Part shown: piece after piece, positions 1 through 64,000 of the stretch
How the letters are laid out: every line of letters starts with the position of its first letter
Position numbering within the stretch: the stretch's first letter is position 1
Assembly: GCA_965220745.1 (NCBI GenBank)
Contig: CBDCQT010000003.1
Location: 174,653-238,652 of the forward strand
Length of the DNA: 64,000 nt
Source: Alphaproteobacteria bacterium
GTDB lineage: Bacteria > Pseudomonadota > Alphaproteobacteria > UBA828
Reading direction: 5' to 3'
The notes under the pieces: model-generated
Told to the model about the DNA's origin: nothing
Seen by the model: the letters and a program-made list of their open reading frames with translations, nothing else
The model's database searches: none
Made by a program: the position numbers and the translations under genes

Positions 1-30
1 ATGCGCCCTCAGCGGCGCACTTACGTTCCC

Positions 31-882
31 CTAGAACAGTTGCCGGACGCCGATCTCGAGGAAGTGGATGCGGAGGTCGGTCTCCGTCGTCGTCGAGACC
101 ATACCGTTGTCAGCGCTGAACGACAAGCCGTTGAGGGCCTGCAGGCGGTAGCCGATGTTGAGCGTGGCCGTATCCGACAGAGCGTAGCCGATTCCTGCCC
201 CGATCTGATAGGCGAAGGCGGTGTCGGTGGTGGAGAGCCTGGGAACGTCGGCGGCCTGTAGGGGGCGGAGGCCGGCTAGGGCGGCCAACAACTGCGGATT
301 CTGGGCCGCAGCCATAGCTGCCCTTTGGCTGATCGCGTTTTTCACCGCGTTGGGATCGTAGCTCAAATCGCTTTGGTCGATGCGGATGAGGCCAAGGCCA
401 CCGCCGATGTAAGGGGTCCAGTTATCGCCGGTGTCGAAGTCATACCAGAGGTTCACCATGGCGCCGAACTGGTCGCCAGTGCCCGATACCGGGATGTCCA
501 CATCTCCAAGAAGGTCGGGGGGTAGCGGCAGTCCCGGCAAGGAAATGCCGGTGTGGGTGAGCCTGCTGACCTCGGCCCTGGCGAAGAATATCTCGCCCTC
601 GACGCGGAGGTTGGACTCCAAATGATGGCCGAGGACGGCGCCGAGCTTGAAGCCCGTGTCGTGTTCCGACCTGACCGTGGACTGAAGTTCGATCGGCCCC
701 TGGGGACTCGAGAAGCTTGTGTTGGCGTTGGAGTCGCTATCGTCAATGAACATGAGGGGCATGTTCGCCCCGATGTACCACTCCCCTTCCTGTGCCTTCG
801 CAACTGACGCGACGCTGAATGCAAGACACGCGGCCGTTACTGCTCCAACAATCCAGCGCGATCCGAAGCTGTTTCCAGACAT
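31..882 (-). CDS. Outer-membrane beta-barrel protein (OmpA-like/Msp2-opacity type)
   Basis: Signal peptide ending AKA-Q, LRVEGE and PYIGGGLG strands, AFAYQIGAGIGY, C-terminal Phe. Confidence 0.8.
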   Translation of the reverse strand: MSGNSFGSRWIVGAVTAACLAFSVASVAKAQEGEWYIGANMPLMFIDDSDSNANTSFSSPQGPIELQSTVRSEHDTGFKLGAVLGHHLESNLRVEGEIFFARAEVSRLTHTGISLPGLPLPPDLLGDVDIPVSGTGDQFGAMVNLWYDFDTGDNWTPYIGGGLGLIRIDQSDLSYDPNAVKNAISQRAAMAAAQNPQLLAALAGLRPLQAADVPRLSTTDTAFAYQIGAGIGYALSDTATLNIGYRLQALNGLSFSADNGMVSTTTETDLRIHFLEIGVRQLF

Positions 883-1040
883 TTTCCGGTTCTCCCCGAC
901 TACGCCTCATCTGCCCGTCTAGTCTAGGCTATTGCGAGACGAAACGTGGCGCAAACGTCTGCGGCAGCCTCGACACCCGCGCGTTTTGAACGCGTCGAGA
1001 TACGCGTCTACCGTAAGCGGCGCTCAGCCCGCCTCTTTGC

Positions 1041-1907
1041 TCATCCGCCGGCATCGCGCTCGCGCGTACCCTCGTAGCCGGAGGGCAAGTAGCCAAAGCG
1101 TTCCATTTGGGTGCGGTGACGCTCTACCACGCGGCGGACCTGTGCGTCGTCCAGCACCTCCCGCCAGCCGCCCATCTTGCCGGTCCGGAAGAACCGGTCC
1201 TGCGACGGGGTGCGCTCGATAAAGCCGGTGCGGTCTTCCTGCGCGCGCAGTGAGCGGAAGGACGAGTGCCGCATCGCCCGCTCCAAGCGCTCGCGCGGAG
1301 GCTTGAGGCCGAGGAAGGCCGAAATGGCGCGGAAGGTCGGGCCGGGCCGGCGACCCATGTCTTCGTAGCGCACGACGTGGAGTTGCGGATGCGAGCTGGC
1401 GGTCCAACTCTCGACATGGGTGGACCAGTCACTGTGGTGCTCGGGCACCTGGTCCGCCGACGCGGGCGAATGAAATCCCCTAGTCTCCATGAGCGTGATG
1501 ACGTCGTCCGTCGGCTGGCCCAGGTGGTGGGCGTAGGAGACGACCACGTCGAGCGGGTTGCGCACGACATAGATCGCCCCTGCCGTGAGCGACTGGGTAA
1601 TCATGGGCACGCCATCGGCCTCGACGAGGGCGTTGTGGGTCTTGACCATGACGGTATCGGGCGCGCTCTCGGCGATGAGTGCGTGCACCCTGGGCCTGAG
1701 GCGCGCAAGATCCTCCCCGCCCAGCGCCACCGGCGATCGGGAATCGAACCGCTCGTACCAGTGCGCTTGGCTGTCGCCCGCTGTCAACTCGGACATTCGG
1801 TTGATGTCAAAGGGCGCGCGCGAATTCCGCAGCAGGTTGTGCAGGAAGGCGCGTAGCCACGTGTTGCCCGACTTGGGGTAGGAGGCGAGCCACAGGATAC
1901 CGCTCAT
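1041..1907 (-). CDS. PAPS-dependent sulfotransferase (copy 1)
   Basis: 5'-PSB motif SYPKSGNTW, 3'-PB motif YVVRNPLDVVVS, C-terminal FFRTGKMGGW. Confidence 0.92.
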   Translation of the reverse strand: MSGILWLASYPKSGNTWLRAFLHNLLRNSRAPFDINRMSELTAGDSQAHWYERFDSRSPVALGGEDLARLRPRVHALIAESAPDTVMVKTHNALVEADGVPMITQSLTAGAIYVVRNPLDVVVSYAHHLGQPTDDVITLMETRGFHSPASADQVPEHHSDWSTHVESWTASSHPQLHVVRYEDMGRRPGPTFRAISAFLGLKPPRERLERAMRHSSFRSLRAQEDRTGFIERTPSQDRFFRTGKMGGWREVLDDAQVRRVVERHRTQMERFGYLPSGYEGTRERDAGG

Positions 1908-2061
1908 GAATTATCGCAGAGAGACCGAACGCTTATTAGGCCGGCAATGCCCTTCAGGTGACCGCGCGGCGCGAGTCCAGCAGATGCTGAACGCATCCCG
2001 GTCATCTCCTCCTTCCTGCCCAATCGCCTGATTCGAGCGTGCGGTCGGCTGGAATCCGCCC

Positions 2062-2091
2062 AAAGAAAAGGGAGCGGCCGAAGCCGCTCCC
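2062..2091 (-). terminator. Intrinsic terminator after porin 1
   Basis: GGGAGCGGC-TTCG-GCCGCTCCC stem followed by TTTTCTTT on the minus strand. Confidence 0.8.
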
Positions 2092-2117
2092 CACGCTCTT
2101 GACAACAATGCTCCAGA

Positions 2118-3116
2118 CTAGAAGTTGAGCATCGTCCCCAGAAGGATCTGAGTGAAGTCGTTCGCGCCACTCTCGCCCGCGCCAATCTGCATCCCGACAT
2201 CGATTCCCGGTCCGAGATTGTAGTTGGCATTGAAGGCCACGATGTTGCTGTCGTTGGACTCGTTGTCGCCGTACTGAACGCCCAGCATCATGGGGCCGTC
2301 GGTCCAGGACACACCAATGTCGGACTTCGAGGTCGTGACACCACCGATTTCCTGATCGTACACGGCGCCGCCTAGCGCGATCTGGTCGATGCTGATCGAG
2401 GCCCCGTAACGCATGCCCTCGGGATCCGCACCGCCGTCTTCGTTCGTGTAGCCCTCGTAGCTGACATTGGCGCTGAAGCTGCCGCCCATGACGTCGACCG
2501 AATAGCTAAGGGCGGCGGAGACCCCCTCCGAGTTCTGCCCCGGGTCGGCAGTACCCGTTCCGCCATAGGAGGCTGTCGTATCCTCGGGCGCGTAGCTCGC
2601 GGCAAGGGAAATGCCGTTAAAGCTTGGCGAGAAGTAGAGGACCTTGATCGCATCCTCATTCATGATGGCGTTCGTCGTCCACATGCCGCCGATGCCGCCG
2701 AACCAAGGCGACTTGATGCCGCCGATAGGCACGGTCCCGCCTGGCGCCCAGACGACCGTCTGCTGCGCGGCGCCTTCGATTGCGCCGACGTGCAGGGAGC
2801 CGAAACCGCCGCTAAAGGTGATTTCCTGCTCGTCGCTGTGCTCGTAGTCGTTGGCGGCGAAGCGGACCCTGACGCCAACGGTGATGCCGTTGTCGAGGGT
2901 AGACGAGCCCGCGATCTGCATCTCCATGTTCTGCTGGATGACGTGGCCGCGATCATCCATGGCACCGTCCATGTCTCGGGCGACGAGAGCGGTGGTGTAG
3001 TAGCCGCCCACGCCTACGCTGATCGGCTCGGCCATCATCTCATCGGCAGACGCGACATTGCTGGCCAGCAGGCCAACAGCCGCGAGTGCCGTAGTTCCCA
3101 ACAATACCTTCTTCAT
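2118..3116 (-). CDS. Alphaproteobacterial porin (porin 1); no Shine-Dalgarno upstream in this orientation
   Basis: MKKVLLGTTAL signal peptide, TLDNGITVG, GGFGSLHVG, KVLYFSPSFNG, YNLGPGI, terminal Phe. Confidence 0.9.
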   Translation of the reverse strand: MKKVLLGTTALAAVGLLASNVASADEMMAEPISVGVGGYYTTALVARDMDGAMDDRGHVIQQNMEMQIAGSSTLDNGITVGVRVRFAANDYEHSDEQEITFSGGFGSLHVGAIEGAAQQTVVWAPGGTVPIGGIKSPWFGGIGGMWTTNAIMNEDAIKVLYFSPSFNGISLAASYAPEDTTASYGGTGTADPGQNSEGVSAALSYSVDVMGGSFSANVSYEGYTNEDGGADPEGMRYGASISIDQIALGGAVYDQEIGGVTTSKSDIGVSWTDGPMMLGVQYGDNESNDSNIVAFNANYNLGPGIDVGMQIGAGESGANDFTQILLGTMLNF

Positions 3117-3121
3117 GCTTC
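3107..3121 (-). repeat. Core site GAAGCATGAAGAAGG over the porin 1 start codon (inverted partner of 7228-7242)
   Basis: ccttcttcatgcttc is the exact reverse complement of 7228-7242. Confidence 0.9.
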
Positions 3122-3523
3122 GCGAGCGCAATTTTGGAGGTGATTCTGTACTCCGCTGTTATGATGGGGTAATTATGAGGTCCTGACGCGCTGGCGCTGA
3201 GCGCCCGAGAATTTCCGTAAGCGCTCAGGAAGCGGATTGATTACAACGTAAGCGTAGTCCTGCGTATTCCTGTCGGTAAGCGTTCCGTTCGCCCGTGGAG
3301 ATGTTGATCCACCCGCCGTTTCGCTTCCGCCAGCCCGATGATCGCAGGGGCGATTTTAGCGGCTGAGCGCGCGTTGCCAATCCCTTCTGAGCGGCCGGAG
3401 CCAGACGTCCTTGCGGGGCTTTGGGGCTGTGGAGACCGTGCCGTGTCGGCACAGTCCTCCGCGCCGAATCGAGCTTGTACAAGTCGCTGGTAACATGATT
3501 CGACATGCGCTATCGTCGAGCGC

Positions 3524-5923
3524 ATGGCGGTTCTCGACGATGATTTCCGCGCAGACGGGACGCTGAACGAGGGCGGTGACGGGCTCTGGTCGCCCCCCAG
3601 GCCGGCGCCATCGGGTGCGCCGCACGATTTGCCATCCCTGTACGAGCAGGAACGGGCGCGGGCCGACGCGGCCGAGGCACGCTGCGAAGAACTGCGCCAA
3701 GCGGAGCTTTCCGCCCGTACTGACGCTGGTTCGTGGAAGTCGCGCTTCAAGTCCTGCCGACGCCGGCTGAGCGAGGCCGAGGAGGAGACGAAGGAACTGC
3801 GCCGCGCGGCGAAGGACGTGCCGTCGTTGCAGGCCCAAGTGGCGCGCCTGACGACGCTGCTTTCCGAAGCCGGCATCGAGTCGAGCGAGACCGGGAAGGT
3901 CGAGGTGCTGGGCAAGGAAGTCGCCCGGCTTCGCAGGGCCTTGGCAGCGCAGCCGGGGAAGGCTGCGGCCGGGGAGGCTCGGCGGGCTCGCACGGCGCTG
4001 GAACAGGCGCAGCAGCACAAGGACACCATCAGGACGCAGCGCAAGGAGATCACCCGGCTGAACCGGGAAGTGGCCCGGCGCGACAAGGAGCTGGTCCGGC
4101 TCAATGAGCGCCTCGGCCAGCAGAAGGAACGGACGGAGGACATCAGGGAGACCGCCAAGAATCTGTCACAGGACTCTCTCCGGCTCTACAGGGAGGTCGG
4201 GTTCCTGCGCGACGCCGAGGCCCGATCCCGGTCGCTGTCCGAGGAGAACTTCTGGCTGCGCCATGCGCTTGACGTGTCCAGGCACGGGCAGAAGAAGTTG
4301 ACGGCCCGGATCGCCAAGCTCCGCGCGGCCGGAGCGACGCTGACGAAGTTGTCGTTCGACGAGGCGGCTCACCTGCGCAACGTTCTGCGACGGTCGCGAC
4401 GTCAGAAGACCATGATCGCCCGGCTGCGCAAGGAGAACGCCCGGCTGCGAAGGACCGCGCAGAGGGCGCGGAACCGGGTCGAGGCGCTGGAAGCCGACAT
4501 CGCGCGGCTGCGCTCGACCGGAGCGGTGCTGTCGAGAAGGCTCTACGGACGCAAGAGCGAGCAGCAGAAGAAGCCGGGCACGGGACGCAAGCGCGGCCAG
4601 CAGCGCGGCGCGCCCGGCCATGGCCGTACCCAGCGGCCCGGACTCGACGAACGGCTCGAAGAGCTCGAAGTGCCGGAGCAGGCGCGGGTCTGCGGGCACT
4701 GCGGCCAACCCTATGCGCCGAACGGCGCGGAGGTGTCCGCCCTGATCGAGTTCGAGGTCATCGTGTACAAGCGCGTGATCAGCCGTGAGCGATTGCGCCG
4801 GACCTGCGCGTGTGCGTCCTCGCCCGTGGAAGTGACCGCGCCCCCGGCGCCGCGGCTGTTCCCCACGACATCCTACGGAATCACCTTCTGGGCGCGCTTC
4901 CTCTTCGAGCACTGCGCCTGCTTCCGGCCCCTGCGCCGCGTCGCCGCGTGGTTCTCCAGCCAGGGACTGGCGGTCTCGCCGGGGACGCTGGCCAACAGCC
5001 GCAAGCGCTTCGCGGCGCTGTTCGAGAGCCTGTACGAGGCGATCCTCGCGCATCAGAACACCGCGGCGCTGCGCCATGCCGACGAGACCTCATGGCGCGT
5101 GCAGGAACTTCGTGGCGACGACTGCTCGAGCCGCGCCTGGCTGTGGACTTCGGTCAGCAGCGACGCGGTCTGCTTCCATATCGACCCGAGCCGCAGCGCC
5201 GAGGCGGCGCTCAAGCTGTTCGCCGAAGCCCTGCCCGGCACGATCATCGTCTGCGACCGCTATAGCGCGTACAAGCGCCTTGTTCGCCTTCTCGGGGACA
5301 TGGCGATTCTGGCCTACTGTTGGGCTCATCAACGCCGCGATTTTGTCGAGGCCGCCGCCGGCCAGCCTCGGCTGGAGCAATGGTGCCAGGGATGGGTCGG
5401 GCGGATCGCGGAGATCTACCGGCTGAACGGGGAGCGGCTCGAACATTACGACCCCGGCAGCAAACGCCAGACGGCGGCGTTCAGGAAGGCGACGCGCAAG
5501 CTGAAGAAGGCGCTCGACCGGCTGTTCGCGCAGGCCGAAGCGGAACTGGCCGCCTTGCCGGACCACGCGCGCGAGGCCAGGGCGCTGCGCTCCCTGCTCA
5601 ACCATCGCGAGGGGCTGTGCGTCTTCGTCGACAACCCCCTGGTCCCCATGGACAACAATTTTGCCGAGAGAATCCTGCGCGCGCCCGCGATAGGGCGAGG
5701 GTTGTCGCACGGCTCCGACAGCGAGGACGGCGCCCGGTTCACCGCGATCATGTACTCGGTCGTCGCCACGCTCTCGATGAACGGCATCGACGTCCTGCGC
5801 TGGCTTCAGGCGTGGCTCGAAGCGTGCGCGAAGAACGGCGGCCAACCGCCCGATGACCTGTCGGCCTGGCTGCCATGGTCGATGAGCGAGAAGCGCAGGC
5901 GCAAGTTCACGGCGCCGGGATGA
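3524..5923 (+). CDS. tnpC: IS66 DDE transposase with long N-terminal coiled coil
   Basis: LYGRKSE, RGQQRGAPGHGR, CxxC, HADETSW, CDRYSAY, CWAHQRRDF, DNNFAER, WLPW. Confidence 0.93.
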   Translation: MAVLDDDFRADGTLNEGGDGLWSPPRPAPSGAPHDLPSLYEQERARADAAEARCEELRQAELSARTDAGSWKSRFKSCRRRLSEAEEETKELRRAAKDVPSLQAQVARLTTLLSEAGIESSETGKVEVLGKEVARLRRALAAQPGKAAAGEARRARTALEQAQQHKDTIRTQRKEITRLNREVARRDKELVRLNERLGQQKERTEDIRETAKNLSQDSLRLYREVGFLRDAEARSRSLSEENFWLRHALDVSRHGQKKLTARIAKLRAAGATLTKLSFDEAAHLRNVLRRSRRQKTMIARLRKENARLRRTAQRARNRVEALEADIARLRSTGAVLSRRLYGRKSEQQKKPGTGRKRGQQRGAPGHGRTQRPGLDERLEELEVPEQARVCGHCGQPYAPNGAEVSALIEFEVIVYKRVISRERLRRTCACASSPVEVTAPPAPRLFPTTSYGITFWARFLFEHCACFRPLRRVAAWFSSQGLAVSPGTLANSRKRFAALFESLYEAILAHQNTAALRHADETSWRVQELRGDDCSSRAWLWTSVSSDAVCFHIDPSRSAEAALKLFAEALPGTIIVCDRYSAYKRLVRLLGDMAILAYCWAHQRRDFVEAAAGQPRLEQWCQGWVGRIAEIYRLNGERLEHYDPGSKRQTAAFRKATRKLKKALDRLFAQAEAELAALPDHAREARALRSLLNHREGLCVFVDNPLVPMDNNFAERILRAPAIGRGLSHGSDSEDGARFTAIMYSVVATLSMNGIDVLRWLQAWLEACAKNGGQPPDDLSAWLPWSMSEKRRRKFTAPG

Positions 5924-6801
5924 CCGGCGCGGTCGAGTGCCGCTACTACGGCCGCGACTTCACCACTGAGGAAATGGCGTTGCTGCGCGCCCTCGTCGCG
6001 TCCGACCCGCAGCCGACCCGCGCCGCCCTGTCGAGAGAGTTCTGCCGGCGCATCGGCTGGCTCAAGCCCGACGGCGGGATCAAGGACATGATGGCCCGTG
6101 TCACCATGCTCGCCATGCACCGCGACGGCGTGATCGCCCTGCCGCCGCCGAGGAGTCGGAAGCACCGGCCCAGGCCGATCGTGTTCGGACCCGACACCGA
6201 GCCGCCGCTGTTCCCTCCACCGACGACCCTCGACGAGGTCCGCCCCCTCGACTTCCGCATCGTCGTGAGCGGCAGCCGGGAAGGCAGGCTGTGGAACGAG
6301 TTCGTCGCCCGCTACCACTACCTCGGATACAAGACCCTGGTCGGCGCCCAGATGCGCTACGCCGTCCATGACCGCAACGGCTGGCCGCTCGCCATGCTCG
6401 GCTTCTCCACCGCCGCCTGGAAGCTCGCCCCGCGCGACCGCTTCATCGGATGGACGCCCGAGATGCGCGAGAAAAACCTGCCGCTCGTGGTCGACAACCC
6501 GCGCTTCCTGATATCGCCGTGGATCGAGATCCCCAACCTCGGCTCGCACATCCTCGCCATCGTGCGCCGCCGCCTGCCCACCGACTGGTCCGAGCGCTAC
6601 AACGTCACGCCCGTGCTGATCGAGACCTTCGTCGAAACCCCGCGCTACACCGGCGCCGTCTACCGGGCCTCGGGCTGGACCCATGTCGGGACCACCCAGG
6701 GGCGCGGACGCTACGACCGGGACAGGTTCTACGACAAGCCCCGCAAGGACGTCTGGCTCCGGCCGCTCAGAAGGGATTGGCAACGCGCGCTCAGCCGCTA
6801 A
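5920..6801 (+). CDS. DUF4338 (DruA-like) protein, IS-associated
   Basis: YHYLG...G.QMRY, RDRFIGW, NPRFLI.PW, LIETFV, G.VYRASGW..VG.TQGRGR; ATG overlaps the tnpC stop. Confidence 0.85.
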   Translation: MTGAVECRYYGRDFTTEEMALLRALVASDPQPTRAALSREFCRRIGWLKPDGGIKDMMARVTMLAMHRDGVIALPPPRSRKHRPRPIVFGPDTEPPLFPPPTTLDEVRPLDFRIVVSGSREGRLWNEFVARYHYLGYKTLVGAQMRYAVHDRNGWPLAMLGFSTAAWKLAPRDRFIGWTPEMREKNLPLVVDNPRFLISPWIEIPNLGSHILAIVRRRLPTDWSERYNVTPVLIETFVETPRYTGAVYRASGWTHVGTTQGRGRYDRDRFYDKPRKDVWLRPLRRDWQRALSR

Positions 6802-7227
6802 AATCGCCCCTGCGATCATCGGGCTGGCGGAAGCGAAGCGGCGGGTGGATCAACATCTCCACGGGCAAACGGAACGCTTACTCCTGTCGCTCAAACCCTA
6901 CATGTCGACGGCGGGATCGCCCCTCTCGGGGTCGAGTCGCACGCTCTCGACGGCGGCGACTCGGGCCGGTCCGGGACGAGGCGGGAGAGCGGGATCGGGT
7001 CGGTGCCGGCGGGCCTGATTGACGTGCGTGGCATGGCGGAGAGGGGGTGTCGTGGCATTTTGGCCACAGTGCCCATGGAAAACGACCGACCGTTAGAATT
7101 CGGTCATAAATTCGGTTGCGCGAGGGGGGTCGGTTGCCTCATTCTCCGGCTCCAGTGGGTTGGGACCGGTCCGAGCACGGGCGGTATGAGACCCAGAGGC
7201 TTTGGACCAATGAAAACAGAGGAGACA

Positions 7228-7242
7228 GAAGCATGAAGAAGG
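7228..7242 (+). repeat. Core site GAAGCATGAAGAAGG followed by non-porin sequence (attL-like junction)
   Basis: Porin RBS and ATG present, but the frame ends after 27 codons (stop at 7316); homology to the porin loci ends exactly here. Confidence 0.85.
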
Positions 7243-7274
7243 AAGCGCGCTGTATGGGCAAGCGCTTCGTTCAT

Positions 7275-7399
7275 GCGACATTCCTACGCTTGACTACGAT
7301 TGGCTACGACAAGTAGCTGATTCTATACACTGATCGTTCATCCCTCCCCGTAGCTTCCGTATCGACTTCGCGACTCCTGTACGCAGGCGTACGCAGGGG
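7275..7399 (+). promoter_or_regulatory. Two arrays of ~10-bp periodic direct repeats upstream of the integrases
   Basis: GCGACATTCC-TACGCTTGAC-TACGATTGGC-TACGACAAGT (7275-7314) and GCGACTCCTG-TACGCAGGCG-TACGCAGGGG (7370-7399), then TTGACA at 7401. Confidence 0.7.
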
Positions 7400-7606
7400 T
7401 TTGACACCACTTGCTTGCGTGGCGCTTACGGGATCGTGTACCCTCTCCCGGCGTGGTCGAGGCGTTCGGCCACGCGGCGACGGCGGGATCGAGGTGCCGT
7501 GCGTATGTTGGCGCGGCCCAGATCATATGGGGTGCAACAGCCTCCCTGACCATCGCCATTTCATGATCGAACGCCCTCTCGCGGTGGTCAACGGGGTGGT
7601 GATTTT

Positions 7607-8797
7607 ATGTCACAGTACGGTGAGCGCACAATCTCAAAACGGACCGTCGATGCCCTTTCCGTCGAGGATCGGGACGCCATCTTCTGGGACCGGGACCTGT
7701 CCGGCTTCGGGGTGCGCGTCTACCCCTCCGGCCGCAAGGTCTACGTGGTGCAGAGCCGGGGTCCGGGGGGCTCCAGGCGGGTCACGCTGGGCCGGCACGG
7801 GAAGATCACCGCAGAGCAGGCGCGCAAGCGCGCCGCCGGGATCATCGACAGGATCAAGACCGGGCAGGAGCCGCTGCCGGTTGAGCCCAAGAAGGAGAAG
7901 GGGCCGACCGTAGCCGACCTTGCCGACCGCTTCATGCGCGCGCATGTGGCGGTGAACTGCAAGCCTGCGACGGCGGTGCGCTATGGCGGGCTGCTCAGGA
8001 ACTGCATCCTGCCCGTCCTGGGCTCCATGCCCATCGGCTCGGTCGAGCGCACGCACGTGGCGGACCTGCACTACGCGCTGCGTGACCGGCCGAGCTCGGC
8101 GAACAGGTCGGTCGACATTCTGAAGAAGATGTATTCCCTGGCCGAGGTGTGGGGCCTTCACCCGCAGGGGCGGAACCCGTGCCGGTCCGTGCGCAAGTAC
8201 AAGGAGCGCAAGCCACAGCGGTTCCTGAGCGCCGAGGAGTACCAGTGCCTGGGCCGGGTCCTGGACGAGATGGAGGCGGAGGGCACGGCCTGGCTCCCCG
8301 CGATTGCCGCGATTCGCCTGCTGATCCTGACCGGCTGCCGGCGCAACGAGATCCTGTCGCTGCGATGGGACGACGTCGACCGGTCCTCGGGCGAGTTGCG
8401 CCTGAGGGATGCGAAGACGGGCGGCAGGATGGTACCGCTGACGCCCACGGCGGCGGCGGTGCTGGACGCGATCCCGCGCATGCCGGGCAGTCCGTGGGTG
8501 ATCGCAGGGAAGCGGCCGGGGAAGCACCTGAGGAACGTCAACGAGCTCTGGTATCGCCTGCGGGTCCGGGCCGACCTGAAGGACGTGCGCCTCCATGACC
8601 TGCGTCATTCCTGGGCCAGCAGGGCGCTGGCGCTCGGCGAGAGCCTGCCGATGATCGGCAGGCAGCTGGGCCACACGCAGGTGCAGACGACGGCGCGCTA
8701 CGCGCACCTGGCACAGGACACGGAGAAGGTCTCTGCGGCCAGGGTGGCGGACAGCATCGAGGCCGACATCATGGTTCCGGACGCGGAGGCGGCATGA
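7607..8797 (+). CDS. Tyrosine recombinase/integrase with N-terminal arm-binding domain (Int1)
   Basis: WDRDLSGFGVRV arm domain; catalytic R (TGCRRNE), K (AKTG), HDLRH, LGH, Y (TARYAH). Confidence 0.95.
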   Translation: MSQYGERTISKRTVDALSVEDRDAIFWDRDLSGFGVRVYPSGRKVYVVQSRGPGGSRRVTLGRHGKITAEQARKRAAGIIDRIKTGQEPLPVEPKKEKGPTVADLADRFMRAHVAVNCKPATAVRYGGLLRNCILPVLGSMPIGSVERTHVADLHYALRDRPSSANRSVDILKKMYSLAEVWGLHPQGRNPCRSVRKYKERKPQRFLSAEEYQCLGRVLDEMEAEGTAWLPAIAAIRLLILTGCRRNEILSLRWDDVDRSSGELRLRDAKTGGRMVPLTPTAAAVLDAIPRMPGSPWVIAGKRPGKHLRNVNELWYRLRVRADLKDVRLHDLRHSWASRALALGESLPMIGRQLGHTQVQTTARYAHLAQDTEKVSAARVADSIEADIMVPDAEAA

Positions 8798-8836
8798 TGC
8801 GCGGGGGACCGGGTACAACCGAGGAGATCGCGCGCC

Positions 8837-10054
8837 ATGGCTAAGCTGCACTACAGGTCGATCTCGAAGCGCATGGTGGAGGCGCTGGAGGTGGACAGGG
8901 ACACGATCTTCTGGGACCGGGAGCTTTCGGGCTTCGGGGTGCGCGCCTATGCGTCTGGCAAGAAGGTGTACATCGTGCAGGCCCGCGCGAAGGGGAAGTC
9001 GCGGCGGGTCACGGTGGGCCGGCACGGGGTGCTGACGGCCGAGCAGGCGCGCCAGCGGGCGGCGCAGATGATCACGCGCATCAAGGCGGGGGAGGAGGTG
9101 AGCCCCAAGAGTCCCGAAGCGCCCAGGCCGGAGGGTCCGACGGTTGCAGAGCTGGCGGAGCGCTACCTGACGGAGCATGTGGCTGTCCGGTGCAAGCCGA
9201 GGACCGTGGAACTGTGCCGCCTGATGCTGAAGAACCACGTCCTTCCCGCGCTGGGCGACGTTCCCATCGAGGCCGTTGAGCGCAAGCAGGTGGCCGATCT
9301 TCACTTCCGCCTGCGCGACCGGCCGGCCACGGCGAACCACGTGGTTGCGGTTCTGTCGCGCATGTTCAATCGGGCGGAGGCGTGGGAGCTGGTGCCGGAG
9401 GGGACCAATCCGTGCCGCGCGTTTCCGAAGTACAAGACCCGCAAGCACGAGCGGTTTCTGACCGAGGAGGAGTTCCGGCGCCTTGGCCGCGTGCTGGCCG
9501 AGGCCGCCGACGAGGGCGGCGCGTCGAAGTACGCGGTGGCTGCGCTGCGCCTGCTGATGCTGACGGGGTGCCGTCGCAGCGAGATTCTGGGCCTGCGATG
9601 GGCCGACGTGGACCTGGAGGCGAAGGTGCTGCACCTCGCCGATTCGAAGACGGGTCCCAGGGCGGTGCCGCTGTCGCCTGCGGCGGCAAGGCTTCTGTCC
9701 GATCTGCCGCGCGTCACGGACAATCCCTGGGTGATTGTGGGCAAGAAGCGCGGCACGCACCTGCGCAACCTCAACCAGTCCTGGGACGTCATCCGCCGCC
9801 GCGCCGGTCTGGAGGACGTGCGGCTTCATGACCTGCGTCACAGCTGGGCCAGCAGGGCGCTTGCGCTGGGCGAGAGCCTGCCGATGATCGGCAGGCTGCT
9901 CGGTCACACGCAGGTCGAGACCACCGCGCGGTATGCGCACCTTGCGCGGGATTCCGTCAAGGAGTCGGCGGCCAAGGTCGCGGCCAGCATCGGGGAGGAC
10001 CTCTACAGGCACCGGGAGGCGGCTGGTGGTCATCTTCACCGGGCAGGCTCCTGA
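8837..10054 (+). CDS. Tyrosine recombinase/integrase, tandem paralogue (Int2)
   Basis: Same architecture; TGCRRSE, SKTG, HDLRH, LGH and TARYAH all intact. Confidence 0.95.
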   Translation: MAKLHYRSISKRMVEALEVDRDTIFWDRELSGFGVRAYASGKKVYIVQARAKGKSRRVTVGRHGVLTAEQARQRAAQMITRIKAGEEVSPKSPEAPRPEGPTVAELAERYLTEHVAVRCKPRTVELCRLMLKNHVLPALGDVPIEAVERKQVADLHFRLRDRPATANHVVAVLSRMFNRAEAWELVPEGTNPCRAFPKYKTRKHERFLTEEEFRRLGRVLAEAADEGGASKYAVAALRLLMLTGCRRSEILGLRWADVDLEAKVLHLADSKTGPRAVPLSPAAARLLSDLPRVTDNPWVIVGKKRGTHLRNLNQSWDVIRRRAGLEDVRLHDLRHSWASRALALGESLPMIGRLLGHTQVETTARYAHLARDSVKESAAKVAASIGEDLYRHREAAGGHLHRAGS

Positions 10055-10096
10055 GCGGTGAGCGCTGACGCTCATCCGCTCGTTTAGGATCGGCCC

Positions 10097-11101
10097 ATGC
10101 ACTTCGTCGCTCTCGTCGCCGCGCTTCTGGCACTCCCGTCGTTGGCCTTCGCCGCCTGCGAGGGGCAGGACTGGCGTACCCAGCTTGCGCCGGAGACGAT
10201 GCAGGAGATTCGGGACAGCCTGGCGCACGTGCCGTTTCACCGGGGGATCGCGTTCGAGGCGGTCCGCGGCGAGAGCCGGCTCACCCTGTTCGGCACCGTC
10301 CACGTGTACGATCGAGGCGTCCATGTCCCGGACGATATCGCCGCGCGCATCCGCTCGGCCGACCTCGTTCTCGTGGAAGCGACGCCGGAGGTGATGGCGT
10401 CCTTCCGGCAGAGGCTGGCGGAGGACTACGCGCTGTCGTTCGATGTGTCCGGCCCTCGTCTCTGGAGCCGTCTCACGCCTCGGGAGTGGGCCGTCCTTCT
10501 CCGCGCCCTCCTGGCCCGGGGCATTGATGCCGAGGTGGCCGAGCGGATGCGGCCCTGGTTCGCCGCTGCCATGCTGGAGCAAGCCCCTTGCGACATTGCT
10601 GCCAGGGCGGAGGGCGGCAAGATCCTCGACGAGCGGGTCGAGGCGCTGGCGCGCGATGCGGGTGTGGCCGTGGGCGGCCTGGACGAGGATGCGGAGCGGC
10701 TTCTGACCTACTTCTCCGGTCTGCCGGAGGACGAGCAGCTCGATCTTCTGCGCCTGACGCTCGCGTCCCACGCGTCGGACGGCAGCCAGATCGTGACGCT
10801 GGTGCGCGGTTGGCAGGACGGCGAGGTGGCTCTTGCGTGGGAGGTTGCCAACGCCCGCGCTGCCGCGCTCACCGGGGACGGCGCGGCGGTTGAGGCGTGG
10901 TTCGCCCGGCTGCACGAGGTTCTCGTGGCGGCGCGCAATCGGGAGTGGATGCGGCGGCTTCTGGAGTTGAGCGGCGCGGTCCCGCATATCGTCGTAGCGG
11001 TCGGTGCGATGCATCTTCCTGGCGAGGACGGGCTTCTGCGTCTGCTCGAGCGGCGCGGCTTCGCGATCCGTACCCTGATCCTGGCGCCGCGAGACGGATG
11101 A
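10097..11101 (+). CDS. TraB/GumN (Tiki-like) family exported protein
   Basis: Signal peptide; LFGTVH, MRPW, RNREW, VAVGAMHLPGEDGLLRLL..RGF. Confidence 0.88.
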   Translation: MHFVALVAALLALPSLAFAACEGQDWRTQLAPETMQEIRDSLAHVPFHRGIAFEAVRGESRLTLFGTVHVYDRGVHVPDDIAARIRSADLVLVEATPEVMASFRQRLAEDYALSFDVSGPRLWSRLTPREWAVLLRALLARGIDAEVAERMRPWFAAAMLEQAPCDIAARAEGGKILDERVEALARDAGVAVGGLDEDAERLLTYFSGLPEDEQLDLLRLTLASHASDGSQIVTLVRGWQDGEVALAWEVANARAAALTGDGAAVEAWFARLHEVLVAARNREWMRRLLELSGAVPHIVVAVGAMHLPGEDGLLRLLERRGFAIRTLILAPRDG

Positions 11102-11461
11102 GGGTTCGACGGGCTTGCCCGGCATGAGCCGGGGACGCCGGAAACGGCGAGATGCTGCAGCTGTGACGGCCTCCGAATCACCGGCGGCCTTGCTCACCGT
11201 GTCCGGCGTGGTGGCCGCGTCGGTGGACCAGGACGCAGGCGGCACCCCCTCCCCGATCATGACGCCTCGCCGCTGGCTGCGCTGCTCGCGAGCGGCAAGG
11301 AGCGCGGCCATGTCGCCGGCACCGGTTTCGGCCGGGAACTCTCATTGACGCGCGGATACATCCACCGGATCGCGAGCGGAACCCTGCGGAGGTTGAAGCG
11401 CCCCTCGCGTGCTTCGCAGCCTCCGCGATCCCTGTGCTGTCCTCTCCACCCCGCATCGCCG

Positions 11462-11920
11462 TCAGCGCATGAAGCGGGCGCGGTTGCCCCGCCCCGCGCG
11501 GCGGCGCAGGGAGACGACGGCCGCCCACGCCGGCAGACTTCCAGCCGCCGCGCAGACGACCACCGCGAACGGCCCGAGCATGGCGGCCTGCGCGCACCCG
11601 GCGACAGTCAGTGGGGCCAGGACCGCCGCAAGCCACCATGCCGTTCCTGCGCGACCCCTGCGCCTCAGCGCAGCGACAGGCAGAGCCAGCAGCAGGCCCG
11701 CCGGCGCCAGCAGGACCAGGTCCGGCGATATGACCGGACCCAGCTGCTCGGGCTGCCCGCCGGCAGCGAGGAACGCGAGGCAACAGCCGGCCGGCAGCCA
11801 GACCAGACCCAGCGCCGCACCTGCCAGGCGTTGCCCGCGCTGTCCGCCCTTCATCCGGTGCCGGCCGTCGAACGGCCGCGGGGGATAGCGCACGTGCGTC
11901 AGCGAGATCGGCTCGGTCAT
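11462..11920 (-). CDS. Hypothetical membrane protein
   Basis: About four hydrophobic segments; start uncertain. Confidence 0.45.
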   Translation of the reverse strand: MTEPISLTHVRYPPRPFDGRHRMKGGQRGQRLAGAALGLVWLPAGCCLAFLAAGGQPEQLGPVISPDLVLLAPAGLLLALPVAALRRRGRAGTAWWLAAVLAPLTVAGCAQAAMLGPFAVVVCAAAGSLPAWAAVVSLRRRAGRGNRARFMR

Positions 11921-12057
11921 GAAAGTCGTCCGCGGCGGGATGGCGCGCAATAGGTCAGAACGGCGCCCGCACTGCAAGCCCGCAGGTCATGCCCGAGCCG
12001 GCCCTACTCCTCTCCTCCCCGCCGCCTCCTCGACGGGCCCCGGGTCCGCAGCCGGTC

Positions 12058-12170
12058 CCGCGCGGTTCAGCACACTCACGCGCAGGCACACGTCGCGGCC
12101 GCCATCGTCGGAGGCGACGAAGCCGAAGCCCTTGCCGGCGTCGTGGAACTTGACCACGCCGAGCAGCCCC
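12058..12170 (-). pseudogene. Cold-shock domain fragment
   Basis: Manual translation GVVKFHDAGKGFGFVASDDGGRDVCLRVSVLNRAG (RNP1 KGFGFV); no proper start, truncated. Confidence 0.7.
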
Positions 12171-12387
12171 TCTACCGGCGCTCCAGCCGTCTCTCTCCGC
12201 TGCCCGTGCCGGTCATCCGCCGTCCCGCGCGTTCACAATACCGTCAAGGGGGCAAAATCGCTTTCGCGCACCGCCGACGTTCAGCCACAATGACATGGGT
12301 TTCGCGCGGCGCGGCTGCCCGAAGAGGCGGCGCGAAGCCACGATCCCAGGAAACCGGCAACGCGCCTGCGAGGAGGACGTACCGAAG

Positions 12388-12612
12388 ATGATCAAGGAAA
12401 CTGTGGTCGCCGTGAGTATCGTCACCATGGCGGCCGGTGCCGCTCTTGCGCCGACGGCCGTATCCGCCGATGACGGGCGGATCGTCGTCGCGGACTCGCA
12501 TGATCCGTGCAACCCGTGCGCGGCATGCAACCCGTGCGCAGCAGACCCCTGCAACCCGTGTGCTGCGTGCAATCCGTGTTGCGCCGATCCCTGCAACCCT
12601 TGTGCCTGCTGA
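12388..12612 (+). CDS. Small exported Cys-rich CNPC-repeat protein (74 aa)
   Basis: AGGAGG at 12371, signal peptide, five CNPC units, 12 Cys in the C-terminal half. Confidence 0.8.
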   Translation: MIKETVVAVSIVTMAAGAALAPTAVSADDGRIVVADSHDPCNPCAACNPCAADPCNPCAACNPCCADPCNPCAC

Positions 12613-12641
12613 CGCGTCGCGCATTTCCGATCTTTTCCGGG

Positions 12642-12668
12642 GACGCCGCCTCAAGAGAGGCGGCGTTC
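12642..12668 (+). terminator. Hairpin downstream of the CNPC gene
   Basis: ACGCCGCCTC-AAGA-GAGGCGGCGT, short U tract. Confidence 0.5.
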
Positions 12669-12781
12669 TTACGTTGAGCCCCGCGCCTTTCGCCGCCATG
12701 GGGTCCGCACACCGGCGTGAGGGCTATGAGGGCGACTCGGAGACCGGCACTAAGGTGACGTTCTCGCCAAATCTCCACTCT

Positions 12782-12821
12782 CTTGACTGCATCTGCCCCC
12801 ACTTGACTGCATCTGCCCCCA
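12782..12821. repeat. 20-bp tandem repeat x2
   Basis: CTTGACTGCATCTGCCCCCA twice. Confidence 0.9.
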
Positions 12822-12914
12822 TAAGAGGGAGAGGCCGGCCGTGACGCGGGCGGCGGGGGCGGCGCTGCGAAGAGCGTTTCCCCCGCGGCGACCACGGACG
12901 AGGGGGAACGGACG

Positions 12915-13238
12915 ATGCGGACCGGCCGGATGTTCCATCGCGACGCGCAGACCTATCTGGTGCATTTGTTCGGCAGAGGCCTCGACGACGAGCGCTACGT
13001 GGTCGAGACGTACCGCTCGCGTCCCGACGGGCGGATCGAGCCCGTCGAGCCGGAGCAGTCCAGGACGAAAGGGCGACGCAGGCAACGACGCACGATCGCG
13101 AGCTTGGCCGCGGTGAAGAAAATGCGGCCCGAACGCGACCAGATCATCGTCTGCACGGGCGTCAAGCTGGCAGGCTCCGGGGTCCAGCTCTACGGATGGC
13201 AGGCGACGGGCCTGGTCGCCGCCCGCTACGCGCGCTGA
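12915..13238 (+). CDS. Hypothetical protein
   Basis: GAGGGGG RBS, protein-like composition, stop 15 bp before the next ORF. Confidence 0.65.
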   Translation: MRTGRMFHRDAQTYLVHLFGRGLDDERYVVETYRSRPDGRIEPVEPEQSRTKGRRRQRRTIASLAAVKKMRPERDQIIVCTGVKLAGSGVQLYGWQATGLVAARYAR

Positions 13239-13253
13239 CCGGGGTGGCCGGCC

Positions 13254-14063
13254 ATGCCGCTCAAGGACCCGGTGAATAAGCAGGCGCGGGATCGCCGCCT
13301 CCGCCAGCGCCACGCCGCTCGCCTCAAGAAGCGTTTGTGTACCCGGTGCGGCCGCGTTCCGCCCGAGCCCGGCCTCAAGGTATGTACCGACTGTGCGGAG
13401 AAGCGCCGCACCGCCGACCGCGCCCGCCGGGCGAAGGCGCGGGCCAAGGGTCTCCCCTACGCCGGCCGCGATCCGGAGCGCTGCCGCCGAGCCGACCGCG
13501 CCGGCGACAGGCGGCGGCGGAGGGCGTGGAAGGAGGCAGGGCTGTGTACATCCTGCGGCCGCCGCCGGCCGGAGGACAACCGCTCCGTCTGCGAGCCGTG
13601 CCGCAAGGCTCGGCGCGCACTCGACCGCCGGCGCTATGCTGCGCGAAAGGCCGCCGGTCGCTGCGTGCGCTGCACGCAGCCCACGGTCGGCGGTTTATCC
13701 AGATGCGGCCGGTGCTCGGCGCTGGCGGCGGAACGCGCGTCTCCCGAACGGGAGAGCGCCGTCAGCAGGAAACGATACGCCGCCCGCCGCGCGCAGGGCG
13801 CGTGTGTGGATTGTGGAGTTCCCGCCGGTGGCTCGGCCCGCTGTGAGCGCTGCGCATATCGGTCCAACTCCCGCGCGCCCGAGCGTCATCTCGTGTCGAT
13901 GTGGCCGCCGCAGATCACCGTGATCGAGTTGGAGACGGGCGAGGAGCTGGGCGTCTTCGAGACCGAGGCCGAGGCGGCCGCCTGCATCGTCTTCGCCGGG
14001 CTGCGGCCCGACCAGGTGGAAGTGCGGACCAACGTGCCCCTCCTCGCGATTTGCGCACGGTGA
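13254..14063 (+). CDS. Arg-rich protein with four CxxC...CxxC zinc-finger modules
   Basis: CTRC..CTDC, CTSC..CEPC, CVRC..CGRC, CVDC..CERC; acidic C-terminal domain. Confidence 0.75.
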   Translation: MPLKDPVNKQARDRRLRQRHAARLKKRLCTRCGRVPPEPGLKVCTDCAEKRRTADRARRAKARAKGLPYAGRDPERCRRADRAGDRRRRRAWKEAGLCTSCGRRRPEDNRSVCEPCRKARRALDRRRYAARKAAGRCVRCTQPTVGGLSRCGRCSALAAERASPERESAVSRKRYAARRAQGACVDCGVPAGGSARCERCAYRSNSRAPERHLVSMWPPQITVIELETGEELGVFETEAEAAACIVFAGLRPDQVEVRTNVPLLAICAR

Positions 14064-14258
14064 CCGTCCGCACGGTGACCGTCCACACCCCGCCAGGCAA
14101 GCACCGGCGGGGGGAAGGTGCCCAGGTCCGCCGGGACCTTCCGCAATCTGCGGCCGTCGGGGGCGTGCCGGCGGTCAAGGCGCTCTTGCGGACAAATCGC
14201 CTTGACGCAGGACGTGACGATCCATGAATGTACTATCTACTAGCGTGAGGGAAGAGCC

Positions 14259-14507
14259 ATGCGCACCGTCTCCCTGATGACCGCCAACCAGGAGTTCTCG
14301 AAGCTCGTCCGCGAGGTCGAGCGCGGAGAGGGCTTCCTGATCACCCGGCGGGGCCGGCCCGTCGCCAAGCTCGTGCCCCACAGCGCCGACAAGGACGCCG
14401 ATCCCGAGTGGGCGGCGGCCCATCGGCGCATGATGGCGCGGCTGAAGGAGGGAGCGTCGCTCGGCGGCCTCAGGATCGAACGGACCGCGCTTTATGACCG
14501 CGGTTAG
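14259..14507 (+). CDS. vapB: Phd/YefM-type antitoxin
   Basis: ANQEFSKLVREVERGE.FLITRRGRPVAKLVP; overlaps the PIN toxin gene. Confidence 0.9.
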   Translation: MRTVSLMTANQEFSKLVREVERGEGFLITRRGRPVAKLVPHSADKDADPEWAAAHRRMMARLKEGASLGGLRIERTALYDRG

Positions 14508-14955
14508 GGGGCGCTTCTCGCTGGATACCAACATTCTGGTCTATGCGGTCGACCGTGACGGCAGCGAGCGGCACTGGCTCTCCATGGAGTTGGTGGGGCG
14601 GGCGGCCCGGCGCGACTGCGTCCTGACGGTTCAGGCGCTGGCCGAGTTCTTTCATGCCACCACCCGGAAGGGCCTGCTCGAACCGTCCGAGGCCGGCCGG
14701 TTCGTGCGCGACTGGCTGGAGGTGTTCGAGGTCGCATCGGCCGACGGCGCGGCTCTCGCCGAGGCGATGGCAGCGGTGGACGAGCACCGGTTCTCGTTCT
14801 GGGACGCGATGCTTTGGGCGACCGCGAAGCGGGCGGGCTGCTCTGTCCTCGTGAGCGAAGACATGCAGCATGGACGCCGTCTCGGCGGTGTGGAGTTCGT
14901 CAACCCGTTTGCGCCCGACGGCCCCTCGGCGATGGCGACGATGTTCGATCTGTGA
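14494..14955 (+). CDS. vapC: PIN-domain toxin
   Basis: LDTNILVYA, QALAEF, SFWDAMLWATA, SEDMQHG, VNPF. Confidence 0.92.
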   Translation: MTAVRGRFSLDTNILVYAVDRDGSERHWLSMELVGRAARRDCVLTVQALAEFFHATTRKGLLEPSEAGRFVRDWLEVFEVASADGAALAEAMAAVDEHRFSFWDAMLWATAKRAGCSVLVSEDMQHGRRLGGVEFVNPFAPDGPSAMATMFDL

Positions 14956-15284
14956 GCTCCGCCGGCTAACCCGAGCTCTGCGCCTCCCGGCCCCGCAGGC
15001 CGTCCCGCCCCTGGCGCTCCCGCCGACGCGGCACCGAGCCGCCGCACCCCTCAAGCAAGGGCCGCATCCCGCTCTACCGATCCTCCTGGCGCCGTGCGTA
15101 GCGCCGCCATCGTGGCGGCCGGAAGTGCGGGCTGCGATGTCCTTGAGAACCCTGCAGGCCCCGGAGCAGGCCGCTGCCGGGAGGAGGAGAGGGACCTGGA
15201 GGAGGGTGAACGGAGGAGGTCACGAGAGAGATCGATCCGTTCGCCAACCTTCGTCATCAACTCGGAAGAACAGGAGACAAGACC

Positions 15285-15737
15285 ATGTCGTTCGGATTGA
15301 ACAGGGCGGAAGTCATTGGGCGCCTGGGCGCAGACGTCACCATCAGCAACCTCGCCTCCGGCGGGCGCGTCGCCAATATGAGCGTGGCGACCGACGAGAG
15401 CTACCTGGAGAAAAATTCAGGGACCCGGATCGACAAGACAGAGTGGCACCGGGTCGTCAGCTTCCAGGGCGGGCTGATCGACATGCTGGAGAAGCACGCG
15501 AAGAAGGGCCGCCTCGTCTACGTCGCGGGCAAGCTGCAGACCAGGAAGTGGCGGAAGGACGGCGAGGACAGCGACCGGTTCTCGACCGAGATCCTGCTGG
15601 TCCCCGGTGGCCGCGTGCAGTTTCTTGATCGTCCTGCCGGGGCCAACGGCAACGGTTCCCAGCCGGCGAACGGCGAGGCGGCGGAGGCCGCAACCGGCGC
15701 CGGCGAGACTGGCAGCGGCTCAGACTTGCCGTTCTGA
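15285..15737 (+). CDS. ssb: Single-stranded DNA-binding protein
   Basis: LNRAEVIGRLGAD, TEWHRVV, KGRLVYVAGKLQTRKW, C-terminal DLPF. Confidence 0.95.
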   Translation: MSFGLNRAEVIGRLGADVTISNLASGGRVANMSVATDESYLEKNSGTRIDKTEWHRVVSFQGGLIDMLEKHAKKGRLVYVAGKLQTRKWRKDGEDSDRFSTEILLVPGGRVQFLDRPAGANGNGSQPANGEAAEAATGAGETGSGSDLPF

Positions 15738-15781
15738 GCCAAGACCCCGCAGCGGGCCTTCCCCGCCCGCTCGCCCCAGAG

Positions 15782-15819
15782 CCCGCCCCGCGTTCCTCCC
15801 GCGCGGGGCGGGTTTTTTT
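15782..15819 (+). terminator. Intrinsic terminator after ssb
   Basis: CCCGCCCCGCG...CGCGGGGCGGG followed by T7. Confidence 0.85.
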
Positions 15820-16022
15820 GCAGCCTGATCCGAGCCCCCCGCAGGTCGGACGGCGCGCCGTGCGCTTCACACGCCACCCCCCCGTCCCGGCGCCGGCGAG
15901 AGGTCGGTCGTGGCCGGGACCGGGGCGCGTCCAACGCAGCGTCCCGAGAGGTCTCTCATGCTCCCCATGACCGCCGACGGTCCCGGCTTCGCCGGTTCCG
16001 GCCTGATCCAGAAGTATGCGCC

Positions 16023-17006
16023 ATGAACGCGGCCGCCGTCGCCGCAGCGCTCGCCGAGCGCGCCGAGGAGGTCTGCCGCCGATACCTGCCCTACGGACGC
16101 CGCCGGGGCCGGTATTGGGTCGCGGGCGACCTCGACGGCGGGCGCGGCCGATCCCTCTACGTCCGTCTCGCGCCTCCGGGCACGCCGGGGAAATTCACCG
16201 ATGCCGCCGCGGGGCAGCATGGCGATCTTCTCGACATCATCCGCCACCGCATCAACGCGCCGACGCTTCGCGCGGCGCTCGACGAGGCCCGCGCCTTCCT
16301 CGCCCGGCCGGCTGCCCCGGCTGCGGGCTCGGGCGACGCCTACGACGCCACCGAGGCGGCACGCCGCCTCTGGCGCCGATGCCGCGCCATCGACGGCACC
16401 CATGCGGAAGCCTACCTGCACGCCAGGGGTCTCGCGCGCTGCCGCTTCCCCGCGCTGCGCTACCACCCAGCGTTGCTTTACAGGGACGGCGGCGGCGTGC
16501 GCCGCCTGCCTGCGATGGTCGCCGCCGTCACCGCTCACGACGGCGACATCATCACCGGCGTCCATCGCACATGGTTGGACCCTCAGCGTCCCGCGAAGGC
16601 AAATCTCTCATCGCCGCGCAAGGCCCTCGGGCGGATCTTCGGACATGCCGTCCGCTTCGGCGACCCCGCCGACGGAGCTTCGCTCCTCGTCGGCGAGGGC
16701 ATCGAGACGGTGCTGTCGCTGGTGACCGCCTCGCCCGAGGTCACCGCCGCCGCAGCGCTGTCGGCCGGCAGCCTCGGCGCATTCGCGCCGCCTGCCGGCG
16801 TCACGCGGCTGGTGATCGCGCGCGACAACGACCCCGAGGGAGAGCGTGCCGTCGAGCGCCTCGCCCGGCGCTGCGCGCGGGCGGGCGTCGCCGCCACCGT
16901 CATCGTGCCTCGCGGCTCCGACTTCAACGAGGACTTGCTCACCTTCGGCCCCGCCGCGCTCGCCGCCTGGACGGCGGCCGCGCTCGCAGACCGGGAGCCC
17001 GGGTGA
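16023..17006 (+). CDS. Toprim-domain primase-like protein of ICE/plasmid backbones
   Basis: GDLLDII, AEAYLHARG, GVHRTWL, VGEGIETVLS, IARDND, DFNEDL. Confidence 0.85.
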   Translation: MNAAAVAAALAERAEEVCRRYLPYGRRRGRYWVAGDLDGGRGRSLYVRLAPPGTPGKFTDAAAGQHGDLLDIIRHRINAPTLRAALDEARAFLARPAAPAAGSGDAYDATEAARRLWRRCRAIDGTHAEAYLHARGLARCRFPALRYHPALLYRDGGGVRRLPAMVAAVTAHDGDIITGVHRTWLDPQRPAKANLSSPRKALGRIFGHAVRFGDPADGASLLVGEGIETVLSLVTASPEVTAAAALSAGSLGAFAPPAGVTRLVIARDNDPEGERAVERLARRCARAGVAATVIVPRGSDFNEDLLTFGPAALAAWTAAALADREPG

Positions 17007-17083
17007 GGGCAGCCAGGGGGCGAGCCGCATGGAGAGGAGAGAGAGTCCTCTCCGTGCCGGCAGCACGCTACGGGGAGAAGACC

Positions 17084-17311
17084 ATGAGCAGCGACATCGG
17101 GTTCCGGCGGGTGGGCGAGAACGAGGCCAGGGTCTATCAGGACGGCGACCACGTCGGTGACGTCTATCGCCACGACGACATCCTGAACCCCGGCGAAGTG
17201 TTCTACGTGGTACATCTCAGCGAGGATCCCCGCGGCCCCGTCAGGGTGCACGAGCGCCATCGCGTCCGCGAGGTCGCCCGCCACCTCCTCGACACCCACC
17301 CGATGCTCTGA
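17084..17311 (+). CDS. Hypothetical protein (75 aa)
   Basis: GGGGAG RBS and ATG; protein-like composition. Confidence 0.6.
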   Translation: MSSDIGFRRVGENEARVYQDGDHVGDVYRHDDILNPGEVFYVVHLSEDPRGPVRVHERHRVREVARHLLDTHPML

Positions 17312-17908
17312 GCGGTGACCAGCGCCACCGGCGGTGTCATCGGCGGCACCGGGAGCGGCTCGCCCTCGATCCCGTTGCCCGGCCCGCGGCTGGCACCGCG
17401 CCTTTCATCGCTGCGGCGGTGCCACGCCGCTCTCTTGCAGGAAACAAAAACAAGGGTCCGTCCGTCGTGTCCTTCGATGATTTCACGCGTGCTCGCGGCA
17501 GCAACCCTGCGGGTGTACCACCCTTAGGGTGCTTCGGTCGCTCCGCTCCCTTCGCCCTTCCCCAAGACCTCCTAAGACCGGCCGTGAAGATGCCCGACCG
17601 TGAAGTCGGCTCGCCTGAACTCTCCAACGCCTCGTCTGAGGCGCACCGGCCCCTCTCGCGGGGCCGGTGCGTCGGCCCGGCGCTAGCAGTTCTTGAGAAG
17701 GCCAACTCGAAACGCGGCCAGTCACAAAGGCGGCGCGCCGGGCCTCCCAGGATCAGAGAGCGCCGACTTCCGCACCATCGGGCATCTTCCGCACCAAGAC
17801 CGGTCCAAGGAGCTCTAGGGGAAGGTGCTGCCCCTGCGCGCGCGTGAATCAGAAAGGACATCACAACGGGGCACAGGGTCCCGGAGGTTGAACCAACAGG
17901 AGATCGTC

Positions 17909-18829
17909 ATGATCGACACCACAAGCGCTACCGCATCCGCTTCTTCCACTGCCACGGTCTGCGAGAGCATGGCCCTCTACGGCGCAGCGCCCGAGCGCGG
18001 CGAGCTCGACAGCAGGGTCGTCTGGGACGAGGACGACGCCATCGACGCGCTGAACGAAGCCATCCGCGTCATCGTCGACGGCATCACCGTCGACGGCACG
18101 CAGATGGCCGACGAGCGCGAGCCCCTCATGTGGGGCCTGACCAACATGCTGCACTCCCAGGTCACCCGCCTCGACCGCGCCGTCGACCGCATCGCGCCCG
18201 AGATGCGCGACCTCGAGAAGGCGCAGGATGGATCGGAGGTGAAGGCGCACGAGCTCGAGACGATGACCGACCGTGCCCAGAACCTCGGCGACCGGCGCGA
18301 CGCCTTCGAGAAGATGCGCGACCTCGCCGCCGACGCCTACCGCGTCGAGACCGGCGACACATGGCGCCCGAGGCACGGCTCGCACACGAGCCAGACCGGA
18401 CAGCTCACCTCCGCCGCCATCGACGCCCGCGACTTCAGGCGCGCACGCAAGGACCGCGAGACCCGCGCGCACCTGCCCGAGGGCACCCTGGTCGCCATCA
18501 CCGGCGGCAAGACCGTTGCCGATGCCGACGCGGTCTGGAGCACGCTCGACATGGCGCGTGCGAAGTACGGCGACATGGTCCTGCTGCATGGTGGCGGTCC
18601 CGGCGTCGAGAAGGTCGCCGCAAGCTGGGCCGAGGCCAGAGGCGTCAACCAGGTCGTCTGCCGCCCCGACTGGACCGCGCACGGCAAGGCCGCGCCCTTC
18701 CGCCGCAACGACGAGCTGCTCAACTTCCTGCCCAAGGGCGTCATCGCCTTCCCCGGCAGCGGCATCACAGGCAACCTCGTCGACAAGGCGAAGACGTTGG
18801 GTATACCCGTGATGACCGTGGCCGCGTAA
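17909..18829 (+). CDS. DUF2493 / SLOG (YspA-like) domain protein
   Basis: VAITGG, VLLHGG, AASWAEARGV, HGKAAPFRRND, IAFPGSGITGNLVDKA; AGGAG RBS. Confidence 0.85.
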   Translation: MIDTTSATASASSTATVCESMALYGAAPERGELDSRVVWDEDDAIDALNEAIRVIVDGITVDGTQMADEREPLMWGLTNMLHSQVTRLDRAVDRIAPEMRDLEKAQDGSEVKAHELETMTDRAQNLGDRRDAFEKMRDLAADAYRVETGDTWRPRHGSHTSQTGQLTSAAIDARDFRRARKDRETRAHLPEGTLVAITGGKTVADADAVWSTLDMARAKYGDMVLLHGGGPGVEKVAASWAEARGVNQVVCRPDWTAHGKAAPFRRNDELLNFLPKGVIAFPGSGITGNLVDKAKTLGIPVMTVAA

Positions 18830-18849
18830 GCAGCGCGCGCGTCCTCGAC

Positions 18850-18881
18850 AGCGGCCGATCCCCGATGCGGGATCGGCCGCT
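18850..18881. terminator. GC-rich hairpin after the DUF2493 gene
   Basis: AGCGGCCGATCCC...GGGATCGGCCGCT. Confidence 0.6.
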
Positions 18882-19720
18882 TCGTCGTGTTTCACGACGA
18901 GCGTCACGAGCGGTGTCCCTCGCCGCCCCGGCTTCGACCCCGCATCCGGCTCGGCGCTGCGCACCATCGCCGGACGCTCACCTCGCAGAAGACAGACGGA
19001 CCGCGGCTCACTCCGCTAAGGCCTGCCTGCGGTCGAACAGCGCGCCGCCATCGCCGGCCTTTGCACCGGCGCGCGCATGGACTGCGCGCGCTCCCGCCTG
19101 TGCCGGTGACGACGATCGCGGCGATGAAGATGGCGATGGTGCGCCGACGACTGCGGCCGCCGATATCGTTCTGCAAATCACCTTCGACCCATGGAGTGCA
19201 AGTCTCATGCGCGTGCTCGGCGTCGGCGTCGTCGCCGATGGCGACGAGCGCCTCGACGCCTCGCCCGACATTGGTGCCGTCGCGCCTGAACGGCCCGGCG
19301 TCACCACGCCCGGCACTCGTGACGATCATGGTGATCGGCCCACTGCGCCGGCCATGATGGCATGCCCCAATTCCGCCGCATTTCCGAACGCCGCCAGGCC
19401 AGCGAGAATATCCCCCTGCACGAGCTCGGCAGATCGATCCCCGATCAATGCATCCCGAGCCGTGCCGAGCGCTCCGGCATCGCCACACACGGACAACATA
19501 AGTCGCTATTTGTGTCTCTATGGAGCGCGCACCATAAGAAATTCCGCGTATGCTCTACGAAATACGCCCGAATTCCCGGATTCCTGGCCTCACCGTGCCT
19601 CCTGCGCCTCCTAAGTGGCTGGGCCTGATAGCCTTTCTGCGGACCCTTGGACCTGTCCTACGCCCTGAGGGCGCTTTCACCCTCACACCCGACGCACCCC
19701 AAGGTGCAGAGCTACTTGAG

Positions 19721-19780
19721 GGGTCAGGAGTGCGCAGGGCTACGCCAGAGCCCTCAGTGCTACGCAGGAGTTCGATGGGA
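19721..19780 (+). promoter_or_regulatory. Degenerate 10-bp repeat array in the probable oriT region
   Basis: GGGTCAGGAG-TGCGCAGGGC-TACGCCAGAG and TACGCAGGAG-TTCGATGGGA, upstream of the RHH gene. Confidence 0.45.
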
Positions 19781-20078
19781 ACATGTCCCTGTTTCGGGTG
19801 ACGGCGCAAGTGTCTGTAAGGATGCGTGTTTCTGTCGACGTGCCCGACCTGCGTCGCGTAGGATTCGTGCTACCGGCCCTGCGCATTACGATGTATTGCA
19901 TCGCGCATTCGCCCGAATTTTGCCTCGGCCGGCGTGTGATGAGAGGCGGCCAGGACCATAATGGCCCAGAAATCCCGGCGGGCGACGAGCTCGCACAGTC
20001 GACCCGATGCCGAAGGGGCTCGTGCCGCTCAGCCGGTCCGGCTGGGACATGATTCCGGACCAACGACGGAGGCTGTCG

Positions 20079-20420
20079 ATGACGACGCCACGCTTCCAGC
20101 GCTCGATCAGGTTCTCCCAATCCGAGTGGAACGCGATTTGCGAGGCGGCCGAACGGCGCAACATGAAGCCCGCCGAGTTCGTCCGCGAGGCCGCCGCCGG
20201 CGTCGCCGCGCGCGAGGTCGGCCTCGACGACGGCAAGCTGACGCCCGCGCTGGTCGAGATGATCGAGCGAACGTTTCGGGGCGTGCACCTGCTCGCCTAC
20301 CTCAAGCACGAGGAACTTGCCGCCCTGGGCAGACAGGAAGATTTTCGGCGCGCCACTGAGGCCGGCCAGATTGCGCAGGCGGAGACGCTCGGCCGGGGAG
20401 AAGCAGACGACGAGACGTGA
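20079..20420 (+). CDS. Ribbon-helix-helix relaxosome accessory protein (MobC/TrwA-like)
   Basis: QRSIRFSQSEWNAICEAAERRNMKPAEFVREAA; GGAGG RBS. Confidence 0.7.
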   Translation: MTTPRFQRSIRFSQSEWNAICEAAERRNMKPAEFVREAAAGVAAREVGLDDGKLTPALVEMIERTFRGVHLLAYLKHEELAALGRQEDFRRATEAGQIAQAETLGRGEADDET

Positions 20421-20658
20421 GTCCAGGCCTCCTCGTTACGGCTATCCCACCTGGTCTCGCCGTTCCCGGCCGGGTTTCGGATGTCCATGAAGCCTGCATA
20501 GTTCGGCGCGGGCGATGCTTCCGAGACGCCGAAGCCGGCAAGGTGAAGCGAGTTCCATGTTCAATCGAGGCCGATAACGGACGGCCGGAGTCAACTCCGC
20601 ACCTGAATTTGGAGCCGACGAAGCGACGGATCTGCGCGCCCCAAAGCGCCGCCGGGGG

Positions 20659-22065
20659 CTATTCCGGCGCCTCGATCCCGAGCTCGCGCCATATCCAGCT
20701 CGTATCGTAGGGCTTGTGGCGCTGCTGCATGGCGCGGCGATACTCGGTGTTTTCCAACTGCTTCAGCCAGTCGATCACTTTCTCTCGCCCCTTCCTTGTC
20801 CCGGCCGCCTGCCGCAGCGTCCTGCCGTCCACCGAGGGGTGCGGATCGTCGAGGATGCGACGGTAGTAGTCGTCGAGGCAGGAGTGGATCACCTGCACCG
20901 CTTCTTCGGGTGGAAACTCGGGTTCCACGTCCGATTGCCCCGCCTGTTCGTCCAGCGCCCTCTCCGGATCCTCATGCGAGATCAGCGCTGGTCCGACAAG
21001 ATCGCCCAGGCAGGACGCCAGGAGGTCCCGTCCCCTCTCGGCTCGCTCGCGAGAGTTGACGAACAGCGTCACTGCCCCCGCATTCATCTCCGCGTGGCCG
21101 AGCGACGTGTTGCCGATGACGCTCTCCGATTCAGGAGCGTCGCCCCCTCTGCGGCGGATTGCCATCCGGTGCAGGGGCGAGCCGGGAACGGACCATGTCC
21201 AGCTCGGCCCGTCCTCCTCGTCCCTCTCGAAGCACTCGATCCCGTCGAGCATCGTGGCAACTTCCGCCTCGTCGCCCACGACGGGGAAGCGCACCCTGCA
21301 GAACACGATCGGCTCGTCGTCGGTGTTGTGCAGCGCAGGCAACGGAGCCTGGGCCTGCAGGAGGGCGTCGAGCAGCCAGACATGCGTGAACATCCGGGCG
21401 CCGGCTCCGCCGCCGAGGATGATCTCGCGCACCATGGACCGGATATCCGCCGCCTCTTCGATCTCCTTGCGGGCCTCCTCGGGAATGTCCTCCTCCATCT
21501 CCGTCGCCGTCTCGTCGAACATCGACAGGAACAGAAGCGACAGCTCGTGGCGAAAGCGCAGAACGGCGCCGGTGAAGTACATCTTGCCGTTCACCTCAAC
21601 GACGCGCGCGGCCAAGCGGTCCCACGGTGCCGCCGACTTCGAGCCCAGCTTCTCGTGCACGGTGACCGCATCGCCGCCCCGGATGAGGTCATGGACCGTC
21701 ATGCTGCGCCCCGGATCGATGCCGACGACCTCGTAGAGAGACACCGTGGAATCCCTGAGCGACTCCAGGTAGCGCCTGCCCGGCGCGGTCTCCCGCCAGC
21801 CGCGCCGCTTCAGATAGTCGTCGACGACGTTCACTTCGTCGTCCTCGCCGAAGCGGGCGGTGAAGAAGTCCTCCACGATGAAGACACCCAGCATCTCGGC
21901 GGCGTCGCCGAGAAGCTCTTCGAACTCGTCCTCGGATACATCGAGGATGTCGGCAACGGGTGCGACGTGAGCATCGTAGATGTCGAGTTGCCACTCCACC
22001 CACTCGTCCCTCACCGACCACCTGATGAGGTTCTCGGTCGCCTTGTCGAAACGGGAAGCACTCAT
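20659..22065 (-). CDS. Conserved hypothetical protein, possible C-terminal MbcA/ParS/Xre-like domain
   Basis: Intact in both copies; YYRRILDDPHPSVDGRTLRQAA...VIDWLKQLEN. Confidence 0.7.
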   Translation of the reverse strand: MSASRFDKATENLIRWSVRDEWVEWQLDIYDAHVAPVADILDVSEDEFEELLGDAAEMLGVFIVEDFFTARFGEDDEVNVVDDYLKRRGWRETAPGRRYLESLRDSTVSLYEVVGIDPGRSMTVHDLIRGGDAVTVHEKLGSKSAAPWDRLAARVVEVNGKMYFTGAVLRFRHELSLLFLSMFDETATEMEEDIPEEARKEIEEAADIRSMVREIILGGGAGARMFTHVWLLDALLQAQAPLPALHNTDDEPIVFCRVRFPVVGDEAEVATMLDGIECFERDEEDGPSWTWSVPGSPLHRMAIRRRGGDAPESESVIGNTSLGHAEMNAGAVTLFVNSRERAERGRDLLASCLGDLVGPALISHEDPERALDEQAGQSDVEPEFPPEEAVQVIHSCLDDYYRRILDDPHPSVDGRTLRQAAGTRKGREKVIDWLKQLENTEYRRAMQQRHKPYDTSWIWRELGIEAPE

Positions 22066-22232
22066 GGCCACTCGTGGCGGGTGGGTCTGACGGTTTCGTC
22101 GGCGCGGCACCGCCTACGGTAGTTGGGATCGCCGGAGGCTACAACGCGGGCTTCGACACGCGGGTCATGACGAGCTTTGCCTCGGCGGTGCGGTTGCAAG
22201 GCACCATGCACATAGCAGGCGGCTGGATGATC

Positions 22233-25200
22233 CTACAGTTCGAGTTCCAGCTCGTATTCGATCTGCTTGGGCGCGCGCTCCTTCACCCGTTCCGGCGCCT
22301 TCGCGGGCTCCGGTGCCCTCGCCGGTTGAGGCGCCGGTACGGGGCGCGGTGCCTGGGCGGGTGGCTGCTCCCTCTCCGGTTCCGGCGTTCTTGCGGGCGT
22401 CGGCTGCCGTGTCCTCTCCGGTTTGCGGGCCGGCGCTTCGGGCTCGATATCGGGCTCCCTGCTTCTCGCCGGCGCAGGCGTCCGCATTCCTGCAGGATCG
22501 CGGACCGGCGCATCCCGCTCGATCCGCGTTTCCCTGCTCCTGGCGTCTTCGCGTGCCTGCGCCTGCCTGGCCCGCTCCGCACTCTTCGCTCTTTCCGCCG
22601 CCGCAGCGGCGACGACGCCTTCCAGCGCCGAGACGCGCTCCCCGGTCGCCGTCTCCAGGCGGTCGCACAAGGCCTTCGCGTCGTCCGTGACCAGCTCCGC
22701 CCGGTGCCGCGCGCGGCTGATCTCGACGTAGAAGCTCTTCTGCGTGGTCAGGTGGGGGTGATTGGCCTCCATCACCGCGATCACGTTGTCGACCGTGCGT
22801 CCCTGGAACGCGTGCACCGTGGACGCCCAGGCGTGGTCCACGTGCCGCAGCTGCGCATGGTCGCGGCGGAGGTCCAACCTGCGGCCGTCCTCCAGCAGGA
22901 ACGATACCCGGTCTTCCCGCACCGCCGTCACTTCCGCCGCATGGCTGTTCATCAACCCGAGCCTGGCGTCGTTGCGGGTCCAGCGGATGCGGTCGCCGGC
23001 ACGAAGCTCCATCGGCTCGACGCGGTACACCTCGACGGCGCCGCGCAGGGCGCCCACCTGGCGCGGGCGCCAGGGTATCGCCTCGCCCTTGCGGCCCTCC
23101 AGCGTGACCACGCCGGGTGCACCGGCCCCGAGCACGCGGCGTTCGTCGCCCTTCTCCACGCCGAGGCTCCTGTAGGCACGGTGGAAGGACACGACATCCC
23201 CCGGCGCATAGTTCGCCGCCTGCATCTTCTCGGCAGTGGTATACCCGCGCGAGACCAGCCGCTCGCCCTCAAGCCCCGGTCCATGAATGACGCCCTCGCG
23301 GGCGAGGCGCTCGCGGATGTGGCCGTTGACGCTCTCGCGCATCGCATGGCTCGGCGCCATCAAGCCGGTGTTCTCACGCTCTTCGGCAGAGAGCCTCAGC
23401 CAGCGGGCCGCCGCAGCGCCGGCGAGATTGTCCGCCTTCACCTCCGCCACGCTCTCGCCCAGCTTGCCGAAGGCCGCACGCACGTCGCCCGCGAGGCTCG
23501 CGCGCACCGCCTCCTTCAGCGCGGGGTCCTTCTGCCGAAGTATCTCGTCCATCACCACCGTCTTCATGCCCGCCCGCTGCAACTGTGCGAAGGGCTTGCC
23601 CGCATCCACGGCATCCAGCTGCTTCTCGTCTCCCACCAGGACGACCCGAGATATCCTGAGCCTGTCGGCGATCCGCAGCAGATCGCGCGCCTGCACGGTG
23701 GAGGCCAACGAGCCCTCGTCCACCACCAGCACCGTCTTGCGGAAGGAAGCGCGCATCCTGCGCTCGGCGCCGGGCGTGAGCCGCCCCTCCGCCACGCCCG
23801 CGTTGCGGGCGAGGAAGCGCTGCAGCGTCTCGCTGCGGATGCCGGCCTCGGTGCCGAGGGTGGCGGCCGCCGATGCCGAGGGTGCCAGGCCGACCATGCG
23901 CCAGCCGCTCTTGCCCGCGAGAGAGCGCGCCCTGTCCAGCATCGCTGTCTTGCCCGTGCCGGCATAGCCCTGCACGCCGACGACCCGGTCCTTCGACGAG
24001 AGGATCGTGGTCACCGCCTCCTTCTGGCCCTGGGTCAGGCGGCCGTTGTGGAGCAGAGGCGCCGCGATCCACTTGCGCATCACCGGCTTCGAGCGGCCCT
24101 GGCCGCGCTCCATGAGCGCGATGGTCTCGGTCTCGTCGATGAGAGCCTTGTCCGTGGTGAGCGCGTCGCCCAGCACTGGCGTCCTCGCCGCATGGAGGGT
24201 GCCCGTCTTCTCCATCTGCCCCACGGCGGCCTCGGCCTCTTCGATATTCACCTTGCCGGGGTTCCAGGCGAGGGTGGCGGTGAGCAGGTCGGTGCGGGCG
24301 AACACGGCCTCTCGTTCGGAGAGGTGCGCCACCGCCCAGGCGGCGGCGCGCTCGGCCTCCGCCGTGACGCCGGGCTCTGCCTCGCGGTCGTGGCCGGCAG
24401 AAGGCAGGGAGCGCTCCGGATACGCCGCCTGCCAGTGCCGGGCCTCGGCAACCATGCCGTGTGCGTCGAAGCCCAATTCCGAGGCCTGTCTCTGCCAGGT
24501 CTCGCGCAATGCCTCCTTGTCGACGTCGCGCTTGTGCGAGCGCGTGACCAGCGCCGCGCGTTCCGCCACGCGCTGGTTCGCCGCCGGATCGCCGAGACCC
24601 CGTGAAGCCATCGCCGCCTCGATCTCGGCGCGTCGTGTCGAATAGGCATCGATCACTGTGCGAGAAACACCTGCGATCTCGAACCGCCCGTCGGCGTGCG
24701 TTTTCTCGACGGCATACCCCAGCTCCTCCAGGCCCCGCGCCAGCTCGGCCCGGTAGAGAGCGCCGATCAGCATCTTCGACGCATACAGCTTCTCGTTCGC
24801 CATGGTGCGCCACTTGCGATCCTCCCCTTGCACCATGTTGGCGATCACCGCGTGCGTGTGCAGCTGCGGGTCCAGGTTGCGGGACGTGTCGTGTCTGAAG
24901 GTGGCCGCGACGATCGACTGACCGCCGGTGCGCACCATGCGGCCGAGCTCGGGGTCCATCATCCTGGTCTCGGCCGCGTTGGCCTCGATCCAGGCCAGCG
25001 CCCTGCGCACGGCGGCATCGTGGACGCCCACGATGCGCTCGTCGCCACCGATCAGCGCGGCCAGCGAGACGGACTTGGATGCAGAAAAGGTGAGGTCGCG
25101 GCCGGGGCGGTGCTCGATCTCGCCCTCCCTGTTCCTGCGGCCGAGCCGGAGGCCGGAGCCGTCGGGGACCTCGCCCGCGAGGATGTCGGTGAAGAGGTCG

Positions 25201-25358
25201 GGATCGACGGTGCCCTCCAGGCCCAGGGCCTCTGCACCCTTGCCGAACCAGGCGCTGGCCTCCCGGTGGGCGGCGTCATCCTTCGCGTAGTAGCCATCTC
25301 TTTCATAATAGGAGACGCCCTGCGCGGCAGACGCCACGGCGCCGATGGAGACCACCAT
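22233..25358 (-). CDS. mobF: MobF (TrwC-like) relaxase-helicase
   Basis: SYYERDGYY, DLTFSASKSVS, HDTSRNLDPQLHTH, GYAGTGKT, VDEGS, HAWASTVHAFQG. Confidence 0.96.
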   Translation of the reverse strand: MVVSIGAVASAAQGVSYYERDGYYAKDDAAHREASAWFGKGAEALGLEGTVDPDLFTDILAGEVPDGSGLRLGRRNREGEIEHRPGRDLTFSASKSVSLAALIGGDERIVGVHDAAVRRALAWIEANAAETRMMDPELGRMVRTGGQSIVAATFRHDTSRNLDPQLHTHAVIANMVQGEDRKWRTMANEKLYASKMLIGALYRAELARGLEELGYAVEKTHADGRFEIAGVSRTVIDAYSTRRAEIEAAMASRGLGDPAANQRVAERAALVTRSHKRDVDKEALRETWQRQASELGFDAHGMVAEARHWQAAYPERSLPSAGHDREAEPGVTAEAERAAAWAVAHLSEREAVFARTDLLTATLAWNPGKVNIEEAEAAVGQMEKTGTLHAARTPVLGDALTTDKALIDETETIALMERGQGRSKPVMRKWIAAPLLHNGRLTQGQKEAVTTILSSKDRVVGVQGYAGTGKTAMLDRARSLAGKSGWRMVGLAPSASAAATLGTEAGIRSETLQRFLARNAGVAEGRLTPGAERRMRASFRKTVLVVDEGSLASTVQARDLLRIADRLRISRVVLVGDEKQLDAVDAGKPFAQLQRAGMKTVVMDEILRQKDPALKEAVRASLAGDVRAAFGKLGESVAEVKADNLAGAAAARWLRLSAEERENTGLMAPSHAMRESVNGHIRERLAREGVIHGPGLEGERLVSRGYTTAEKMQAANYAPGDVVSFHRAYRSLGVEKGDERRVLGAGAPGVVTLEGRKGEAIPWRPRQVGALRGAVEVYRVEPMELRAGDRIRWTRNDARLGLMNSHAAEVTAVREDRVSFLLEDGRRLDLRRDHAQLRHVDHAWASTVHAFQGRTVDNVIAVMEANHPHLTTQKSFYVEISRARHRAELVTDDAKALCDRLETATGERVSALEGVVAAAAAERAKSAERARQAQAREDARSRETRIERDAPVRDPAGMRTPAPARSREPDIEPEAPARKPERTRQPTPARTPEPEREQPPAQAPRPVPAPQPARAPEPAKAPERVKERAPKQIEYELELEL

Positions 25359-26533
25359 CAGTAGAAGTCCTGACTGGCGCGGCGGCGCCGTCTCCCGCGG
25401 CCGCGCCGACTGGCGGCGGATAGCGGCCGGTCGTTCGATCCCGGCATTCTGTCAGCGGAGGCGCCGCCCTCGCCCTGGGGCTCTGGCGACGGGCCGCCTT
25501 CAGAGCCTTCGTCGCGAGCGGCGTCACGACGCTCTTGCGAGGGGCCGGGCTTTGGCGAGGCGCCGCCACCGGCTTCGGATTTGCGGACATCGCGGGAAAC
25601 TTGCCGCTGACGGTGCGGCATGCGGCTCGTCGGTTCGGAACGCCTCGGGTTGGCAGAATCGTCGAGCAGGGCGGGCGGTGATGCCGTCGGTGCCGACGGG
25701 GAGATCGCCGGCAGGCGCGTGCCTGATGGATCGTCTTGCGCCTTGTTGCCGAGGCGATGGTCGAATCGAAGACGGGCTTGGCCACGAGGCGCCTCCGCAG
25801 CATCCGCCCGGTGCTGCCTCCCCAACCGCACGGCTTCGAACAGCCTGACCGTCAGCTTGCCGAATGCTGCGGGAACCGCGGCACTTCCTCGCCGCCGCGC
25901 AGGGCCGTAGGCCGCGGCCTCCGCCGCATAATGTTTGCCAACCGTCGAATTTGCGTCCTCACGCTCCACGCTGCCGCTGTGCGCGTATCCCTTCGCAGTC
26001 TTCCGGACGAACCGCACGGACACCGGGAGGAAGCACAGAATTGAATTGACCCGGCGGACGATCCGGCGTCGGAGCGAGAGGGCCACACGCCTCTCTCCGG
26101 CGCCCCGGCGGCGCCTGGAGTTTCGCCAGTGAACGATGCGCAAGACGACGACGGTTCCGATCAGGAGGCCGGCACCGATGCCGCCGCCCCACAGCGCAGC
26201 ACCGAGAGCATCGCCCAACATGCGGTCGCGCAGGTCGAGGATATAGCCATGCCTCGTGATGGCGTCGATGGTCCAGACCAGCACTTCCCCGTCCAGGTCG
26301 CGGATCTTCTTGGTCTTGCCTGACGTGAACGGAAGGAACAGCAGGAATTCGCCGAGCACGTAGACGCCGAAGACGTGCCAGTCGTGCGCCGTGTATCTCG
26401 CGACGGTGGTCCAGACCGCCGCTCCCAGCCCGAACACGGCGGCGACAAAGACGAGGAACCAGGCGAACGCGTACCAGTCGCGCCAGTCCCGCCAGACGAT
26501 ATACAGATCGATCGCTTGGACCAGCCTCTTCAT
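25358..26533 (-). CDS. TraD-like coupling-protein N-terminal membrane portion lacking the ATPase domain
   Basis: TM helices, stop overlaps relaxase ATG (TGATG), no Walker motifs, low-complexity tail. Confidence 0.5.
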   Translation of the reverse strand: MKRLVQAIDLYIVWRDWRDWYAFAWFLVFVAAVFGLGAAVWTTVARYTAHDWHVFGVYVLGEFLLFLPFTSGKTKKIRDLDGEVLVWTIDAITRHGYILDLRDRMLGDALGAALWGGGIGAGLLIGTVVVLRIVHWRNSRRRRGAGERRVALSLRRRIVRRVNSILCFLPVSVRFVRKTAKGYAHSGSVEREDANSTVGKHYAAEAAAYGPARRRGSAAVPAAFGKLTVRLFEAVRLGRQHRADAAEAPRGQARLRFDHRLGNKAQDDPSGTRLPAISPSAPTASPPALLDDSANPRRSEPTSRMPHRQRQVSRDVRKSEAGGGASPKPGPSQERRDAARDEGSEGGPSPEPQGEGGASADRMPGSNDRPLSAASRRGRGRRRRRASQDFY

Positions 26534-27065
26534 GGTGACGCCTCCGCTGTTGAAGCCTCCGCTGTTGAAGCCTCCGCTTCTGCGGGGAGCGGCCCCGCCC
26601 CAGCCGTCACGGAGGGGACCGGCCAGTCCCCCGAACAGGGCGCTCCGGCCCCCGGCGACGGTCACCGAGGCCCGAACCGTGTCGCGCGGCGGCGGAAGAG
26701 ACGCGTTCGTGCCGTCCACGCCAAAACCGCGGCCTGCCAGGCGGTCGCACCGTTCTGCGGCATCGGCGGTGCGAGCGACGAAGCGCAGAGGCTCTATGGG
26801 GAGAACTCTCCCCATAGAGCACTCGCCGGATCGATGTCCGCCGCTGCCGGCACCTGCCCAGCTTCCGGACCTGCCTCCGTGTCCTCCGCGTTCAAGGCGA
26901 GACCGCAAGCACACTCAACCGCCTTTCACCTCGCTCTACGGACGAACAGTCGTCCAGGCTCGGGCGCCTCCGCCGTGCAGGTGCCCAGGCAGGAATGCCG
27001 GAAAGCAGACAGCGGGTCCGATTGCCGAGGCGACGGAACGACCAGAAGCAGACCGGCGCCGACGG

Positions 27066-27332
27066 TCATGGCCCCGAATTCCCGGTGCCGTCATCGTCGT
27101 CGTCCCCGTCTTCCGGGACCGCGTCCGTGAGGCCGTCGTCGGAGGTCGAATGCCGGCGCCGCGCCACTGCCCACTTCAGGACTTCGGACAGCAGATAGCG
27201 CACGAGTACGCTGCCGACGACATAGAAAGGCGGGCCCCCACCGCGTGATCGGTAGCTCTCCAGCGTGCGGTGGCTCAGGCCCACATACGCCGCCACTTCC
27301 CGCGTGGTCATGAGGCGAGTGTTCTCGTCCAT
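27066..27332 (-). CDS. AlpA/excisionase-type winged HTH protein (candidate RDF)
   Basis: LMTTREVAAYVGLSHRTLESYRSRGGGPPF...VRYLLSEVLKW. Confidence 0.88.
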   Translation of the reverse strand: MDENTRLMTTREVAAYVGLSHRTLESYRSRGGGPPFYVVGSVLVRYLLSEVLKWAVARRRHSTSDDGLTDAVPEDGDDDDDGTGNSGP

Positions 27333-27729
27333 CTTCTCTCTCCCTTGTGTCGTGCCCCATCGACCGGAAACCCCGCTCCGGCCTGAGCACGAAGCCGGGA
27401 CCGCTCATTGCCCTCTCGCCGAACCTTTGCGGCTCGATGCCGGTCTCCTCGAGGAAGGCCTCCTGCAGGAAGCCGGGGCCGATGGGCTCCAGGCTTTTGG
27501 GGGCCGGCACCGTGTCGGCAGTGCCGAGGCGCACGTCCGAGCCCCGGCCGAGGCGGCCAGGTAAGGGCGCGTCGCCGGGCACGGCGCTGCCGAGGGCGCA
27601 ATGCGAGAGATGCTCGCGAGCGATGTACGCCTCGACGCTGTGCACCTCGGTGCTGTGCGCCTCGGTGCTGTCGATCAGCGCCCGACGGCTGCCTGGGGCA
27701 ATACGGTCGATGTGGAGTGATGTGCTCAT
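27091..27729 (-). CDS. Degenerate tandem Cro/Xre-like HTH protein overlapping the excisionase-like gene
   Basis: Two repeats: VEAYIARE...RLGRGSDVRLGTADTV and AFLEETGIEPQRFGERAMSGPGFVLR; frame kept in both copies. Confidence 0.4.
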   Translation of the reverse strand: MSTSLHIDRIAPGSRRALIDSTEAHSTEVHSVEAYIAREHLSHCALGSAVPGDAPLPGRLGRGSDVRLGTADTVPAPKSLEPIGPGFLQEAFLEETGIEPQRFGERAMSGPGFVLRPERGFRSMGHDTREREDGREHSPHDHAGSGGVCGPEPPHAGELPITRWGPAFLCRRQRTRALSAVRSPEVGSGAAPAFDLRRRPHGRGPGRRGRRR

Positions 27730-27829
27730 GGGAGAACATATAGAGATCAAACTCCTGCCGGCAACTGTAGGAAATCCTCCAAAAAACTGTAGGGAAAAGG
27801 CTATTTGCTATAGCAATTGGCTAAACGCG

Positions 27830-27880
27830 ACGACATAAGACGACATGAGACGACAGGAGTACGCTGGAGTACGATCCAGT
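27830..27880 (+). promoter_or_regulatory. Five 10-bp direct repeats upstream of the HTH operon
   Basis: ACGACATAAG-ACGACATGAG-ACGACAGGAG-TACGCTGGAG-TACGATCCAG. Confidence 0.75.
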
Positions 27881-27949
27881 ATGGAGATCAAATGTTCGTG
27901 ATGCCGGCACGGTCCTTCCGGGCGCGAGAATTCGCCGCCATCCGCCGCA

Positions 27950-28330
27950 GCCGCTACAGGGTTGGCGGTCAGGGGGAATTCGGAAGGCGCAGGGTGCCTG
28001 CCGCCGGTTCCATCGTGATGCCCGCGGAACTCATTGATGGTGAGACCGAAGAGTTGCGCCGCGTAGCACGATGCCGGCGGGGGCAGACTGTCCATCGCGA
28101 CCATGTCGCCGGCCTCAGGCGCGGACGACACCGGCACCTGCCCGACGTGCGTGAAGAGGACGGTGCCGTGCATGGCGTTGAAGAGCCCCGTGGGTCATTC
28201 CGCTCAGCCTGAGCGCGCCGACAATGATCATGTTCTCCAATGCCCGTGGAGCATCGGCACCCGATGTTGTTTCGGTGGGAGAGGTCGAAACCGGGAACGC
28301 CGGAGGCGCGAACTGCTGTGCCGGCAACCC
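27950..28330 (-). pseudogene. Decayed IS630 transposase fragment
   Basis: Matches 35630-35810 (GTCGGCGC..AGGCTGAGCGGAATGACC..GCCATGCACGG) with indels; limits approximate. Confidence 0.7.
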
Positions 28331-28331
28331 G

Positions 28332-28960
28332 TCAGCCGCCCATTGCCGGTATCTCGGTCTGGCTCAGCGCCTCAGGCGCGCCGTCTGTCAGTTCGAACAC
28401 GAAGACCTCCTTGGGCTGGCCGTGGTGGCGCCAGCGCGCCGGCCCACCGGGCTCACGGGCAAAGCCGCGCGTCAGCCCCAGCGAGCGCCAGTTGGCGGCG
28501 CGGTAGCAGGTGCCGGCGAAGCGCGAGATGTCCACAAACGTCTCCGCCAGAAGTGCCGGGTATCCGTGCGCCGCATGCATGTCCTGCGACAGCCACCGCA
28601 GGCTCAGCCGCAGCACTCGCGAGGCCAGGTTGGGCACCCGCTCAGGCGTCAGGATGACGAAGCGTGAGTTGTTGGCGATCAGATGCAGGCGCTGGAACTG
28701 CTGCTCCGCCGACCACCCGATCCAGCGATCCCGCGCGCCCAGCTTGAACGCGCCGGGCTGCCAGCCGATCAGTGCGAGCCAGGTCTCGCCATGAACCGCG
28801 ACATAGCGCAGTCCCTTGCTGATGACGCCGTGGAACCGCAGATAGTGGTGCTCCTCCACCAACGGTTCCCAGCGCCGGTGCTCCTGTGCGCCCCAGATCG
28901 GGCGCACTGTGACCGCGCGCAGATCAACGGACGAAGATCCGGGATCGGCAGCGTCGCCAT
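28332..28960 (-). pseudogene. DUF4338 (DruA-like) domain, probably a truncated transposase-associated gene
   Basis: HHYL, GLRYVA, RDRWIGW, NNSRFVIL, LAETFVD..RFAGTCYRAANW; ends at the duplication boundary. Confidence 0.75.
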
Positions 28961-29129
28961 GAACGGCACACTGCCACATCGAGAACGGAATGGCCGACCC
29001 CAACTTCAGCTCAACCCGCTCAACGAACGGACAATATATTCGTCCTGAGTGCTGTCGGAGAGTGCTTGACGCCACCGCGTCAACCTGACACATTCATTCT
29101 CATAAATAGCGGGATGACAAGGACAATCC

Positions 29130-29441
29130 GTGAAAGGCGTATGCCTGATCGTCGTACTCGCGACGTTAGCAACGACCAATGCTGCCGCGCATCCGCAATC
29201 GAAGACGCAGCATCAAACATGGTACTGTGGCAAAGATTTTGTGACCTTCTCGGTTACGAGAGGCAAGTATTCCGAAACAAAGACAATTCGGAAGTCAGAT
29301 GTCACTGGTCTCGATCATGCAGGAAATTCAGCCAGAATCTGGATTCGTCGCTCTGTGAGGGACCACGAGAGTATCATTGAGCAATTCCAGCTTGCGTCAG
29401 GCGCCTCCGAATACGAGTCCCTTGTGCGATGCCTGAATTGA
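29130..29441 (+). CDS. Hypothetical exported protein (low GC)
   Basis: Signal peptide ending NAAA. Confidence 0.55.
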   Translation: MKGVCLIVVLATLATTNAAAHPQSKTQHQTWYCGKDFVTFSVTRGKYSETKTIRKSDVTGLDHAGNSARIWIRRSVRDHESIIEQFQLASGASEYESLVRCLN

Positions 29442-29460
29442 CCAAAGAGGAGTGGAGCAC

Positions 29461-29709
29461 ATGTCAAGAACCTCACTGGGTCTCATCTTTCTGTGCTTGA
29501 TGGTAGCCGTAGGCTCTACGGCGAGGGCACAGGACCTTCTCGAATGTCTCAACAATAGTGAACTGGTGGGGACGTGTTTCGATTCGGGGCCTATTTCCAA
29601 TGCCGCAGATGAACACTTTTCGAACTTGCTCGAGGAGTACGCCACAGAAGGAGCAGGGATCTGGACCCCTTCTGCCACGGAGCGATTTCAAGGGTACTTG
29701 TCTAAGTAA
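29461..29709 (+). CDS. Hypothetical exported protein (low GC)
   Basis: GGAG RBS, signal peptide ARA-Q. Confidence 0.55.
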   Translation: MSRTSLGLIFLCLMVAVGSTARAQDLLECLNNSELVGTCFDSGPISNAADEHFSNLLEEYATEGAGIWTPSATERFQGYLSK

Positions 29710-30206
29710 TGAACCCGGAAGATGACTCAAGCGCGCCTCAGCGCGAAGCCGAGGGTTCGCGTCACCTCGCGATAGTGCAGACTTATTTCGCTAGTCTGTT
29801 GGCCATTACCGCCGTCGGGGTCGTCGGCCTGCTCTCAGGATACTTGGTGGGGCACACCGGTTTAAACCACCCTCAAGTGACTGGCGCCGTCGTCCCTGCC
29901 GTGATCACAGGCATAGTAGCTGGGATTCTCTGGTTAGTTGTCAAGAGCACGAACATTAGAATTATCGTCGGCAGTCTCTCGGTGCTCCTCTTTTGCGGAC
30001 TCTTCTTTCTGGGAGGTAACTTAGGTGTCAGCGAGCGGGCGAAGGACAACACCAATGCGACCAACAACGCACGGAAATTGGAGAGGCAGCACCACTTCGA
30101 CCACCTAGAGTGGTGCTCTGACATCGAATACAGAATCAACAACCTTCGAAATAAGGCGAGCCTCCCCCCGTTGAGTAGCGAGTATTTCTGTCGCCAGAAG
30201 CGGTAG
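29709..30206 (+). CDS. Hypothetical membrane protein (low GC)
   Basis: Three TM segments; TAATG coupling to the previous ORF. Confidence 0.65.
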   Translation: MNPEDDSSAPQREAEGSRHLAIVQTYFASLLAITAVGVVGLLSGYLVGHTGLNHPQVTGAVVPAVITGIVAGILWLVVKSTNIRIIVGSLSVLLFCGLFFLGGNLGVSERAKDNTNATNNARKLERQHHFDHLEWCSDIEYRINNLRNKASLPPLSSEYFCRQKR

Positions 30207-30846
30207 TTTCAGACATCCTGACCTCATGAATTTGGTGCTTTGATCTGGAGTGTGTAGAGTTGTGTCGAAGCGCTTGAGATTCGAGCGTTTCTTTGCTGTT
30301 TCAGGCGGCGTATTCATTGACCGTAGTAGCTGGGTCTGCTTTTTCGGTGGTAGGGTTTTCGTGGCTCTAACCGTGTCCACTACCCTCCCTCTTTGCTCTC
30401 CAGAGGCGGTTCCGATCAGCAATATTTGCTTTGTTATTCTGATCTCGGTCGACACGCACACGCACCTTACCAATCTGGTTCCGTTTGACAGCTATGCCGC
30501 TGAAGTCCGTGTCGCGATGCTTCTGCGGATCGGCCGGCTGGCTGTGGTCAGGTTGGCTAATCTGTTGCTCACGCTCAGCCGCAGGTGCTGCTGGCGGGAG
30601 TCGCGCGAGATTCACGTTGTGCCGAATGTCGACGTGCCCGTGAGGTGACGGACGCCGGCGGCTTGGCGATCACCAGTGGTTTTAGCATCGATCTCCGAGA
30701 CGGTTCGGCGGCTCGCCGTCGCGATCACGGGAGGTGAGTTGTGGCTGCCCTGTGACCGAAACCGGCCCGCCGTCGTCATTTTCACCGAGAGAGTGCCGTC
30801 AATGCCCTCTCTACACGAAGCCTGCGCGTCGAGTGAACACGGAGCG

Positions 30847-31617
30847 AAGACCGGACACCAAGCCCGGATCTACGTGCTCCTCGAGCATAAGAGCAATGTC
30901 GACGCCGGCACGCCCCTTCAGATTCTGAAGTATATGGCCAACATCTGGCTCCGCGAGATCGAGGGCGGCACCGCCAGGGACAGGCTCCCCCCGATCATCC
31001 CGCTCGTGTTCTACCACGGCCAGGGTCGATGGACGGCGGCCCGCTCTGTGGCGGAAATGATCGAGGCGCCCGACGAGCTGGCACCCTTCCTGCGGGAGTT
31101 CGCCTACGTGCTACACGACCTCGGGGAGATAGCGCCGCTTAGACTGTCCCGAACGCCCGAGGTGCGGGCCGGGCTTCTGGCGCTCAAGATGGTCCATGCC
31201 GACGCCATCCCGCCTGACATTCTCGATCAGATGACCGGCGGGCCGGTTGCGGGAAGCGAGTTCGAGCGCCATATTGTTCGTTACATCGCGGAGCGCATGA
31301 ACCTGACGCCGCCCTTGCTGGAGGCGTGGTTGCGCCGGACGAAGCCGGACCGCTGGGAGGCGCTGATGGGCACTGTGGCGGAAGCCTGGATCGAACAGGG
31401 AAGAGCAGAGGGGATCGAGAAGGGCCTCGCCCAGGGCATCGCCACGGGCCAGGCCGGACTGCTTCTTCGCCAGCTGGAACTGCGTTTCGGTGAATTGCCG
31501 GTCACCGTTTGCGAGCGCGTTCGCGGCGCGTCGGCCTCCGAGCTCGAAGCCTGGGCCGTGGCGGTGCTGGTCGCGGCCAGCCTCGACGAGGTGCTGGCGG
31601 TCAAACCCGGGTCCTGA
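30847..31617 (+). pseudogene. Rpn (YhgA-like PD-(D/E)XK) gene lacking its N-terminal ~70 codons
   Basis: Homology to 53842-54867 starts only at KTGH.ARIYVLLEHKS. Confidence 0.85.
31366..31617 (+). CDS. Internal RpnS-type antitoxin ORF (83 aa)
   Basis: GGGAGG-cgctg-ATG in frame; MGTVAEAWIEQG plus 4-aa repeats and a DUF4351-like tail. Confidence 0.65.
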   Translation: MGTVAEAWIEQGRAEGIEKGLAQGIATGQAGLLLRQLELRFGELPVTVCERVRGASASELEAWAVAVLVAASLDEVLAVKPGS

Positions 31618-31805
31618 CTTCCGGGCGGCTGCCGCCCCACCGGTAAATGCGAGTTCCGCTCTGACTTATCGATTCGCTCGGGAAACGTCGTGATGGCAAC
31701 GGCCGTCCCGGAATTGCTGACGGTGTGGCGTTGCGTCGCGGAGCCCGGCATCTTCAACACGACAAAGCCGGCCCACCAGCTTGGCGTCGTCAAGCGGTTG
31801 GATGA

Positions 31806-34262
31806 TTGGAGAGCAAATTGGCTCGCCAGAACTCCGATAGCGACGAGGCCGCGCGCATTCGCGACCGCCTCGCTCGGCTCGATGCCGAACGCGATGCCCT
31901 GAAGGCACGGCTTGCCGAGCTCGAAGCCCAAGATCAAGGCGCGCCGAACGACAGCTCGAATTGTGAGCAGGTAACCGAGCGCTCGCCTGCGCGTGAGAAG
32001 GTCGCGCTGTTCCGATCGCTCTTCCGCGGCCGCGACGAGGTCTATCCCAAGCGCTGGGAGAACACCCGGACCCGAAAGTCGGGATACGCGCCCGCCTGCA
32101 GCAACGAGTGGAAACCGCAGGTATGCGGCAAGCCCAGGATCAAGTGCGGCTCATGCACCAACCAGGCCTTCCTTCCTGTCACCGACGAGGCGATGGTCGA
32201 CCACCTGCGCGGCCGCCACACGCTCGGTGTCTATCCCATGATGGCGGACAGCACGTGCCACTTCCTGGCCGCCGACTTCGACAAGGAGACATGGCGGAAA
32301 GATGCCGAAGCTTTTCTCGCCGTGTGCCGCTCGAAGGGCGTTCCGGCGGCCCTGGAGCGCTCGCGCTCGGGCAATGGTGGTCATGTCTGGATTTTCTTCG
32401 CCGAGGCCGTGCCCGCGATACTCGCCCGCCGCCTCGGCGCCCATCTTCTCACCGAAGCCATGGAGAACAACCCCGACATCGGCTTCAAGTCCTACGACCG
32501 GCTCTTTCCGAGCCAGGACACTCTGGCGGATGGTGGGTTTGGCAACCTCATCGCGCTACCCCTGCAGGGCGGCCCGCGCGAGAGCGGCAACAGCCTGTTT
32601 CTCGACGACGAGTTCGAGCCTTGTGCCGACCAGTGGGCCTTTCTGGCCACGGTTGGCCGCCTGAGCCTGGCGGAGGCCACGGCCATCGTCGACGAAGCCA
32701 GCAGGCAAGGCCGAGTCGTCGGCTTGCGCCTTCCGGTCGAAGAGGAAGACGAGAAGCCCTGGACGGCGCCGCCGTCGCGGCGGCGGTCTCCGCCGGCAAT
32801 CTCCGGCACGCTCCCCGAGCGGATCGACGCGGTTCTGGGTGACCAGCTCTACGTGCCGCGCGAGGGCCTGCCGCCGGGTCTGGTCAACCGGCTCGTCCGC
32901 CTCGCAGCATTCCAGAACCCGGAATTCTATCGTGCACAGGCGATGAAGCGCTCCACCTTCGGCATCTCCCGCATCGTCGCCAGCGCCGAACTCCTGTCCC
33001 ACCACATCGCCCTGCCGCGCGGCTGCCGCGCGGCGATGGAGCAGTTGCTCGACGAACTCGACATCGCCTGTCATGTGCGCGACGAACGCAACGTCGGCCG
33101 GCCTCTCGATATCGCCTTTCTCGGCGAGTTGATCCCGGAGCAGCAGGCGGCGGCCGAGGCCCTGCTGGCACACGAGACCGGCGTGCTGGCGGCAGCGACG
33201 GGGTTCGGCAAGACGGTGGTCGCCGCCTCCGTGATTGCCGCGCGCAAGGTGAACACGCTCATTCTGGTTCACCGCAACCAGCTGATGGATCAGTGGGTCG
33301 CGCGGCTGGGGGCGTTCCTGGATCTTCCGAAAGGCGCGATAGGACGTATCGGCGGAGGCAATCGAAAGCCGGGCGGCATCGCCGATGTGGGCACGTTGCA
33401 GAGCCTTGAGCGCGACAACGTGGTGGACGACGTCGTGGCCGACTACGGACATCTGGTGGTCGACGAGTGCCACCATCTCTCGGCGACCAAGTTCGAGATG
33501 GTAGCGCGGCGTGCCAAGGCCCGTTACGTCCTCGGGCTGTCGGCGACGGTCACGCGCCGGGACGGTCATCATCCCATCGTCTTCATGCAGTGCGGCCCGG
33601 TGCGGTACCGGGCGAGCGCCAAGGCGGAGGCGCGCCGCCACCCGTTCAGGCATCGGGCGATCCTGCGTCCGACTTCGTTCAGGTTGCCCGGCAACGACGA
33701 CGAAGATCGTCCGCCGATCCAGAACATTTACGCCGCGCTGGCCGACGATGAAGCTCGCAACGCGCTGATTTTCGACGATGTGCTGACGGCGCTGGAAGCG
33801 GGCCGCTCACCGATCCTTCTGACCGAGCGCAAGGACCACGCCGACCGCTTTGCGGAGAGGCTCGGCCGTTTCGCCCGCAACGTGATCCTTCTGCGCGGAG
33901 GCATGGGGGCGAAGCAGCGCCGTGAGGTCATGCAGCGTCTCGAAGATGTACCCGATCACGAGGAGCGTGTTCTCGTCGCGACTGGCCGCTATATCGGTGA
34001 GGGGTTCGACGACGCCCGCCTCGATACGCTGTTCCTGACCATGCCGATATCGTGGAGGGGGACACTCGCTCAGTATGTCGGTCGCCTGCACCGCAATCAT
34101 CCGGAGAAGCGCGAGGTGCTGGTCTACGACTACCTCGACGACGCCGTGCCGGCGCTTCGGCGCATGGCAGCAAAGCGCGTTCGCGGATACGAGAACCTCG
34201 GCTACACGGTCGAGACGCCCGATGCGCTGAGCATCAAGCGAGACTCTTCGGGCGATGCATAG
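31806..34262 (+). CDS. AEP-primase-like domain + SF2 (ResIII-like) helicase, TOTE-type architecture
   Basis: FLAADFD, ERSRSGNGGHVWIFF, GNLIALPLQ; AATGFGKT, DECHH, LSAT, GEGFD, QYVGRLHR. Confidence 0.88.
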   Translation: MESKLARQNSDSDEAARIRDRLARLDAERDALKARLAELEAQDQGAPNDSSNCEQVTERSPAREKVALFRSLFRGRDEVYPKRWENTRTRKSGYAPACSNEWKPQVCGKPRIKCGSCTNQAFLPVTDEAMVDHLRGRHTLGVYPMMADSTCHFLAADFDKETWRKDAEAFLAVCRSKGVPAALERSRSGNGGHVWIFFAEAVPAILARRLGAHLLTEAMENNPDIGFKSYDRLFPSQDTLADGGFGNLIALPLQGGPRESGNSLFLDDEFEPCADQWAFLATVGRLSLAEATAIVDEASRQGRVVGLRLPVEEEDEKPWTAPPSRRRSPPAISGTLPERIDAVLGDQLYVPREGLPPGLVNRLVRLAAFQNPEFYRAQAMKRSTFGISRIVASAELLSHHIALPRGCRAAMEQLLDELDIACHVRDERNVGRPLDIAFLGELIPEQQAAAEALLAHETGVLAAATGFGKTVVAASVIAARKVNTLILVHRNQLMDQWVARLGAFLDLPKGAIGRIGGGNRKPGGIADVGTLQSLERDNVVDDVVADYGHLVVDECHHLSATKFEMVARRAKARYVLGLSATVTRRDGHHPIVFMQCGPVRYRASAKAEARRHPFRHRAILRPTSFRLPGNDDEDRPPIQNIYAALADDEARNALIFDDVLTALEAGRSPILLTERKDHADRFAERLGRFARNVILLRGGMGAKQRREVMQRLEDVPDHEERVLVATGRYIGEGFDDARLDTLFLTMPISWRGTLAQYVGRLHRNHPEKREVLVYDYLDDAVPALRRMAAKRVRGYENLGYTVETPDALSIKRDSSGDA

Positions 34263-35011
34263 CGGAGGAGGAGGCGTCGCCGCGATCAACGGCCGACAAT
34301 GTCGCGCCTTGCATCCGGCTCATCGCCCGCGGCGCGTTCTTCGGCATGCGCCACCGTGGTGAAAGCCGAGTTGATCGCCTGTTTAGGTCCGCTCCGGATC
34401 GATCCAAACGCCTCTCCACGTTCGCTATCGGTTTCAGGGGATCCGCCATACCGCCGAATTCGGCTTGGCCACCATCACCGCCTTCATGACGATGTCATCG
34501 TACGCGCCGTCGAACCTGGTGTGATCGTCGTGACCAGCGTTGTTCCAGAACATTCCGTGCGAGCCGTGCCTGACGCGTACGTGGGCGTACGTCGTAAAGG
34601 CCCTCGATCGCTACGAGAGCGACATGTCGACCAGGCTGTTCGTGTGGGACCAATTTCCGGGCGCCTACCCCACACTCCTCGGCAACATCGCGGTGAGTCG
34701 GGCCCGCGTGATCCTGAAATTCATGGAAGACGCGGGCCAGACTTTCGCCCAGGCCCACAACGCGCTGAACATGCTGGGGCCAGAGACATGGTAGACCTGA
34801 GCATGTGCACAAGGGGGGCTATGGCTGACAAGATGACCGTCGGACGGTTCATCCTCCTCCCGCTGGGTTTGGCGATCGCGTGCGCGGTCCTGGCGGTGAT
34901 CATGCTTCAATTTGTTCAGCTATGAGGATGCGGAGCCAACGGGGCTGGGCGGCGCCGTGTGGGACGGGAGCTATCTTTGCGCCTTCAGTTCCCGAACCAG
35001 GGCTCGCACTA

Positions 35012-36065
35012 GAGCATTTTTCGATCTTAGAGAATCTTTAGAATTTTCAATCGCTTGGATTTGTGATTCAAGATGCAGGCTGGTGAAGGAGGCCAGCCTG
35101 CATGACACGACCTCTTTCGAATGATCTGCGTCGCCGGGTGGTGACGGCGGTGGTAGACGGCGGCATGACCCGCCGGGGCGCGGCAAGGCGCTTCGGGATT
35201 GCGCCGTCGACGGCGATCAAGTGGGTCGATGCCTGGCGCCGCACGGGGAGCTATCGCCCCAGAGCGCAAGGCGGCGACAGGCGCTCGCGGCGGATCGAGG
35301 CCCATGCTGAGGTGGTGCTTGCGCTGGTCGACGAGACCCCAGACATGACGCTGGCGGAGATCGCCACCCATCTGGAAGACGAGCACGGTCTGCGGGTCTC
35401 CCAGAGTACCGTGTGGCGCTTCTTCCACCGCCGCGGCATCACCTTCAAAAAAACGGCGCACGCCAGCGAGCAGCAGCGCCCTGACGTGCTCAGGCGCAGG
35501 CGCGCCTGGGTCGACACCCAACCCGATCTCGACCCTGAGAAGCTCGTCTTCGTCGATGAAACAGGCGCTTCCACCAAGATGGCGCGACGATGCGGCCGGG
35601 CTCCTCGCGGACATCGCTGCCGCGCGCCTGTACCCCATGGGCACTGGAAGACCACAACCTTCGTCGGCGCCTTGAGGCTGAGCGGAATGACCGCACCCAT
35701 GGTGCTCGACGGTGCCATGCACGGGGCCGCTTTCTTCGCCTACGTCGAACAGGTGCTGGTGCCCGCGCTCGAGCCCGGCGACATCGTGGTGATGGACAAC
35801 CTTGCCTGCCACCGCAGCGCCGCCGTGCGCGACGCCATCCAAAGCGCCGGGGCCGAGTTGCGCTTCCTGCCGCCATACAGTCCCGACTTCAACCCGATCG
35901 AAATGGCCTTCTCCAAGCTCAAGGCCTCCCTCAAACGACGCGCCGCCCGCTCCGTCAACGAACTCTGGGAGGCCATCGGCGAGGCCACAGACACCTTCAC
36001 ACCCGCTGAGTGCCAAAACTACTTCGCTGCTGCGGGATATGACTACGTGTGATCGGATAGCGCTC
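35012..36065 (+). mobile_element. IS630-family element
   Basis: Imperfect IR TAGAGCATTTTTCGATC / GATCGGATAGCGCTCTA with flanking TA. Confidence 0.88.
35102..36052 (+). CDS. IS630 transposase (single frame through the A7 run)
   Basis: FVDET, VMDNL..H, LPPYSPDFNPIE. Confidence 0.95.
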   Translation: MTRPLSNDLRRRVVTAVVDGGMTRRGAARRFGIAPSTAIKWVDAWRRTGSYRPRAQGGDRRSRRIEAHAEVVLALVDETPDMTLAEIATHLEDEHGLRVSQSTVWRFFHRRGITFKKTAHASEQQRPDVLRRRRAWVDTQPDLDPEKLVFVDETGASTKMARRCGRAPRGHRCRAPVPHGHWKTTTFVGALRLSGMTAPMVLDGAMHGAAFFAYVEQVLVPALEPGDIVVMDNLACHRSAAVRDAIQSAGAELRFLPPYSPDFNPIEMAFSKLKASLKRRAARSVNELWEAIGEATDTFTPAECQNYFAAAGYDYV

Positions 36066-36068
36066 TAG

Positions 36069-37500
36069 TACTACAGTTTCGTTTTACTGCTCTGTATGGC
36101 TCTCTGGGCCGAACGGCTGCGGAGAGGTGGATCGATGAGCGTGGCGGATTGGTCGGGCTCGCTTCTGGAATGGGAGCGCGAGCTGGGGTTGTGGAAGCTG
36201 CGTCTGGGCCCGGTATTCGGGCGTCGTGAGGTGCGCGAGACGGGGAGCGCGTTTTTGGACGGCCTGCTGTCGGGGATCGCGCGCAAGACGGGCTGGATGA
36301 TGGCGGAACAGGCGGGGCTGTCCCGGCCGTGGCGGATGCAGGCGCTTCTGGGCCGCAGCCGCTGGGATGCCGAGGCGCTGCGGGACGAGGTCCGAGCCTA
36401 TGCGCTCGAGGCGCTGGGCTGCCCGGACGGCGTGCTGGTGGTCGATGAGACGGGCTTCGTGAAGAAGGGCCGGCATTCGGTCGGTGTTGCCCGCCAGTAT
36501 TCGGGGACGGCGGGTCGTGTCGAGAACAGCCAGGTCGGTGTCTTTCTTGCCTACGCGGGCCATCTTGGGCAGGCGCTGATCGACCGCCGGCTTTATCTGC
36601 CGCGCGCGTGGGCCGAGGACGGCGCACGTCGGGCCAAGACGCAGGTGCCCGACGAGATCGTCTTTGCGACCAAGCCGGCGCTCGCCCGCGCGATGATTGC
36701 TGCGGCGCTCGATGCGGACCTGCCCTGCGCCTTCGTTCTCGCCGACGCGGTCTATGGCTCAGATACCCGGCTGCGGCGCATGCTGGAAGAGCGAGGACAG
36801 AGCTATGTGCTGGCGGTGCGCAGCAACCACACTCTGCGCTTTGTCACCCCGTCCGGGCTGATCGAGACCGATCCCGCGACCATGGCCGATGATCTGGACG
36901 ACGGGGCCTGGGCGGCCCATGCCGCCGGCGAGGGCAGCAAGGGCCCAAGGCTCTACGACTGGGCTCGCATCGCCCTGGGCCGGCCCTGCGACGAAGGGCC
37001 GGAACGATGGTTGCTCATCCGCCGTTCCCGCAACGATCCGAACAAGCGGGCCTACTCTCTCGTCTTCTGCCCCCAAGACACCACGCTCGCCGAACTCGCC
37101 GGTGTCGCAGGCCTGCGATGGACCATCGAGGAGTGCTTCCAGAGAGCCAAGGACGACCTCGGCCTCGACCATTGCGAGGCCCGCTCCTGGCACGGTTGGC
37201 ATCGCCACATCAGTCTCGTCATGGCCGCGGCCGCCTTCCTCGCCAAACTCGCTGCCGAGCTGCGAAGCGCCGCATCCGGCAAAGAGAACGAAACGAGTCC
37301 CAACCCGCCAATCGCCGCCTGATGCTCCTCGCCGCCCTCGTGCCTTCGGTCCCCGAAATCCAAACCCTTCTCGCTCGCTTGATATTCAAACCGTCGCAAA
37401 GAGCTTCCGACATCATCCAGTGGTCTCTATGGCGACGGCAACACCAAGCCTCAGCGGCTGTCTCTCACTACAAGAAACGAACATAAACGCAACTGTAGTA
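36069..37500 (+). mobile_element. IS701-family element A
   Basis: IR TACTACAGTT(T/G)CGTTT; TSD CTAG at 36065-36068 and 37501-37504. Confidence 0.93.
36135..37322 (+). CDS. IS701 transposase
   Basis: VVDETGF.KKG, VARQYSGTAG, ADAVYG, RWTIEECF, EARSWHGWHRH. Confidence 0.95.
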   Translation: MSVADWSGSLLEWERELGLWKLRLGPVFGRREVRETGSAFLDGLLSGIARKTGWMMAEQAGLSRPWRMQALLGRSRWDAEALRDEVRAYALEALGCPDGVLVVDETGFVKKGRHSVGVARQYSGTAGRVENSQVGVFLAYAGHLGQALIDRRLYLPRAWAEDGARRAKTQVPDEIVFATKPALARAMIAAALDADLPCAFVLADAVYGSDTRLRRMLEERGQSYVLAVRSNHTLRFVTPSGLIETDPATMADDLDDGAWAAHAAGEGSKGPRLYDWARIALGRPCDEGPERWLLIRRSRNDPNKRAYSLVFCPQDTTLAELAGVAGLRWTIEECFQRAKDDLGLDHCEARSWHGWHRHISLVMAAAAFLAKLAAELRSAASGKENETSPNPPIAA

Positions 37501-37523
37501 CTAGTGGTCGCCCACTCGCCTTC

Positions 37524-38399
37524 TTACTTACTGCGCAGCGCAGCATCGCGCTCGTTCGTACCTTTGTGGCCGGAGGGCAGGTAGCCGAAGCGCTCCATTT
37601 GGGCGCGGTGACGCTCCACCACGCGGCGGACCTGCGCGTCGTCCAGCACCTCCCGCCAGCCGCCCTCCTTGCCGGCACGGAAGAAGCGCTCCTGCGACGG
37701 GGTGCGCTCGATAAAGCCGGTGCGGTCCTCCTGCGCGCGCAGTGAGCGGAAGGACGAGTACCGCATCGCCCGCTCCAGGCGCTCGCGCGGCGGCTTGAGG
37801 CCGAGGAAGGCCGAAATGGCGCGAAAAGTCGGGCCGGGCCGGCGGCTCATGTCTTCGTAGCGCACGACGTGGAGCTGCGGATGCGAGCTGGCGGTCCAGC
37901 TCTCGACATGGGTGGACCAGTCGCTGTGGTGCTCGGGCACTTGGTCCGCCGACGCGGGAGAATGGAATCCCCTTGTCTCCATGAGCGTGATGACGTCGTC
38001 CGTCGGCTGGCCCAGGTGGTGGGCGTATGAGACGACCACGTCGAGCGGGTTGCGCACGACGTAGATCGCCCCTGCCGTGAGCGACTGGGTAATCATAGGC
38101 ACGCCGTCGACTTCGACGAGGGCGTTGTGGGTCTTGACCATGACGGTATCGGGCGCGCTCTCGGCGATGAGTGCGTGCACCCTGGGCCTGAGGCGCGCAA
38201 GATCCTCCCCGCCCAGCGCCGCCGGCGATCGGGAATCGAACCGCTCGTACCAGTGCGCTTGGCTGTCGCCCGCTGTCAACTCGGACATTCGGTTGATGTC
38301 AAAGGGCGCGCGCGAATTCCGCAGCAGGTTATGCAGAAAGGCGCGTAGCCACGTGTTGCCCGACTTGGGGTAGGAGGCGAGCCACAGGATACCGCTCAT
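37524..38399 (-). CDS. PAPS-dependent sulfotransferase (copy 2)
   Basis: Near-identical to copy 1; SYPKSGNTW. Confidence 0.92.
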   Translation of the reverse strand: MSGILWLASYPKSGNTWLRAFLHNLLRNSRAPFDINRMSELTAGDSQAHWYERFDSRSPAALGGEDLARLRPRVHALIAESAPDTVMVKTHNALVEVDGVPMITQSLTAGAIYVVRNPLDVVVSYAHHLGQPTDDVITLMETRGFHSPASADQVPEHHSDWSTHVESWTASSHPQLHVVRYEDMSRRPGPTFRAISAFLGLKPPRERLERAMRYSSFRSLRAQEDRTGFIERTPSQERFFRAGKEGGWREVLDDAQVRRVVERHRAQMERFGYLPSGHKGTNERDAALRSK

Positions 38400-38444
38400 A
38401 TGCAAATTGCCAGTGGCCACCCCTCGGAAACAAGCTTAAGTAGA

Positions 38445-38466
38445 GGGAGCGGCCGAAGCCGCTCCC
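38445..38466 (-). terminator. UUCG hairpin after porin 2 (weak U tract)
   Basis: GGGAGCGGC-TTCG-GCCGCTCCC then TCTACTT. Confidence 0.65.
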
Positions 38467-38495
38467 CCAAAGCCATAGACGACGATGTTCCACGC

Positions 38496-39488
38496 CTAGA
38501 AGTTGAGCATCGTCCCCAGAAGGATCTGAGTGAAGTCGTCCATGCCCTTCTCGCCCGCGCCGATCTGCAGCCCGAGATCGACTCCCGCTCCGAGATTGTA
38601 GTTGGCATTGAAGGTTACGATGCTGCTGTTCTCGGACTCGCTATCACCATACTGAACGCCCAGCATCATGGGGCCGTCGGTCCAGGACACGCCGACATCG
38701 GAATGCGAGTTCGATACTCCGCCGATTTCCTGATCGTACACGGCACCGCCGAGCGCGATCTGGTCGATGCTGATCGAGGCCCCGTAGCGCAAGCCCGAGG
38801 GATCTTCACCGCCGCCCTCGTTCGTGTAGCCCTCGTAGCCGACATTGGTGCTGAAGCTACCGCCCATGACGTCGACCGAGTAGCTAAGGGCGACAGATAC
38901 CCCCTCCGAGTTCTGCCCCGCTTCGTCATTGGTCCTTCCAGCATAGGAGTCTGTCGAATTCTCAGGCGCGTAGCTCGCCGCAAGGGAAAGGCCGTTGAAG
39001 TTCGGCGAGAAGTAGACAACCTTGAGCGCATCCTCGTTCATGATGTCGTTCGTCGTCCACATGCCGTCAATTCCTTGGAACCACGGCGACTTGATACCAC
39101 CGATCGGCACGGTCCCTCCCGGCGCCCAGATAACCGTCTGCTGCGCGGCGCCTTCGATTGCGCCGACATGAAAGGAGCCGAAGCCGCCCTTGAAATAGAC
39201 TTCCTGCTCATCGCTGTGTTCGTAATCGTTCGCGGTGAAGCGGACGCGCACACCAGAGGTAATGCCGTTGTCCAGCGTGGTCTCTGCTCTGAGCTGCATC
39301 TCCATGTTCTGGTTGATGCCGTGGCCACGATCATTGACACCGTCCTGGTCGTAGCCGATGGCGGCGATCGTGTAGTAGCCGCCCACGCCGACTTCCATCG
39401 GCACCATCATGTCCTGAGCCTGCGCCGCACCAGCCGCGAAAGCACCAGCGGCTACGAGCGCCGTAGTTCCCAAAAGGAGTCGCTTCAT
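38496..39488 (-). CDS. Porin 2 (preceded by GAGGAG RBS; predicted expressed copy)
   Basis: Paralogue of porin 1; upstream AACAGAGGAGACAGAAGC-ATG. Confidence 0.9.
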   Translation of the reverse strand: MKRLLLGTTALVAAGAFAAGAAQAQDMMVPMEVGVGGYYTIAAIGYDQDGVNDRGHGINQNMEMQLRAETTLDNGITSGVRVRFTANDYEHSDEQEVYFKGGFGSFHVGAIEGAAQQTVIWAPGGTVPIGGIKSPWFQGIDGMWTTNDIMNEDALKVVYFSPNFNGLSLAASYAPENSTDSYAGRTNDEAGQNSEGVSVALSYSVDVMGGSFSTNVGYEGYTNEGGGEDPSGLRYGASISIDQIALGGAVYDQEIGGVSNSHSDVGVSWTDGPMMLGVQYGDSESENSSIVTFNANYNLGAGVDLGLQIGAGEKGMDDFTQILLGTMLNF

Positions 39489-39493
39489 GCTTC

Positions 39494-39985
39494 TGTCTCC
39501 TCTGTTTTCATTGGTCCAAAGCCTCTGGGTCTCATACCGCCCGTGCTCGGACCGGTCCCAACCCACTGGAGCCGGAGAATGAGGCAACCGACCCCCCTCG
39601 CGCAACCGAATTTATGACCGAATTCTAACGGTCGGTCGTTTTCCATGAGCACTGTGGCCAAAATGCCACGACACCCCCTCTCCGCCATGCCACGCACGTC
39701 AATCAGGCCCGCCGGCACCGACCCGATCCCGCTCTCCCGCCTCGTCCCGGACCGGCCCGAGTCGCCGCCGTCGAGAGCGTGCGACTCGACCCCGAGAGGG
39801 GCGATCCCGCCGTCGACATGTAGGGTTTGAGCGACAGGAATACGCAGGACTACGCTTACGTTGTAATCAATCCGCTTCCTGAGCGCTTACGGAAATTCTC
39901 GGGCGCTCAGCGCCAGCGCGTCAGGACCTCATAATTACCCCATCATAACAGCGGAGTACAGAATCACCTCCAAAATTGCGCTCGC
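39494..39985. promoter_or_regulatory. 492-bp putative invertible promoter/RBS segment, copy 2 (intact)
   Basis: Flanked by 124-bp inverted repeats (39370-39493/39986-40109, 3 mismatches seen) starting with the core; contains array GCGACAGGAA-TACGCAGGAC-TACGCTTACG at 39831-39860. Confidence 0.75.
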
Positions 39986-39990
39986 GAAGC

Positions 39991-41001
39991 ATGAAGCGAC
40001 TCCTTTTGGGAACGACGGCGCTCGTAGCCGCTGGTGCTTTCGCGGCCGGTGCGGCGCAGGCTCAGGACATGATGGTGCCGATGGAAGTCGGCGTGGGTGG
40101 CTACTACACCACCGCTCTTGTCGCCAAAGACGTGGACGGTGCCGCGGATGATCGCGGCCACGTCATCCGGCAGAACATGGAGATGCAGTTCAGGGCAGAG
40201 GGGACGCTGGACAACGCCATTACAGCTGGCGTCAGGGTTCGCTTCACCGCCAACGACTACGAACACAGCGACGAGCAGGAAGTCTATTTCAAAGGAGGTT
40301 TCGGCTCCTTGCACATCGGCGCAATCGAGGGCGCCGCGCAGCAGACGGTCATATGGGCACCAGGCTCAAGTGTGCCTATCGGCGGCATCAAGTCGCCCTG
40401 GTTCGGCGGCATCGGCGGCATGTGGAATACGGGCCCGGGAACTGGTGTTGCCATCATGAACGAGGATGCGATCAAGGTCCTCTACTTCTCGCCGAACTTC
40501 AACGGCCTCTCCCTTGCCGCGAGCTACGCGCCTGAGGATACGACAGACTCCTATGGCGGAACGAGCACTGCCGACCCGGGGCAGAACTCGGAACAGGTCT
40601 CTGCCGCCCTCAGCTACACGGTCGACGTCATGGGCGGCAGCTTCAGCGCCAATGTCGGCTACGAGGGCTACACGAACGAGAGCGGTGGTGAGGATCCCGA
40701 GGGCTTGCGTTACGGGGCCTCGATCAGCATCGACCAGATCGCGCTAGGCGGTGCCGTGTACGACAAAGATGTTGGCGGCGTCGCGACGTCGCATTCCGAT
40801 ATCGGCGTGTCCTGGACCGACGGTCCCCTGATGCTGGGCGTTCAGTACGGCGACAACGAGGGTACCGACAGCAACATCGTGGCCTTCAATGCCAACTACA
40901 ATCTCGGACCGGGAATCGATGTCGGGATGCAGATCGGCTCGGGCGAGAGTGGCGCGGACGACTTCACTCAGTTCCTGCTCGGGACCATGTTCAACTTCTA
41001 G
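39991..41001 (+). CDS. Porin 3 (no Shine-Dalgarno upstream)
   Basis: Paralogue; first 40 aa identical to porin 2. Confidence 0.9.
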   Translation: MKRLLLGTTALVAAGAFAAGAAQAQDMMVPMEVGVGGYYTTALVAKDVDGAADDRGHVIRQNMEMQFRAEGTLDNAITAGVRVRFTANDYEHSDEQEVYFKGGFGSLHIGAIEGAAQQTVIWAPGSSVPIGGIKSPWFGGIGGMWNTGPGTGVAIMNEDAIKVLYFSPNFNGLSLAASYAPEDTTDSYGGTSTADPGQNSEQVSAALSYTVDVMGGSFSANVGYEGYTNESGGEDPEGLRYGASISIDQIALGGAVYDKDVGGVATSHSDIGVSWTDGPLMLGVQYGDNEGTDSNIVAFNANYNLGPGIDVGMQIGSGESGADDFTQFLLGTMFNF

Positions 41002-41030
41002 GCGTAAACATCGTCGTCTATGGCTTTGAG

Positions 41031-41058
41031 GGAGCGGCTTCGGCCGCTCCTTCTACTT
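41031..41058 (+). terminator. UUCG hairpin after porin 3
   Basis: GGAGCGGC-TTCG-GCCGCTCC-TTCTACTT. Confidence 0.65.
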
Positions 41059-41108
41059 AAGCTCGTCTTTTGAGGGTTGGCCGTGAGGCGGTCACTAGCA
41101 ATTTGCAT

Positions 41109-41975
41109 ATGAGCGGTATCCTGTGGCTCGCCTCCTACCCCAAGTCGGGCAACACATGGCTGCGCGCCTTTCTGCATAACCTGCTGCGGAATGCGCGCAC
41201 GCCCTTTGACATCAACCGAATGTCCGAGTTGACAGCGGGCGACAGCCAAGCGCACTGGTACGAGCGGTTCGATTCCCGACCGCCGGTGGCGCTGGGCGGG
41301 GAGGATCTTGCGCGCCTCAGGCCCAGGGTGCACGCGCTCATCGCCGAGAGCGCGCCCGATACCGTCATGGTCAAGACCCACAACGCCCTCGTCGAGGCCG
41401 ATGGCGTGCCCATGATCACCCAGTCGCTCACGGTAGGGGCGATCTATGTCGTGCGCAACCCGCTCGACGTGGTCGTCTCCTACGCCCACCACCTGGGCCA
41501 GCCGACTGACGACGTCATCACGCTCATGGAGACTAGGGGATTTCATTCGCCCGCGTCGGCGGACCAGGTGCCCGAGCACCACAGCGACTGGTCCACCCAT
41601 GTCGAGAGTTGGACCGCCAGCTCGCATCCGCGACTCCACGTCGTGCGCTACGAAGACATGAGCCGCCGGCCCGGCCCGACCTTCCGCGCCATTGCGGCCT
41701 TCCTCGGCCTCAAGCCTCCGCGCGAGCGCCTGGAGCGGGCGATGCGGCACTCGTCCTTCCGCTCACTGCGCGCGCAGGAGGACCGCGTCGGCTTTATCGA
41801 GCGCACCCCGTCGCAAGACCGCTTCTTCCGTGCCGGCAAGGTTGGCGGCTGGCGGGAGGTGCTGGACGACACGCAGGTCCGCCGCGTGGTAGAGCGTCAC
41901 CGCACCCAAATGGAGCGCTTCAGCTACTTGCCCTCCGGCTACGAGGGTACGGGTGAACGCAATACCGGCCGATGA
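41109..41975 (+). CDS. PAPS-dependent sulfotransferase (copy 3)
   Basis: Near-identical to copies 1 and 2. Confidence 0.92.
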   Translation: MSGILWLASYPKSGNTWLRAFLHNLLRNARTPFDINRMSELTAGDSQAHWYERFDSRPPVALGGEDLARLRPRVHALIAESAPDTVMVKTHNALVEADGVPMITQSLTVGAIYVVRNPLDVVVSYAHHLGQPTDDVITLMETRGFHSPASADQVPEHHSDWSTHVESWTASSHPRLHVVRYEDMSRRPGPTFRAIAAFLGLKPPRERLERAMRHSSFRSLRAQEDRVGFIERTPSQDRFFRAGKVGGWREVLDDTQVRRVVERHRTQMERFSYLPSGYEGTGERNTGR

Positions 41976-42107
41976 GAAAGGAGGCTGGCTGAGCGCCTGG
42001 TTGATGTTGCTGCTCGGCTCAGAGCGACGGCTCCTGAAGTGCAGTTTTGCTCGCCAACCAATCAATGAGTGACCGACAAGAAGGTGCAACGAAATCCTGC
42101 CTAGAGC

Positions 42108-42387
42108 TCACTCGATCGGGTCGCGTGTCACCAGCTCGGGACAGAGGGAGAAATCCCGGTCGCGCGTGAACAGCGCGTCGACGCCATGCGCGATGCACAC
42201 CGCCGCGATGCGGGCATTGTGGACGACCCTGCCACCACATGTGGACGGCTCGCGATCCGCTCCAGAAACTCAATGAAGTCGTCGATCTCGCCGATCATGT
42301 GGTGCGAGGGTGACCCTGCCCAAGCTATGAACTGGCGCTATGCATGATCGGGCTTGGTCGCCCCATCCTTCCAGATGCGGCGGTTAG
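42108..42387 (-). pseudogene. PIN/VapC toxin remnant
   Basis: Manual translation NRRIWKD... and VHNARIAAVCIAHGVDALFTRDRDFSL; internal stop and frameshift; abuts IS701. Confidence 0.7.
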
Positions 42388-43821
42388 TACTACAGTTGCA
42401 TATTAGTCGATGATGTGATGTCCTCGCTGCGTGATGGACGGGAAGAGGGGGAATGATGAGTATCGCGGCCTGGTCCGGTTCCCTCGTGGAGTGGGAGGGT
42501 GAGCTGTCGTCGCTGAAGGCGCGTCTTGGCCCGGTCTTCGGCCGGCGCGAGCTTCGCGAGACGGGAAGCGCGTTTCTGGATGGCCTCCTGTCGGGGATTG
42601 CGCGCAAGACCGGATGGATGCTGTCGGAGCACGCGGGCTTTGAACGTCCCTGGCGGATCCAGGGCCTCCTGGGCCGAAACCGCTGGGATGCTGACGCGCT
42701 GCGCGACGAGGTGCGTGCCTATGTCGTGGAAGCGCTCGGTTGCGAGGACGGCGTCCTGGTGGTGGACGAGACAGGCTTTCTGAAGAAGGGGCGTCACTCG
42801 GTCGGGGTCGCACGCCAGTACACGGGGACTGCAGGCCGCATCGAGAACAGCCAGGTCGGTGTCTTTCTCGCCTATGCCGGCCGTTTCGGCCAGGCCCTGA
42901 TCGACCGGCGCCTGTACTTGCCGAAGGATTGGGCCTCGGATGAGGCCCGGCGGGCGAAGACGGGCGTCCCGGCCGACCTGACCTTCGCCACCAAGCCCGC
43001 GCTGGCACGGGAGATGGTGGCGCGCGCCCTGGATGCGGGCGTTCCCTGTGCGTGGGTCCTGGCCGATGCGGTCTACGGGTCGGACTTCGGCCTGCGCTCC
43101 ATGCTGGAGGAGCGAGGACAGGCCTACGTGCTGGCGATACGCAGCAACCATCATCTGCGCTTCATCGACGCCGCGGGCTTGATTGAAACGACCCCTGCTC
43201 AGATCGCCGACGGTCTTGACCACGACGCCTGGTCGGCCCATGCCGCCGGCGAGGGCAGCAAGGGTCTGCGGCTCTACCACTGGGCGCGGTTCGCTCTGCC
43301 CTGGGACTGCCCCTCGGGCTGGCAACGCTGGCTCCTGATCCGCCGCTCCCGGAAAGACCCGGAGAAGCGGGCCTACTATCTTGTCTTCTGTCCCGTCGCC
43401 ACGAGCCTTGCCGAGCTGGCAGGCGCCGCCGGTCTGCGCTGGACCATCGAGGAATGCTTTCAGCGGGCCAAGGACGACCTCGGCCTCGATCACTGCGAGG
43501 CCCGCTCCTGGCACGGCTGGCACCGCCACATGAGCCTCGTCATGGCCGCCGCCGCCTTCCTTGCCAAGGTGACTGCCGACATGCGCCGCATGGCATGCCG
43601 CAAACGGAACAAATCGAGTCCAGTCATGGCAACAGCCGTCTCGCCGCCATGAACGCTCTCGTGCCGACAGTGCCGGAGGTCCGCCATCTGCTCGCCAAGC
43701 TCCTTCTCAGGCCGCCGATCTGTGCCGCGTTCGTCATGCAGTGGTCTCTCTGGCGACGAAGACACCAAGCCCGTGCCGCACGAGCCCATTACAAACATCG
43801 CCACAAAACGCAACTGTAGTA
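42388..43821 (+). mobile_element. IS701-family element B
   Basis: IR TACTACAGTTGC; TSD TTAG at 42384-42387 and 43822-43825. Confidence 0.93.
42453..43652 (+). CDS. IS701 transposase (diverged from copy A)
   Basis: Same motifs as 36135-37322. Confidence 0.95.
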   Translation: MMSIAAWSGSLVEWEGELSSLKARLGPVFGRRELRETGSAFLDGLLSGIARKTGWMLSEHAGFERPWRIQGLLGRNRWDADALRDEVRAYVVEALGCEDGVLVVDETGFLKKGRHSVGVARQYTGTAGRIENSQVGVFLAYAGRFGQALIDRRLYLPKDWASDEARRAKTGVPADLTFATKPALAREMVARALDAGVPCAWVLADAVYGSDFGLRSMLEERGQAYVLAIRSNHHLRFIDAAGLIETTPAQIADGLDHDAWSAHAAGEGSKGLRLYHWARFALPWDCPSGWQRWLLIRRSRKDPEKRAYYLVFCPVATSLAELAGAAGLRWTIEECFQRAKDDLGLDHCEARSWHGWHRHMSLVMAAAAFLAKVTADMRRMACRKRNKSSPVMATAVSPP

Positions 43822-43879
43822 TTAGGTTCTGTACTCGTTAATGTATAACATTCTGTTCAAATACTGATTTTCCAGATGT

Positions 43880-44207
43880 GTCTCGGTGAGAAGATGAGCA
43901 CCGAGGCGGCGGGTGAGTACCGCGGGCACGGCGTCGGCGAAGAAAATCCAGACGTGCCCGCCATTGCCCGAGCGGGACCGTTCCAGCGTTGCCTGAACGC
44001 CCTTCGAGCGGCACACGGCGAGAAAGGCTTCAACATCTTTCCGCTACGTTTTCTTGTCGAAGTCGGCGGCCGGGAAGTGGCACGTGCTGTCCGCCATCAT
44101 GGGGTAGACACCGAGCGTGTGGTGGTCACGCAGGTGGTCCACGATTGCCTCGTCGGTGACGGGAAGGAAGGTCTGGTTGGTGCATGAGCCGCACTTGATC
44201 CTGGGCT
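43880..44207 (-). pseudogene. Fragment of the primase-helicase gene
   Basis: ERSRSGNGGHVWIFF; homologous to ~32130-32455 in inverted orientation. Confidence 0.85.
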
Positions 44208-44543
44208 CGCAACCACCGAGAGCGACATTCTCATACTGTGTCAGTCTGAATCAGAGGTGCACATTTGATTCTGCGCGGCTTTCCACAAACCAGCCCCTTG
44301 TAGTTTGGCGAGGTGCATGGGAATCAATAACCGCGTTCACGGTCTTGATGGCGACCGAATGTTCGCTTCGCGGCTGCGTGGGTCGGTTGCCGGGTAGTTG
44401 CATGCTGCCCGCGCTCTTGGGCATCCAACCGCACGAAATCGGCGTGAGGAATCCTGAGCCGTCTGCCCAACAATGGGCGATTATCCCTGGCAGACGGGCT
44501 TTCTGACTGTCGCCATCAAGCCTTCGACGCTAGAGTTCAGAGC

Positions 44544-45086
44544 CTACTCTGGATCGAAGTCACCACATATCACCGTCGCTTGGACCCCCACGCGCTCGAA
44601 CAGCCGTTTGACGGATACCGCGTGATCGGCACCGCAAACGAAGAGTACCGGCCACCCTTCACCGGAGAGAACACGTGCAACCCAGACTCGCTCCCGTACC
44701 TCCCCGCAAAGGAAGTTGAGCGATTCCCGGAATTTCGCTATCTCGCTGTTCTCCTCAGCATGCTTGATAGAAGATGTGATGATGTTGGTATCCGAGAGCG
44801 ACAGGCAGGCCCGTTCCTTCATGCCAAGATCGACGAATTGGACCGAAATATCCTTCGGGGCAATACGTTGGCAAATCGTTCCATTTTCTGCCTCGTCACC
44901 GAGCCTCTCTCGAAGCCCATCGTGGGACATTTCCTCCGCGATGCGTCTAATGCCGTGATCGGACAGTGCTCCCAGAATCACTTGCTTCAGAAGGGAGATG
45001 CGGTCGTCTCCGCATTCCGCGGCCCCGCACTGTAACGGATGGGATGTCCCCAAAATGAACACGGTGGACGTCATGCTGAACTCCAA
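44544..45086 (-). CDS. Hypothetical protein (ILGTSH..IAEE..RE..LFVCGADH; possible TraB/EreA-like fold)
   Basis: Clean ORF with conserved-looking H/E/R/H motifs. Confidence 0.6.
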   Translation of the reverse strand: MEFSMTSTVFILGTSHPLQCGAAECGDDRISLLKQVILGALSDHGIRRIAEEMSHDGLRERLGDEAENGTICQRIAPKDISVQFVDLGMKERACLSLSDTNIITSSIKHAEENSEIAKFRESLNFLCGEVRERVWVARVLSGEGWPVLFVCGADHAVSVKRLFERVGVQATVICGDFDPE

Positions 45087-45363
45087 TGTGTCGCCGGTCG
45101 CCTTTACCTGACGCCGTTGACCACCAACCGATCATGACGACGAGAGCGGCCGCTACTGTACTTCATCCAAGCGCTCTTGCCCCTCAACCAACCTGGGGAC
45201 TGTTGCAAACGCCGAGACTGACATTTGATCGAAATCCGTTCTGATTTACCGTAACTCTCCACATTACCATAGAAAATCATGGGGATTATAGCGAATAGTC
45301 ACATTTTCGCTTGACGCCGCGCCCATCAACCCCTATCTTATAGTCACAACAGAGGGTTGAACG

Positions 45364-46347
45364 ATGGCACGCAAGGCACCGGGAAAATCGCACCGAAGGG
45401 ACTGACCTTCACCGAGGTCGCCGACATGTTCCGCGACGAAGACGCGGCGCGGGAGTGGATCGCAAAGGAGCGCTGGCCGTCCGGCGCGCACTGCCCCAAG
45501 TGCGGCACGACCAACGTGCAGTGCAACATCAAACACAAGACCATGACCCATCGCTGCCGCGAGTGCATGAGCGGCAAGAGCAAGACGATGTTCTCGATCA
45601 AGACCGGCACGGTCATGGAGGGGTCGAACCTGAAATATCGCGCGTGGGCCGTGGGCATCTACCTGTTCACGACCAACATCAAGGGCGTTTCGTCCATGCG
45701 CTTGCATCGGGAGTTGGGCATCAGCCAGAAGGCCGCATGGTTCATGCTGCATCGGCTGCGGCTGGCCTTCGATGCCGAGACGGGGCCGTTCGACGGGCCG
45801 GTGGAAGTGGACGAAACGCACATCGGGGGCGAGCGGAAGAACAAGCCGCTGGCGAAGCGGAAGAAGCTGGAAGGCCGTGGCGCGGTGGACATGACCACCG
45901 TTGCCGGGGCGAAGGATCGCGAGACCAACCGTGTCAGCGCCCGCGTGGTCGAGAACACCGACGCACCGACGCTACAGGGCTTTGTCCACGAGAACGCGAA
46001 GCCGGGCGCCACGGTCTACACGGACGAGGCGAAGGCGTACAAGGGAATGCCGGAGTTCACCCATGAGAGCGTGAACCACAGCGTTTCCGAGTACGTCCGG
46101 GAAATGGCCTCGACCAACGGGATCGAGAGCTTCTGGGCCATGATCAAGCGGCCAGCAGGGCATCTACCACAAGTTCTCGCCCAAGCACCTGGACCGCTAC
46201 GTCACGGAATTCGCGGGGCGGCATAACGACCGCGAGGCCGACAAAATCGACCAAATGGCCGGGATCGTCGCGGGCATGGAAAGCAAGCGGCTGACCTACG
46301 CTGACTTGATCGCGGACAACGGACTGGACTCGGGGGCGCGCTCATGA
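45364..46347 (+). pseudogene. IS1595 transposase with two apparent frameshifts
   Basis: CPKCG..CREC, VEVDET, VYTDE..Y, VNHS, TNGIESFW; MARKAPGKSH start and GIYHKFSPKHLDRYVTEF tail are in other frames. Confidence 0.85.
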
Positions 46348-46760
46348 CCGAGAAAGAGGCTCGCCATGAGGATTGGGTGGAGCTGCGGGCGGGGTGCACA
46401 GAACAAGGCACTTTCGATCTCATCGCGGAGACCGTGGAGCGCGACGTTGAGCGCTTCAACAAGCTCCCTTCAAAGATGCGGAGAGATCGAACATTCAAAT
46501 TCGCGCGGACAGAACCCCAGATTGTCTACGTCGCCCAAGTGAGCGAGTCCGGGGCGTGGATAAGCGGGAGGGCCGGAATAAATATTGAAATGAGGGGAGT
46601 CGCCATTCGAGTGTGGCGCCACGAAGAGTGTCGGTTTGAGATCAAGCAGGAATGGAACGAAGCGACACTGACGTGCGATTTGAAGGTCGAAGGGGAAGTT
46701 CTTTCCGTCTGGCAGATCAGCCAGAAGGCCATCGGAGATTTGCTCTTCGGCTATGGCTGA
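46344..46760 (+). CDS. Hypothetical passenger protein
   Basis: ATGA-coupled to the transposase stop. Confidence 0.65.
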   Translation: MTEKEARHEDWVELRAGCTEQGTFDLIAETVERDVERFNKLPSKMRRDRTFKFARTEPQIVYVAQVSESGAWISGRAGINIEMRGVAIRVWRHEECRFEIKQEWNEATLTCDLKVEGEVLSVWQISQKAIGDLLFGYG

Positions 46761-47133
46761 TCCGAACTGGAGAAACCGGAGATTCAAAGTGAGCAAAAAC
46801 GGAACTGTCCACCGCGCCCCGGAATTTGAGGAAAGGAGCTTTTGGAACAAGCTCGCATCGGCTGCCGGGAAAGCCGGGCGCGAGGTTCTGGAAATCGCTT
46901 TGACCCTCCTCTACGCCCTGCATGACGACGATACTCCGGCGTGGGCGAAGGCAACGATCATCGGCGCCTTGATCTACTTCATCAATCCTGTCGATGCGGT
47001 TCCTGATGTTATCCCTATCGTTGGATACACGGACGACTTGGTTGTGCTGGCCGGGGCGGTTGCAGTAGTCACCGCGCACATCAAACCCGAGCACCGGGAA
47101 AAGGCTCGCGATTGGGTCGAGAGAAACCTGTAG
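46753..47133 (+). CDS. YkvA/DUF1232 family membrane protein
   Basis: TPAWAK..IIGALIYFINPVDAVPDVIPIVGYTDDL. Confidence 0.9.
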   Translation: MADPNWRNRRFKVSKNGTVHRAPEFEERSFWNKLASAAGKAGREVLEIALTLLYALHDDDTPAWAKATIIGALIYFINPVDAVPDVIPIVGYTDDLVVLAGAVAVVTAHIKPEHREKARDWVERNL

Positions 47134-47149
47134 GCGAGAGGATCAGGAC

Positions 47150-47338
47150 ATGACCGACAAGCCGCACAAGCGCCGGAAGCTGCCGGAGCCCAGGACGATC
47201 ACGCTGCCGGATCAGAAGACCTACCAGCCGCCCAAGGCGGAGCGTGAGCGGGAATACGACATGCCGGGGGCGAAGCTGAAGACGGTGCGGCGCGCGTTCT
47301 TCCGCCCGGTCAATGTCCGCCGCGAGGGCTGCGACTGA
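47150..47338 (+). CDS. Small basic hypothetical protein
   Basis: GAGG RBS; YQPPKAERE.EYDMPG. Confidence 0.6.
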   Translation: MTDKPHKRRKLPEPRTITLPDQKTYQPPKAEREREYDMPGAKLKTVRRAFFRPVNVRREGCD

Positions 47339-47416
47339 CCGGCGAAAAGCGGCGGGGTGCCGGTACAGGGCCGGCACCCCGCCTAGAGCGCCCGAATGTC
47401 GAGGCGTGGGGCGCTC

Positions 47417-48007
47417 CTACTGGCAACGCAGCTCCCATTCGGTTGGCAAGTCCCCTTCGTGATCGAGCTTGTTGAGCTCCTTCACGAAGGACTGCGCCGC
47501 TTCGACGGCGGTTTGATCCAAGAAGACGAATATGCGGGAGTCTGCGCCCCCCTCTAGCGGCCTCGCCCCCAAACCCATCGTCTTCCCGCCGTATTCCCCG
47601 ACGATGATGCACCGCTGTTCCTGCGCCGCTTGCCGCTCGTCACATTGCTGATCGAACTTGTGCCGAAGGAGGGGAATCAGCTTCCTGTGGTATTTGTCGA
47701 CATCCAAGCCTTCCGGGAATTCAAGGCCCTCGAAATCCCATCGTTCATAACGGTCTTCAATGTAGGCGATTGAAGAGCGCAGATCGGCGCAATCGCAGGC
47801 CGCTTCTTCATGCCACTTGTCAAGTTCCTCCCGTGTGAAGAACTCCAATGCGTTCTCGTCACCCGCCTCGACCGACGCGATAATGGCGGAGACTTGGACG
47901 CATTCATCGTCAAGATATTGCGGACGCTCTTGCGCCACTGCCGTTTGCACCAACGGCGCGAGCACGGTCAGCCCGCACACCGCAAGCGCCATGACCGTCA
48001 TCTTCAT
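47417..48007 (-). CDS. Exported hypothetical protein
   Basis: AGGAGG RBS, signal peptide AVA-Q. Confidence 0.7.
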   Translation of the reverse strand: MKMTVMALAVCGLTVLAPLVQTAVAQERPQYLDDECVQVSAIIASVEAGDENALEFFTREELDKWHEEAACDCADLRSSIAYIEDRYERWDFEGLEFPEGLDVDKYHRKLIPLLRHKFDQQCDERQAAQEQRCIIVGEYGGKTMGLGARPLEGGADSRIFVFLDQTAVEAAQSFVKELNKLDHEGDLPTEWELRCQ

Positions 48008-48034
48008 GGCGTGCCCTCCTAGAGCCGTCCGACC

Positions 48035-48268
48035 CTACAGACCCATACGGAGCTTGATGAGTTCCCGCGTGAAGAAATCGCACGCGGTGTGGCAATCCTG
48101 TTCGCGCATCTCGAATGTGTCGTCTAGCTCTAAACCGCTGCAGCACCGTACACAGTGCTCGTGAATGATCATCCGTTCGAGTTGCACGCTATCTCTGTCG
48201 TGCGCGCTCGCGCCGGGTGCTGTGAGGATGGCACCGGCCAGCATGCCAGCGATCAGGAAGGCCCGCAT
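48035..48268 (-). CDS. Small exported Cys-containing protein
   Basis: Signal peptide ASA-H; CVRCC and CHTAC. Confidence 0.6.
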   Translation of the reverse strand: MRAFLIAGMLAGAILTAPGASAHDRDSVQLERMIIHEHCVRCCSGLELDDTFEMREQDCHTACDFFTRELIKLRMGL

Positions 48269-48274
48269 GGCTAC

Positions 48275-48460
48275 CTAGCGGCCGCCCTCGAAAACGTCGG
48301 CGGTGCCAGGGCGCGCGCCGTGGCGCATCTTGATCGCTGGCCGCGGCGGCGGCGGCGCGAACCGGCGCAGTAGCTCTTGACGGGCTGCGGTGTCGGTCTC
48401 GGGAACGGTGTTCATGGCCGCGAGAATGTCGTCGCGGCTCGCGTCTTCGGGCAAGTCCAT
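48275..48460 (-). CDS. Small hypothetical protein
   Basis: AAGGAG RBS before MDLPEDASRDD. Confidence 0.5.
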   Translation of the reverse strand: MDLPEDASRDDILAAMNTVPETDTAARQELLRRFAPPPPRPAIKMRHGARPGTADVFEGGR

Positions 48461-48626
48461 GGGGCGGACTCCTTGCGTCAGAGCCCGGCTTGACCGGAAG
48501 CGCCCGCACTGGTAGTCAAGACGCAGCGATGGCGCGGTCGGCCAGAGCCGGGAGTTTTGCAGACGCCCCTTGGGACACCGAATCCCTTGGGGCGTTTCCT
48601 GTTCTACCGCGGCCTGTGGCGCGGCA

Positions 48627-48854
48627 TCAATGCTCGGTCCCGTGCAGCACATCGACGGTCCGCTCGATCTCGGCCGCTAGGCTCGAAGCCTCGCCGGACC
48701 GCAGCGCCAGGTTGACCGGCGCCACGGCCAGACCGCCGGCATCCACGCAGTTCAGCCGCAGCAGCACGATCCGCTCGCCCTCCGCGTTTCTCGCGCCAAG
48801 CACGCGCGCCCCGATAACCGACAAATGATCTTCGACCCGCTCGCCTTCACCCAT
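48627..48854 (-). CDS. Small hypothetical protein
   Basis: AGGAGGAG RBS. Confidence 0.5.
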   Translation of the reverse strand: MGEGERVEDHLSVIGARVLGARNAEGERIVLLRLNCVDAGGLAVAPVNLALRSGEASSLAAEIERTVDVLHGTEH

Positions 48855-49583
48855 GATCCCCGGCTCCTCCTAGAGCCTGAAGCCGCACTGCTCGACCAAG
48901 CGCTTGGCTTCGTCGAAGGCGCGTTGCGCGGGCGTGCGGGCGCGCCCGCGGTGCGGGAGTGCCGCCGCGAGAATGGCCGCCGCTTGATCAAGGGGAACGG
49001 GGCCGATGCCGGCCAAGTGGACGATTGGTGAGTGCATGGCGATCCTTTCCCGGCGGGAAGATCGCCATTGACCATGAGCAACGGTTGCGGCATGATCGTG
49101 AGCGTCCGGCAAGACACCCATAGCGATCTATCGCCGATTGAGGGCCGACCCCGTGTCGGCCCGAAGTCGTTTCAGCCTACCGTGGCCTGAAGCGGGGGGT
49201 CAACGCCGGGTCAAGCGAAAATGTGACTATTCGCTATAATCCCCAAAATCATGCAGCGGCGGCACAATGTCTGCTGCGGCCGATGAGCGGCTCGGGGCGG
49301 GCAGGACTATCCCATTTCGATGTCGTAGCTCGTGTTCTGGTTCCCATCATCCGGCAAGTAATTTCTATTTGTTCAGATGAGGAGAATAATCCAGCTTTCG
49401 CCTCAATCCTGTCCTCTGAGATCACCCTCGACTTAAGACATCTCCGATGCGGACGAGCTGCACCCCCTCCCGTGGCCGCTCGTCGAGACCTTGGCGCGGC
49501 GGATGAAAAGGGCGCACAGGCGGACATCGCGGGCGGCGGCGTCATGCTGAAACTCGGGACCACGGACTTCGCATAGCGATGCT

Positions 49584-50084
49584 TCAGGTTGCTTGGCTTC
49601 CGTCTTCTGAAGCCTCTTGCTCCAATTGCCGGGACCGATGTGCTTCCCCCGGTGCGGTCCCGATATCCATGACTGGCCCCACACTGCGAACCACGGAAAG
49701 GGCGTTCAGGCGACGGTCTTTCGGTGCATCGGCCAAGCATTTGATCACAGCACGGAGCATGTCTTTCTGCGACGGATACGAAAGCCCAGCACGAATCCGC
49801 TCGACAGCAAGCTCACCACCGCAAGCGGCCCTCAGGTCTGCCTCGTTTGTGAGCTGAAATGTAACGGCCGTTGTCCGCCCCCCTGCAACTTCGCGAAACG
49901 CTGCGCGCTGTTCATCCAGCGTAGCCTGTCTCAGCCAATAATGGAGGGCCGCCTCTACCGCGGAAGATTGCGTAAGCCTGCCATAGTTGTCGTGATATTC
50001 GTTGCTCAGCTTAGCGACCAGCTCGCGCAGTTCCAAGCGCGCCGTCTCGGTCATCTTCACGACGATCTTGTGTGTAACTGCCAT
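49584..50084 (-). CDS. Putative tandem ribbon-helix-helix DNA-binding protein
   Basis: HKIVVKMT..TQSSAVEAAL and AVTFQLT..SQKDMLRAVI. Confidence 0.45.
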   Translation of the reverse strand: MAVTHKIVVKMTETARLELRELVAKLSNEYHDNYGRLTQSSAVEAALHYWLRQATLDEQRAAFREVAGGRTTAVTFQLTNEADLRAACGGELAVERIRAGLSYPSQKDMLRAVIKCLADAPKDRRLNALSVVRSVGPVMDIGTAPGEAHRSRQLEQEASEDGSQAT

Positions 50085-50339
50085 TTCACCACGAATTGAA
50101 AATGGATAGAGCCTCATTACAGCGAAACACAACCCGGTTGTCAAGAGCGCAATAGCGCGTGCGGTTGCCAACCCAACGGTCAAGGTAAGCCCTGCGGAGG
50201 GCGACCTGGCCAAGCTCGGGGTGATCCTGCGTCTGCGCGAAGACGAAAGCCGGTTTGGCCCCCGGGGGCGCGCCTGCTCCCGCTGACCGGGTGCAGATTC
50301 ATTTTCTTTGGAACGTTCGCTTGAATGTATTTGGTTTGA

Positions 50340-50611
50340 AGGCCCGAAGGGAGAACTTCCATGCAGACCGAGAAGCCCCGCCTGTAAGTGTCCAGCGCTT
50401 GCTCGAAGCGGCCCTCCTCGTAGGGCCTGCTGCCGAGATGGGCGTGGCCGTCGACGTACCACGGATAGCGGGTGACGAACTCTTCCAGGGCACGGCAATA
50501 GCGCGTTTCCGGGAGGGCGTCTGAGTTGCGCCGTTCCAGAAGATGGTCGAGCTAGTCCACCGCCTCGTCGTACTCCGACGGATGGGCGAAAACGCAGACG
50601 TCGTCGTGCAT
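50340..50611 (-). pseudogene. TPR-like protein fragment
   Basis: FVTRYPWYVDGHAHLG..YEEGRFEQALDTYRRG with in-frame TAG at 50552-50554. Confidence 0.45.
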
Positions 50612-50696
50612 TTCGAAGGCGATCGCCACGGCGGTGCTCTCTCCACTATTTCCATCGTTTCGGTCGAGTACCGGTGGAGCGGCGGCCTCCCGGAAG

Positions 50697-50972
50697 TCAG
50701 GGATCGGGTCTGGCGGCCAGCACCTCGTCGAGGCTGGCCGCGATCAGCACCGCCTCCGCCCAGGCTTCCAGATCGGAGGCTGACCCGCCGCGAACCTGCT
50801 CGCGAACGGCCTCCGGCAATGCTCCGAAACGCAGTTCCATCAGGCGGAGAAGCAGCCCGGCTTGGCCCGTGGCGATACCCTCGGCCAAGCCCTCGGTCCG
50901 TCCCTGGGTTCGTCCGCGTTCAACCCCCTCAGCTCTTCCCTGTTCGATCCAGGCTTCCGCCACCGTGCCCAT
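50697..50972 (-). CDS. Internal RpnS-type antitoxin ORF (91 aa)
   Basis: GGGAGG-cgctg-ATG retained. Confidence 0.65.
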   Translation of the reverse strand: MGTVAEAWIEQGRAEGVERGRTQGRTEGLAEGIATGQAGLLLRLMELRFGALPEAVREQVRGGSASDLEAWAEAVLIAASLDEVLAARPDP

Positions 50973-51688
50973 CAGCGCCTCCCAGCGGTCCGGCTTGGTC
51001 CGGCGCAACGACGCCTCCAGCAAAGGCGGCGTCAGGTTCATGCGCTCCGCGATGTAGCGAATAATATGGCGCTCGAACTCGCTCCCCGCAACCGGCCCGC
51101 CGGTCATCTGATCGAGAATGTCAGGCGGGATGGCGTCGGCATGGACCACCTTGAGCGCCAGCAGCCCGGCCCGCACCTCAGGCGTGCGAGAGAGCCGGAG
51201 CGGCGCGATCTCCCCGAGATCATGCAGCACGTAGGCAAACTCCCGCAGGAAGGGTGCGAGCTCGGCGGGCGCCTCGATCATTTCCGCCACCGAGTGGGCC
51301 GCCGTCCATCGACCCTGGCCGCGGTAGAAGACGAGCGGGATGATCGGCGGGAGCCTGTCCTTGGCCGTGCCGCCCTCGATCTCGCGGAGCCAGATGTTGG
51401 CCATGTACTTCAGAATCTGAAGGGGCGTGTCGGCGTCGACATTGCTCTTGTGCTCGAGGAGGACATAGATCCGGGCCGGGTGTCCGGTCTTGAGTCTCAC
51501 CTTGAACAGGGCGTCGCACTGTGTCCTCGCGGCGTCTGCGTCGATGAAGCTGCCCTCGACCGCCTCGGGCGGAGTATCGGGATCGAGCAGATCGGCGACT
51601 TCCTGGGGAAGGTATTCCGCGAGCAGCGCGCCCGCACGCGCCGGGTTCGCGACCAGCGCCTGGAACAGCGCGTCGTGGGAAGGCTCAC
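50697..51688 (-). pseudogene. Rpn gene frameshifted by a 10-bp deletion near codon 7
   Basis: CCCACGACGCGCTGTTC versus intact CCCACGACGCCGCACGACGCACTGTTC. Confidence 0.85.
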
Positions 51689-52233
51689 CGGGCGGTCTTC
51701 ACAGCAGCAGCACCTGACGAGGGGCGGGAGATTGCCAACGTGTGTGTGCGACGGCGATCAATTCCGACATGGCGCCAGCCTACGCCGAACCGGCAGTCCC
51801 GGTCGACCGGGATGCGCGGGCTTAGTGCGAGCGACTTTGATACTCCTTGATCGCGATCCGGAGCGCCCGGGCTGCGGCGTCCGAGCCCGCACCTCGGCGC
51901 AGATGCGGCGCGTGCCGATACGTTTATTCCAGTGTACGTTGAAAGGATGCCGTCGGAACGCGCAGCGGATTCCACCTGCACGAGCCTGATTTGCCAGATG
52001 GAGCCGGGCACCGACTCTTCTCACGTTTTACGTGATGCTCTGCTTCGCCGTGATGAAGGGCCTTTTGAGGCTCATCACCCTCCTATGGACGGTTGGCGAA
52101 GGCGGCGCCGTTGCGGGCCGTCGCGCCCTGCTCGGAGAGCAGCCGCTCAAGCAGCACCGGGACGGTGCGATTGGGCGGGAACAGATCCGCGAGTATATTG
52201 GTGTATTCACCCCCTTACTTGAGGCTCAAATGA

Positions 52234-52959
52234 ATGGTTTGGAAAGTGAAGGATGGAAGCTCTAACGATTCGCCAGCCATAGTAAAGCAAGTATTGTGGA
52301 TAATAAAGAGACCAACATGGCAAGAAACTCCCATACTGGCGTCGTTTATTGCCGTAATCATGTTAGGTTCTGCTGCTGGCACCGTGCTGGGTATTGTAGT
52401 TGGAATACTCAGTCTTTTTTCTACTTCTCCATCTCCACCTTCAAATACGGAGGTCTCAGCAGGCAGTGCCGTAACATGGCATCGCGAATCGGGATCAAAG
52501 TCGGGGCCGTGCGAGGTTAGCCAACCTTTTCTTGAGCAAATACGTGATGAACTACATTGCGGCGGCAACGATCCGCTAAATCGGATCGAAAACGAAGGGC
52601 TTCGGCTTCGTGAGATCCTCAGAAATGAGCGAGGAGAAGAAAAGAGGACCTATCCAGACTATTTCGTATTCTATTCGTCGCCATTGGGCGGCAATCGAAA
52701 TCAAATGGATATCGCCTTAAGCGAAGAGGTGGAGGCCATGATAGGAGTGCGTACGTTTGAAAAGAAAGATGCACAGATTGTAGCGACTATGCCCATTCGC
52801 AAGTTATCAAGAGCTCAATCTTTTCCTAGAGATAGTTTGGTAGGGATAGAGCGAGTGGTTGTGTTCGTGTTTCCTATCAACGCAACAGGTAGTAGGGTTG
52901 TGAGCGAGAATGAGTTTGAAAAATTCACGACAACTTCGTTCGAGGAGGAAGATCAATGA
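52234..52959 (+). CDS. Hypothetical membrane-anchored protein (low GC)
   Basis: Long ORF in AT-rich DNA with a TM segment; start uncertain. Confidence 0.65.
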   Translation: MVWKVKDGSSNDSPAIVKQVLWIIKRPTWQETPILASFIAVIMLGSAAGTVLGIVVGILSLFSTSPSPPSNTEVSAGSAVTWHRESGSKSGPCEVSQPFLEQIRDELHCGGNDPLNRIENEGLRLREILRNERGEEKRTYPDYFVFYSSPLGGNRNQMDIALSEEVEAMIGVRTFEKKDAQIVATMPIRKLSRAQSFPRDSLVGIERVVVFVFPINATGSRVVSENEFEKFTTTSFEEEDQ

Positions 52960-53471
52960 GAGCACAAGTGTTGGTAGTCGCCGTTTGGGCTTTGACTGTG
53001 ATTCTATCTGCGCCCGTGCAGGCACAGGATCCTACTGTCTTGGCACGGATTTTGAAGGTCGACAATAGCTTCGAGAACTACATGCCCCTGACTGAGGCGA
53101 CGGTGACTGTCCTTGCGGACGGGGAACGCTTTACTGTTTTGACTATGCAGACGGATTCAAATGGCTATATCGAATTCGATGTTCCATTGCGCTCGCCTTT
53201 CTCTCTCGTGTTTCATGGAGGGGCTGACCGCGTGCCACAGATGACATCTCTTGCAGGTGAGATGTTTTCAAGCAACCAAATTCATGTCTGCTTGCTTACC
53301 ATAGCTGAGTACATTGAACGGTATGGTGACGAAGCGTATTATAAAGTTAAGGCTGAAACTGATGCTATATTGTTTGAAATAAGGAGAGTGCGGAAAGCAA
53401 CAGACGGAACAAGTGAGGAACTTGACGCGCTAGAGCATTCCATAAACGAGCTACTTGGTAGGGTCGGCTAG
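52956..53471 (+). CDS. Exported hypothetical protein (low GC)
   Basis: GAGGAGG RBS, ATGA overlap, signal peptide VQA-Q, QTDSNGY beta-sandwich-like motif. Confidence 0.7.
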   Translation: MRAQVLVVAVWALTVILSAPVQAQDPTVLARILKVDNSFENYMPLTEATVTVLADGERFTVLTMQTDSNGYIEFDVPLRSPFSLVFHGGADRVPQMTSLAGEMFSSNQIHVCLLTIAEYIERYGDEAYYKVKAETDAILFEIRRVRKATDGTSEELDALEHSINELLGRVG

Positions 53472-53841
53472 ACTGTCGAATCTTGTGGGTTAATCAGTTA
53501 TGAGAACGTGATCGATCGGCCGCCACATCTGCCCCGCCGTTATGGGAAACATGCTGGTAGCCGATCTCCAGATGGATGCCAGCCGCTTCCTCAGCTTCCT
53601 GAGCGCAGTCCACCTGGCCGAGCCCGACCAGGAGAACGCCTGCGGCAGCACCAACGATGATTCGCTTTGCGCCTTCTTCCTTTGTTTGGCTGGGGTCGGC
53701 GCTGGAGATTGGGAGACACCGCTCGAACGCGGATCCCAAGGCGGCGCTGGGCAAGAAGGGAAGCGCCGCCTGAACTCGGCGTCTGATGCCATCGGACTTC
53801 ACTGGGGGTCTCGTGCCGGCCAAACGGTGGCCGCCCGCAAG

Positions 53842-54141
53842 TCAGGGTCCGGGTCTGGCCGCCAGCACTTCGTCGAGGCTGGCCGCGACCAGCACCGCCG
53901 CCGCCCAGGCTTCGAGTTCGGAGGCCGACGCGCCGCGAACCCGCTCGCGGACCGCCTCCGGCAATTCACCGAAACGCAGTTCCAGCTGGCGACGCAGGAA
54001 CTCAGCCTGGCCCGTGGCAATACCTTGGGCCAGTCCCTCTGTTCGTCCCTCGGCCAGACCCTCTGTTCGTCCCTCGGTCCGGCCGCGTTCGATCCCCTCT
54101 GCTCTTCCCTGTTCGATCCAGGCTTCCGCCACCGTGCCCAT
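53842..54141 (-). CDS. Internal RpnS-type antitoxin ORF (99 aa)
   Basis: GGGAGG-cgctg-ATG in frame. Confidence 0.65.
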   Translation of the reverse strand: MGTVAEAWIEQGRAEGIERGRTEGRTEGLAEGRTEGLAQGIATGQAEFLRRQLELRFGELPEAVRERVRGASASELEAWAAAVLVAASLDEVLAARPGP

Positions 54142-54867
54142 CAGCGCCTCCCAGCGGTCCGGCTTCGTCCGGCGCAACGACGCCTCCAGCAAGGGCGGCG
54201 TCAGGTTCATGCGCTCGGCGATGTAACGAACAATATGGCGCTCGAACTCGCTCCCCGCAACCGGCCCGCCGGTCATCTGATCGAGAATCTCGGGCGGGAT
54301 GGCGTCGGCATGGACCACCTTGAGCGCCAGCAGCCCGGCCCGTACCTCGGGCGTTCGGGAGAGCCGGAGCGGCGCGATCTCCCCGAGATCGTGCAGGACG
54401 TAGGCGAACTCCCGCAGGAAGGGTGCCAGCTCTTCGGGGGCCTCGATCATTTCCACCACCGAGCGGGCCGCCGTCCAACGCCCCTGGCCGTGGTAGAAGA
54501 CGAGCGGGATGATTGGCGGGAGCCTGTCCCTGGCGGTGCCGCCCTCGATCTCGCGGAGCCAGATGTTGGCCATGTACTTCAGAATCTGCAGCGGCGTGCC
54601 GGCGTCGACGCTGCTCTTGTGCTCGAGGAGCACGTAGATCCGGGCCGGGTGTCCGGTCTTGAGTCTGACCCTGAAGAGGGCGTCGCACTGTGTCCTCGCG
54701 GCGTCCGCGTCGACGAAGCTGCCCTCGACCGCCTCGGGCGGAGTATCGGGATCGAGCAGATCGGCGACTTCCTGAGGAAGATACTCCGCGAGCAGCGCGC
54801 CGGCACGAGCTGGGTTGGCGACCAGCGCCCGGAACAGTGCGTCGTGCGGCGTCGTGGGAAGGCTCAC
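53842..54867 (-). CDS. Intact Rpn family recombination-promoting nuclease (YhgA-like)
   Basis: PHDALFRAL, SFVD, CDALFRV, YVLLEHKS, LPPIIPLVFYHG, DUF4351-like tail. Confidence 0.92.
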   Translation of the reverse strand: MSLPTTPHDALFRALVANPARAGALLAEYLPQEVADLLDPDTPPEAVEGSFVDADAARTQCDALFRVRLKTGHPARIYVLLEHKSSVDAGTPLQILKYMANIWLREIEGGTARDRLPPIIPLVFYHGQGRWTAARSVVEMIEAPEELAPFLREFAYVLHDLGEIAPLRLSRTPEVRAGLLALKVVHADAIPPEILDQMTGGPVAGSEFERHIVRYIAERMNLTPPLLEASLRRTKPDRWEALMGTVAEAWIEQGRAEGIERGRTEGRTEGLAEGRTEGLAQGIATGQAEFLRRQLELRFGELPEAVRERVRGASASELEAWAAAVLVAASLDEVLAARPGP

Positions 54868-55544
54868 CCGGCATCCTTCCTGGCAGCGGCACCCGGCAAC
54901 GGGCTGGGGATGTACAACGTGTGCGCGACGGCGATCAATTCCGACATGGTGCCAGCCTACGCCGAACCGGCAGTCCCGGTCGACCGGGATGCGCGGGTTC
55001 AGCGGGACGGGTCCTGCGACTCATCAATCGCGATCCGGAGGGCCGTCTAGCGGGCGCCCTCGCCGACGGCATCGGCCGGATCGGCAATGGGCGGGTGACG
55101 GGTTGCCGGCACGGCGGTTGGCGCCTCGAACGTTCCCGGTTTCGACCGCTTGCACCGAAACAACATCGGGTGCCGATGCTCCACGGGCATTGGAGAACAT
55201 GATCATTGTCGGCGCGCTCAGGCTGAGCGGAATGACCCACGGTGCTCTTCGGCGCCATGCACGGCACCGTTCTCTTCACGCACGTCGGGCAGGTGCCGGT
55301 GTCGTCCGCGCCTGAGGTCGGCTACAGGGTCGCGATGGACGAGCTGCCCCGCCGACGTGCTGCGTGGCGCAACTCATCGGTCTCACCGTCGAGGAGTTCA
55401 GCGGGCACCACGATGTCTCCGGCGGCAGGCATCCTCCACCTCCTGAATTCCCTGACCGCCAACCCTGTAGCGGTTGCGGCCGATGGCAAGCGCGATCTCG
55501 CGCCCGGAAGGGCCGTGCCGGCATCACGAACATTTGATCGCCAT

Positions 55545-55597
55545 ACTGGATCGTACTCCTGCGTACTCATGTCGTCCTATGTCGTCCTATGTCGTCG
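55545..55597 (-). promoter_or_regulatory. Five 10-bp direct repeats upstream of the HTH operon (copy 2)
   Basis: ACGACATAGG-ACGACATAGG-ACGACATGAG-TACGCAGGAG-TACGATCCAG on the minus strand. Confidence 0.75.
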
Positions 55598-55696
55598 CAT
55601 TTGACCAATTTCTGTAGCGAATCGCCTTTTCACTACAGTTGGTTGGAGGATTTTCTCCGGTTGCTTGGGGGAGTTTGATCTCTATATGTTCTCCTC

Positions 55697-56341
55697 ATGA
55701 GCACGTCACTCCACATCGACCGCATGACCCGAGGCAGCCGTCAGGCGCTGATCGACAGCGCCGAGGCGCACGGCACCGAGGTGCACAGCATCGAGGCGTT
55801 GGTGGCTCGCGAGCATTTCTCGCGCTCCGCCCTCGGCAGAGCTGCGCCTAGGGACGCGTCGTGCCCTGGCCGTCTCGGCGGGGGCTCGGACGTGCGCCTC
55901 GGCACTGCCGACACGGTGCCGGCCCCCAAAAGCCTGGAGCCCATCGGCCCCCGCTTCCTGCGGGAGGTCGATGCCCTCCTCGAGGAGACCGGCATCGAGC
56001 CGCAAAGGTTCGGCGAGAGGGCAATGAGCGGTCCCGGCTTCGTGCTCAGGCCGGGGCGGGGTTTCCGGTCGATGCGACAGCACTCAAGGGAGAGAGAATA
56101 TGGACGAGAACACTCGCCTCATGACCACGCGGGAGGCGGCGGCGTACGTGGGCCTGAGCCACCGCACGCTGGAGAACTACCGATCGCGCGGTGGGGGTCC
56201 GCCTTTCTATGTCGTCGGCAGCGTACTCGTGCGCTATCTGCTGTCCGAAGTCCTGAAGTGGGCAGTGGCGCGGCGCCGGCATTCGACCTCCGACGACGGC
56301 CTCACGGACGCGACCCCGGAAGACGGGGACGACGACGATGA
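55697..56341 (+). CDS. Degenerate tandem Cro/Xre-like HTH protein (copy 2)
   Basis: Homologue of 27091-27729; FLREVDALLEETGIEPQRFG. Confidence 0.4.
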   Translation: MSTSLHIDRMTRGSRQALIDSAEAHGTEVHSIEALVAREHFSRSALGRAAPRDASCPGRLGGGSDVRLGTADTVPAPKSLEPIGPRFLREVDALLEETGIEPQRFGERAMSGPGFVLRPGRGFRSMRQHSREREYGREHSPHDHAGGGGVRGPEPPHAGELPIARWGSAFLCRRQRTRALSAVRSPEVGSGAAPAFDLRRRPHGRDPGRRGRRR

Positions 56342-56366
56342 CGGCACCGGGAATTCGGGGCCATGA
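56100..56366 (+). CDS. AlpA/excisionase-type winged HTH protein (copy 2)
   Basis: Three substitutions relative to copy 1. Confidence 0.88.
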   Translation: MDENTRLMTTREAAAYVGLSHRTLENYRSRGGGPPFYVVGSVLVRYLLSEVLKWAVARRRHSTSDDGLTDATPEDGDDDDDGTGNSGP

Positions 56367-56873
56367 CCGTCGGCGCCGGTCTGCTTCTGGTCGTTCCGTC
56401 GCCTCGGCAATCGGACCCGCTGTCTGCTTTCCGGCATTCCTGCCTGAGCATCTGCGCGGCGGAGGCACTCGAGGCTGGACGACGGTTTGCCCGTAGAACG
56501 AGGTCAAAGGCGGTCTCGCCTTGAACGCGGAGGACACGGAGGCAGGTTCGGAAGCTGGGCAGGTGCCGGCAGCGGCGGACATCGATCCGGCGAGTGCTCT
56601 ATGGGGAGAGTTCTCCCCATAGAGCCTCTGCGCTTCGCCGCTCGCAACGCCGATGCCGCACCCCGCAGAACGGTGCGACTGCCCGTCAGGTCGCGAATTC
56701 TGCCTGGACGGCAGGTGCGCGCCCCTCCCAGCGCTGCACGACACGGTTCGGGTCTCGGTGACCGTCGCCGGGGGCCGGAGCGCCCTGTTCGGGGACTGGC
56801 CGGTCCCCTCCGCGGCGGCTGGGGCGAGGCCGCTCCCCGCAGAAGCGGAGGCTTCAACAGCGGAGGCGTCGAC

Positions 56874-58067
56874 ATGAAGAGGCTGGGACGCGCTATCGAG
56901 CAGGTTCTGTATATCGTCTGGCGGGACTGGCGCGACTGGTACGCGTTCGCCTGGTTCTTCGTCTTCGTCGCTGCCGTGTTCGGGCTGGGGGCGGCGATCT
57001 GGATCACCGTCGCGAGGTACACGGCGCACGACTGGCACGTCTTCGGCGTCTACGTGCTCAGCGAATTCCTTCTGTTCCTTCCATTCACGTCGGGCAAGAC
57101 CAAGAAGATCCGCGACCTGGACGGGGAAGTGCTGGTCTGGACCATCGAGGCCATCACGAGGCATGGCTATATCCTCGACCTGCGCGACCGCATGCTGGGC
57201 GATGCCCTCGGCGCCGCCCTGTGGGGCGGCGGTCTTGGCGCCAGCCTCCTGCTCGGAGTGCTCGTCGTCTTGCGCATCGTCCACTGGCGACATTCGAGGC
57301 GCCACCGGGGCGCCGGAGAGAAGCGTGGGGCCCTCTCACCCCGACGCTGGATCGGCCTCTGGTTCGACCGAATACTGCGCGTCCTCCCGGCGTCCGTGCG
57401 ATTTGCCTGGAAGACTGCGAAGGGATACGCGCACAGCGGCAGCGCGGAACGCCGGGACGCCGAAGCGGCTGTCGGCAAACATCATGCCGCGGTGGGCGCG
57501 GCGGAAGGCGCGGCCGCCGGCCCTGCACGGCAGCGAAGAATTCCCGCGATTCCTGCAACATTCGGCAAGCTGACGGCCAAGCTGTTCGAACTGGCGCGAT
57601 CAGGAAGGCTGGACCGGACGGATGCTGCGGAGGCGCCTCGTGGCCAAGCGCGTCTTCAGTTCGACCATCGCCCTGTCAACGAGGCGTACAGAGATTCGTC
57701 AAGCCAGCGCTTGCCGGCGACCTCGCCAGCAGCACCGACGGCATCGGCGCCCGCCGTGCTCCACGATTCTGCCAACCCGAGGCATTTCGAACCGGCGAGC
57801 CACATGCCGCACCTTCAGCAGCAAGTTTCCCGCGATGTCCGCAAATCCGAAGCCGGTGGCGGCGCCTCGCCAAAGCCCGGTCCTTCGCAGGTGCCTCAGG
57901 ACGCCGCTCGCGACGATGGCACGGACAAAAGCCCGTCGCCAGCGCCCCAAGGCGAACGCGCCGCCTCCGCTGACAGAATGCCGGGATCGAACGACCGGCC
58001 GCTATCCGCCGCCAGTCGACACGGCCGCGGGAGAAGGCGCCGCCGCGCCAGCCAGGACTTCTACTGA
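56874..58067 (+). CDS. TraD-like coupling-protein N-terminal portion lacking ATPase (copy 2)
   Basis: Homologue of 25358-26533; GGAGG RBS. Confidence 0.5.
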   Translation: MKRLGRAIEQVLYIVWRDWRDWYAFAWFFVFVAAVFGLGAAIWITVARYTAHDWHVFGVYVLSEFLLFLPFTSGKTKKIRDLDGEVLVWTIEAITRHGYILDLRDRMLGDALGAALWGGGLGASLLLGVLVVLRIVHWRHSRRHRGAGEKRGALSPRRWIGLWFDRILRVLPASVRFAWKTAKGYAHSGSAERRDAEAAVGKHHAAVGAAEGAAAGPARQRRIPAIPATFGKLTAKLFELARSGRLDRTDAAEAPRGQARLQFDHRPVNEAYRDSSSQRLPATSPAAPTASAPAVLHDSANPRHFEPASHMPHLQQQVSRDVRKSEAGGGASPKPGPSQVPQDAARDDGTDKSPSPAPQGERAASADRMPGSNDRPLSAASRHGRGRRRRRASQDFY

Positions 58068-61000
58068 TGGTGGTCTCCATCGGCACCGTCGCCTCGCCCG
58101 CGCAGGGCGTCTCCTACTACGAACGAGACGGGTACTACGCGAAGGATGACGCCGCCCACCGGGAGGCCAGCGCCTGGTTCGGCAAGGGTGCGGAGGCGCT
58201 TGGCCTGGAGGGCACCGTCGATCCCGACCTCTTCACCGACATCCTCGCGGGCGAGGTCCCCGACGGCTCCGGCCTCCAGCTGGGCCGCAGGAACAGGGAG
58301 GGCGGGATCGAGCACCGCCCCGGCCGCGACCTCACGTTCTCCGCATCCAAGTCCGTCTCGCTGGCCGCGCTGATCGGCGGCGACGAGCGTATCGTGGGCG
58401 TCCACGATGCCGCCGTGCGCAAGGCGCTGGCCTGGGTCGAGGCCAATGCGGCCGAGACCAGGATGATGGACCCCGAGCTCGGCCGCATGGTGCGCACCGG
58501 CGGTCAGACGATCGTCGCCGCCACCTTCCGCCATGACACGTCCCGCAACCTGGACCCGCAGCTGCACACGCATGCGGTGATCGCCAACATGGTGCAGGGG
58601 GAGAATGGCAAGTGGCGCACCATGGCGAACGAGAAGCTCTATGCGTCGAAAATGCTGATCGGCGCGCTCTACCGGGCCGAGCTGGCGCGGGGCCTGGAGG
58701 AGCTGGGGTATGCCATCGAGAAGACCCATGCCGACGGACGGTTCGAGATCGCGGGTGCACCAGGGCGTTCCCCTGTCCCGAGGCCCATCATCGATGCCTT
58801 TTCCACGCGACGCGCCGAGATCGAGGCGTCGATGGCTTCACGGGGTCTTGGCGATCCGGCGGAGAACCCGCGCGTGGCGGAGCGCGCGGCGCTGGTCACG
58901 CGCTCGCACAAGCGCGACGTCGACAAGGAGACACTACGCGAGACCTGGCAGAAACAGGCCTCGGAATTGGGCTTCGACGCACACGGCATGGTTGCCGAGG
59001 CGCGGCACTGGCAGGCGGCGTATCCGGAGCGCTCTCTGCCTTCTGCCGGCCACGACCGCGAGGCAGAGCCCGGCGTCACGGCGGAAGCCGAGCGCGCCGC
59101 CGCCTGGGCGGTGGCGCACCTCCCCGAACGAGAGGCTGTTTTCGCCCGCACCGACCTGCTCACCGCCACCCTCGCCTGGAACCCCGGCAAGGTGAATATC
59201 GAAGAGGCCGAGGCCGCCGTGGGGCAGATGGAGAAGGCGGGTACCCTCCATGCGGCAGGGACACCCGTGCTCGGCGACGCGCTCACCACCGACAAGGCCC
59301 TCATCGACGAGACCGAGACCATCGCGCTCATGGAGCGCGGCCAGGGCCGGTCGAAGCCGGTGATGCGCAAGTGGATCGCGGCGCCTCTGCTCCACAACGG
59401 CCGCCTGACCCAGGGCCAGAAGGAGGCGGTGACCACGATCCTCTCCTCGAAGGACCGGCTCGTCGGCGTGCAGGGCTATGCCGGCACGGGCAAGACCGCG
59501 ATGCTGGACAGGGCGCGCGCTCTCGCGGACAAGAGCGGCTGGCGCATGGTCGGTCTCGCACCCTCTGCCTCGGCGGCCGCCACGCTCGGGACCGAGGCCG
59601 GTATCCGCAGCGAGACGCTGCAGCGCTTCCTCGCCCGCAACGCGGGCGTGGCGGAGGGGAGGCTTACGCCCGGGGCCGAGCGCAGGATGCGCGCCTCCTT
59701 CCGCAAGACGGTGCTGGTGGTGGACGAGGGCTCATTGGCGTCGACCGTGCAGGCCCGCGATCTCCTGCGGATCGCCGACAGGCTCAGGATACCTCAGGTC
59801 GTCCTGGTGGGAGACGAGAAGCAGCTGGATGCCGTGGATGCAGGAAAACCCTTCGCGCAGTTGCAGCAGGCGGGCATGAAGACGGTGGTGATGGACGAGA
59901 TACTTCGGCAGAAGGACCCCGCGCTGAAGGCGGCGGTGCGCGCGAGCCTTGCGGGCGACGTGCGTGCGGCCTTCGGCAAGCTTGGCGAGAGCGTCGCAGA
60001 GGTGAAGGCGGTCAATCTCGCCGGCGCTGCGGCGGCCCGCTGGCTGAGGCTCTCTGCCGAAGAGCGTGAGAACACCGGCTTGATGGCGCCGAGCCATGCG
60101 ATGCGCCAGACCGTCAACGGCCACATCCGCGAGCGCCTCGCCCGCGAGGGCGTCATTCATGGACCGGCGCTTGAGGGCGAGCGGCTGGTCTCGCGCGGGT
60201 ATACCACCGCCGAGAAGATGCAGGCGGCGAACTACGCGCCGGGCGATGTCGTGTCCTTCCACCGCGCCTACAGGAGCCTCGGCGTGGAGAAGGGCGACGA
60301 GCGCCGGGTACTTGGTACTGGCGCGCCCGGCGTGGTCACGCTGGAGGGCCGCAAGGGCGAGGCGATACCCTGGCGCCCGCGCCAGGTAGGCGCTCTGCGC
60401 GGCGCCGTCGAGGTGTACCGTGTCGAGCCGATGGAGCTTCGTGCCGGCGACCGCATCCGCTGGACCCGCAACGAGGCCAGGCTCGGTCTGATGAACAGCC
60501 ATGCGGCGGAAGTGACGGCGGTGCGGGAAGACCGGGTGTCGTTCCTGCTGGAGGACGGCCGCAGGCTGGACCTGCGCCGCGACCATGCGCAGCTGCGGCA
60601 TGTGGATCACGCCTGGGCGTCCACGGTGCACGCGTTCCAGGGGCGCACGGTCGACAACGTGATCGCGGTGATGGAGGCCAATCACCCTCATTTGACCACG
60701 CAGAAGAGCTTCTACGTGGAGATCAGCCGCGCGCGGCACCGGGCGGAGCTGGTCACGGACGATGCGAAGGCCTTGTGCGACCGCCTGGAGGCCGCGACCG
60801 GGGAGAGGGTGTCGGCGCTGGAAGGCATCGCCGCCGCAGCGGCGGAAAGAGCGAAGAGTGCGGAGCGGGCCAGGCAGGCGCAGGCACGCGAAGCGGCCAG
60901 GAGCAGGGAAACGGAGATCGAGCGGGACGCGCCAACCCGCGATCCTGCAGGAATGCGGGCGCCTGCGCCGGCGAGAAGCAGGGAGCCTGGGATCGAGCCC

Positions 61001-61189
61001 GAAGCGCCGGCCAGCAAACCGGAAAGGACGCGGCAGCCAACGCCCGCAAGAACGCCGGAACCGGAGAGGGAGCAGCCGCCCACTCCGGCGCGTCGGCCCG
61101 CTCGGGCGCCGGAGCCCGCGAAGGCGCCGGAACGGGTGAAGGAGCGCGCGCCCAAGACGATCGAATACGAGCTGGAGCTCGAACTGTAG
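58067..61189 (+). CDS. mobF: MobF (TrwC-like) relaxase-helicase (copy 2)
   Basis: All relaxase and helicase motifs intact. Confidence 0.96.
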   Translation: MVVSIGTVASPAQGVSYYERDGYYAKDDAAHREASAWFGKGAEALGLEGTVDPDLFTDILAGEVPDGSGLQLGRRNREGGIEHRPGRDLTFSASKSVSLAALIGGDERIVGVHDAAVRKALAWVEANAAETRMMDPELGRMVRTGGQTIVAATFRHDTSRNLDPQLHTHAVIANMVQGENGKWRTMANEKLYASKMLIGALYRAELARGLEELGYAIEKTHADGRFEIAGAPGRSPVPRPIIDAFSTRRAEIEASMASRGLGDPAENPRVAERAALVTRSHKRDVDKETLRETWQKQASELGFDAHGMVAEARHWQAAYPERSLPSAGHDREAEPGVTAEAERAAAWAVAHLPEREAVFARTDLLTATLAWNPGKVNIEEAEAAVGQMEKAGTLHAAGTPVLGDALTTDKALIDETETIALMERGQGRSKPVMRKWIAAPLLHNGRLTQGQKEAVTTILSSKDRLVGVQGYAGTGKTAMLDRARALADKSGWRMVGLAPSASAAATLGTEAGIRSETLQRFLARNAGVAEGRLTPGAERRMRASFRKTVLVVDEGSLASTVQARDLLRIADRLRIPQVVLVGDEKQLDAVDAGKPFAQLQQAGMKTVVMDEILRQKDPALKAAVRASLAGDVRAAFGKLGESVAEVKAVNLAGAAAARWLRLSAEERENTGLMAPSHAMRQTVNGHIRERLAREGVIHGPALEGERLVSRGYTTAEKMQAANYAPGDVVSFHRAYRSLGVEKGDERRVLGTGAPGVVTLEGRKGEAIPWRPRQVGALRGAVEVYRVEPMELRAGDRIRWTRNEARLGLMNSHAAEVTAVREDRVSFLLEDGRRLDLRRDHAQLRHVDHAWASTVHAFQGRTVDNVIAVMEANHPHLTTQKSFYVEISRARHRAELVTDDAKALCDRLEAATGERVSALEGIAAAAAERAKSAERARQAQAREAARSRETEIERDAPTRDPAGMRAPAPARSREPGIEPEAPASKPERTRQPTPARTPEPEREQPPTPARRPARAPEPAKAPERVKERAPKTIEYELELEL

Positions 61190-61355
61190 GATCACCCAGC
61201 CGCGCGGTATGCATTCGTGCTGCGCATTCGCGCTGCCGAGGTAGCGCTCGTCATGGCCCGCGTGTCGAGGCCTGCGTTGTCGCCCCCGGCGTTCGCGACT
61301 ACCGTAGGCGGCGCCACGCCGACGAGACCGTCAGACCCACCCGCCACGAGTGGCC

Positions 61356-62762
61356 ATGAGTGCTTCCCGTTTCGACAAGGCGACCGAGAACCTGCTCAGG
61401 TGGTCGGCAAGGGACGAGTGGATGGAGTGGCAACTCGGCATCTACGATGCTCACGTCGCACCTGTTGCCGACATTCTCGATGTATCCGAGGACGAGTTCG
61501 AAGAGCTTCTCGGCGACGTCACCGAGATGCTGGGCGTCTTCATCGTGGAGGATTTCTTCACCGCCCGCTTCGGCGAGAACGGCGAGGTGAACGTCGTCGA
61601 CGACTATCTGAAGCGGCGCGGCTGGCGGGAAACCGCGCCGGGCAGGCGCTACCTGGAGTCGCTCAGGGATTCCATGGTGTCTCTCTACGAGGTCGTCGCC
61701 ATCGATCCGGGGCGCAGCATGACGGTCCGCGACCTCATCCGGGGCGGCGATGCGGTCATCGTGCACGAGAAGCTGGGCTCGAAGTCGGCGGCACCGTGGG
61801 ACCGCCTGGCCGCGCGCATCGTTGAGGTGAACGGCAAGATGTACTTCACGGGTGCCGTTCTGCGCTTTCGCCACGAGCTGTCGCTTCTGTTCATGTCGAT
61901 GTTCGACGAGACGGCGACGGAGATGGAGGAGGACATTCCCGAGGAGGCCCGCAGAGAAATCGAAGAGTCGGCGGATATCCGGTCCATGGTGCGCGAGATC
62001 ATCCTCGGCGGCGGAGCCGGCGCCCGGATGTTCACGCATGTCTGGCTGCTCGACACCATGCTGCAGGCCCAGGCCCCGCTGCCCGCGCTGCACAATACTG
62101 ACGATGAGCCGATCGTGTTCTGCAGGGTGCGCTTCCCCGTCGTGGGCGACGAGGCGGAAGTTGCCACCATGCTCGACGGGATCGAGTGCTTCGAGAGGGA
62201 CGAGGATGACGAGGCGAGCTGGACGTGGTCCGTTCCCGGCTCGCCCCTGCACCGGATGGCGCTCCGCCGCAGAGGGGGCGAAGCTCCTGAATCGGAGAGC
62301 GTCATCGGCAACACGTCGCTCGGCCACGCGGAGATGAATGCGGGAGCAGTGACGCTGTTCGTCAACTCGCACGAGCGAGCCGAGCGGGGACGGGACCTTC
62401 TGGCGTCCTGCCTGGGCGATCTTGTCGGACCAGCGCTGATCTCGCATGAGGATATGGAAAGGGCAATGGAGGACCACGCGGGCCAGTCGGACGTCGAGCC
62501 CGAGCTTCCGCCCGATGAAGCGGTGCAGGTGATCCACTCCTACCTCGACGACTACTACCGTCGCATCCTCGACGACCCGCACCCCTCGGTGGACGGCAGG
62601 ACGCTGCGGCAGGCGGCCGGGACGAGAAAGGGGCGAGAGAAAGTGATCGACTGGCTGAAGCAGCTGGAAAACACCGAGTACCGCCGCGCCATGCAGCAGC
62701 GCCACAAGCCCTACGACACGAGCTGGATATGGCGTGAGCTCGGGATCGAGGCACCGGAATAG
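61356..62762 (+). CDS. Conserved hypothetical protein (copy 2)
   Basis: Homologue of 20659-22065. Confidence 0.7.
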   Translation: MSASRFDKATENLLRWSARDEWMEWQLGIYDAHVAPVADILDVSEDEFEELLGDVTEMLGVFIVEDFFTARFGENGEVNVVDDYLKRRGWRETAPGRRYLESLRDSMVSLYEVVAIDPGRSMTVRDLIRGGDAVIVHEKLGSKSAAPWDRLAARIVEVNGKMYFTGAVLRFRHELSLLFMSMFDETATEMEEDIPEEARREIEESADIRSMVREIILGGGAGARMFTHVWLLDTMLQAQAPLPALHNTDDEPIVFCRVRFPVVGDEAEVATMLDGIECFERDEDDEASWTWSVPGSPLHRMALRRRGGEAPESESVIGNTSLGHAEMNAGAVTLFVNSHERAERGRDLLASCLGDLVGPALISHEDMERAMEDHAGQSDVEPELPPDEAVQVIHSYLDDYYRRILDDPHPSVDGRTLRQAAGTRKGREKVIDWLKQLENTEYRRAMQQRHKPYDTSWIWRELGIEAPE

Positions 62763-62888
62763 TCCCCGGCGGCGCCTTGGGACGCGCGGATCCGTCGCTT
62801 CGTCGGCTCCAAAGTTCGGGTTCGGAGTTGGCATCGCCGGCCGGGAACGGCGAGACCAGGTGCAGTGCCGCAGCGGAGACGCTTGGCC

Positions 62889-63116
62889 TCACGTCTCCTC
62901 GTCCGCTTCTTCCCGGTCAAGCGTCTCCGCCTGGGCGATCCGGCCGGCCTCGGTGGCGCGCAAAAAATCTTCCTGTCTGCCCAGCTCGGCAGGCTCCTCG
63001 TGCTCGAGGTAGGCGAGCAGGTACACGCCCCGGAACGTTCGCTCGATCATCTCCACCAGCGCAGGCGGCAGCTTGCCGTCGTCGAGGCCGACCTCGCGCG
63101 CTGCGATGCCGGCGGC
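62889..63116 (-). pseudogene. MobC-like gene lacking its RHH N-terminus
   Basis: Matches only the C-terminal two-thirds of 20079-20420. Confidence 0.8.
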
Positions 63117-63214
63117 GCAGCATATCAACGCCTGGGGTGCGGCCGGGCGCTCGGCTCCAAAGCATCCGTTGGCAGGGTGGCCGCACCGCAGCTCTCCGCC
63201 TGCATGTGAGCGCG

Positions 63215-64000
63215 TCAGCCGGCGCCGGGCGCGGCAACTTCAGCTTCGACCCCCGCCAATTGCTCGATGCCATAACTCTCCTGCGGAATGCGCTGTCCCG
63301 CAGACCAGAGCTCCGCGAGCGCCTTCGCAAGGTCGGCGGGATACACGTCGTCGAGTCCGGCGACGACCCCATCCTCCGGTGCCCGTTCCAGGGGCCGCCG
63401 GTGGCCGTGGGCGAGCAGCCAGCGATAGAGCCCGCGATGCGGCCTCAGCGCCGTCCGCCCCTCCGACTGCCGCCGCCGGTTGACCCCGATCAGTATCCGG
63501 GCGCCGGCAGGATCGAGGTCGCCGAGGTACATGGCGCCCTCCGCCTGCGTGCAGACGATCAGGTCGTCGAGGTTGCCGGCGCCCTGCCGGAAGGCGTTGC
63601 CGCCGCCGTAGGCGATGGCGGCATAGAGCGCAGCCTCCCGGTTCCACCGGCGGAAGCTGTCCCAGGAGTGATAGTTCTCCAGCACCAGGATCGGCCGCCC
63701 CGGCACCCGTTTGGGTGGCGATTCGTGCGGCAGCGGCGGCGCGACGGGATAGCAGTGAAGATCGGCCAGCGTGACGCGTCCCTCGAACAGGGCCAGATCG
63801 CCCTTGCGTAGATCGTCGAGACGCTTCTCGTCACCGAATATCTGCAGCGAGCGCTCCCTCGTCGGCGCCGGCACGGGCTCCTTGCCGCGCATGGACAGCA
63901 GAAACGTGTTGACGGCCTGAAGGTCGGCGCGCCGCACGGGATGGCGCTCGTCGGCGGCGAAGGCCAGGGCCGGCAGCCAGGATTGAGATGTCCGGGTGTG
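63215..64000 (-). CDS. jetD: Wadjet JetD-like / DUF2220 Toprim nuclease (5' end probably outside the window)
   Basis: ERSLQIFGDEKRLD, ILVLEN, YGGGN, YLGDLDPAG..I, RIPQE. Confidence 0.75.
   Translation of the reverse strand, partial: HTRTSQSWLPALAFAADERHPVRRADLQAVNTFLLSMRGKEPVPAPTRERSLQIFGDEKRLDDLRKGDLALFEGRVTLADLHCYPVAPPLPHESPPKRVPGRPILVLENYHSWDSFRRWNREAALYAAIAYGGGNAFRQGAGNLDDLIVCTQAEGAMYLGDLDPAGARILIGVNRRRQSEGRTALRPHRGLYRWLLAHGHRRPLERAPEDGVVAGLDDVYPADLAKALAELWSAGQRIPQESYGIEQLAGVEAEVAAPGAG

What the first reader, a model, noticed from the sequence alone, without database searches (positions are those of the whole stretch)
1041..41975. Candidate recombinase-driven switch selecting among three porin-sulfotransferase cassettes
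Seen: the 11-bp core GAAGCATGAAG, which contains the porin ATG, occurs at four junctions (3111-3121 -, 7228-7238 +, 39483-39493 -, 39986-39996 +). Each pair brackets the same 492-bp segment in inverted orientation; I saw one mismatch between the two segment copies, whereas the porins are visibly diverged. Identity between the two loci stops at or within a few bases of the core. One end of the segment (B) supplies a GAGGAG RBS; the other (A) has none. In this assembly B faces porin 2 and a 27-codon dead-end ORF, while porins 1 and 3 face A. Two intact tyrosine recombinases lie next to the locus. Known: invertible promoters with paired tyrosine recombinases (fimS with FimB/FimE) drive phase variation. 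Inference: locus 1 is an ON/OFF switch and locus 2 an either/or switch for porin+sulfotransferase operons, run by arm-domain integrases of a mobile element. I do not know of a description of this combination.
Basis: partly seen in the sequence, partly recalled or inferred. Interest (0 to 1): 0.9.

Follow-up and report, generated by a model that had tools for sequence, protein, structure and literature searches.

The report
Mobile element inserting at porin start codons
The repeated 11-base "core" marks where a mobile DNA element with two integrase genes cuts in at the start codon of outer-membrane porin genes, bringing its own two-way promoter piece, so promoters and porin genes get re-paired; a fast on/off switch is possible but not shown.

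Summary
There are four GAAGCATGAAG cores. The two 492-bp segment copies differ at 1 of 514 positions, and identity stops at the cores. GAGGAG lies only at end B. Two intact arm-type tyrosine integrases lie beside locus 1.

Relatives show what the core is. One genome has an empty site, phoB-promoter|ATGAAGAAGG|porin1-sulfotransferase-OMP-backbone. In six genomes the same promoter is joined at the same ATG to the 27-codon "dead-end ORF" followed by Int1-Int2. So that ORF is the integrase-proximal att arm, and the core is the crossover site of an integrative mobilizable element (TrwC relaxase, HTH_17). The 492-bp segment is the element's far end: end B re-drives the displaced target porin and end A drives a cargo porin-sulfotransferase.

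The window holds two sibling elements in mirror image. It fits if the second entered through the A-side core.

Core-delimited reassortment is therefore supported on an evolutionary scale. Ongoing inversion is untested: only assembled contigs were available, and they showed no alternative joints.

Verdict: new variant of 5'-end-targeting integrative elements. The switch reading has about 20-25% probability.

The parts
31..882 (-). OMP beta-barrel gene. First gene of the conserved chromosomal backbone next to the target cassette.
   Evidence: Pfam OMP_b-brl 1.5e-17. Collinear with the backbone in G008, G020, G013, G005, G011 and G001.
1041..1907 (-). Sulfotransferase ST1 (target cassette).
   Evidence: Pfam Sulfotransfer_1 2.5e-29.
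2118..3116 (-). Porin1. This is the chromosomal target porin, contiguous with the backbone.
   Evidence: Pfam Porin_4 5.1e-35. It is 96% identical to the porin at the empty site of G008. A 10,831-nt collinear match at 90.8% ends at window 3119.
3111..3121 (-). Core a: junction of segment end A with the porin1 head. Proposed boundary of element E2.
3122..3275 (-). Segment copy 1, A part (154 bp). It holds the ~85-bp module that also occurs upstream of Int1.
   Evidence: 100% identical to 39832-39985. nhmmer profile positions 345-512.
3276..6881 (+). IS66-family insertion with a 799-aa DDE_Tnp_IS66 ORF (3524-5923) and a DruA-like ORF (5875-6801). The 8-bp target duplication lies at 3268-3275 and 6882-6889.
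   Evidence: (pair I11, 146-nt arms, 99%). Related IS sit at the same segment position in G005 and G011.
6890..7227 (-). Segment copy 1, B part: palindrome box, long conserved leader region and GAGGAG RBS.
7228..7238 (+). Core b: junction of end B with the integrase leader. This is the joint expected in the circular form of the element.
   Evidence: Homology of G005, G020, L080 and G011:C2 to the window starts at 7233, 7230, 7231 and 7219.
7233..7316 (+). 27-codon 'leader' ORF. It is conserved as DNA (ATGAAGAAGG, then the inverted repeat GAAGCGC..GCGCTTC), not as protein. It is the integrase-proximal att arm.
7607..8797 (+). Int1, an arm-type (P4/SXT-like) tyrosine integrase.
   Evidence: Pfam results; catalytic residues.
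8837..10054 (+). Int2, a paralogous tyrosine integrase (60% identical to Int1).
10097..37322 (.). Body of element E2:
- TraB/GumN
- Phd-PIN pair (14259-14955)
- SSB
- Toprim
- YspA
- NikA-like (20007-20420)
- TrwC relaxase (22233-25358 -)
- HTH_17 excisionase-like (27066-27332 -)
- DruA-like
- YhgA-like
- AEP-TOTE helicase (31806-34262)
- IS630 and IS4-like insertions
   Evidence: The cargo is syntenic with the G005:C4 element.
37524..38420 (-). Sulfotransferase ST2 (cargo cassette of E2).
38496..39488 (-). Porin2 (cargo porin of E2).
   Evidence: Porin2-type plus ST are linked to the same cargo in G005 and G001.
39483..39493 (-). Core c: junction of end B of segment 2 with the porin2 head. 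Proposed other boundary of E2; direct repeat of core a.
   Evidence: Contig record 21 of run X3 bridges 39138-39839.
39494..39985 (+). Segment copy 2 (492 bp, B end on the left, A end on the right). It is the far-end promoter/5'-UTR module of element E1.
39986..39996 (+). Core d: junction of end A with the porin3 head.
39991..41975 (+). Porin3 (39991-41001) and ST3 (41070-41975): cargo cassette of sibling element E1.
42000..64000 (.). Body of sibling element E1, in mirror image of E2. It includes a second TrwC at 58067-61189 (+) and runs off the contig end.
   Evidence: 7,809 nt at 91.1% (20592-28348 vs 62830-55082, inverted), plus collinear smaller blocks.

Best explanation
The core is the crossover (att) site of a family of integrative mobilizable elements with a tandem pair of arm-type tyrosine integrases. 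These elements insert exactly at the start codon of porin genes.

Standard element layout, as seen integrated:
- host promoter
- ATG-leader
- Int1-Int2
- cargo (relaxase, excisionase-like HTH, defence genes)
- sulfotransferase and cargo porin, read leftwards from end A
- the 492-bp segment
- end B, reading into the displaced target porin

The 492-bp segment is thus the element's own two-way promoter/5'-UTR module. After insertion, end B (with the GAGGAG RBS) re-drives the target porin. End A drives the cargo porin-sulfotransferase. The host's porin promoter now reads the leader and the integrases.

The window holds two sibling elements in mirror image. E1 runs from segment 2 and porin3-ST3 rightwards off the contig. 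E2 is roughly 3122-39482. The arrangement fits if E2's circle (porin2 <- A[segment 1]B -> leader-Int) recombined through its A-side core with E1's junction B[segment 2]|porin1. That event would give the four cores as found.

Shown:
- empty versus occupied sites
- breakpoints at the ATG
- the standard layout on one contig of G020
- the mirror-image siblings

Inferred:
- that Int1/Int2 catalyse these events
- the order of events
- that use of either core of the segment re-pairs promoters and porin cassettes
- that the near-identity of the two segment copies reflects a recent core-bounded exchange
For: (1) Empty site.
- G008:C7 reads phoU-phoB-beta promoter|ATGAAGAAGG|porin1 type (96% aa)-ST-OMP-backbone.
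- It is collinear with window 3119..-7687 over 10,831 nt at 90.8%.
- G015:C68 is a second empty site.

(2) Occupied sites.
- In 6 of 19 phoB loci of the genus, the same beta promoter is joined at the same ATGAAGAAGG to the leader plus an Int1 orthologue: G005, G013, G020, G006, G011:C3 and G001:C413.

(3) Breakpoints at the core.
- Homology of four other contexts to the window begins at 7219-7233, inside or next to core b.
- The 12 leader junctions carry four kinds of upstream partner: alpha-B 3, beta 6, beta' 1, gamma 2.

(4) Standard layout.
- On one contig of G020, the insertion between beta and the backbone porin starts with leader-Int1-Int2 and ends with porin<-A[segment]B->target porin-ST-OMP-backbone.
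- G005 shows the same layout once its IS-split segment is rejoined. Both halves carry the same 8-bp duplication CCTTGTCG.

(5) Element machinery.
- TrwC relaxase, NikA-like and HTH_17 genes, and two integrases with intact catalytic residues.

(6) Mirror-image sibling.
- E1 matches E2 at 91.1% over 7.8 kb. The cassettes match at 88.8%. The segment matches at 99.8%, with identity ending at the cores.

(7) Segment swap.
- G011:C2 keeps both flanks at 87-93% up to window 3122 and 7219, but carries a different segment between the cores (47.9% identity in the MAFFT alignment).
Against: - No experiment or read evidence shows that Int1/Int2 act at the core.
- E1's integrase end is not in the assembly, because the contig ends.
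- G000 has no phoB-beta locus of this kind, so its own empty site cannot be shown.
- The cargo between segment and integrases in G020 is mostly unlike G000's, so 'one element' there is inferred from its ends.
- Integration through the A-side core is inferred, not observed.
- The core flanks vary a lot between contexts, which is unusual for core-type binding sites.
- Porin 5' ends are mosaic, and porin pairs within a genome resemble each other. Homologous recombination or gene conversion is therefore also at work and could account for some re-pairings.
- A 99.8% segment beside 89-91% flanks needs an extra, unproven event.
Confidence: 0.62

Rival explanations
1. The 492-bp segment is a reversible invertible switch, flipped by Int1/Int2 between its two inverted cores. 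Larger inversions occur between cores of the two loci. A clonal population would then vary which porin-sulfotransferase operon sits behind end B.
For: - 11-bp inverted cores flank the segment, and the RBS lies at one end only.
- The integrases evidently use cores at both ends of the segment in different genomes: end B joined to the target in G020 and G005, end A joined to the target in G000, G001 and G011:C2.
- The two copies are 99.8% identical exactly between the cores, while the flanks are 89-91%.
- Porin2-type genes are joined to end B in G000, G001 and G011 but to end A in G005.
- There is precedent: Xer1 inverts vpma genes at sites just upstream of their start codons (PMC2268961, passages).
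Against: - None of 12 leader junctions is joined to end A.
- The locus-1 copy is split by an IS, and the split has persisted.
- G001 has the same layout, but its two segments are only 67.7% alike, so it shows no ongoing exchange.
- Arm-type integrases normally need specific arm arrangements (recalled).
- End-A porins are intact everywhere, and end A is conserved, so it is probably a working start region.
- No promoter was located in the segment.
Confidence: 0.22
2. The integrases play no part at the cores. The cores are merely the conserved translation start of paralogous porins. The pattern would then come from homologous recombination and gene conversion between inverted porin/sulfotransferase repeats, plus an old inverted duplication.
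For: - Both segment ends and the ATG context are conserved in genomes where no integrase is nearby.
- Signal-peptide regions are mosaic between otherwise distant porins.
- Porin pairs within a genome are more alike than between genomes: G013 67%, G003 84%, G015 68%.
- Long inverted repeats are present, such as ST1/ST3 at 96% over 889 nt.
- On the B side of locus 1 homology ends at the core anyway, so a conversion tract must stop there.
Against: - It does not explain why the leader-Int1-Int2 unit is joined at the same ATG to four unrelated upstream contexts.
- It does not explain why empty and occupied phoB sites differ by an insertion starting exactly there.
- 10-15 bp of identity is short for RecA-dependent exchange (recalled).
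- On the A side, porin1 and porin3 remain about 85% alike further in, yet identity falls from 100% to about 76% right at the core (repeat families D7, I6 and I9).
Confidence: 0.12
3. The duplicated segment and the mirror-image elements are an assembly artefact, such as a fold-back or collapsed repeat.
For: - The genome is a 13-contig assembly with 5% contamination.
- Another contig (C8) is a near-perfect palindrome.
Against: - The two copies differ by an IS insertion and one base, and both variants of that base appear in independent contigs of the runs (place 39648).
- The mirror arms are only 89-91% alike.
- A contig bridges porin2 to end B.
- The same layout recurs in G001.
Confidence: 0.03

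Closest known systems
Integrative elements that target the 5' end of a protein gene and restore it: SXT/R391 at prfC, and dusA-specific islands such as IMEVchUSA3
   Same: - A tyrosine integrase inserts the element inside the 5' end of a gene, and the element supplies a new promoter and a new N-terminus (PMC8409611, abstract and passages; PMC4482086, search listing and abstract start only).
- The element is mobilizable, with a relaxase and a small directionality-factor-like gene.
- The integrases have the same arm-domain type, as far as I recall.
   Different: - The crossover here contains the ATG itself.
- The targets are several paralogous porin genes behind different promoters (beta, gamma, alpha-B), not one housekeeping gene.
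- There are two tandem integrases.
- The promoter module is two-way and also drives a cargo porin-sulfotransferase.
- Both ends of the module carry the core, and both seem to have been used.
Mycoplasma vpma/vsp/vsa surface-protein inversion systems (Xer1, HvsR)
   Same: - A tyrosine recombinase is encoded beside a family of surface-protein genes.
[quoted passage not shown]
- One expression site is exchanged among the genes (PMC2268961, abstract and passages).
   Different: - There the switching is shown in populations; here it is not.
- Here the recombinases are arm-type integrases of a mobile element.
- The loci are 36 kb apart.
- The segment has two outward-facing ends rather than one promoter.
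fimS invertible promoter with FimB/FimE
   Same: A short DNA piece flanked by short inverted repeats, with two paralogous tyrosine recombinases next to it (recalled; PMC8777976 seen in the search listing only).
   Different: - fimS carries a mapped promoter, its repeats do not contain the start codon, and its recombinases are not part of a mobile element (recalled).
- No two-state population has been seen here.
Site-specific accretion of integrative elements at one att site
   Same: Two related elements sit at one target, sharing att-type junctions (PMC13651849 and PMC5704250, search listings only).
   Different: Accretion is usually head-to-tail. Here the siblings are mirror images, as expected if the second entered through the other core of the segment.
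IS66-family insertion sequences
   Same: DDE_Tnp_IS66 transposase. GTAAGCG termini and an 8-bp target duplication (the family traits are recalled).
   Different: - The ORF is a single long one of 799 aa.
- It carries a DruA-like passenger gene.
- It has 146-bp inverted ends.
- Related copies sit at the same segment position in three genomes.

Membership tests
Integrative mobilizable element (IME) with tyrosine integrase | Integrase gene at one end, next to an att junction | tested here: met
   Int1 starts 372 nt from the ATG of core b. Homology breaks at that core in 4 other contexts.
Integrative mobilizable element (IME) with tyrosine integrase | Empty target site in relatives that differs from the occupied site by the insertion | tested here: met
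   G008:C7 and G015:C68 are empty. 6 genomes are occupied at the same ATGAAGAAGG.
Integrative mobilizable element (IME) with tyrosine integrase | Direct repeats of the core at both ends | tested here: met
   Cores a and c (both on the - strand) bound 3122-39482. Cores b and d (both on the + strand) are the alternative pair. In G020, beta|ATAAAGAAGG and B|ATGAAGAAGT are direct.
Integrative mobilizable element (IME) with tyrosine integrase | Mobilization genes without a full conjugation apparatus | tested here: inconclusive
   TrwC relaxase and a NikA-like gene were found. No type IV secretion family appeared among the 34 ORFs scanned, but two large ORFs (483 and 518 aa) have no Pfam match.
Integrative mobilizable element (IME) with tyrosine integrase | Excision to a circle and re-integration | not testable with these tools
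   Only assembled contigs of four runs could be laid.
Invertible promoter switch (fimS type) | Short DNA piece flanked by inverted repeats | tested here: met
   11-bp inverted cores flank 492 bp at locus 2. At locus 1 the piece is interrupted by a 3.6-kb IS.
Invertible promoter switch (fimS type) | Promoter inside the piece reading out of one end | tested here: inconclusive
   An RBS lies only at end B. No sigma-70-like site was found. A palindrome box and a ~200-nt conserved region lie upstream of end B.
Invertible promoter switch (fimS type) | Both orientations present in one population | tested here: inconclusive
   Only assembled contigs could be laid, and they drop rare variants, so they give no answer either way.
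Multi-gene inversion system (vpma/vsa type) | Recombination sites at the 5' end of each family member | tested here: met
   The core sits at the start of all three porins and of the integrase leader.
Multi-gene inversion system (vpma/vsa type) | Only one member expressed at a time from a single expression site | not tested
Arm-type (P4/SXT-like) tyrosine integrases | N-terminal arm-binding domain, SAM-like core-binding domain, and catalytic domain with R, HxxR, H and Y | tested here: met
   PF13356, PF14659 and PF00589 in both proteins. Residues read.
IS66 family | DDE_Tnp_IS66 transposase, inverted ends, 8-bp target duplication | tested here: met
   PF03050 at 3.3e-55. 146-nt arms at 99%. TCCTGTCG on both sides.

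The most novel reading that the evidence does not exclude
The tandem integrases form a 'start-codon recombination' system. Any promoter end that finishes in ..GAAGC/ATGAAG can be joined to any gene head that starts with it. Promoter ends are segment ends A and B and the host promoters beta and gamma. Gene heads are the target porin, the cargo porins and the integrases' own leader. Because the segment carries the core at both ends in inverted orientation, the same enzymes would also flip it and exchange it between loci. A lineage, and perhaps a clonal population, could then vary which porin-sulfotransferase cassette is strongly expressed, and could couple integrase expression to a porin promoter.
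Probability: 0.25. Interest if true: 0.85.

Novelty: new variant of a known kind. Interest (0 to 1): 0.62.

Why it matters
Porins are the main entry points for nutrients, antibiotics and phages. An element that inserts at the porin start codon, re-drives the displaced porin from its own promoter, adds a second porin with a sulfotransferase, and puts its integrases under the host's porin promoter would be a compact way for mobile DNA to rewire the cell surface.

The family is also hugely expanded in this genus.

If both cores of the promoter module are really used, this is a natural cassette-exchange system with a very short, ATG-containing site. That is of interest for phase variation and as a recombination tool.

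Tried and rejected
Searches that gave nothing or little:
- The plasmid collection had no match to locus 2. It had only distant integrase matches to the Int region.
- The search for related loci with Int1 returned 2 loci, one of them the G015 contig again.
- Rfam found no family in 39300-40200 at E<=1.
- The promoter scan found 0 sigma-70-like sites.
- A metagenome scan for an exact 25-base A-end|leader joint found 0 records. The general leader pattern found only 1 record (L080), so the zero has almost no power.

Reads:
- Four runs of one sample (X1-X4) were laid on 36000-44000. They are Logan contigs only.
- There were no joints. Contigs break at 39483 and 39839. One contig bridges porin2 to end B.
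- This says nothing about rare variants. Parts without cover are not used as evidence.

RNA structure:
- RNAalifold on 16 B-type promoter ends found only the palindrome box and one weak hairpin.
- The idea of a structured leader RNA was dropped.

Rejected readings:
- That the segment is part of the chromosome and the element ends at core b with the pair b->d. This would need a non-standard element with a flipped segment and porin3 as target, whereas porin1 is the backbone-contiguous gene.
- That the segment is a MITE with 11-bp ends. Its ends are the conserved start regions of porins in all relatives.
- Using the segment's orientation relative to outer flanks (G013 versus G005/G020) as proof of site-specific inversion. 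Recombination between the inverted sulfotransferase or porin repeats would give the same picture.
- Using porin types as orthologues. Within-genome similarity makes this unsafe, so the 'linkage swaps' are only suggestive.

Corrected figure:
- '3 mismatches' was corrected to 1.

Limits:
- Supplementary files of papers were not opened.
- Novelty rests on searches, which found no description of an element targeting porin start codons. Subscription journals are not covered.

Full report
THE OBSERVATION

- The 11-base word GAAGCATGAAG occurs four times in the window, at the stated places. Chance expectation is 0.04. The whole 4.82-Mb genome has eight copies.
- At locus 2 the two inverted cores bracket 492 bp, between porin2-ST2 reading leftwards and porin3-ST3 reading rightwards.
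- At locus 1 the cores are 4,106 bp apart. The segment copy is split by a 3,606-bp IS66-family element with GTAAGCG ends and an 8-bp duplication.
- Identity ends at the cores. GAGGAG lies only at end B.
- Int1 and Int2 are intact arm-type tyrosine integrases.

WHAT LIES BETWEEN THE LOCI

- Positions 7239-37400 hold a mobile element. Its genes are Int1, Int2, TraB/GumN, a Phd-PIN pair, SSB, Toprim, a NikA-like gene, a TrwC relaxase, an HTH_17 excisionase-like gene, DruA-like and AEP-TOTE genes, and IS copies.
- To the right of ST3 lies a second, related element in mirror image. It matches over 7,809 nt at 91.1% and smaller blocks are collinear. It runs off the contig end.
- The window from about 20 kb to 63 kb is therefore a large imperfect palindrome centred on segment 2.

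WHAT THE SEGMENT IS

- A profile of the segment finds full-length copies at 72-84% identity in five other species of the genus. Each lies between two divergent porin genes, and both ends, including the core, are conserved.
- End B is one member of a family of porin upstream regions. Sixteen aligned examples share an invariant palindrome box about 185-200 nt upstream, a conserved stretch, an RBS and the ATG.
- No Rfam family, no consensus promoter and no convincing conserved RNA fold was found.

THE DECISIVE COMPARISON

The 27-codon ORF after core b is conserved as DNA, not as protein. Together with Int1-Int2 it is always preceded by a B-type upstream region. That region takes four forms:
- End B of the segment: G000, G015, G001:C401.
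- A region 'beta' just downstream of phoU-phoB: G005, G013, G020, G006, G011:C3, G001:C413.
- A beta-like segment in G011:C2.
- A region 'gamma' directly after the backbone gene: G007 and metagenome record L080.

The 19 phoB loci of the genus divide as follows:
- 6 carry beta|leader-Int.
- 2 carry beta|porin.
- 4 have a convergent porin joined to end A.
- 7 show nothing in the 1.5 kb fetched.

G008 is a clean empty site:
- It reads phoB-beta|ATGAAGAAGG|porin1 type (96% identical)-ST-OMP-backbone.
- It is collinear with the window from 3119 leftwards for 10.8 kb at 90.8%.
- Empty and occupied sites diverge right after ATGAAGAAGG.

The core is therefore the crossover region of the element, and the 'dead-end ORF' is its integrase-proximal arm.

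THE STANDARD ELEMENT

- On one contig of G020, the insertion between beta and the backbone porin begins with leader-Int1-Int2. It ends with a porin read from end A, then the segment, then end B reading into the target porin-ST-OMP-backbone.
- G005 is the same, and its cargo is syntenic with G000's. Its segment was later split by a related IS at the very same position. Both halves, now on two contigs, carry the same 8-bp duplication.
- The segment is therefore the far end of the element. End B replaces the promoter of the displaced target, and end A serves the cargo porin-sulfotransferase.
- The circular form should read cargo porin <- A[segment]B -> leader-Int. That is exactly the joint seen at locus 1 of the window and on a small contig of G015, whose phoB site is empty.

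READING THE WINDOW (inference)

- E1 comprises segment 2, porin3-ST3 and the mirror-image body. It sits with its end B where the target should be.
- E2's circle (porin2 <- A[segment 1]B -> leader) recombined through its A-side core with E1's B|porin1 junction.
- That gives A|porin1 (core a), B|leader (core b, unchanged), B|porin2 (core c) and A|porin3 (core d, unchanged).
- It also gives the mirror-image bodies and direct repeats a and c around E2.
- G001 has the same layout, and G011:C2 has the same locus-1 joint.

WHAT REMAINS UNEXPLAINED

- The two segment copies are 99.8% alike, while the neighbouring element DNA is 89-91% alike. In G001 the two segments are only 67.7% alike.
- G011:C2 has both flanks at 87-93% up to the cores, but a different segment between them.
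- Its two cores also carry 1-2-base deletions, and its porin is out of frame.
- These core-bounded replacements fit exchange at both cores, for example between sister replicons. Gene conversion that stops where homology ends cannot be excluded.

THE SWITCH HYPOTHESIS

- The enzymes seem able to use cores at both ends of the segment, and those cores are inverted. Inversion is therefore mechanistically plausible, and re-pairing of promoter ends and gene heads has happened during evolution.
- There is no evidence for a working population-level switch.
- The only read data are assembled contigs without alternative joints.
- None of 12 leader junctions is joined to end A.
- The locus-1 copy is interrupted by an IS.
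- End-A porins are intact, and end A is conserved, so 'A = OFF' is unproven.
- Mosaic signal-peptide regions and within-genome similarity of porins show that homologous recombination also shapes these loci.

COMPARISON WITH KNOWN SYSTEMS

[quoted passage not shown] Examples are IMEVchUSA3 at dusA and SXT at prfC (PMC8409611, passages).
- The switch reading resembles the Xer1-driven vpma system, whose sites lie just upstream of the start codons (PMC2268961, passages).
- Five literature searches found no description of an element that targets porin start codons with a two-way promoter module and tandem integrases.

VERDICT

- Best explanation: att junctions of two accreted sibling elements (confidence about 0.6).
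- Reversible switch: about 0.2.
- Recombination without the integrases: about 0.1.
- Artefact: about 0.03.

Noticed in passing
window 3276-6881; L025 about 9290; L027 about 10446; L024 about 10297: Related IS66-family elements, each with a DruA-like passenger gene, sit at the same position of the segment in G000, G005 and G011, just before the ~85-bp module. In G005 the two halves lie on different contigs but share the duplication CCTTGTCG. This suggests strong target preference, or an old insertion followed by IS-IS recombination.
   Followed up: partly
window 42000-64000: A second, sibling mobile element in mirror image of the first: 91.1% over 7.8 kb, with a second TrwC at 58067-61189. It is cut by the contig end, and its integrase end is not in the assembly.
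   Followed up: partly
genome contig C8, 1-17118: A 5,970-bp inverted repeat (99.97%) flanks 5.2 kb that holds a paralogous tandem integrase pair. The inner repeat ends lie about 15 nt upstream of GAAGCCATGAAGAAG, the start of a 610-aa lipoprotein-like gene. The same start context also lies about 300-400 nt upstream of integrase pairs on C9 and C10. It may be a real invertible unit or a fold-back assembly artefact.
   Followed up: partly
whole genus: Tandem integrase pairs, and some trios, of this family are greatly expanded. G000 itself has at least 8 pairs.
   Followed up: no
window 7050-7067 and 39654-39671; 16 aligned upstream regions (A1): An invariant palindrome box (GTGGCATTT..GCCAC type) lies about 185-200 nt upstream of the ATG in every B-type upstream region. 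It occurs whether the region drives a porin or the integrase leader. It is probably an operator for an unknown regulator.
   Followed up: partly
window 3210-3290 and about 7340-7430; L021 4974-5060; L062-L065: An ~85-bp module with TACGCAGG, ACGCTTACG and GCGCTTACGG motifs occurs about 100 nt from end A of the segment. It occurs again about 100 nt downstream of core b, before Int1 and its homologues. These are candidate arm-type binding sites.
   Followed up: partly
L058 (G011:C2), both cores: Both cores carry small deletions (ATGAGAAGG and ATGAAAGG), and the porin1-type gene is thereby out of frame. These may be scars of faulty recombination, or a 'locked' copy.
   Followed up: no
window 7233-7275; phoB loci of G006, G011:C3 and G001:C413: Two leader types both have an inverted repeat directly after ATGAAGAAGG, with different sequences (GAAGCGC..GCGCTTC versus GGGCC..GGCCC). 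The repeat is kept although the letters differ. It could be a binding site or a hairpin.
   Followed up: no
phoB loci of G004, G010, G014 and G019: In 4 of 19 genomes phoB is followed not by the beta region but by a convergent porin whose head is joined to end A of a segment. No explanation was worked out.
   Followed up: no
window 14259-14955, 28332-29093, 31806-34262: The element's cargo includes a Phd-PIN toxin-antitoxin pair, a DruA-like gene and an AEP-TOTE primase-helicase, which are defence or conflict-system genes.
   Followed up: no

Follow-up and report, generated by a model that had tools for sequence, protein, structure and literature searches.

Organization of the locus

The analyzed stretch of 64,000 nucleotides (hereafter, the window) comes from an alphaproteobacterium, and the host genus appears to be sponge-associated, since sponge metagenome runs contain part of the stretch. 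Porin genes, an IS66-family insertion sequence, an integrase element of 12.6 kb, and two regions with RdfS-like genes are distributed along it (Table 1). On the left side, porin 1 is preceded by module copy A', which contains, besides a CGAC unit and two TACGC units, the sequence TTGTAA and a GCGCTTACGG box. The insertion sequence entered on the immediate 5' side of this CGAC unit, splitting the porin-1 copy. It has terminal inverted repeats beginning with GTAAGCG, and its 8-bp target duplication, TCCTGTCG, is found at 3268-3275 and 6882-6889. A literature search for DUF4338 together with IS66 yielded no paper with both terms among the matches listed. Segment U1, which follows the insertion sequence, matches the sequence 5' of porin 2 (39483-39839) in inverted orientation with 99% identity. 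No RNA run was among those listed as containing the stretch. Contigs of four runs compared with positions 1-20000 were fragmentary metagenome pieces, and no usable excision or inversion joint was found among them; the analysis produced no sign that the porin segment is an invertible switch.

The limits of the integrase element were set by homology alone, with the right end near 19881-19885. Its tandem integrases are P4-like, and the arm domains anticipated for them are indeed present, as PF13356 (Arm-DNA-bind_3) matches both Int1 (2.6e-11) and Int2 (1.3e-9). Tandem integrase pairs are numerous in the genome; a search for loci related to Int1 returned two loci only, one of which, L001, is identical to the 7710-bp contig G030:C12. 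Array B and module C lie approximately 30-190 bp from the left homology limit, and array D approximately 95-165 bp inside the right one (~19885). Inspection by eye of ~7230-7275 against ~19860-19900 revealed no direct repeat that could serve as an att core. Neither Pfam nor NCBIfam matched any of the element's small ORFs, nor the ORFs of 140, 121, 518, and 483 aa. A NikA-like gene is located 120 bp beyond 19885. Site D had been interpreted as a probable oriT in the initial annotation, an assignment that is not demonstrably correct. A paralogue of D on contig C9 has 94.5% identity and then continues into unrelated DNA, which places D in the right-hand arm of the integrase element.

The third group of genes is an operon that starts with the 140-aa ORF and the RdfS-like gene and continues with a 518-aa ORF, a TrwC relaxase, and a 483-aa ORF. 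The predicted RdfS-like nature of the 88-aa helix-turn-helix protein was borne out by its best PDB match, RdfS (8DGL, E 9.8e-8), and by the Pfam family HTH_17. Array E lies approximately 100 bp 5' of the 140-aa ORF on the strand opposite to the operon.

Table 1. Positions of genes, arrays, and other features in the window
Feature	Position	Strand	Evidence or remark
Porin 1	2118-3122	-	downstream of module copy A'
Module copy A'	3212-3275	-	R1 match 56.3 bits; within duplication I21
IS66-family insertion sequence	3276-6881	+	terminal inverted repeats, target duplication, Pfam, NCBIfam
IS66-family transposase, 799 aa	3524-5923	+	DDE_Tnp_IS66 3.3e-55 (Pfam); NF033517 4.5e-82 (NCBIfam)
DruA/DUF4338-like protein, 308 aa	5875-6801	+	DruA 2.3e-38 (Pfam)
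Segment U1, ending in ATGAAGAAGG	6882-7243	+	inverted repeat I12
Array B	7275-7314	+	one mismatch to pattern; sequence-model E 0.052
Module C, 172 bp 5' of Int1	7370-7434	+	R1 match 62.4 bits
Tandem P4-like tyrosine integrases Int1 (7607-8797) and Int2 (8837-10054)	7607-10054	+	Pfam PF00589, PF13356
Array D, ending in TACGCAGGAGTTCGAT	19721-19790	+	sequence-model E 0.12 and 0.18
RdfS-like 88-aa HTH_17 gene	27066-27332	-	Pfam; PDB 8DGL
140-aa ORF	27308-27730	-	with the RdfS-like gene, first genes of the RdfS-like/relaxase operon
Array E	27830-27889	+	exact pattern match; sequence-model E 8.6e-4
Module copy A, uninterrupted, 95 bp 5' of porin 3	39831-39895	+	R1 match 57.1 bits
Porin 3	39991-41001	+	downstream of module copy A
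Array E', duplicate of E	55545-55597	-	inverted repeat I23; sequence-model E 1.3e-3
Second RdfS-like gene	56100-56366	+	adjoins array E'

A phased repeat motif

All arrays named in the initial annotation were recovered at their given positions when the sequence was read. The proposed pattern fits five of them exactly, at 3253-3275(-), 7371-7393, 27851-27873, 39832-39854, and 55552-55574(-); the site at 7276-7298 has one mismatch, and 19721-19780, already described as degenerate, is off-pattern. The motif is not a common background word, as the exact pattern CGACN5TACGCNGGNNTACG has only five matches in the 4.82-Mb genome, 5/5 of them inside the window. With up to two mismatches allowed, the window contains six matches compared to 0.11 expected, a number reached in 0/100 shuffles, and the reversed pattern, used as a control, has 0 matches across 49 genomes. 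The repeat motif is real and beyond chance. Its taxonomic range is narrow: the exact form occurs in 0/28 genomes outside the genus and is missing from 14/20 other genomes within it.

The repeats, their phase, conservation, and positions can be read directly from the genomes. TACG-TACG distances in the window peak at 10 bp (nine pairs; 0-3 pairs for each other spacing from 4 to 25), and those in the remainder of the genome peak at multiples of 3. In A, B, C, and E the units are in exact 10-bp register, as three or more direct repeats. In array B, three TACG units come after a CGAC unit, spaced by 10 bp; array E has three ACGACA units followed by TACGC, TACGA, and TATGG. The TGCGC/TACGC units of array D skip one position but keep the 10-bp phase, and the number of units in B varies from three in G000 to two in the G040 orthologue; the phase is thus preserved even where a unit was lost or gained. 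Both the one-helical-turn phasing and the location of B and C before integrase genes, of E before the HTH operon, and of A before porin genes therefore stand as first described.

Not all of these sites arose separately. Inverted duplication I21 (3073-3275 and 39832-40034, 94% identity) contains the arrays at 3246-3275 and 39831-39860, and I23 (27731-27929 and 55496-55694, 88%) contains those at 27830-27880 and 55545-55597. The seven reported sites exist, but their independence was overstated, because two pairs fall within duplications and at most five loci (A, B, C, D, and E) remain. The linkage between site classes comes from pattern and profile searches only, as short-word BLAST left them unlinked. 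When a sequence model was trained without B, D, and E, the sites E, E', B, and D ranked in the window straight after the training sites, with one interloper at 13843-13886.

The 65-bp module in the genus

The porin site A and the integrase site C have in common a gapless module of ~65 bp that extends beyond the repeats. In module C, one CGAC and two TACGC units abut TTGACA, and the GCGCTTACGG box is present as well; its orthologues were found in G030, G037, G040, G039, and G034. Twelve module instances from five genomes form a gap-free alignment of 67 columns, 20 of them invariant. Among 42 distinct instances, the CGAC, TACGC, TACGC, TT.GA, GCTT, and TTACGG columns are conserved and the 5-nt spacers are variable. 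According to the sequence model, the likeness of array E to the module is limited to the array part.

The module was found in 19/21 genomes of the genus. The gene 3' of it encodes a P4-like integrase at 17 of 30 loci, a porin at three, and an IS66 transposase at one; at nine loci the gene was not identified. The suggested link to porins proved systematic within the genus, as the module lies 84-170 bp 5' of 13/31 porin matches in nine genomes, including porins that are only 35-50% identical. A third class of modules (TTGGAATTC type, e.g., C9:17376) has no recognizable gene 3' of it; convergent ~300-aa tyrosine recombinases or transposases are located 0.5 kb off. A scan of A, C, and E with the E. 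coli-type sigma-70 consensus found no promoter. A sigma-54 or ECF reading of the 3' part of the module, considered by eye, was dropped because the required bases are not conserved across the module classes.

E-type 10-bp arrays are found 380-650 bp 5' of RdfS-like genes at 7/12 loci. The same type of site thus precedes an RdfS-like gene at E, at E', and at these loci, as expected for autoregulation. Homologues of the HTH_17 protein are present in 19/21 genomes of the genus, so that co-occurrence of the module and RdfS-like genes is uninformative. G037 and G043 have strong modules, yet their best HTH matches are only 38-42% identical.

Comparison with known systems

Direct repeats spaced by about one turn are a known feature of att arms, exemplified by the lambda arm sites P'1-P'3, the Xis sites, and the P2 Cox boxes. 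In these phage systems they are bound by small winged-helix proteins or arm domains that also regulate promoters; we know of no cargo outer-membrane gene with the same array in the lambda and P2 systems. The OmpR boxes of ompF and ompC are 10-bp-phased direct repeats directly 5' of the porin -35 element, whereas the array described here is found chiefly before integrase genes carried by mobile elements, and in one genus only. To our knowledge, porin genes are not among the targets of RdfS.

The nearest solved relative of the 88-aa protein is RdfS of ICEMlSym R7A (8DGL); here, a relaxase operon then follows, and, in distinction to ICEMlSym R7A, the relaxase is of the TrwC type. As described in the RdfS study, this protein binds attP upstream of intS as well as PrdfS/PrdfG, and its relative BldC binds as one monomer per DNA turn (PMC11963761). 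Binding to both attP and its own promoter parallels the distribution of C/B and E (PMC11963761). Several observations speak against the RdfS reading: the RdfS sites are reported to have no clear consensus motif (PMC11963761), whereas the motif here is sharp and strictly phased; array E is oriented opposite to its operon and resembles the module in its array part only; HTH_17 genes were not detected at E <= 1e-5 in the 12.6-kb integrase elements, and the HTH matches in G037 and G043 are of low identity; and the sigma-70 scan of A, C, and E was negative.

A further parallel is provided by KplE1 (CPS-53) of E. coli. In its published description, three TorI sites separated by 2 nt lie directly against the PintS -35 element within attL, the Int P'1 site lies at the PintS -10 element, PintS is overlapped by Int P' sites, the integrase promoter lies partly within attL, and int is repressed by both the RDF and Int (PMC2951348). 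The likeness to these features would include (i) a putative integrase promoter region that overlaps a recombination arm, (ii) three direct candidate RDF repeats with a ~10-bp period abutting a -35-like sequence, with a possible further site at -10, and (iii) an integrase gene directly 3' of the array. In contrast to KplE1 as described there, the unit sequence differs, two integrases are in tandem with no consensus -10 found, and the array also precedes porin genes and an RDF/relaxase operon.

Candidate binding proteins

The shared motif before all these genes suggests that one DNA-binding protein may control the integrase, the excision-regulator operon, and the porin genes. From the arrangement of sites we infer the binding protein, the promoter function, and the direction of regulation. 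Our best explanation, on which we are evenly divided, is that the arrays are candidate operators for an RdfS/TorI-type directionality factor, possibly together with integrase arm domains. Copies of the protein would bind head-to-tail, each occupying one helical turn; an element-encoded RdfS-like winged-helix recombination directionality factor would be the likeliest binder, and the integrase arm domains may use adjacent or overlapping sites. At C and its orthologues, the array abutting the -35-like TTGACA in a conserved module before the first of two integrase genes would overlap an integrase promoter or attL and act as in KplE1. The matching array E before the RdfS-like/relaxase operon would provide autoregulation, as at PrdfS, and at B and D, in two arms of the 12.6-kb element, the filament may bend the DNA for excision. 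Site A would be the same module fused to porin genes, so that porin transcription would follow the activation state of the element. An extended version, in which a mobile-element RDF or integrase directly controls a porin set via its excision operator array and the IS66-family element with its DruA-like gene uses this operator as a specific landing site, seems doubtful to us.

Alternatively, the N-terminal arm-binding domains of the two integrases may use the units as arm-type sites, serving intasome assembly at attL/attR and int autorepression, with the RdfS-like protein not binding them. The presence of PF13356 in both integrases agrees with this, as do the location of B and C close to the left homology limit of the element and of D close to the right one, the overlap of Int P' sites with PintS in KplE1 (PMC2951348), and the status of the integrase as the sole gene consistently in cis with the module. 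Modules also occur in elements where an HTH_17 gene was undetected: none at E <= 1e-5 was found in the module-bearing 12.6-kb elements (window 7244-19885, C9, and C8). We nevertheless consider this alternative unlikely, since E-type arrays, ~20 kb distant from the integrases, are kept before the RdfS-like operon; homology between the E and E' copies runs past E, which therefore does not mark an element end; and the porin copies are distant from any mapped att site. Common descent of the upstream DNA through duplication, recombination, and IS activity, with no shared trans-factor and a functionless periodicity, would account for the two duplicated site pairs, for the several copies abutted by IS66-family elements, and for the 99% identity of U1 and U2, which points to recent exchange between porin and integrase upstream regions. 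We consider this reading very unlikely, as the unit bases are kept over the 42 copies while spacers and flanks diverged, the phase survives loss or gain of units, and E has the array but not the remainder of the module.

Response regulators of the OmpR/PhoB type bind 10-11-bp direct repeats beside the porin promoter -35 element, and such a host factor could recognize a module that was originally a porin promoter and was then copied by mobile elements. The near-constant distance of the module from porin genes and the absent consensus -10, as in activator-dependent promoters, are in line with this scenario. We regard it as quite unlikely, however, because most copies are at integrase genes, the exact motif is restricted in its distribution as described above, and a response-regulator domain was found by Pfam in 0/44 window ORFs scanned, although a distant host gene may encode such a regulator. 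A further argument against it comes from G041, where the only module match (E <= 0.01) is porin-linked and has a degenerate array but a preserved 3' part. Finally, the units or the flanking GTAAGCG-like boxes could be pseudo-ends for the IS66-family transposase or its DruA-like partner, given that in G000, G040:C3, and G039:C3 the ends of IS66-family elements adjoin the module at an identical position and that the opposite strand of the module carries GTAAGCG, the IS terminal heptamer. This is extremely improbable: the IS ends lack 10-bp TACG arrays, most modules have no IS nearby, and targeting accounts for insertions rather than for array conservation. Replication iterons were rejected, as a Rep family was found in 0/44 ORFs scanned and the arrays are found at many loci before genes for integrases, porins, and RdfS-like proteins.

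Biological implications

Unlike the RdfS sites, which are reported to have no clear motif (PMC11963761), the arrays have a sharp consensus that would make them unusually tractable, as an RDF or arm-site operator, in structural work and binding assays. If a single element-encoded protein recognizes the array before int, the RDF/relaxase operon, and the porin genes, excision and transfer would be transcriptionally coupled to outer-membrane composition, and activation of the element would rewire the cell surface. The locus would then clearly exemplify the control of cargo or host surface genes by a mobile element via its recombination machinery.

Ten-base-pair arrays at five loci

The window is the terminal 64 kb of contig C3 in a genome of 4.82 Mb with 67% G+C. 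Arrays were confirmed at all seven positions named in the initial annotation. The pattern CGACN5TACGCNGGNNTACG has five matches in the genome (both strands searched), all of them inside the window, so that the motif is not at genome-wide background. With up to two mismatches allowed, the window holds six matches, the sixth being array B, versus 0.11 expected, and none of 100 shuffles reached six. The reversed pattern has no match in 49 genomes of the order. Within the window, distances from one TACG to another peak only at 10 bp (nine pairs versus 0-3 at other spacings); elsewhere in the same genome they follow the codon period only.

The seven sites are not independent, however, because two pairs are copies. 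The arrays at 3246-3275 and 39831-39860 lie within one inverted duplication (94%), and those at 27830-27880 and 55545-55597 within another duplication (88%). Thus, some sites had been counted twice, and five independent loci remain (A to E). Locus D does not match the strict pattern but keeps the phase, and has a paralogue on contig C9 (94.5% identity). The gene map is based on Pfam annotation of 44 ORFs picked by GC3.

Positions of arrays and genes in the window
Feature	Position	Strand	Context or basis
Locus A	39831-39895	+	porin upstream region
A', duplicate of A	3212-3275	-	
Locus B	7275-7314		upstream of Int1
Locus C	7370-7434		upstream of Int1
Locus D	19721-19790		
Locus E	27830-27889		upstream of HTH operon
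E', duplicate of E	55545-55597	-	
Outer-membrane beta-barrel protein, sulfotransferase, porin 1	31-3122	-	Pfam
IS66-family insertion sequence	3276-6881		Pfam
Tandem P4-like tyrosine integrases with arm-binding domains (Int1, Int2)	7607-10054		Pfam
TraB/GumN, Phd/PIN, SSB, Toprim, YspA-like genes	up to ~19.9 kb		Pfam
NikA-like, 483-aa, TrwC relaxase, 518-aa, 88-aa HTH_17 gene set	20192-28348 and beyond		Pfam
Second, inverted copy of the NikA-like/TrwC/HTH_17 set	63117-55082		
AEP-TOTE primase-helicase protein, 818 aa	31806-34262		PF22548, 1.3e-97
YhgA-like PD-(D/E)XK transposase_31 genes, three copies	30676-31617, 50697-51500, 53842-54867		adjoining the AEP-TOTE gene
Several transposases	window		Pfam
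Palindromic locus: sulfotransferase 2, porin 2 (-), 492-bp spacer, porin 3 (+), sulfotransferase 3	37524-41975		
Porin-plus-sulfotransferase cassettes, three	1041-3122, 37524-39489, 39991-41975		
363-bp inverted repeats	6882-7243, 39483-39839		99% identical

A module shared by loci A and C

At loci A and C the array is part of a module of about 65 bp that includes the box GCGCTTACGG. Twelve instances from five genomes align over 67 columns with no gap, 20 columns being invariant. The order is a CGAC unit, two TACGC units in 10-bp steps, a TTG-type hexamer (TTGACA, TTGTAA, TTGGAA or TTTGAT), a GCTT box, and a final box ending in TTACGG or TGACGG. The alignment was used to build a sequence-only model, R1, applied at E <= 0.01. 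Its best matches in the window beyond the training instances are E, E', B, one interloper (13843-13886), and D. Since all of these cover the array part of the model alone, sequence comparison indicates that the array is common to the five loci and the whole module is confined to A and C.

R1 matches occur in 19 of the 21 genus genomes, about 100 in total and up to 18 in one genome. The strict pattern is found in six of the 20 other genus genomes, versus none of 28 outside the genus. A comparison of 42 distinct instances shows strong conservation of the unit bases but not of the 5-nt spacers, in an alignment that was fitted to the model and so favors it. At one locus (L005, G039:C3:1416901) the units are head-to-head, two inverted GTACTCCTG units being followed by the CGAC and TACGC units; this array lies about 860 bp upstream of a homolog of the integrase element's 107-aa ORF.

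The integrase element

Contig C9 and C13:706044-719000 both show synteny with the segment from Int1 to ~19885. On the right, homology to C9 stops at 19881-19885, about 95 bp beyond D; on the left, homology to G037 and G040 begins at ~7219-7230, with weak similarity some 200 bp further. Neither a core repeat nor an empty site was found for this element of ~12.6 kb, so its ends are placed by homology alone; as so delimited, it carries arrays in both arms. On each of contigs C8 and C9, two arrays precede the integrase pairs, at the B and C positions, and array B has three TACG units in the source genome versus two in G040. Array B is overlapped by a 27-codon ORF (7234-7317) that has a good ribosome-binding site. 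This ORF is intact in the source genome, G030, and G037, is out of frame in G040, and may be a leader peptide or a chance occurrence. The source genome contains at least ten tandem P4-like integrase pairs (contigs C5, C8, C9, C10, C12, and C13); this family of dual-integrase integrative elements has proliferated there.

Genes beside the module

Among 30 loci from the R1 genus search, eight of which are training instances, an Int1/Int2-like integrase lies downstream of the module in 17 (two partial), a porin in three, an IS66 transposase in one, and no identifiable gene in nine. We also set the module coordinates against 31 porin matches. The module lies 84-170 bp upstream of 13 of them, in nine genomes, and at 84-95 bp in 10 of the 13. 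The genomes are related to one another, and these numbers do not represent independent events. Some of these porins are just 35-50% identical to porin 3. Porin-facing and integrase-facing modules stand divergently, ~0.5 kb apart, in four genomes (G000, the source; G030; G034; and, in degenerate form, G040). Based on these two observations, the link to porin genes drawn in the initial annotation is real, systematic and genus-wide by module position, and not peculiar to this window.

In the three cassettes of the window the porins are 76-81% and the sulfotransferases 91-96% identical. A G030 porin behind the same upstream module is just 42-45% identical, which suggests that exchange diversifies the porin bodies while the 5' region in front of them stays fixed.

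An insertion sequence has split the porin-1 copy of array A. It is 3606 bp long, has long terminal inverted repeats starting with GTAAGCG, and encodes a 799-aa IS66-family transposase and a DruA/DUF4338-like protein. The target sequence that it duplicated, 8 bp long (3268-3275 and 6882-6889), is the array's first unit. In the related contig L001 (G030:C12) the order porin-A-U-B-C-Int1 is the same (U, the 363-bp repeat region), and the insertion is absent. In three genomes, IS66-family elements with a DruA/DUF4338-like gene adjoin the module at an identical position, immediately 5' of the CGAC/CGAA unit, which suggests that they target it site-specifically. The loci with such elements at the module are 3276-6881 in the window, L054 (G040:C3:83296), L051 (G039:C3:444128), and L031 (G037:C10:189934). 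The same-position cases involve two module classes and two IS relatives, whose transposases share 43% identity; in a fourth copy the end lies 28 bp upstream. The terminal heptamer GTAAGCG is also present in the module, on the other strand.

Both 363-bp inverted repeats end at an ATGAAG start; porin 2 follows one of them, and the integrase element the other. The 32-kb segment between them could be inverted by homologous recombination.

Candidate regulators of the arrays

The 88-aa protein matches Pfam HTH_17, and among solved structures its closest relative is RdfS of ICEMlSym R7A (8DGL, E 9.8e-8). Its gene lies downstream of a conserved 140-aa ORF and upstream of the relaxase gene, and array E is about 100 bp upstream of the 140-aa ORF. 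With three phased units as a simple criterion, arrays in the same 10-bp register occur 380-650 bp upstream of RdfS-like genes at seven of 12 loci, and none was called at the other five.

The anatomy of the arrays matches that of two published systems. In KplE1 there is overlap between the attL region and the integrase promoter; three TorI sites, separated by 2 nt, lie directly against the -35 element, an IntS arm site overlaps the -10 element, and both TorI and IntS repress intS (PMC2951348). RdfS binds attP upstream of intS as well as the rdfS and rdfG promoters, and its relative BldC occupies each turn of the DNA with one monomer (PMC11963761). Because of this match, the arrays can be read as putative operators that the RdfS-like protein would bind, perhaps along with the integrase arm domains. 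Arrays B, C, and D would then set int expression and arm architecture, array E would autoregulate the RDF/relaxase operon, and array A would place the porin genes under the same control.

Several observations count against the operator reading. A scan for E. coli-type promoters found nothing in A, C, or E; no HTH_17 gene was detected in the integrase elements at E <= 1e-5; the HTH homologs are no more than distant in two genomes whose modules are strong; and RdfS is reported to have no sharp motif (PMC11963761). Rival explanations are that the units are integrase arm sites alone, that they are read by a host response regulator, or that they reflect shared descent without a shared factor.

The interpretation of the initial annotation is thus partly supported: the site class and the candidate proteins are reasonable. 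The binder, the promoter, an oriT at D and any switch are all putative. On the operator reading, the arrays would belong to the known RDF/Int operator arrays at att-proximal promoters. What would be unusual compared with those arrays is that the same operator is carried by porin genes.

Follow-up and report, generated by a model that had tools for sequence, protein, structure and literature searches.

A candidate multi-site porin switch on an integrative mobilisable element of a sponge-associated alphaproteobacterium

Inverted recombination sites lie at the 5' ends of alternative porin genes, with recombinase genes nearby, in a 64,000-nucleotide stretch of DNA (hereafter the window) from an alphaproteobacterium of the lineage UBA828 (genome G000; related genomes carry other G numbers). 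We consider it probable that this locus is a multi-site, integrase-driven porin switch carried on an integrative mobilisable element, in which the adjacent integrases int1 and int2 act at four junctions. One ribosome-binding leader would most likely be moved between three alternative porin genes, which are intact and 77–82% identical, with their differences in blocks.

Table 1. Features of the window, in order of position
Feature	Position	Strand	Evidence and remarks
Outer-membrane beta-barrel gene (OMP)	31–882	-	PF13505, 1.5e-17; conserved chromosomal flank, syntenic with G008, G020, G013
Sulfotransferase 1	1041–1907	-	PF00685, 2.5e-29; downstream of porin 1; 96% complementary to 41109–41997
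Porin 1 (332 aa), host-position porin	2118–3116	-	PF13609, 5e-35; joined to arm A, no Shine-Dalgarno
Core J1, A-core-porin 1	3111–3121	-	Core search and flank comparison
Arm A, copy 1	3122–3275	-	Conserved ACGCTTACG / GCGCTTACGG / TACGCAGG motifs
IS66-family insertion sequence	3276–6881	+	146-nt terminal inverted repeats; interrupts A/B segment; 8-bp target duplication TCCTGTCG
IS66 transposase (799 aa)	3524–5923		
IS66 DruA-like gene	5875–6801		
Arm B, copy 1	6882–7227	+	Conserved leader, GAGGAG Shine-Dalgarno; currently faces integrases
Core J2, B-core-X	7228–7238	+	Core search and flank comparison; X side is that of the integrases
Arm X	7239–7606	+	Conserved, non-coding, upstream of int1; tandem GTACGCAGG and TTGCTTGCGTGGCGCTTACGG
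int1, P4/lambda-type tyrosine integrase with arm-binding domain	7607–8797	+	PF00589, PF13356, PF14659
int2, paralogue of int1, 61% identical	8837–10054	+	PF00589, PF13356, PF14659
Mobilisable-element backbone	10097–27332	.	TraB/gumN-like, Phd/PIN, SSB, Toprim-DUF7146, YspA, NikA-like, TrwC, HTH_17
TrwC relaxase	22233–25358	-	PF08751, 2e-82
HTH_17 (AlpA/Xis-type) gene	27066–27332	-	Profile match
Cargo and insertion sequences	28332–37322	.	DruA-like, YhgA-like, AEP-TOTE primase-helicase, IS630-type transposase, DDE_5 transposase
Sulfotransferase 2	37524–38420	-	Sequence comparison
Porin 2 (330 aa), element's own porin	38496–39488	-	Joined to arm B; orthologue at same element end in G005
Core J3, B-core-porin 2	39483–39493	-	Core search and flank comparison
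Uninterrupted two-faced A/B segment	39494–39985	.	B' 39494–39845, A 39832–39985; inverted cores either side
Core J4, A-core-porin 3	39986–39996	+	Core search and flank comparison
Porin 3 (336 aa)	39991–41001	+	Joined to arm A
Sulfotransferase 3	41070–41975	+	Sequence comparison
Second, inverted, related element backbone	55082–62830	+	91% identical to 28348–20592; runs off contig end

Recombination sites and their arms

The 11-bp core GAAGCATGAAG is present in exactly four copies in the window (Table 1). When up to one mismatch is allowed, the window holds four matches against 0.94 expected by chance, a number reached in 0 of 100 shuffles; the whole genome has eight exact copies, the four outside the window having unrelated flanks. 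Homology changes sharply at the same 11 bp in the four exact cores, which join their flanks in three arm combinations. The initial annotation had placed junctions at 3121, 7228, 39493 and 39986, with a 15-bp identity between those at 3121 and 7228 (GAAGCATGAAGAAGG) and a distance of 32,758 between the direct cores at 7228 and 39986, all of which hold. Arm B (6876–7238, 363 nt) is 99% complementary to 39483–39845 and arm A (3073–3275, 203 nt) is 94% complementary to 39832–40034, while X and the porin genes are mutually unrelated. The exchanged core would be GAAGCATGAAG, with a likely 7-bp overlap, CATGAAG, that contains the porin ATG. By eye, GAAGC repeats directly in the core half-sites, which have no clear inverted pair.

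At core position 5, C is found in all four G000 sites, G in both G013 sites and T in all three G005 sites, the last including the X junction of G005, the flanks of which are unrelated to those of the other sites. From these comparisons the core appears to undergo concerted evolution, its variants being uniform inside each genome and different between genomes. The X-junction core is mutated in G020, G006 and G011:C2, and those sites therefore look frozen; the cores of the small A/B segment have suffered no such decay and vary together within each genome, including genomes with a decayed X junction.

Arms A and B together form one invertible segment of ~490 bp, which lies inside inserted DNA in G020 and belongs to the element. 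A GAGGAG-type Shine-Dalgarno before the ATG is present only in B and in B2, a leader found in relatives, and A is without one. The segment retains long invariant blocks across five species, with the adjacent porins down to 30–50% amino acid identity. Arms A and X have the motif families TACGCAGG, CTACGCTT and GCGCTTACGG in common. They share 18 7-mers, compared with 6.7 ± 3.3 in mononucleotide shuffles (1 of 300 reached 18), which is a weak test, as the control pair X–porin 2 exceeds its shuffles too (39 versus 22; 2 of 300); A and B share 5, against 6.4 in shuffles. Because of this control, the case for arm motifs stands better on conservation: CGCTTACGGA is invariant in all six aligned A copies and GCTTACGG in all seven aligned X arms. 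The repeat arrays previously noted on the A and integrase sides are borne out in part, as conserved motifs; B, where none had been noted, contains direct 7-mer repeats too, though not the A/X motifs.

Porin 1 has 96% amino acid identity to the G008 porin that lies behind B2. Porin 2 is joined to arm B and is therefore the predicted expressed copy, so that in this assembly porin 2 would be ON and porins 1 and 3, on A, would be OFF; the other copy of B is directed towards int1 and int2. A simple promoter scan found no sigma-70 consensus promoter in 39300–40200, and no Rfam family was found in the same interval; in view of the missing promoter consensus, the proposal that B holds the promoter is drawn from its Shine-Dalgarno and its conservation. 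The two rearrangements put forward in the initial annotation, an inversion of 4.1 kb and a deletion of 32,758 bp, are formally possible, and each would place the Shine-Dalgarno-bearing B before a porin that is now without it.

Two further candidates were rejected. The stretch 3276–6881, considered as a member of a recombinase trio, is an IS66-family insertion sequence with a DruA-like gene, and a tRNA target was discarded in that the single tRNA call in the window (5526–5611) lies inside the transposase gene of this insertion sequence and is probably false.

The element and its insertion site in related genomes

In alignment with XerD, int1 and int2 keep the catalytic R, HxxR, H and Y, with TGCRR, HDLRHS, GH and ARYAH conserved in both. 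P4/lambda-type integrases are defined by R, K, HxxR, H and Y in the catalytic domain together with an arm-binding domain at the N terminus, and both proteins belong to this type. No T4SS family was found among the 27 ORFs scanned in 7.6–37.3 kb, 8 of which are without a Pfam family. Having a terminal integrase and a relaxase gene but, among the ORFs scanned, no mating-pair genes, the unit is, judged by its gene content, an integrative mobilisable element. Its backbone gene order is identical in G005. Porin 3 adjoins a second, inverted, related element, with genes for Xis, a 497-aa protein, TrwC and a 482-aa protein.

G008 presents an empty site, in the order OMP<-sulfotransferase<-porin1<-core<-B2-flank, where B2 is the native host leader. 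G020 presents an occupied one: the two G008 flanks (83% identical across 5.9 kb on one side, 87% across 9.4 kb on the other) are 68.3 kb apart, and the insert between them, bounded by direct cores, reads B'-A-core->porin...backbone...int2<-int1<-X, the unit layout of window positions 7228–39996. The related genomes support the presence of a mobile element that inserts at the porin start codon, and the proposal that 7228–39996 is such an element agrees with one unit of a family having both an empty site (G008) and an occupied direct-core site (G020). The assignment of arms in the initial annotation has to be revised, however. B had been taken for the bacterial (attB) arm, but the host porin has B2 as its native leader; since A and B are both inside the G020 insert, 39493, formerly regarded as a spare attB, is an internal site of the element. 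The expected empty site exists for the family (G008) and not for G000's own copy: the right flank of G008 was not found in G000, which consequently has no empty-site relative for its copy. None of the 21 genomes of the genus contains the expected circular junction, A-core-X (attP, or excised circle), when up to three mismatches are allowed; this absence weighs little, since circles are seldom retained in assemblies. A 21-mer of core plus X had no match in metagenome_contigs and one in genome_contigs, the known B-core-X of G015.

Orthologues of int1 and int2 (89–97% identity) stand beside an X arm and core in five further genomes (G011, G005, G015, G020 and G001); a search for loci related to int1 alone gave two loci. 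The related genomes differ by inversions at the cores, and both switch orientations are present among them: the porin-2 orthologue at the element end is on B in G000 and on A in G005, and the OMP-proximal porin is on A in G000 and G013 and on B in G020 and G005. The orientation of the X-to-porin block in G000, G001 and G011 is opposite to that in G020 and G005. The sequence comparisons support the view that the neighbouring integrases use the junctions as their recombination sites. In all seven X junctions examined the arm is of the leader type (B or B2), and the arrangement may therefore be a fixed one that does not switch.

Contigs from four public runs (X18, X21, X22 and X1), which are mixed and strain-rich, were compared with window positions 1–20000 at 92% likeness. 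One 1,557-nt contig (X21, record 19) spans porin1-core-A-IS as assembled, with zero differences. No alternative junction was found among the rows listed for the four runs on 1–20000, these being contigs of mixed rather than clonal runs, and none of the 15 joints listed out of 80 falls at 3121 or 7228, joints near the sites being short-sided (19–35 letters). Relatives of this sponge-associated bacterium occur in sponge metagenome runs, with shares of 0.2–0.33, one run only having been compared.

Alternative explanations

The locus might be a fossil record of one or two elements inserted at the porin start and of one later inversion between the B copies, with fixed expression and no switching now. 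The present layout could be derived from a tandem element pair by one inversion, and the region is littered with the insertion sequence and other transposases. No alternative junction appears in any assembly, including A-core-X among the 21 genomes, the X junctions carry B or B2 in seven of seven cases, and cores are degenerate in G020, G006 and G011:C2. A purely historical arrangement is nevertheless unlikely, if worth serious weight, given that the four G000 cores are identical over 11 bp and its two B copies 99% identical, that the small-segment cores are intact and co-varying even in genomes with a decayed X junction, that segment orientation differs repeatedly between species, and that conservation of the A/B segment, although it is non-coding, greatly exceeds that of the adjacent porins.

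Homologous recombination or gene conversion among paralogous porin loci, as in RecA-dependent inversion of surface-protein genes, would leave the integrases uninvolved. Porins 2 and 3 hardly differ in their first ~100 nt and have their first 33 residues in common, so that homologous recombination could also flip the segment between them (the inverted repeats at these starts are 183 nt, at 85%), and the two B copies, 99% identical along 363 nt, would permit RecA-dependent inversion of the 32-kb block. We give this explanation little credence, as homology at J1 and J2 ends within 15 bp on both sides, X is unrelated to any porin, the G005 X junction has the T core variant between flanks unrelated to the other sites, and the G020 porin starts that flank the segment are dissimilar beyond the core. 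Misjoining of repeats A and B in a 13-contig assembly, to which a repeat-rich region and a window ending at a contig end would lend themselves, is scarcely believable when the same junction types recur in the independent genomes G015, G001, G011, G020 and G005 and the 1,557-nt run contig crosses porin1-core-A-IS without differences.

Proposed mechanism and known systems

Under the integrase-driven switch that we favour, int1 and int2, as paired P4/lambda-type tyrosine integrases, would recombine at the four cores. The element unit runs from arm X and the integrases, through the relaxase-bearing backbone and its own sulfotransferase-porin cassette, to the ~490-bp two-faced segment, with face B offering a conserved leader and strong Shine-Dalgarno and face A integrase-arm-like motifs and no Shine-Dalgarno. 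Core recombination could take three forms, namely a flip of the small segment, a flip of the whole X-to-porin2 block, and excision or integration, each of which would re-deal B among the porin genes. We infer that int1 and int2 catalyse these events, that no promoter and ribosome-binding site other than those on B are effective, and that the strain is still able to switch.

A more comprehensive reading, tentative and in its entirety rather doubtful, is that the host's major porin locus serves as both landing pad and control circuit of a mobilisable-element family. Insertion between the host porin leader and its ATG would silence the host porin and let its promoter read into both integrase genes, while the element would supply a replacement porin-sulfotransferase operon; a portable, flippable leader would then let the cell switch back and forth between its own porin and that of the element. 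Combined with an Xis-like factor, the attL/attR to attB/attP geometry could provide a directional heritable memory that ties surface type to element state. In genomes with a decayed X junction, the small segment and the integrases would amount to a domesticated phase-variation system.

Among multi-site inversion switches of the vpma, Omp1 or shufflon type, one of the closest parallels is the vpma locus of Mycoplasma agalactiae, as outlined in PMC2268961, where the Xer1 tyrosine recombinase is encoded beside the locus and a unique promoter is moved before alternative surface-protein genes via inversions at sites just upstream of their starts. Like that system as so outlined (and M. bovis vsp and M. 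pulmonis vsa/HvsR), the present one has an adjacent tyrosine recombinase and a leader moved, in our proposal, among surface-protein genes; unlike it, the sites here span the start codon, the recombinases are paired arm-binding P4/lambda-type integrases, a mobilisable element that integrates at the same site carries the entire system, and the genes encode porins of a Gram-negative bacterium, every one accompanied by a sulfotransferase gene. The fim system of Escherichia coli has two adjacent paralogous tyrosine recombinases, FimB and FimE, with directional bias, beside an invertible promoter segment, and offers a similar recombinase pair; it has two sites and one operon and is not mobile, whereas the system proposed here is multi-site and mobile. 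The sites of the Dichelobacter nodosus Omp1 model reportedly resemble those of Din-family serine invertases, and neither a mobile element nor paired integrases nor arm sites are known to have been described for it. That model, of multiple site-specific inversion, is attributed to Moses et al. (1995; pmid 7476204) in the passage of PMC4196234 that cites it.

The arm-binding, SAM-like and catalytic domains of int1 and int2 are those of lambda/P4-type integrases, and the HTH_17 Xis-like gene and TrwC relaxase are likewise shared with lambda/P4-type systems and MOBF-relaxase integrative mobilisable elements, as are the direct repeats of the core at the two ends and the existence of an empty site in a related genome. 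In contrast to these systems, there are two paralogous integrases rather than one, the target is a porin start codon rather than a tRNA, and the end of the element is formed by an invertible leader segment with additional internal cores. A literature search found no paper on porin switching by the paired integrases of a mobile element, a result that is not proof of absence.

Porins are the main nutrient gate and a common phage receptor. A transferable element that lands on a porin start, brings an alternative porin and re-deals the leader would spread phase-variable surface identity horizontally. It would also be a natural case of a paralogous pair of lambda-type integrases performing multi-site inversion, beyond integration alone, and is relevant to the evolution of phase variation out of mobile elements as well as to natural equivalents of the integrase memory devices that have been engineered.

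Core sites and flanking arms

The window, 64 kb at the end of contig C3 in a 13-contig genome of 4.8 Mb (G000), has a GC content of 65.5% and carries three intact Porin_4 genes, with a sulfotransferase gene after each. The core, an 11-bp site at the porin start (GAAGCATGAAG), includes the porin ATG. The initial annotation had placed core junctions at four sites, and these are real: the core is exact at all four, 0.94 matches with at most one mismatch are expected by chance, and 0 of 100 shuffles of the window yielded four or more. Four further exact copies lie elsewhere in the genome, all with unrelated flanks. To the left of the core stands either of two unrelated sequences, the faces of a segment of about 490 bp: A, ending in ...AAAATTGCGCTCGC, or B, ending in ...AACAGAGGAGACA and bearing a GAGGAG Shine-Dalgarno sequence. 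To the right stands a porin, or a non-coding arm, X, that runs into two tandem integrase genes. The B copies are 99% identical over 363 nt and the A copies 94% identical over 203 nt. Porins 2 and 3 are identical in their first 33 residues and diverge beyond; relative to porin 2, porin 3 has a 5-residue insert.

Features of the window and related insertions
Feature	Position (strand)	Description
Core	3111-3121 (-)	A-porin 1 junction
Core	7228-7238 (+)	B-X junction
Core	39483-39493 (-)	B-porin 2 junction
Core	39986-39996 (+)	A-porin 3 junction
Porin 1	2118-3116 (-)	Porin_4, then sulfotransferase
Porin 2	38496-39488 (-)	Porin_4, then sulfotransferase
Porin 3	39991-41001 (+)	Porin_4, then sulfotransferase
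Arm B	6882-7227, 39494-39845
int1	7607-8797	arm-binding, SAM-like, catalytic domains
int2	8837-10054	arm-binding, SAM-like, catalytic domains
Downstream of integrases, backbone		TraB/gumN-like, Phd/PIN, SSB, Toprim-DUF7146, YspA, NikA-like, TrwC relaxase, HTH_17 Xis-like
Downstream of integrases, further		DruA-like, YhgA-like, AEP-TOTE, two transposases, sulfotransferase 2, porin 2
Cargo	28332-34262	DruA-like gene, YhgA-like nuclease/transposase, AEP-TOTE primase-helicase
IS66-family insertion at A/B octamer	3276-6881	G000, contig C3
IS66-family insertion at A/B octamer		G005, contigs C4/C3
IS66-family insertion at A/B octamer		G011, contig C3
tRNA-Ala(CGC) call (ARAGORN)	5526-5611	within IS transposase gene; probably a false call

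Arms A and X have in common GCGCTTACGG, ACGCTTACG/CTACGCTT and TACGCAGG, which sit inside invariant blocks in the six A copies and seven X arms compared. The repeat arrays described earlier on these arms are borne out only in part. A 7-mer shuffle test of the sharing is no more than suggestive: X-porin 2, the control pair, likewise exceeded its shuffles. Across five species arm B keeps long blocks without change, among them CGGACCGGTCCCAACCCAC and ACTGTG.CC.AAATGCCAC. Rfam gave no match for arm B or the A/B segment, and no consensus promoter was found in the segment. The arm could serve as a structured leader or hold a group of sites for regulators.

At the left locus a 3,606-bp insertion sequence (IS) of the IS66 family, with terminal repeats of 146 nt and a target duplication of 8 bp, separates A from B; with the IS discounted, the A/B segment is the same at the left and right loci. 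In three species the same octamer of the segment holds an IS66-family element whose second gene is DruA-like; the target duplications read TCCTGTCG in G000 and CCTTGTCG in G005. The terminal repeats of these elements are unlike each other, which suggests site-preferring insertion rather than inheritance from a common ancestor.

A mobilisable element at the porin start

The integrases encoded by int1 and int2 are 61% identical, and neither has lost the catalytic Arg, His-x-x-Arg, His or Tyr. By its gene content, the region from int1/int2 to porin 2 is a predicted integrative mobilisable element, and its cargo looks defence-related. Orthologues of the pair (89-97% identity) occur in five other genomes of the genus (G011, G005, G015, G020 and G001), in each with an X arm and core upstream; in G005 the gene order follows that of the window element over about 55 kb.

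The comparison that we regard as decisive is between the sequences of two relatives, G008 and G020. In G008 the order is OMP (a conserved outer-membrane beta-barrel gene of the chromosomal flank)<-sulfotransferase<-porin 1<-core<-B2-flank, where B2, a third leader, likewise has a Shine-Dalgarno sequence of its own. G020 matches G008 along 5.9 kb of the left flank (83% identity) and 9.4 kb of the right flank (87%), and between these flanks has 68.3 kb with two direct cores at its bounds, in the order B'-A-core->porin ... backbone ... int2<-int1<-X. The comparison implies that this family of elements inserts between the native leader of a porin and its ATG, and that the A/B segment and a porin belong to the inserted DNA.

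Window positions 7228-39996 have the layout of the G020 insert (X, integrases, backbone, sulfotransferase<-porin 2<-core, A/B segment), and the 32,758-bp excision unit proposed in the initial annotation is therefore sensible. Its assignment of arms holds only in part: B had been taken as the chromosomal arm, whereas the native arm is B2 and both A and B are element DNA, and 39493, taken as attB, marks a core internal to the element. The A-core-X junction, the supposed attP, occurs in 0 of 21 genus genomes; at each of the seven X junctions examined, the arm across the core is B or B2. Among contigs of mixed runs, one of 1,557 nt spans porin 1-core-A-IS without differences, and no alternative junction appeared among the matches listed.

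Porin 3 adjoins another mobilisable element, related to the first and inverted, which lies in window 42000-64000 and appears to continue on contig C9. Positions 55082-62830 match 28348-20592 at 91% identity, and this second element includes two YhgA-like copies and an AEP-TOTE gene fragment. The integrase pair on C9 is a different one, only 54-57% identical to int1. Tandem P4-type integrase pairs are very numerous across the whole genus (G000-G020): int1-like genes are numerous in all 21 species genomes, G000 has 29 matches, which include roughly a dozen adjacent pairs, and G011 has 90. On G000 contig C8, a perfect 1,119-bp inverted repeat (about 4848-5966 and 11153-12272) flanks another integrase pair; this bracket could be one more block able to invert, or an artefact of the assembly.

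Recombination between cores

Differences between species require recombination between cores. The orthologue of porin 2 at the element end is on B in G000 and on A in G005; the OMP-proximal porin is on A in G000 and G013 and on B in G020 and G005; and the X-to-porin block in G000, G001 and G011 (contig C2) is oriented opposite to that in G020 and G005. We infer that the present window layout represents two tandem units and one inversion between two B-bearing sites. Core position 5 is C in all four G000 sites, G in both G013 sites and T in all three G005 sites, the last including an X junction that has no flank in common with the other G005 sites. Core copies evolve in concert within a genome, a sign that the overlap exchanged is some 7 bp long, [C/G/T]ATGAAG. 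The X-junction core is mutated in G020, G006 and G011 (contig C2), and the small-segment cores are intact in G020, as though mobility had decayed and the small switch been kept.

The mycoplasma vpma/vsp/vsa systems (PMC2268961) and the Omp1 inversion model of D. nodosus (as cited in PMC4196234) share the logic predicted here for the porins. Relative to those descriptions, the new features would be the paired arm-binding integrases, recombination sites that span the start codon, and carriage of the switch by a mobilisable element, for which it doubles as the attachment system.
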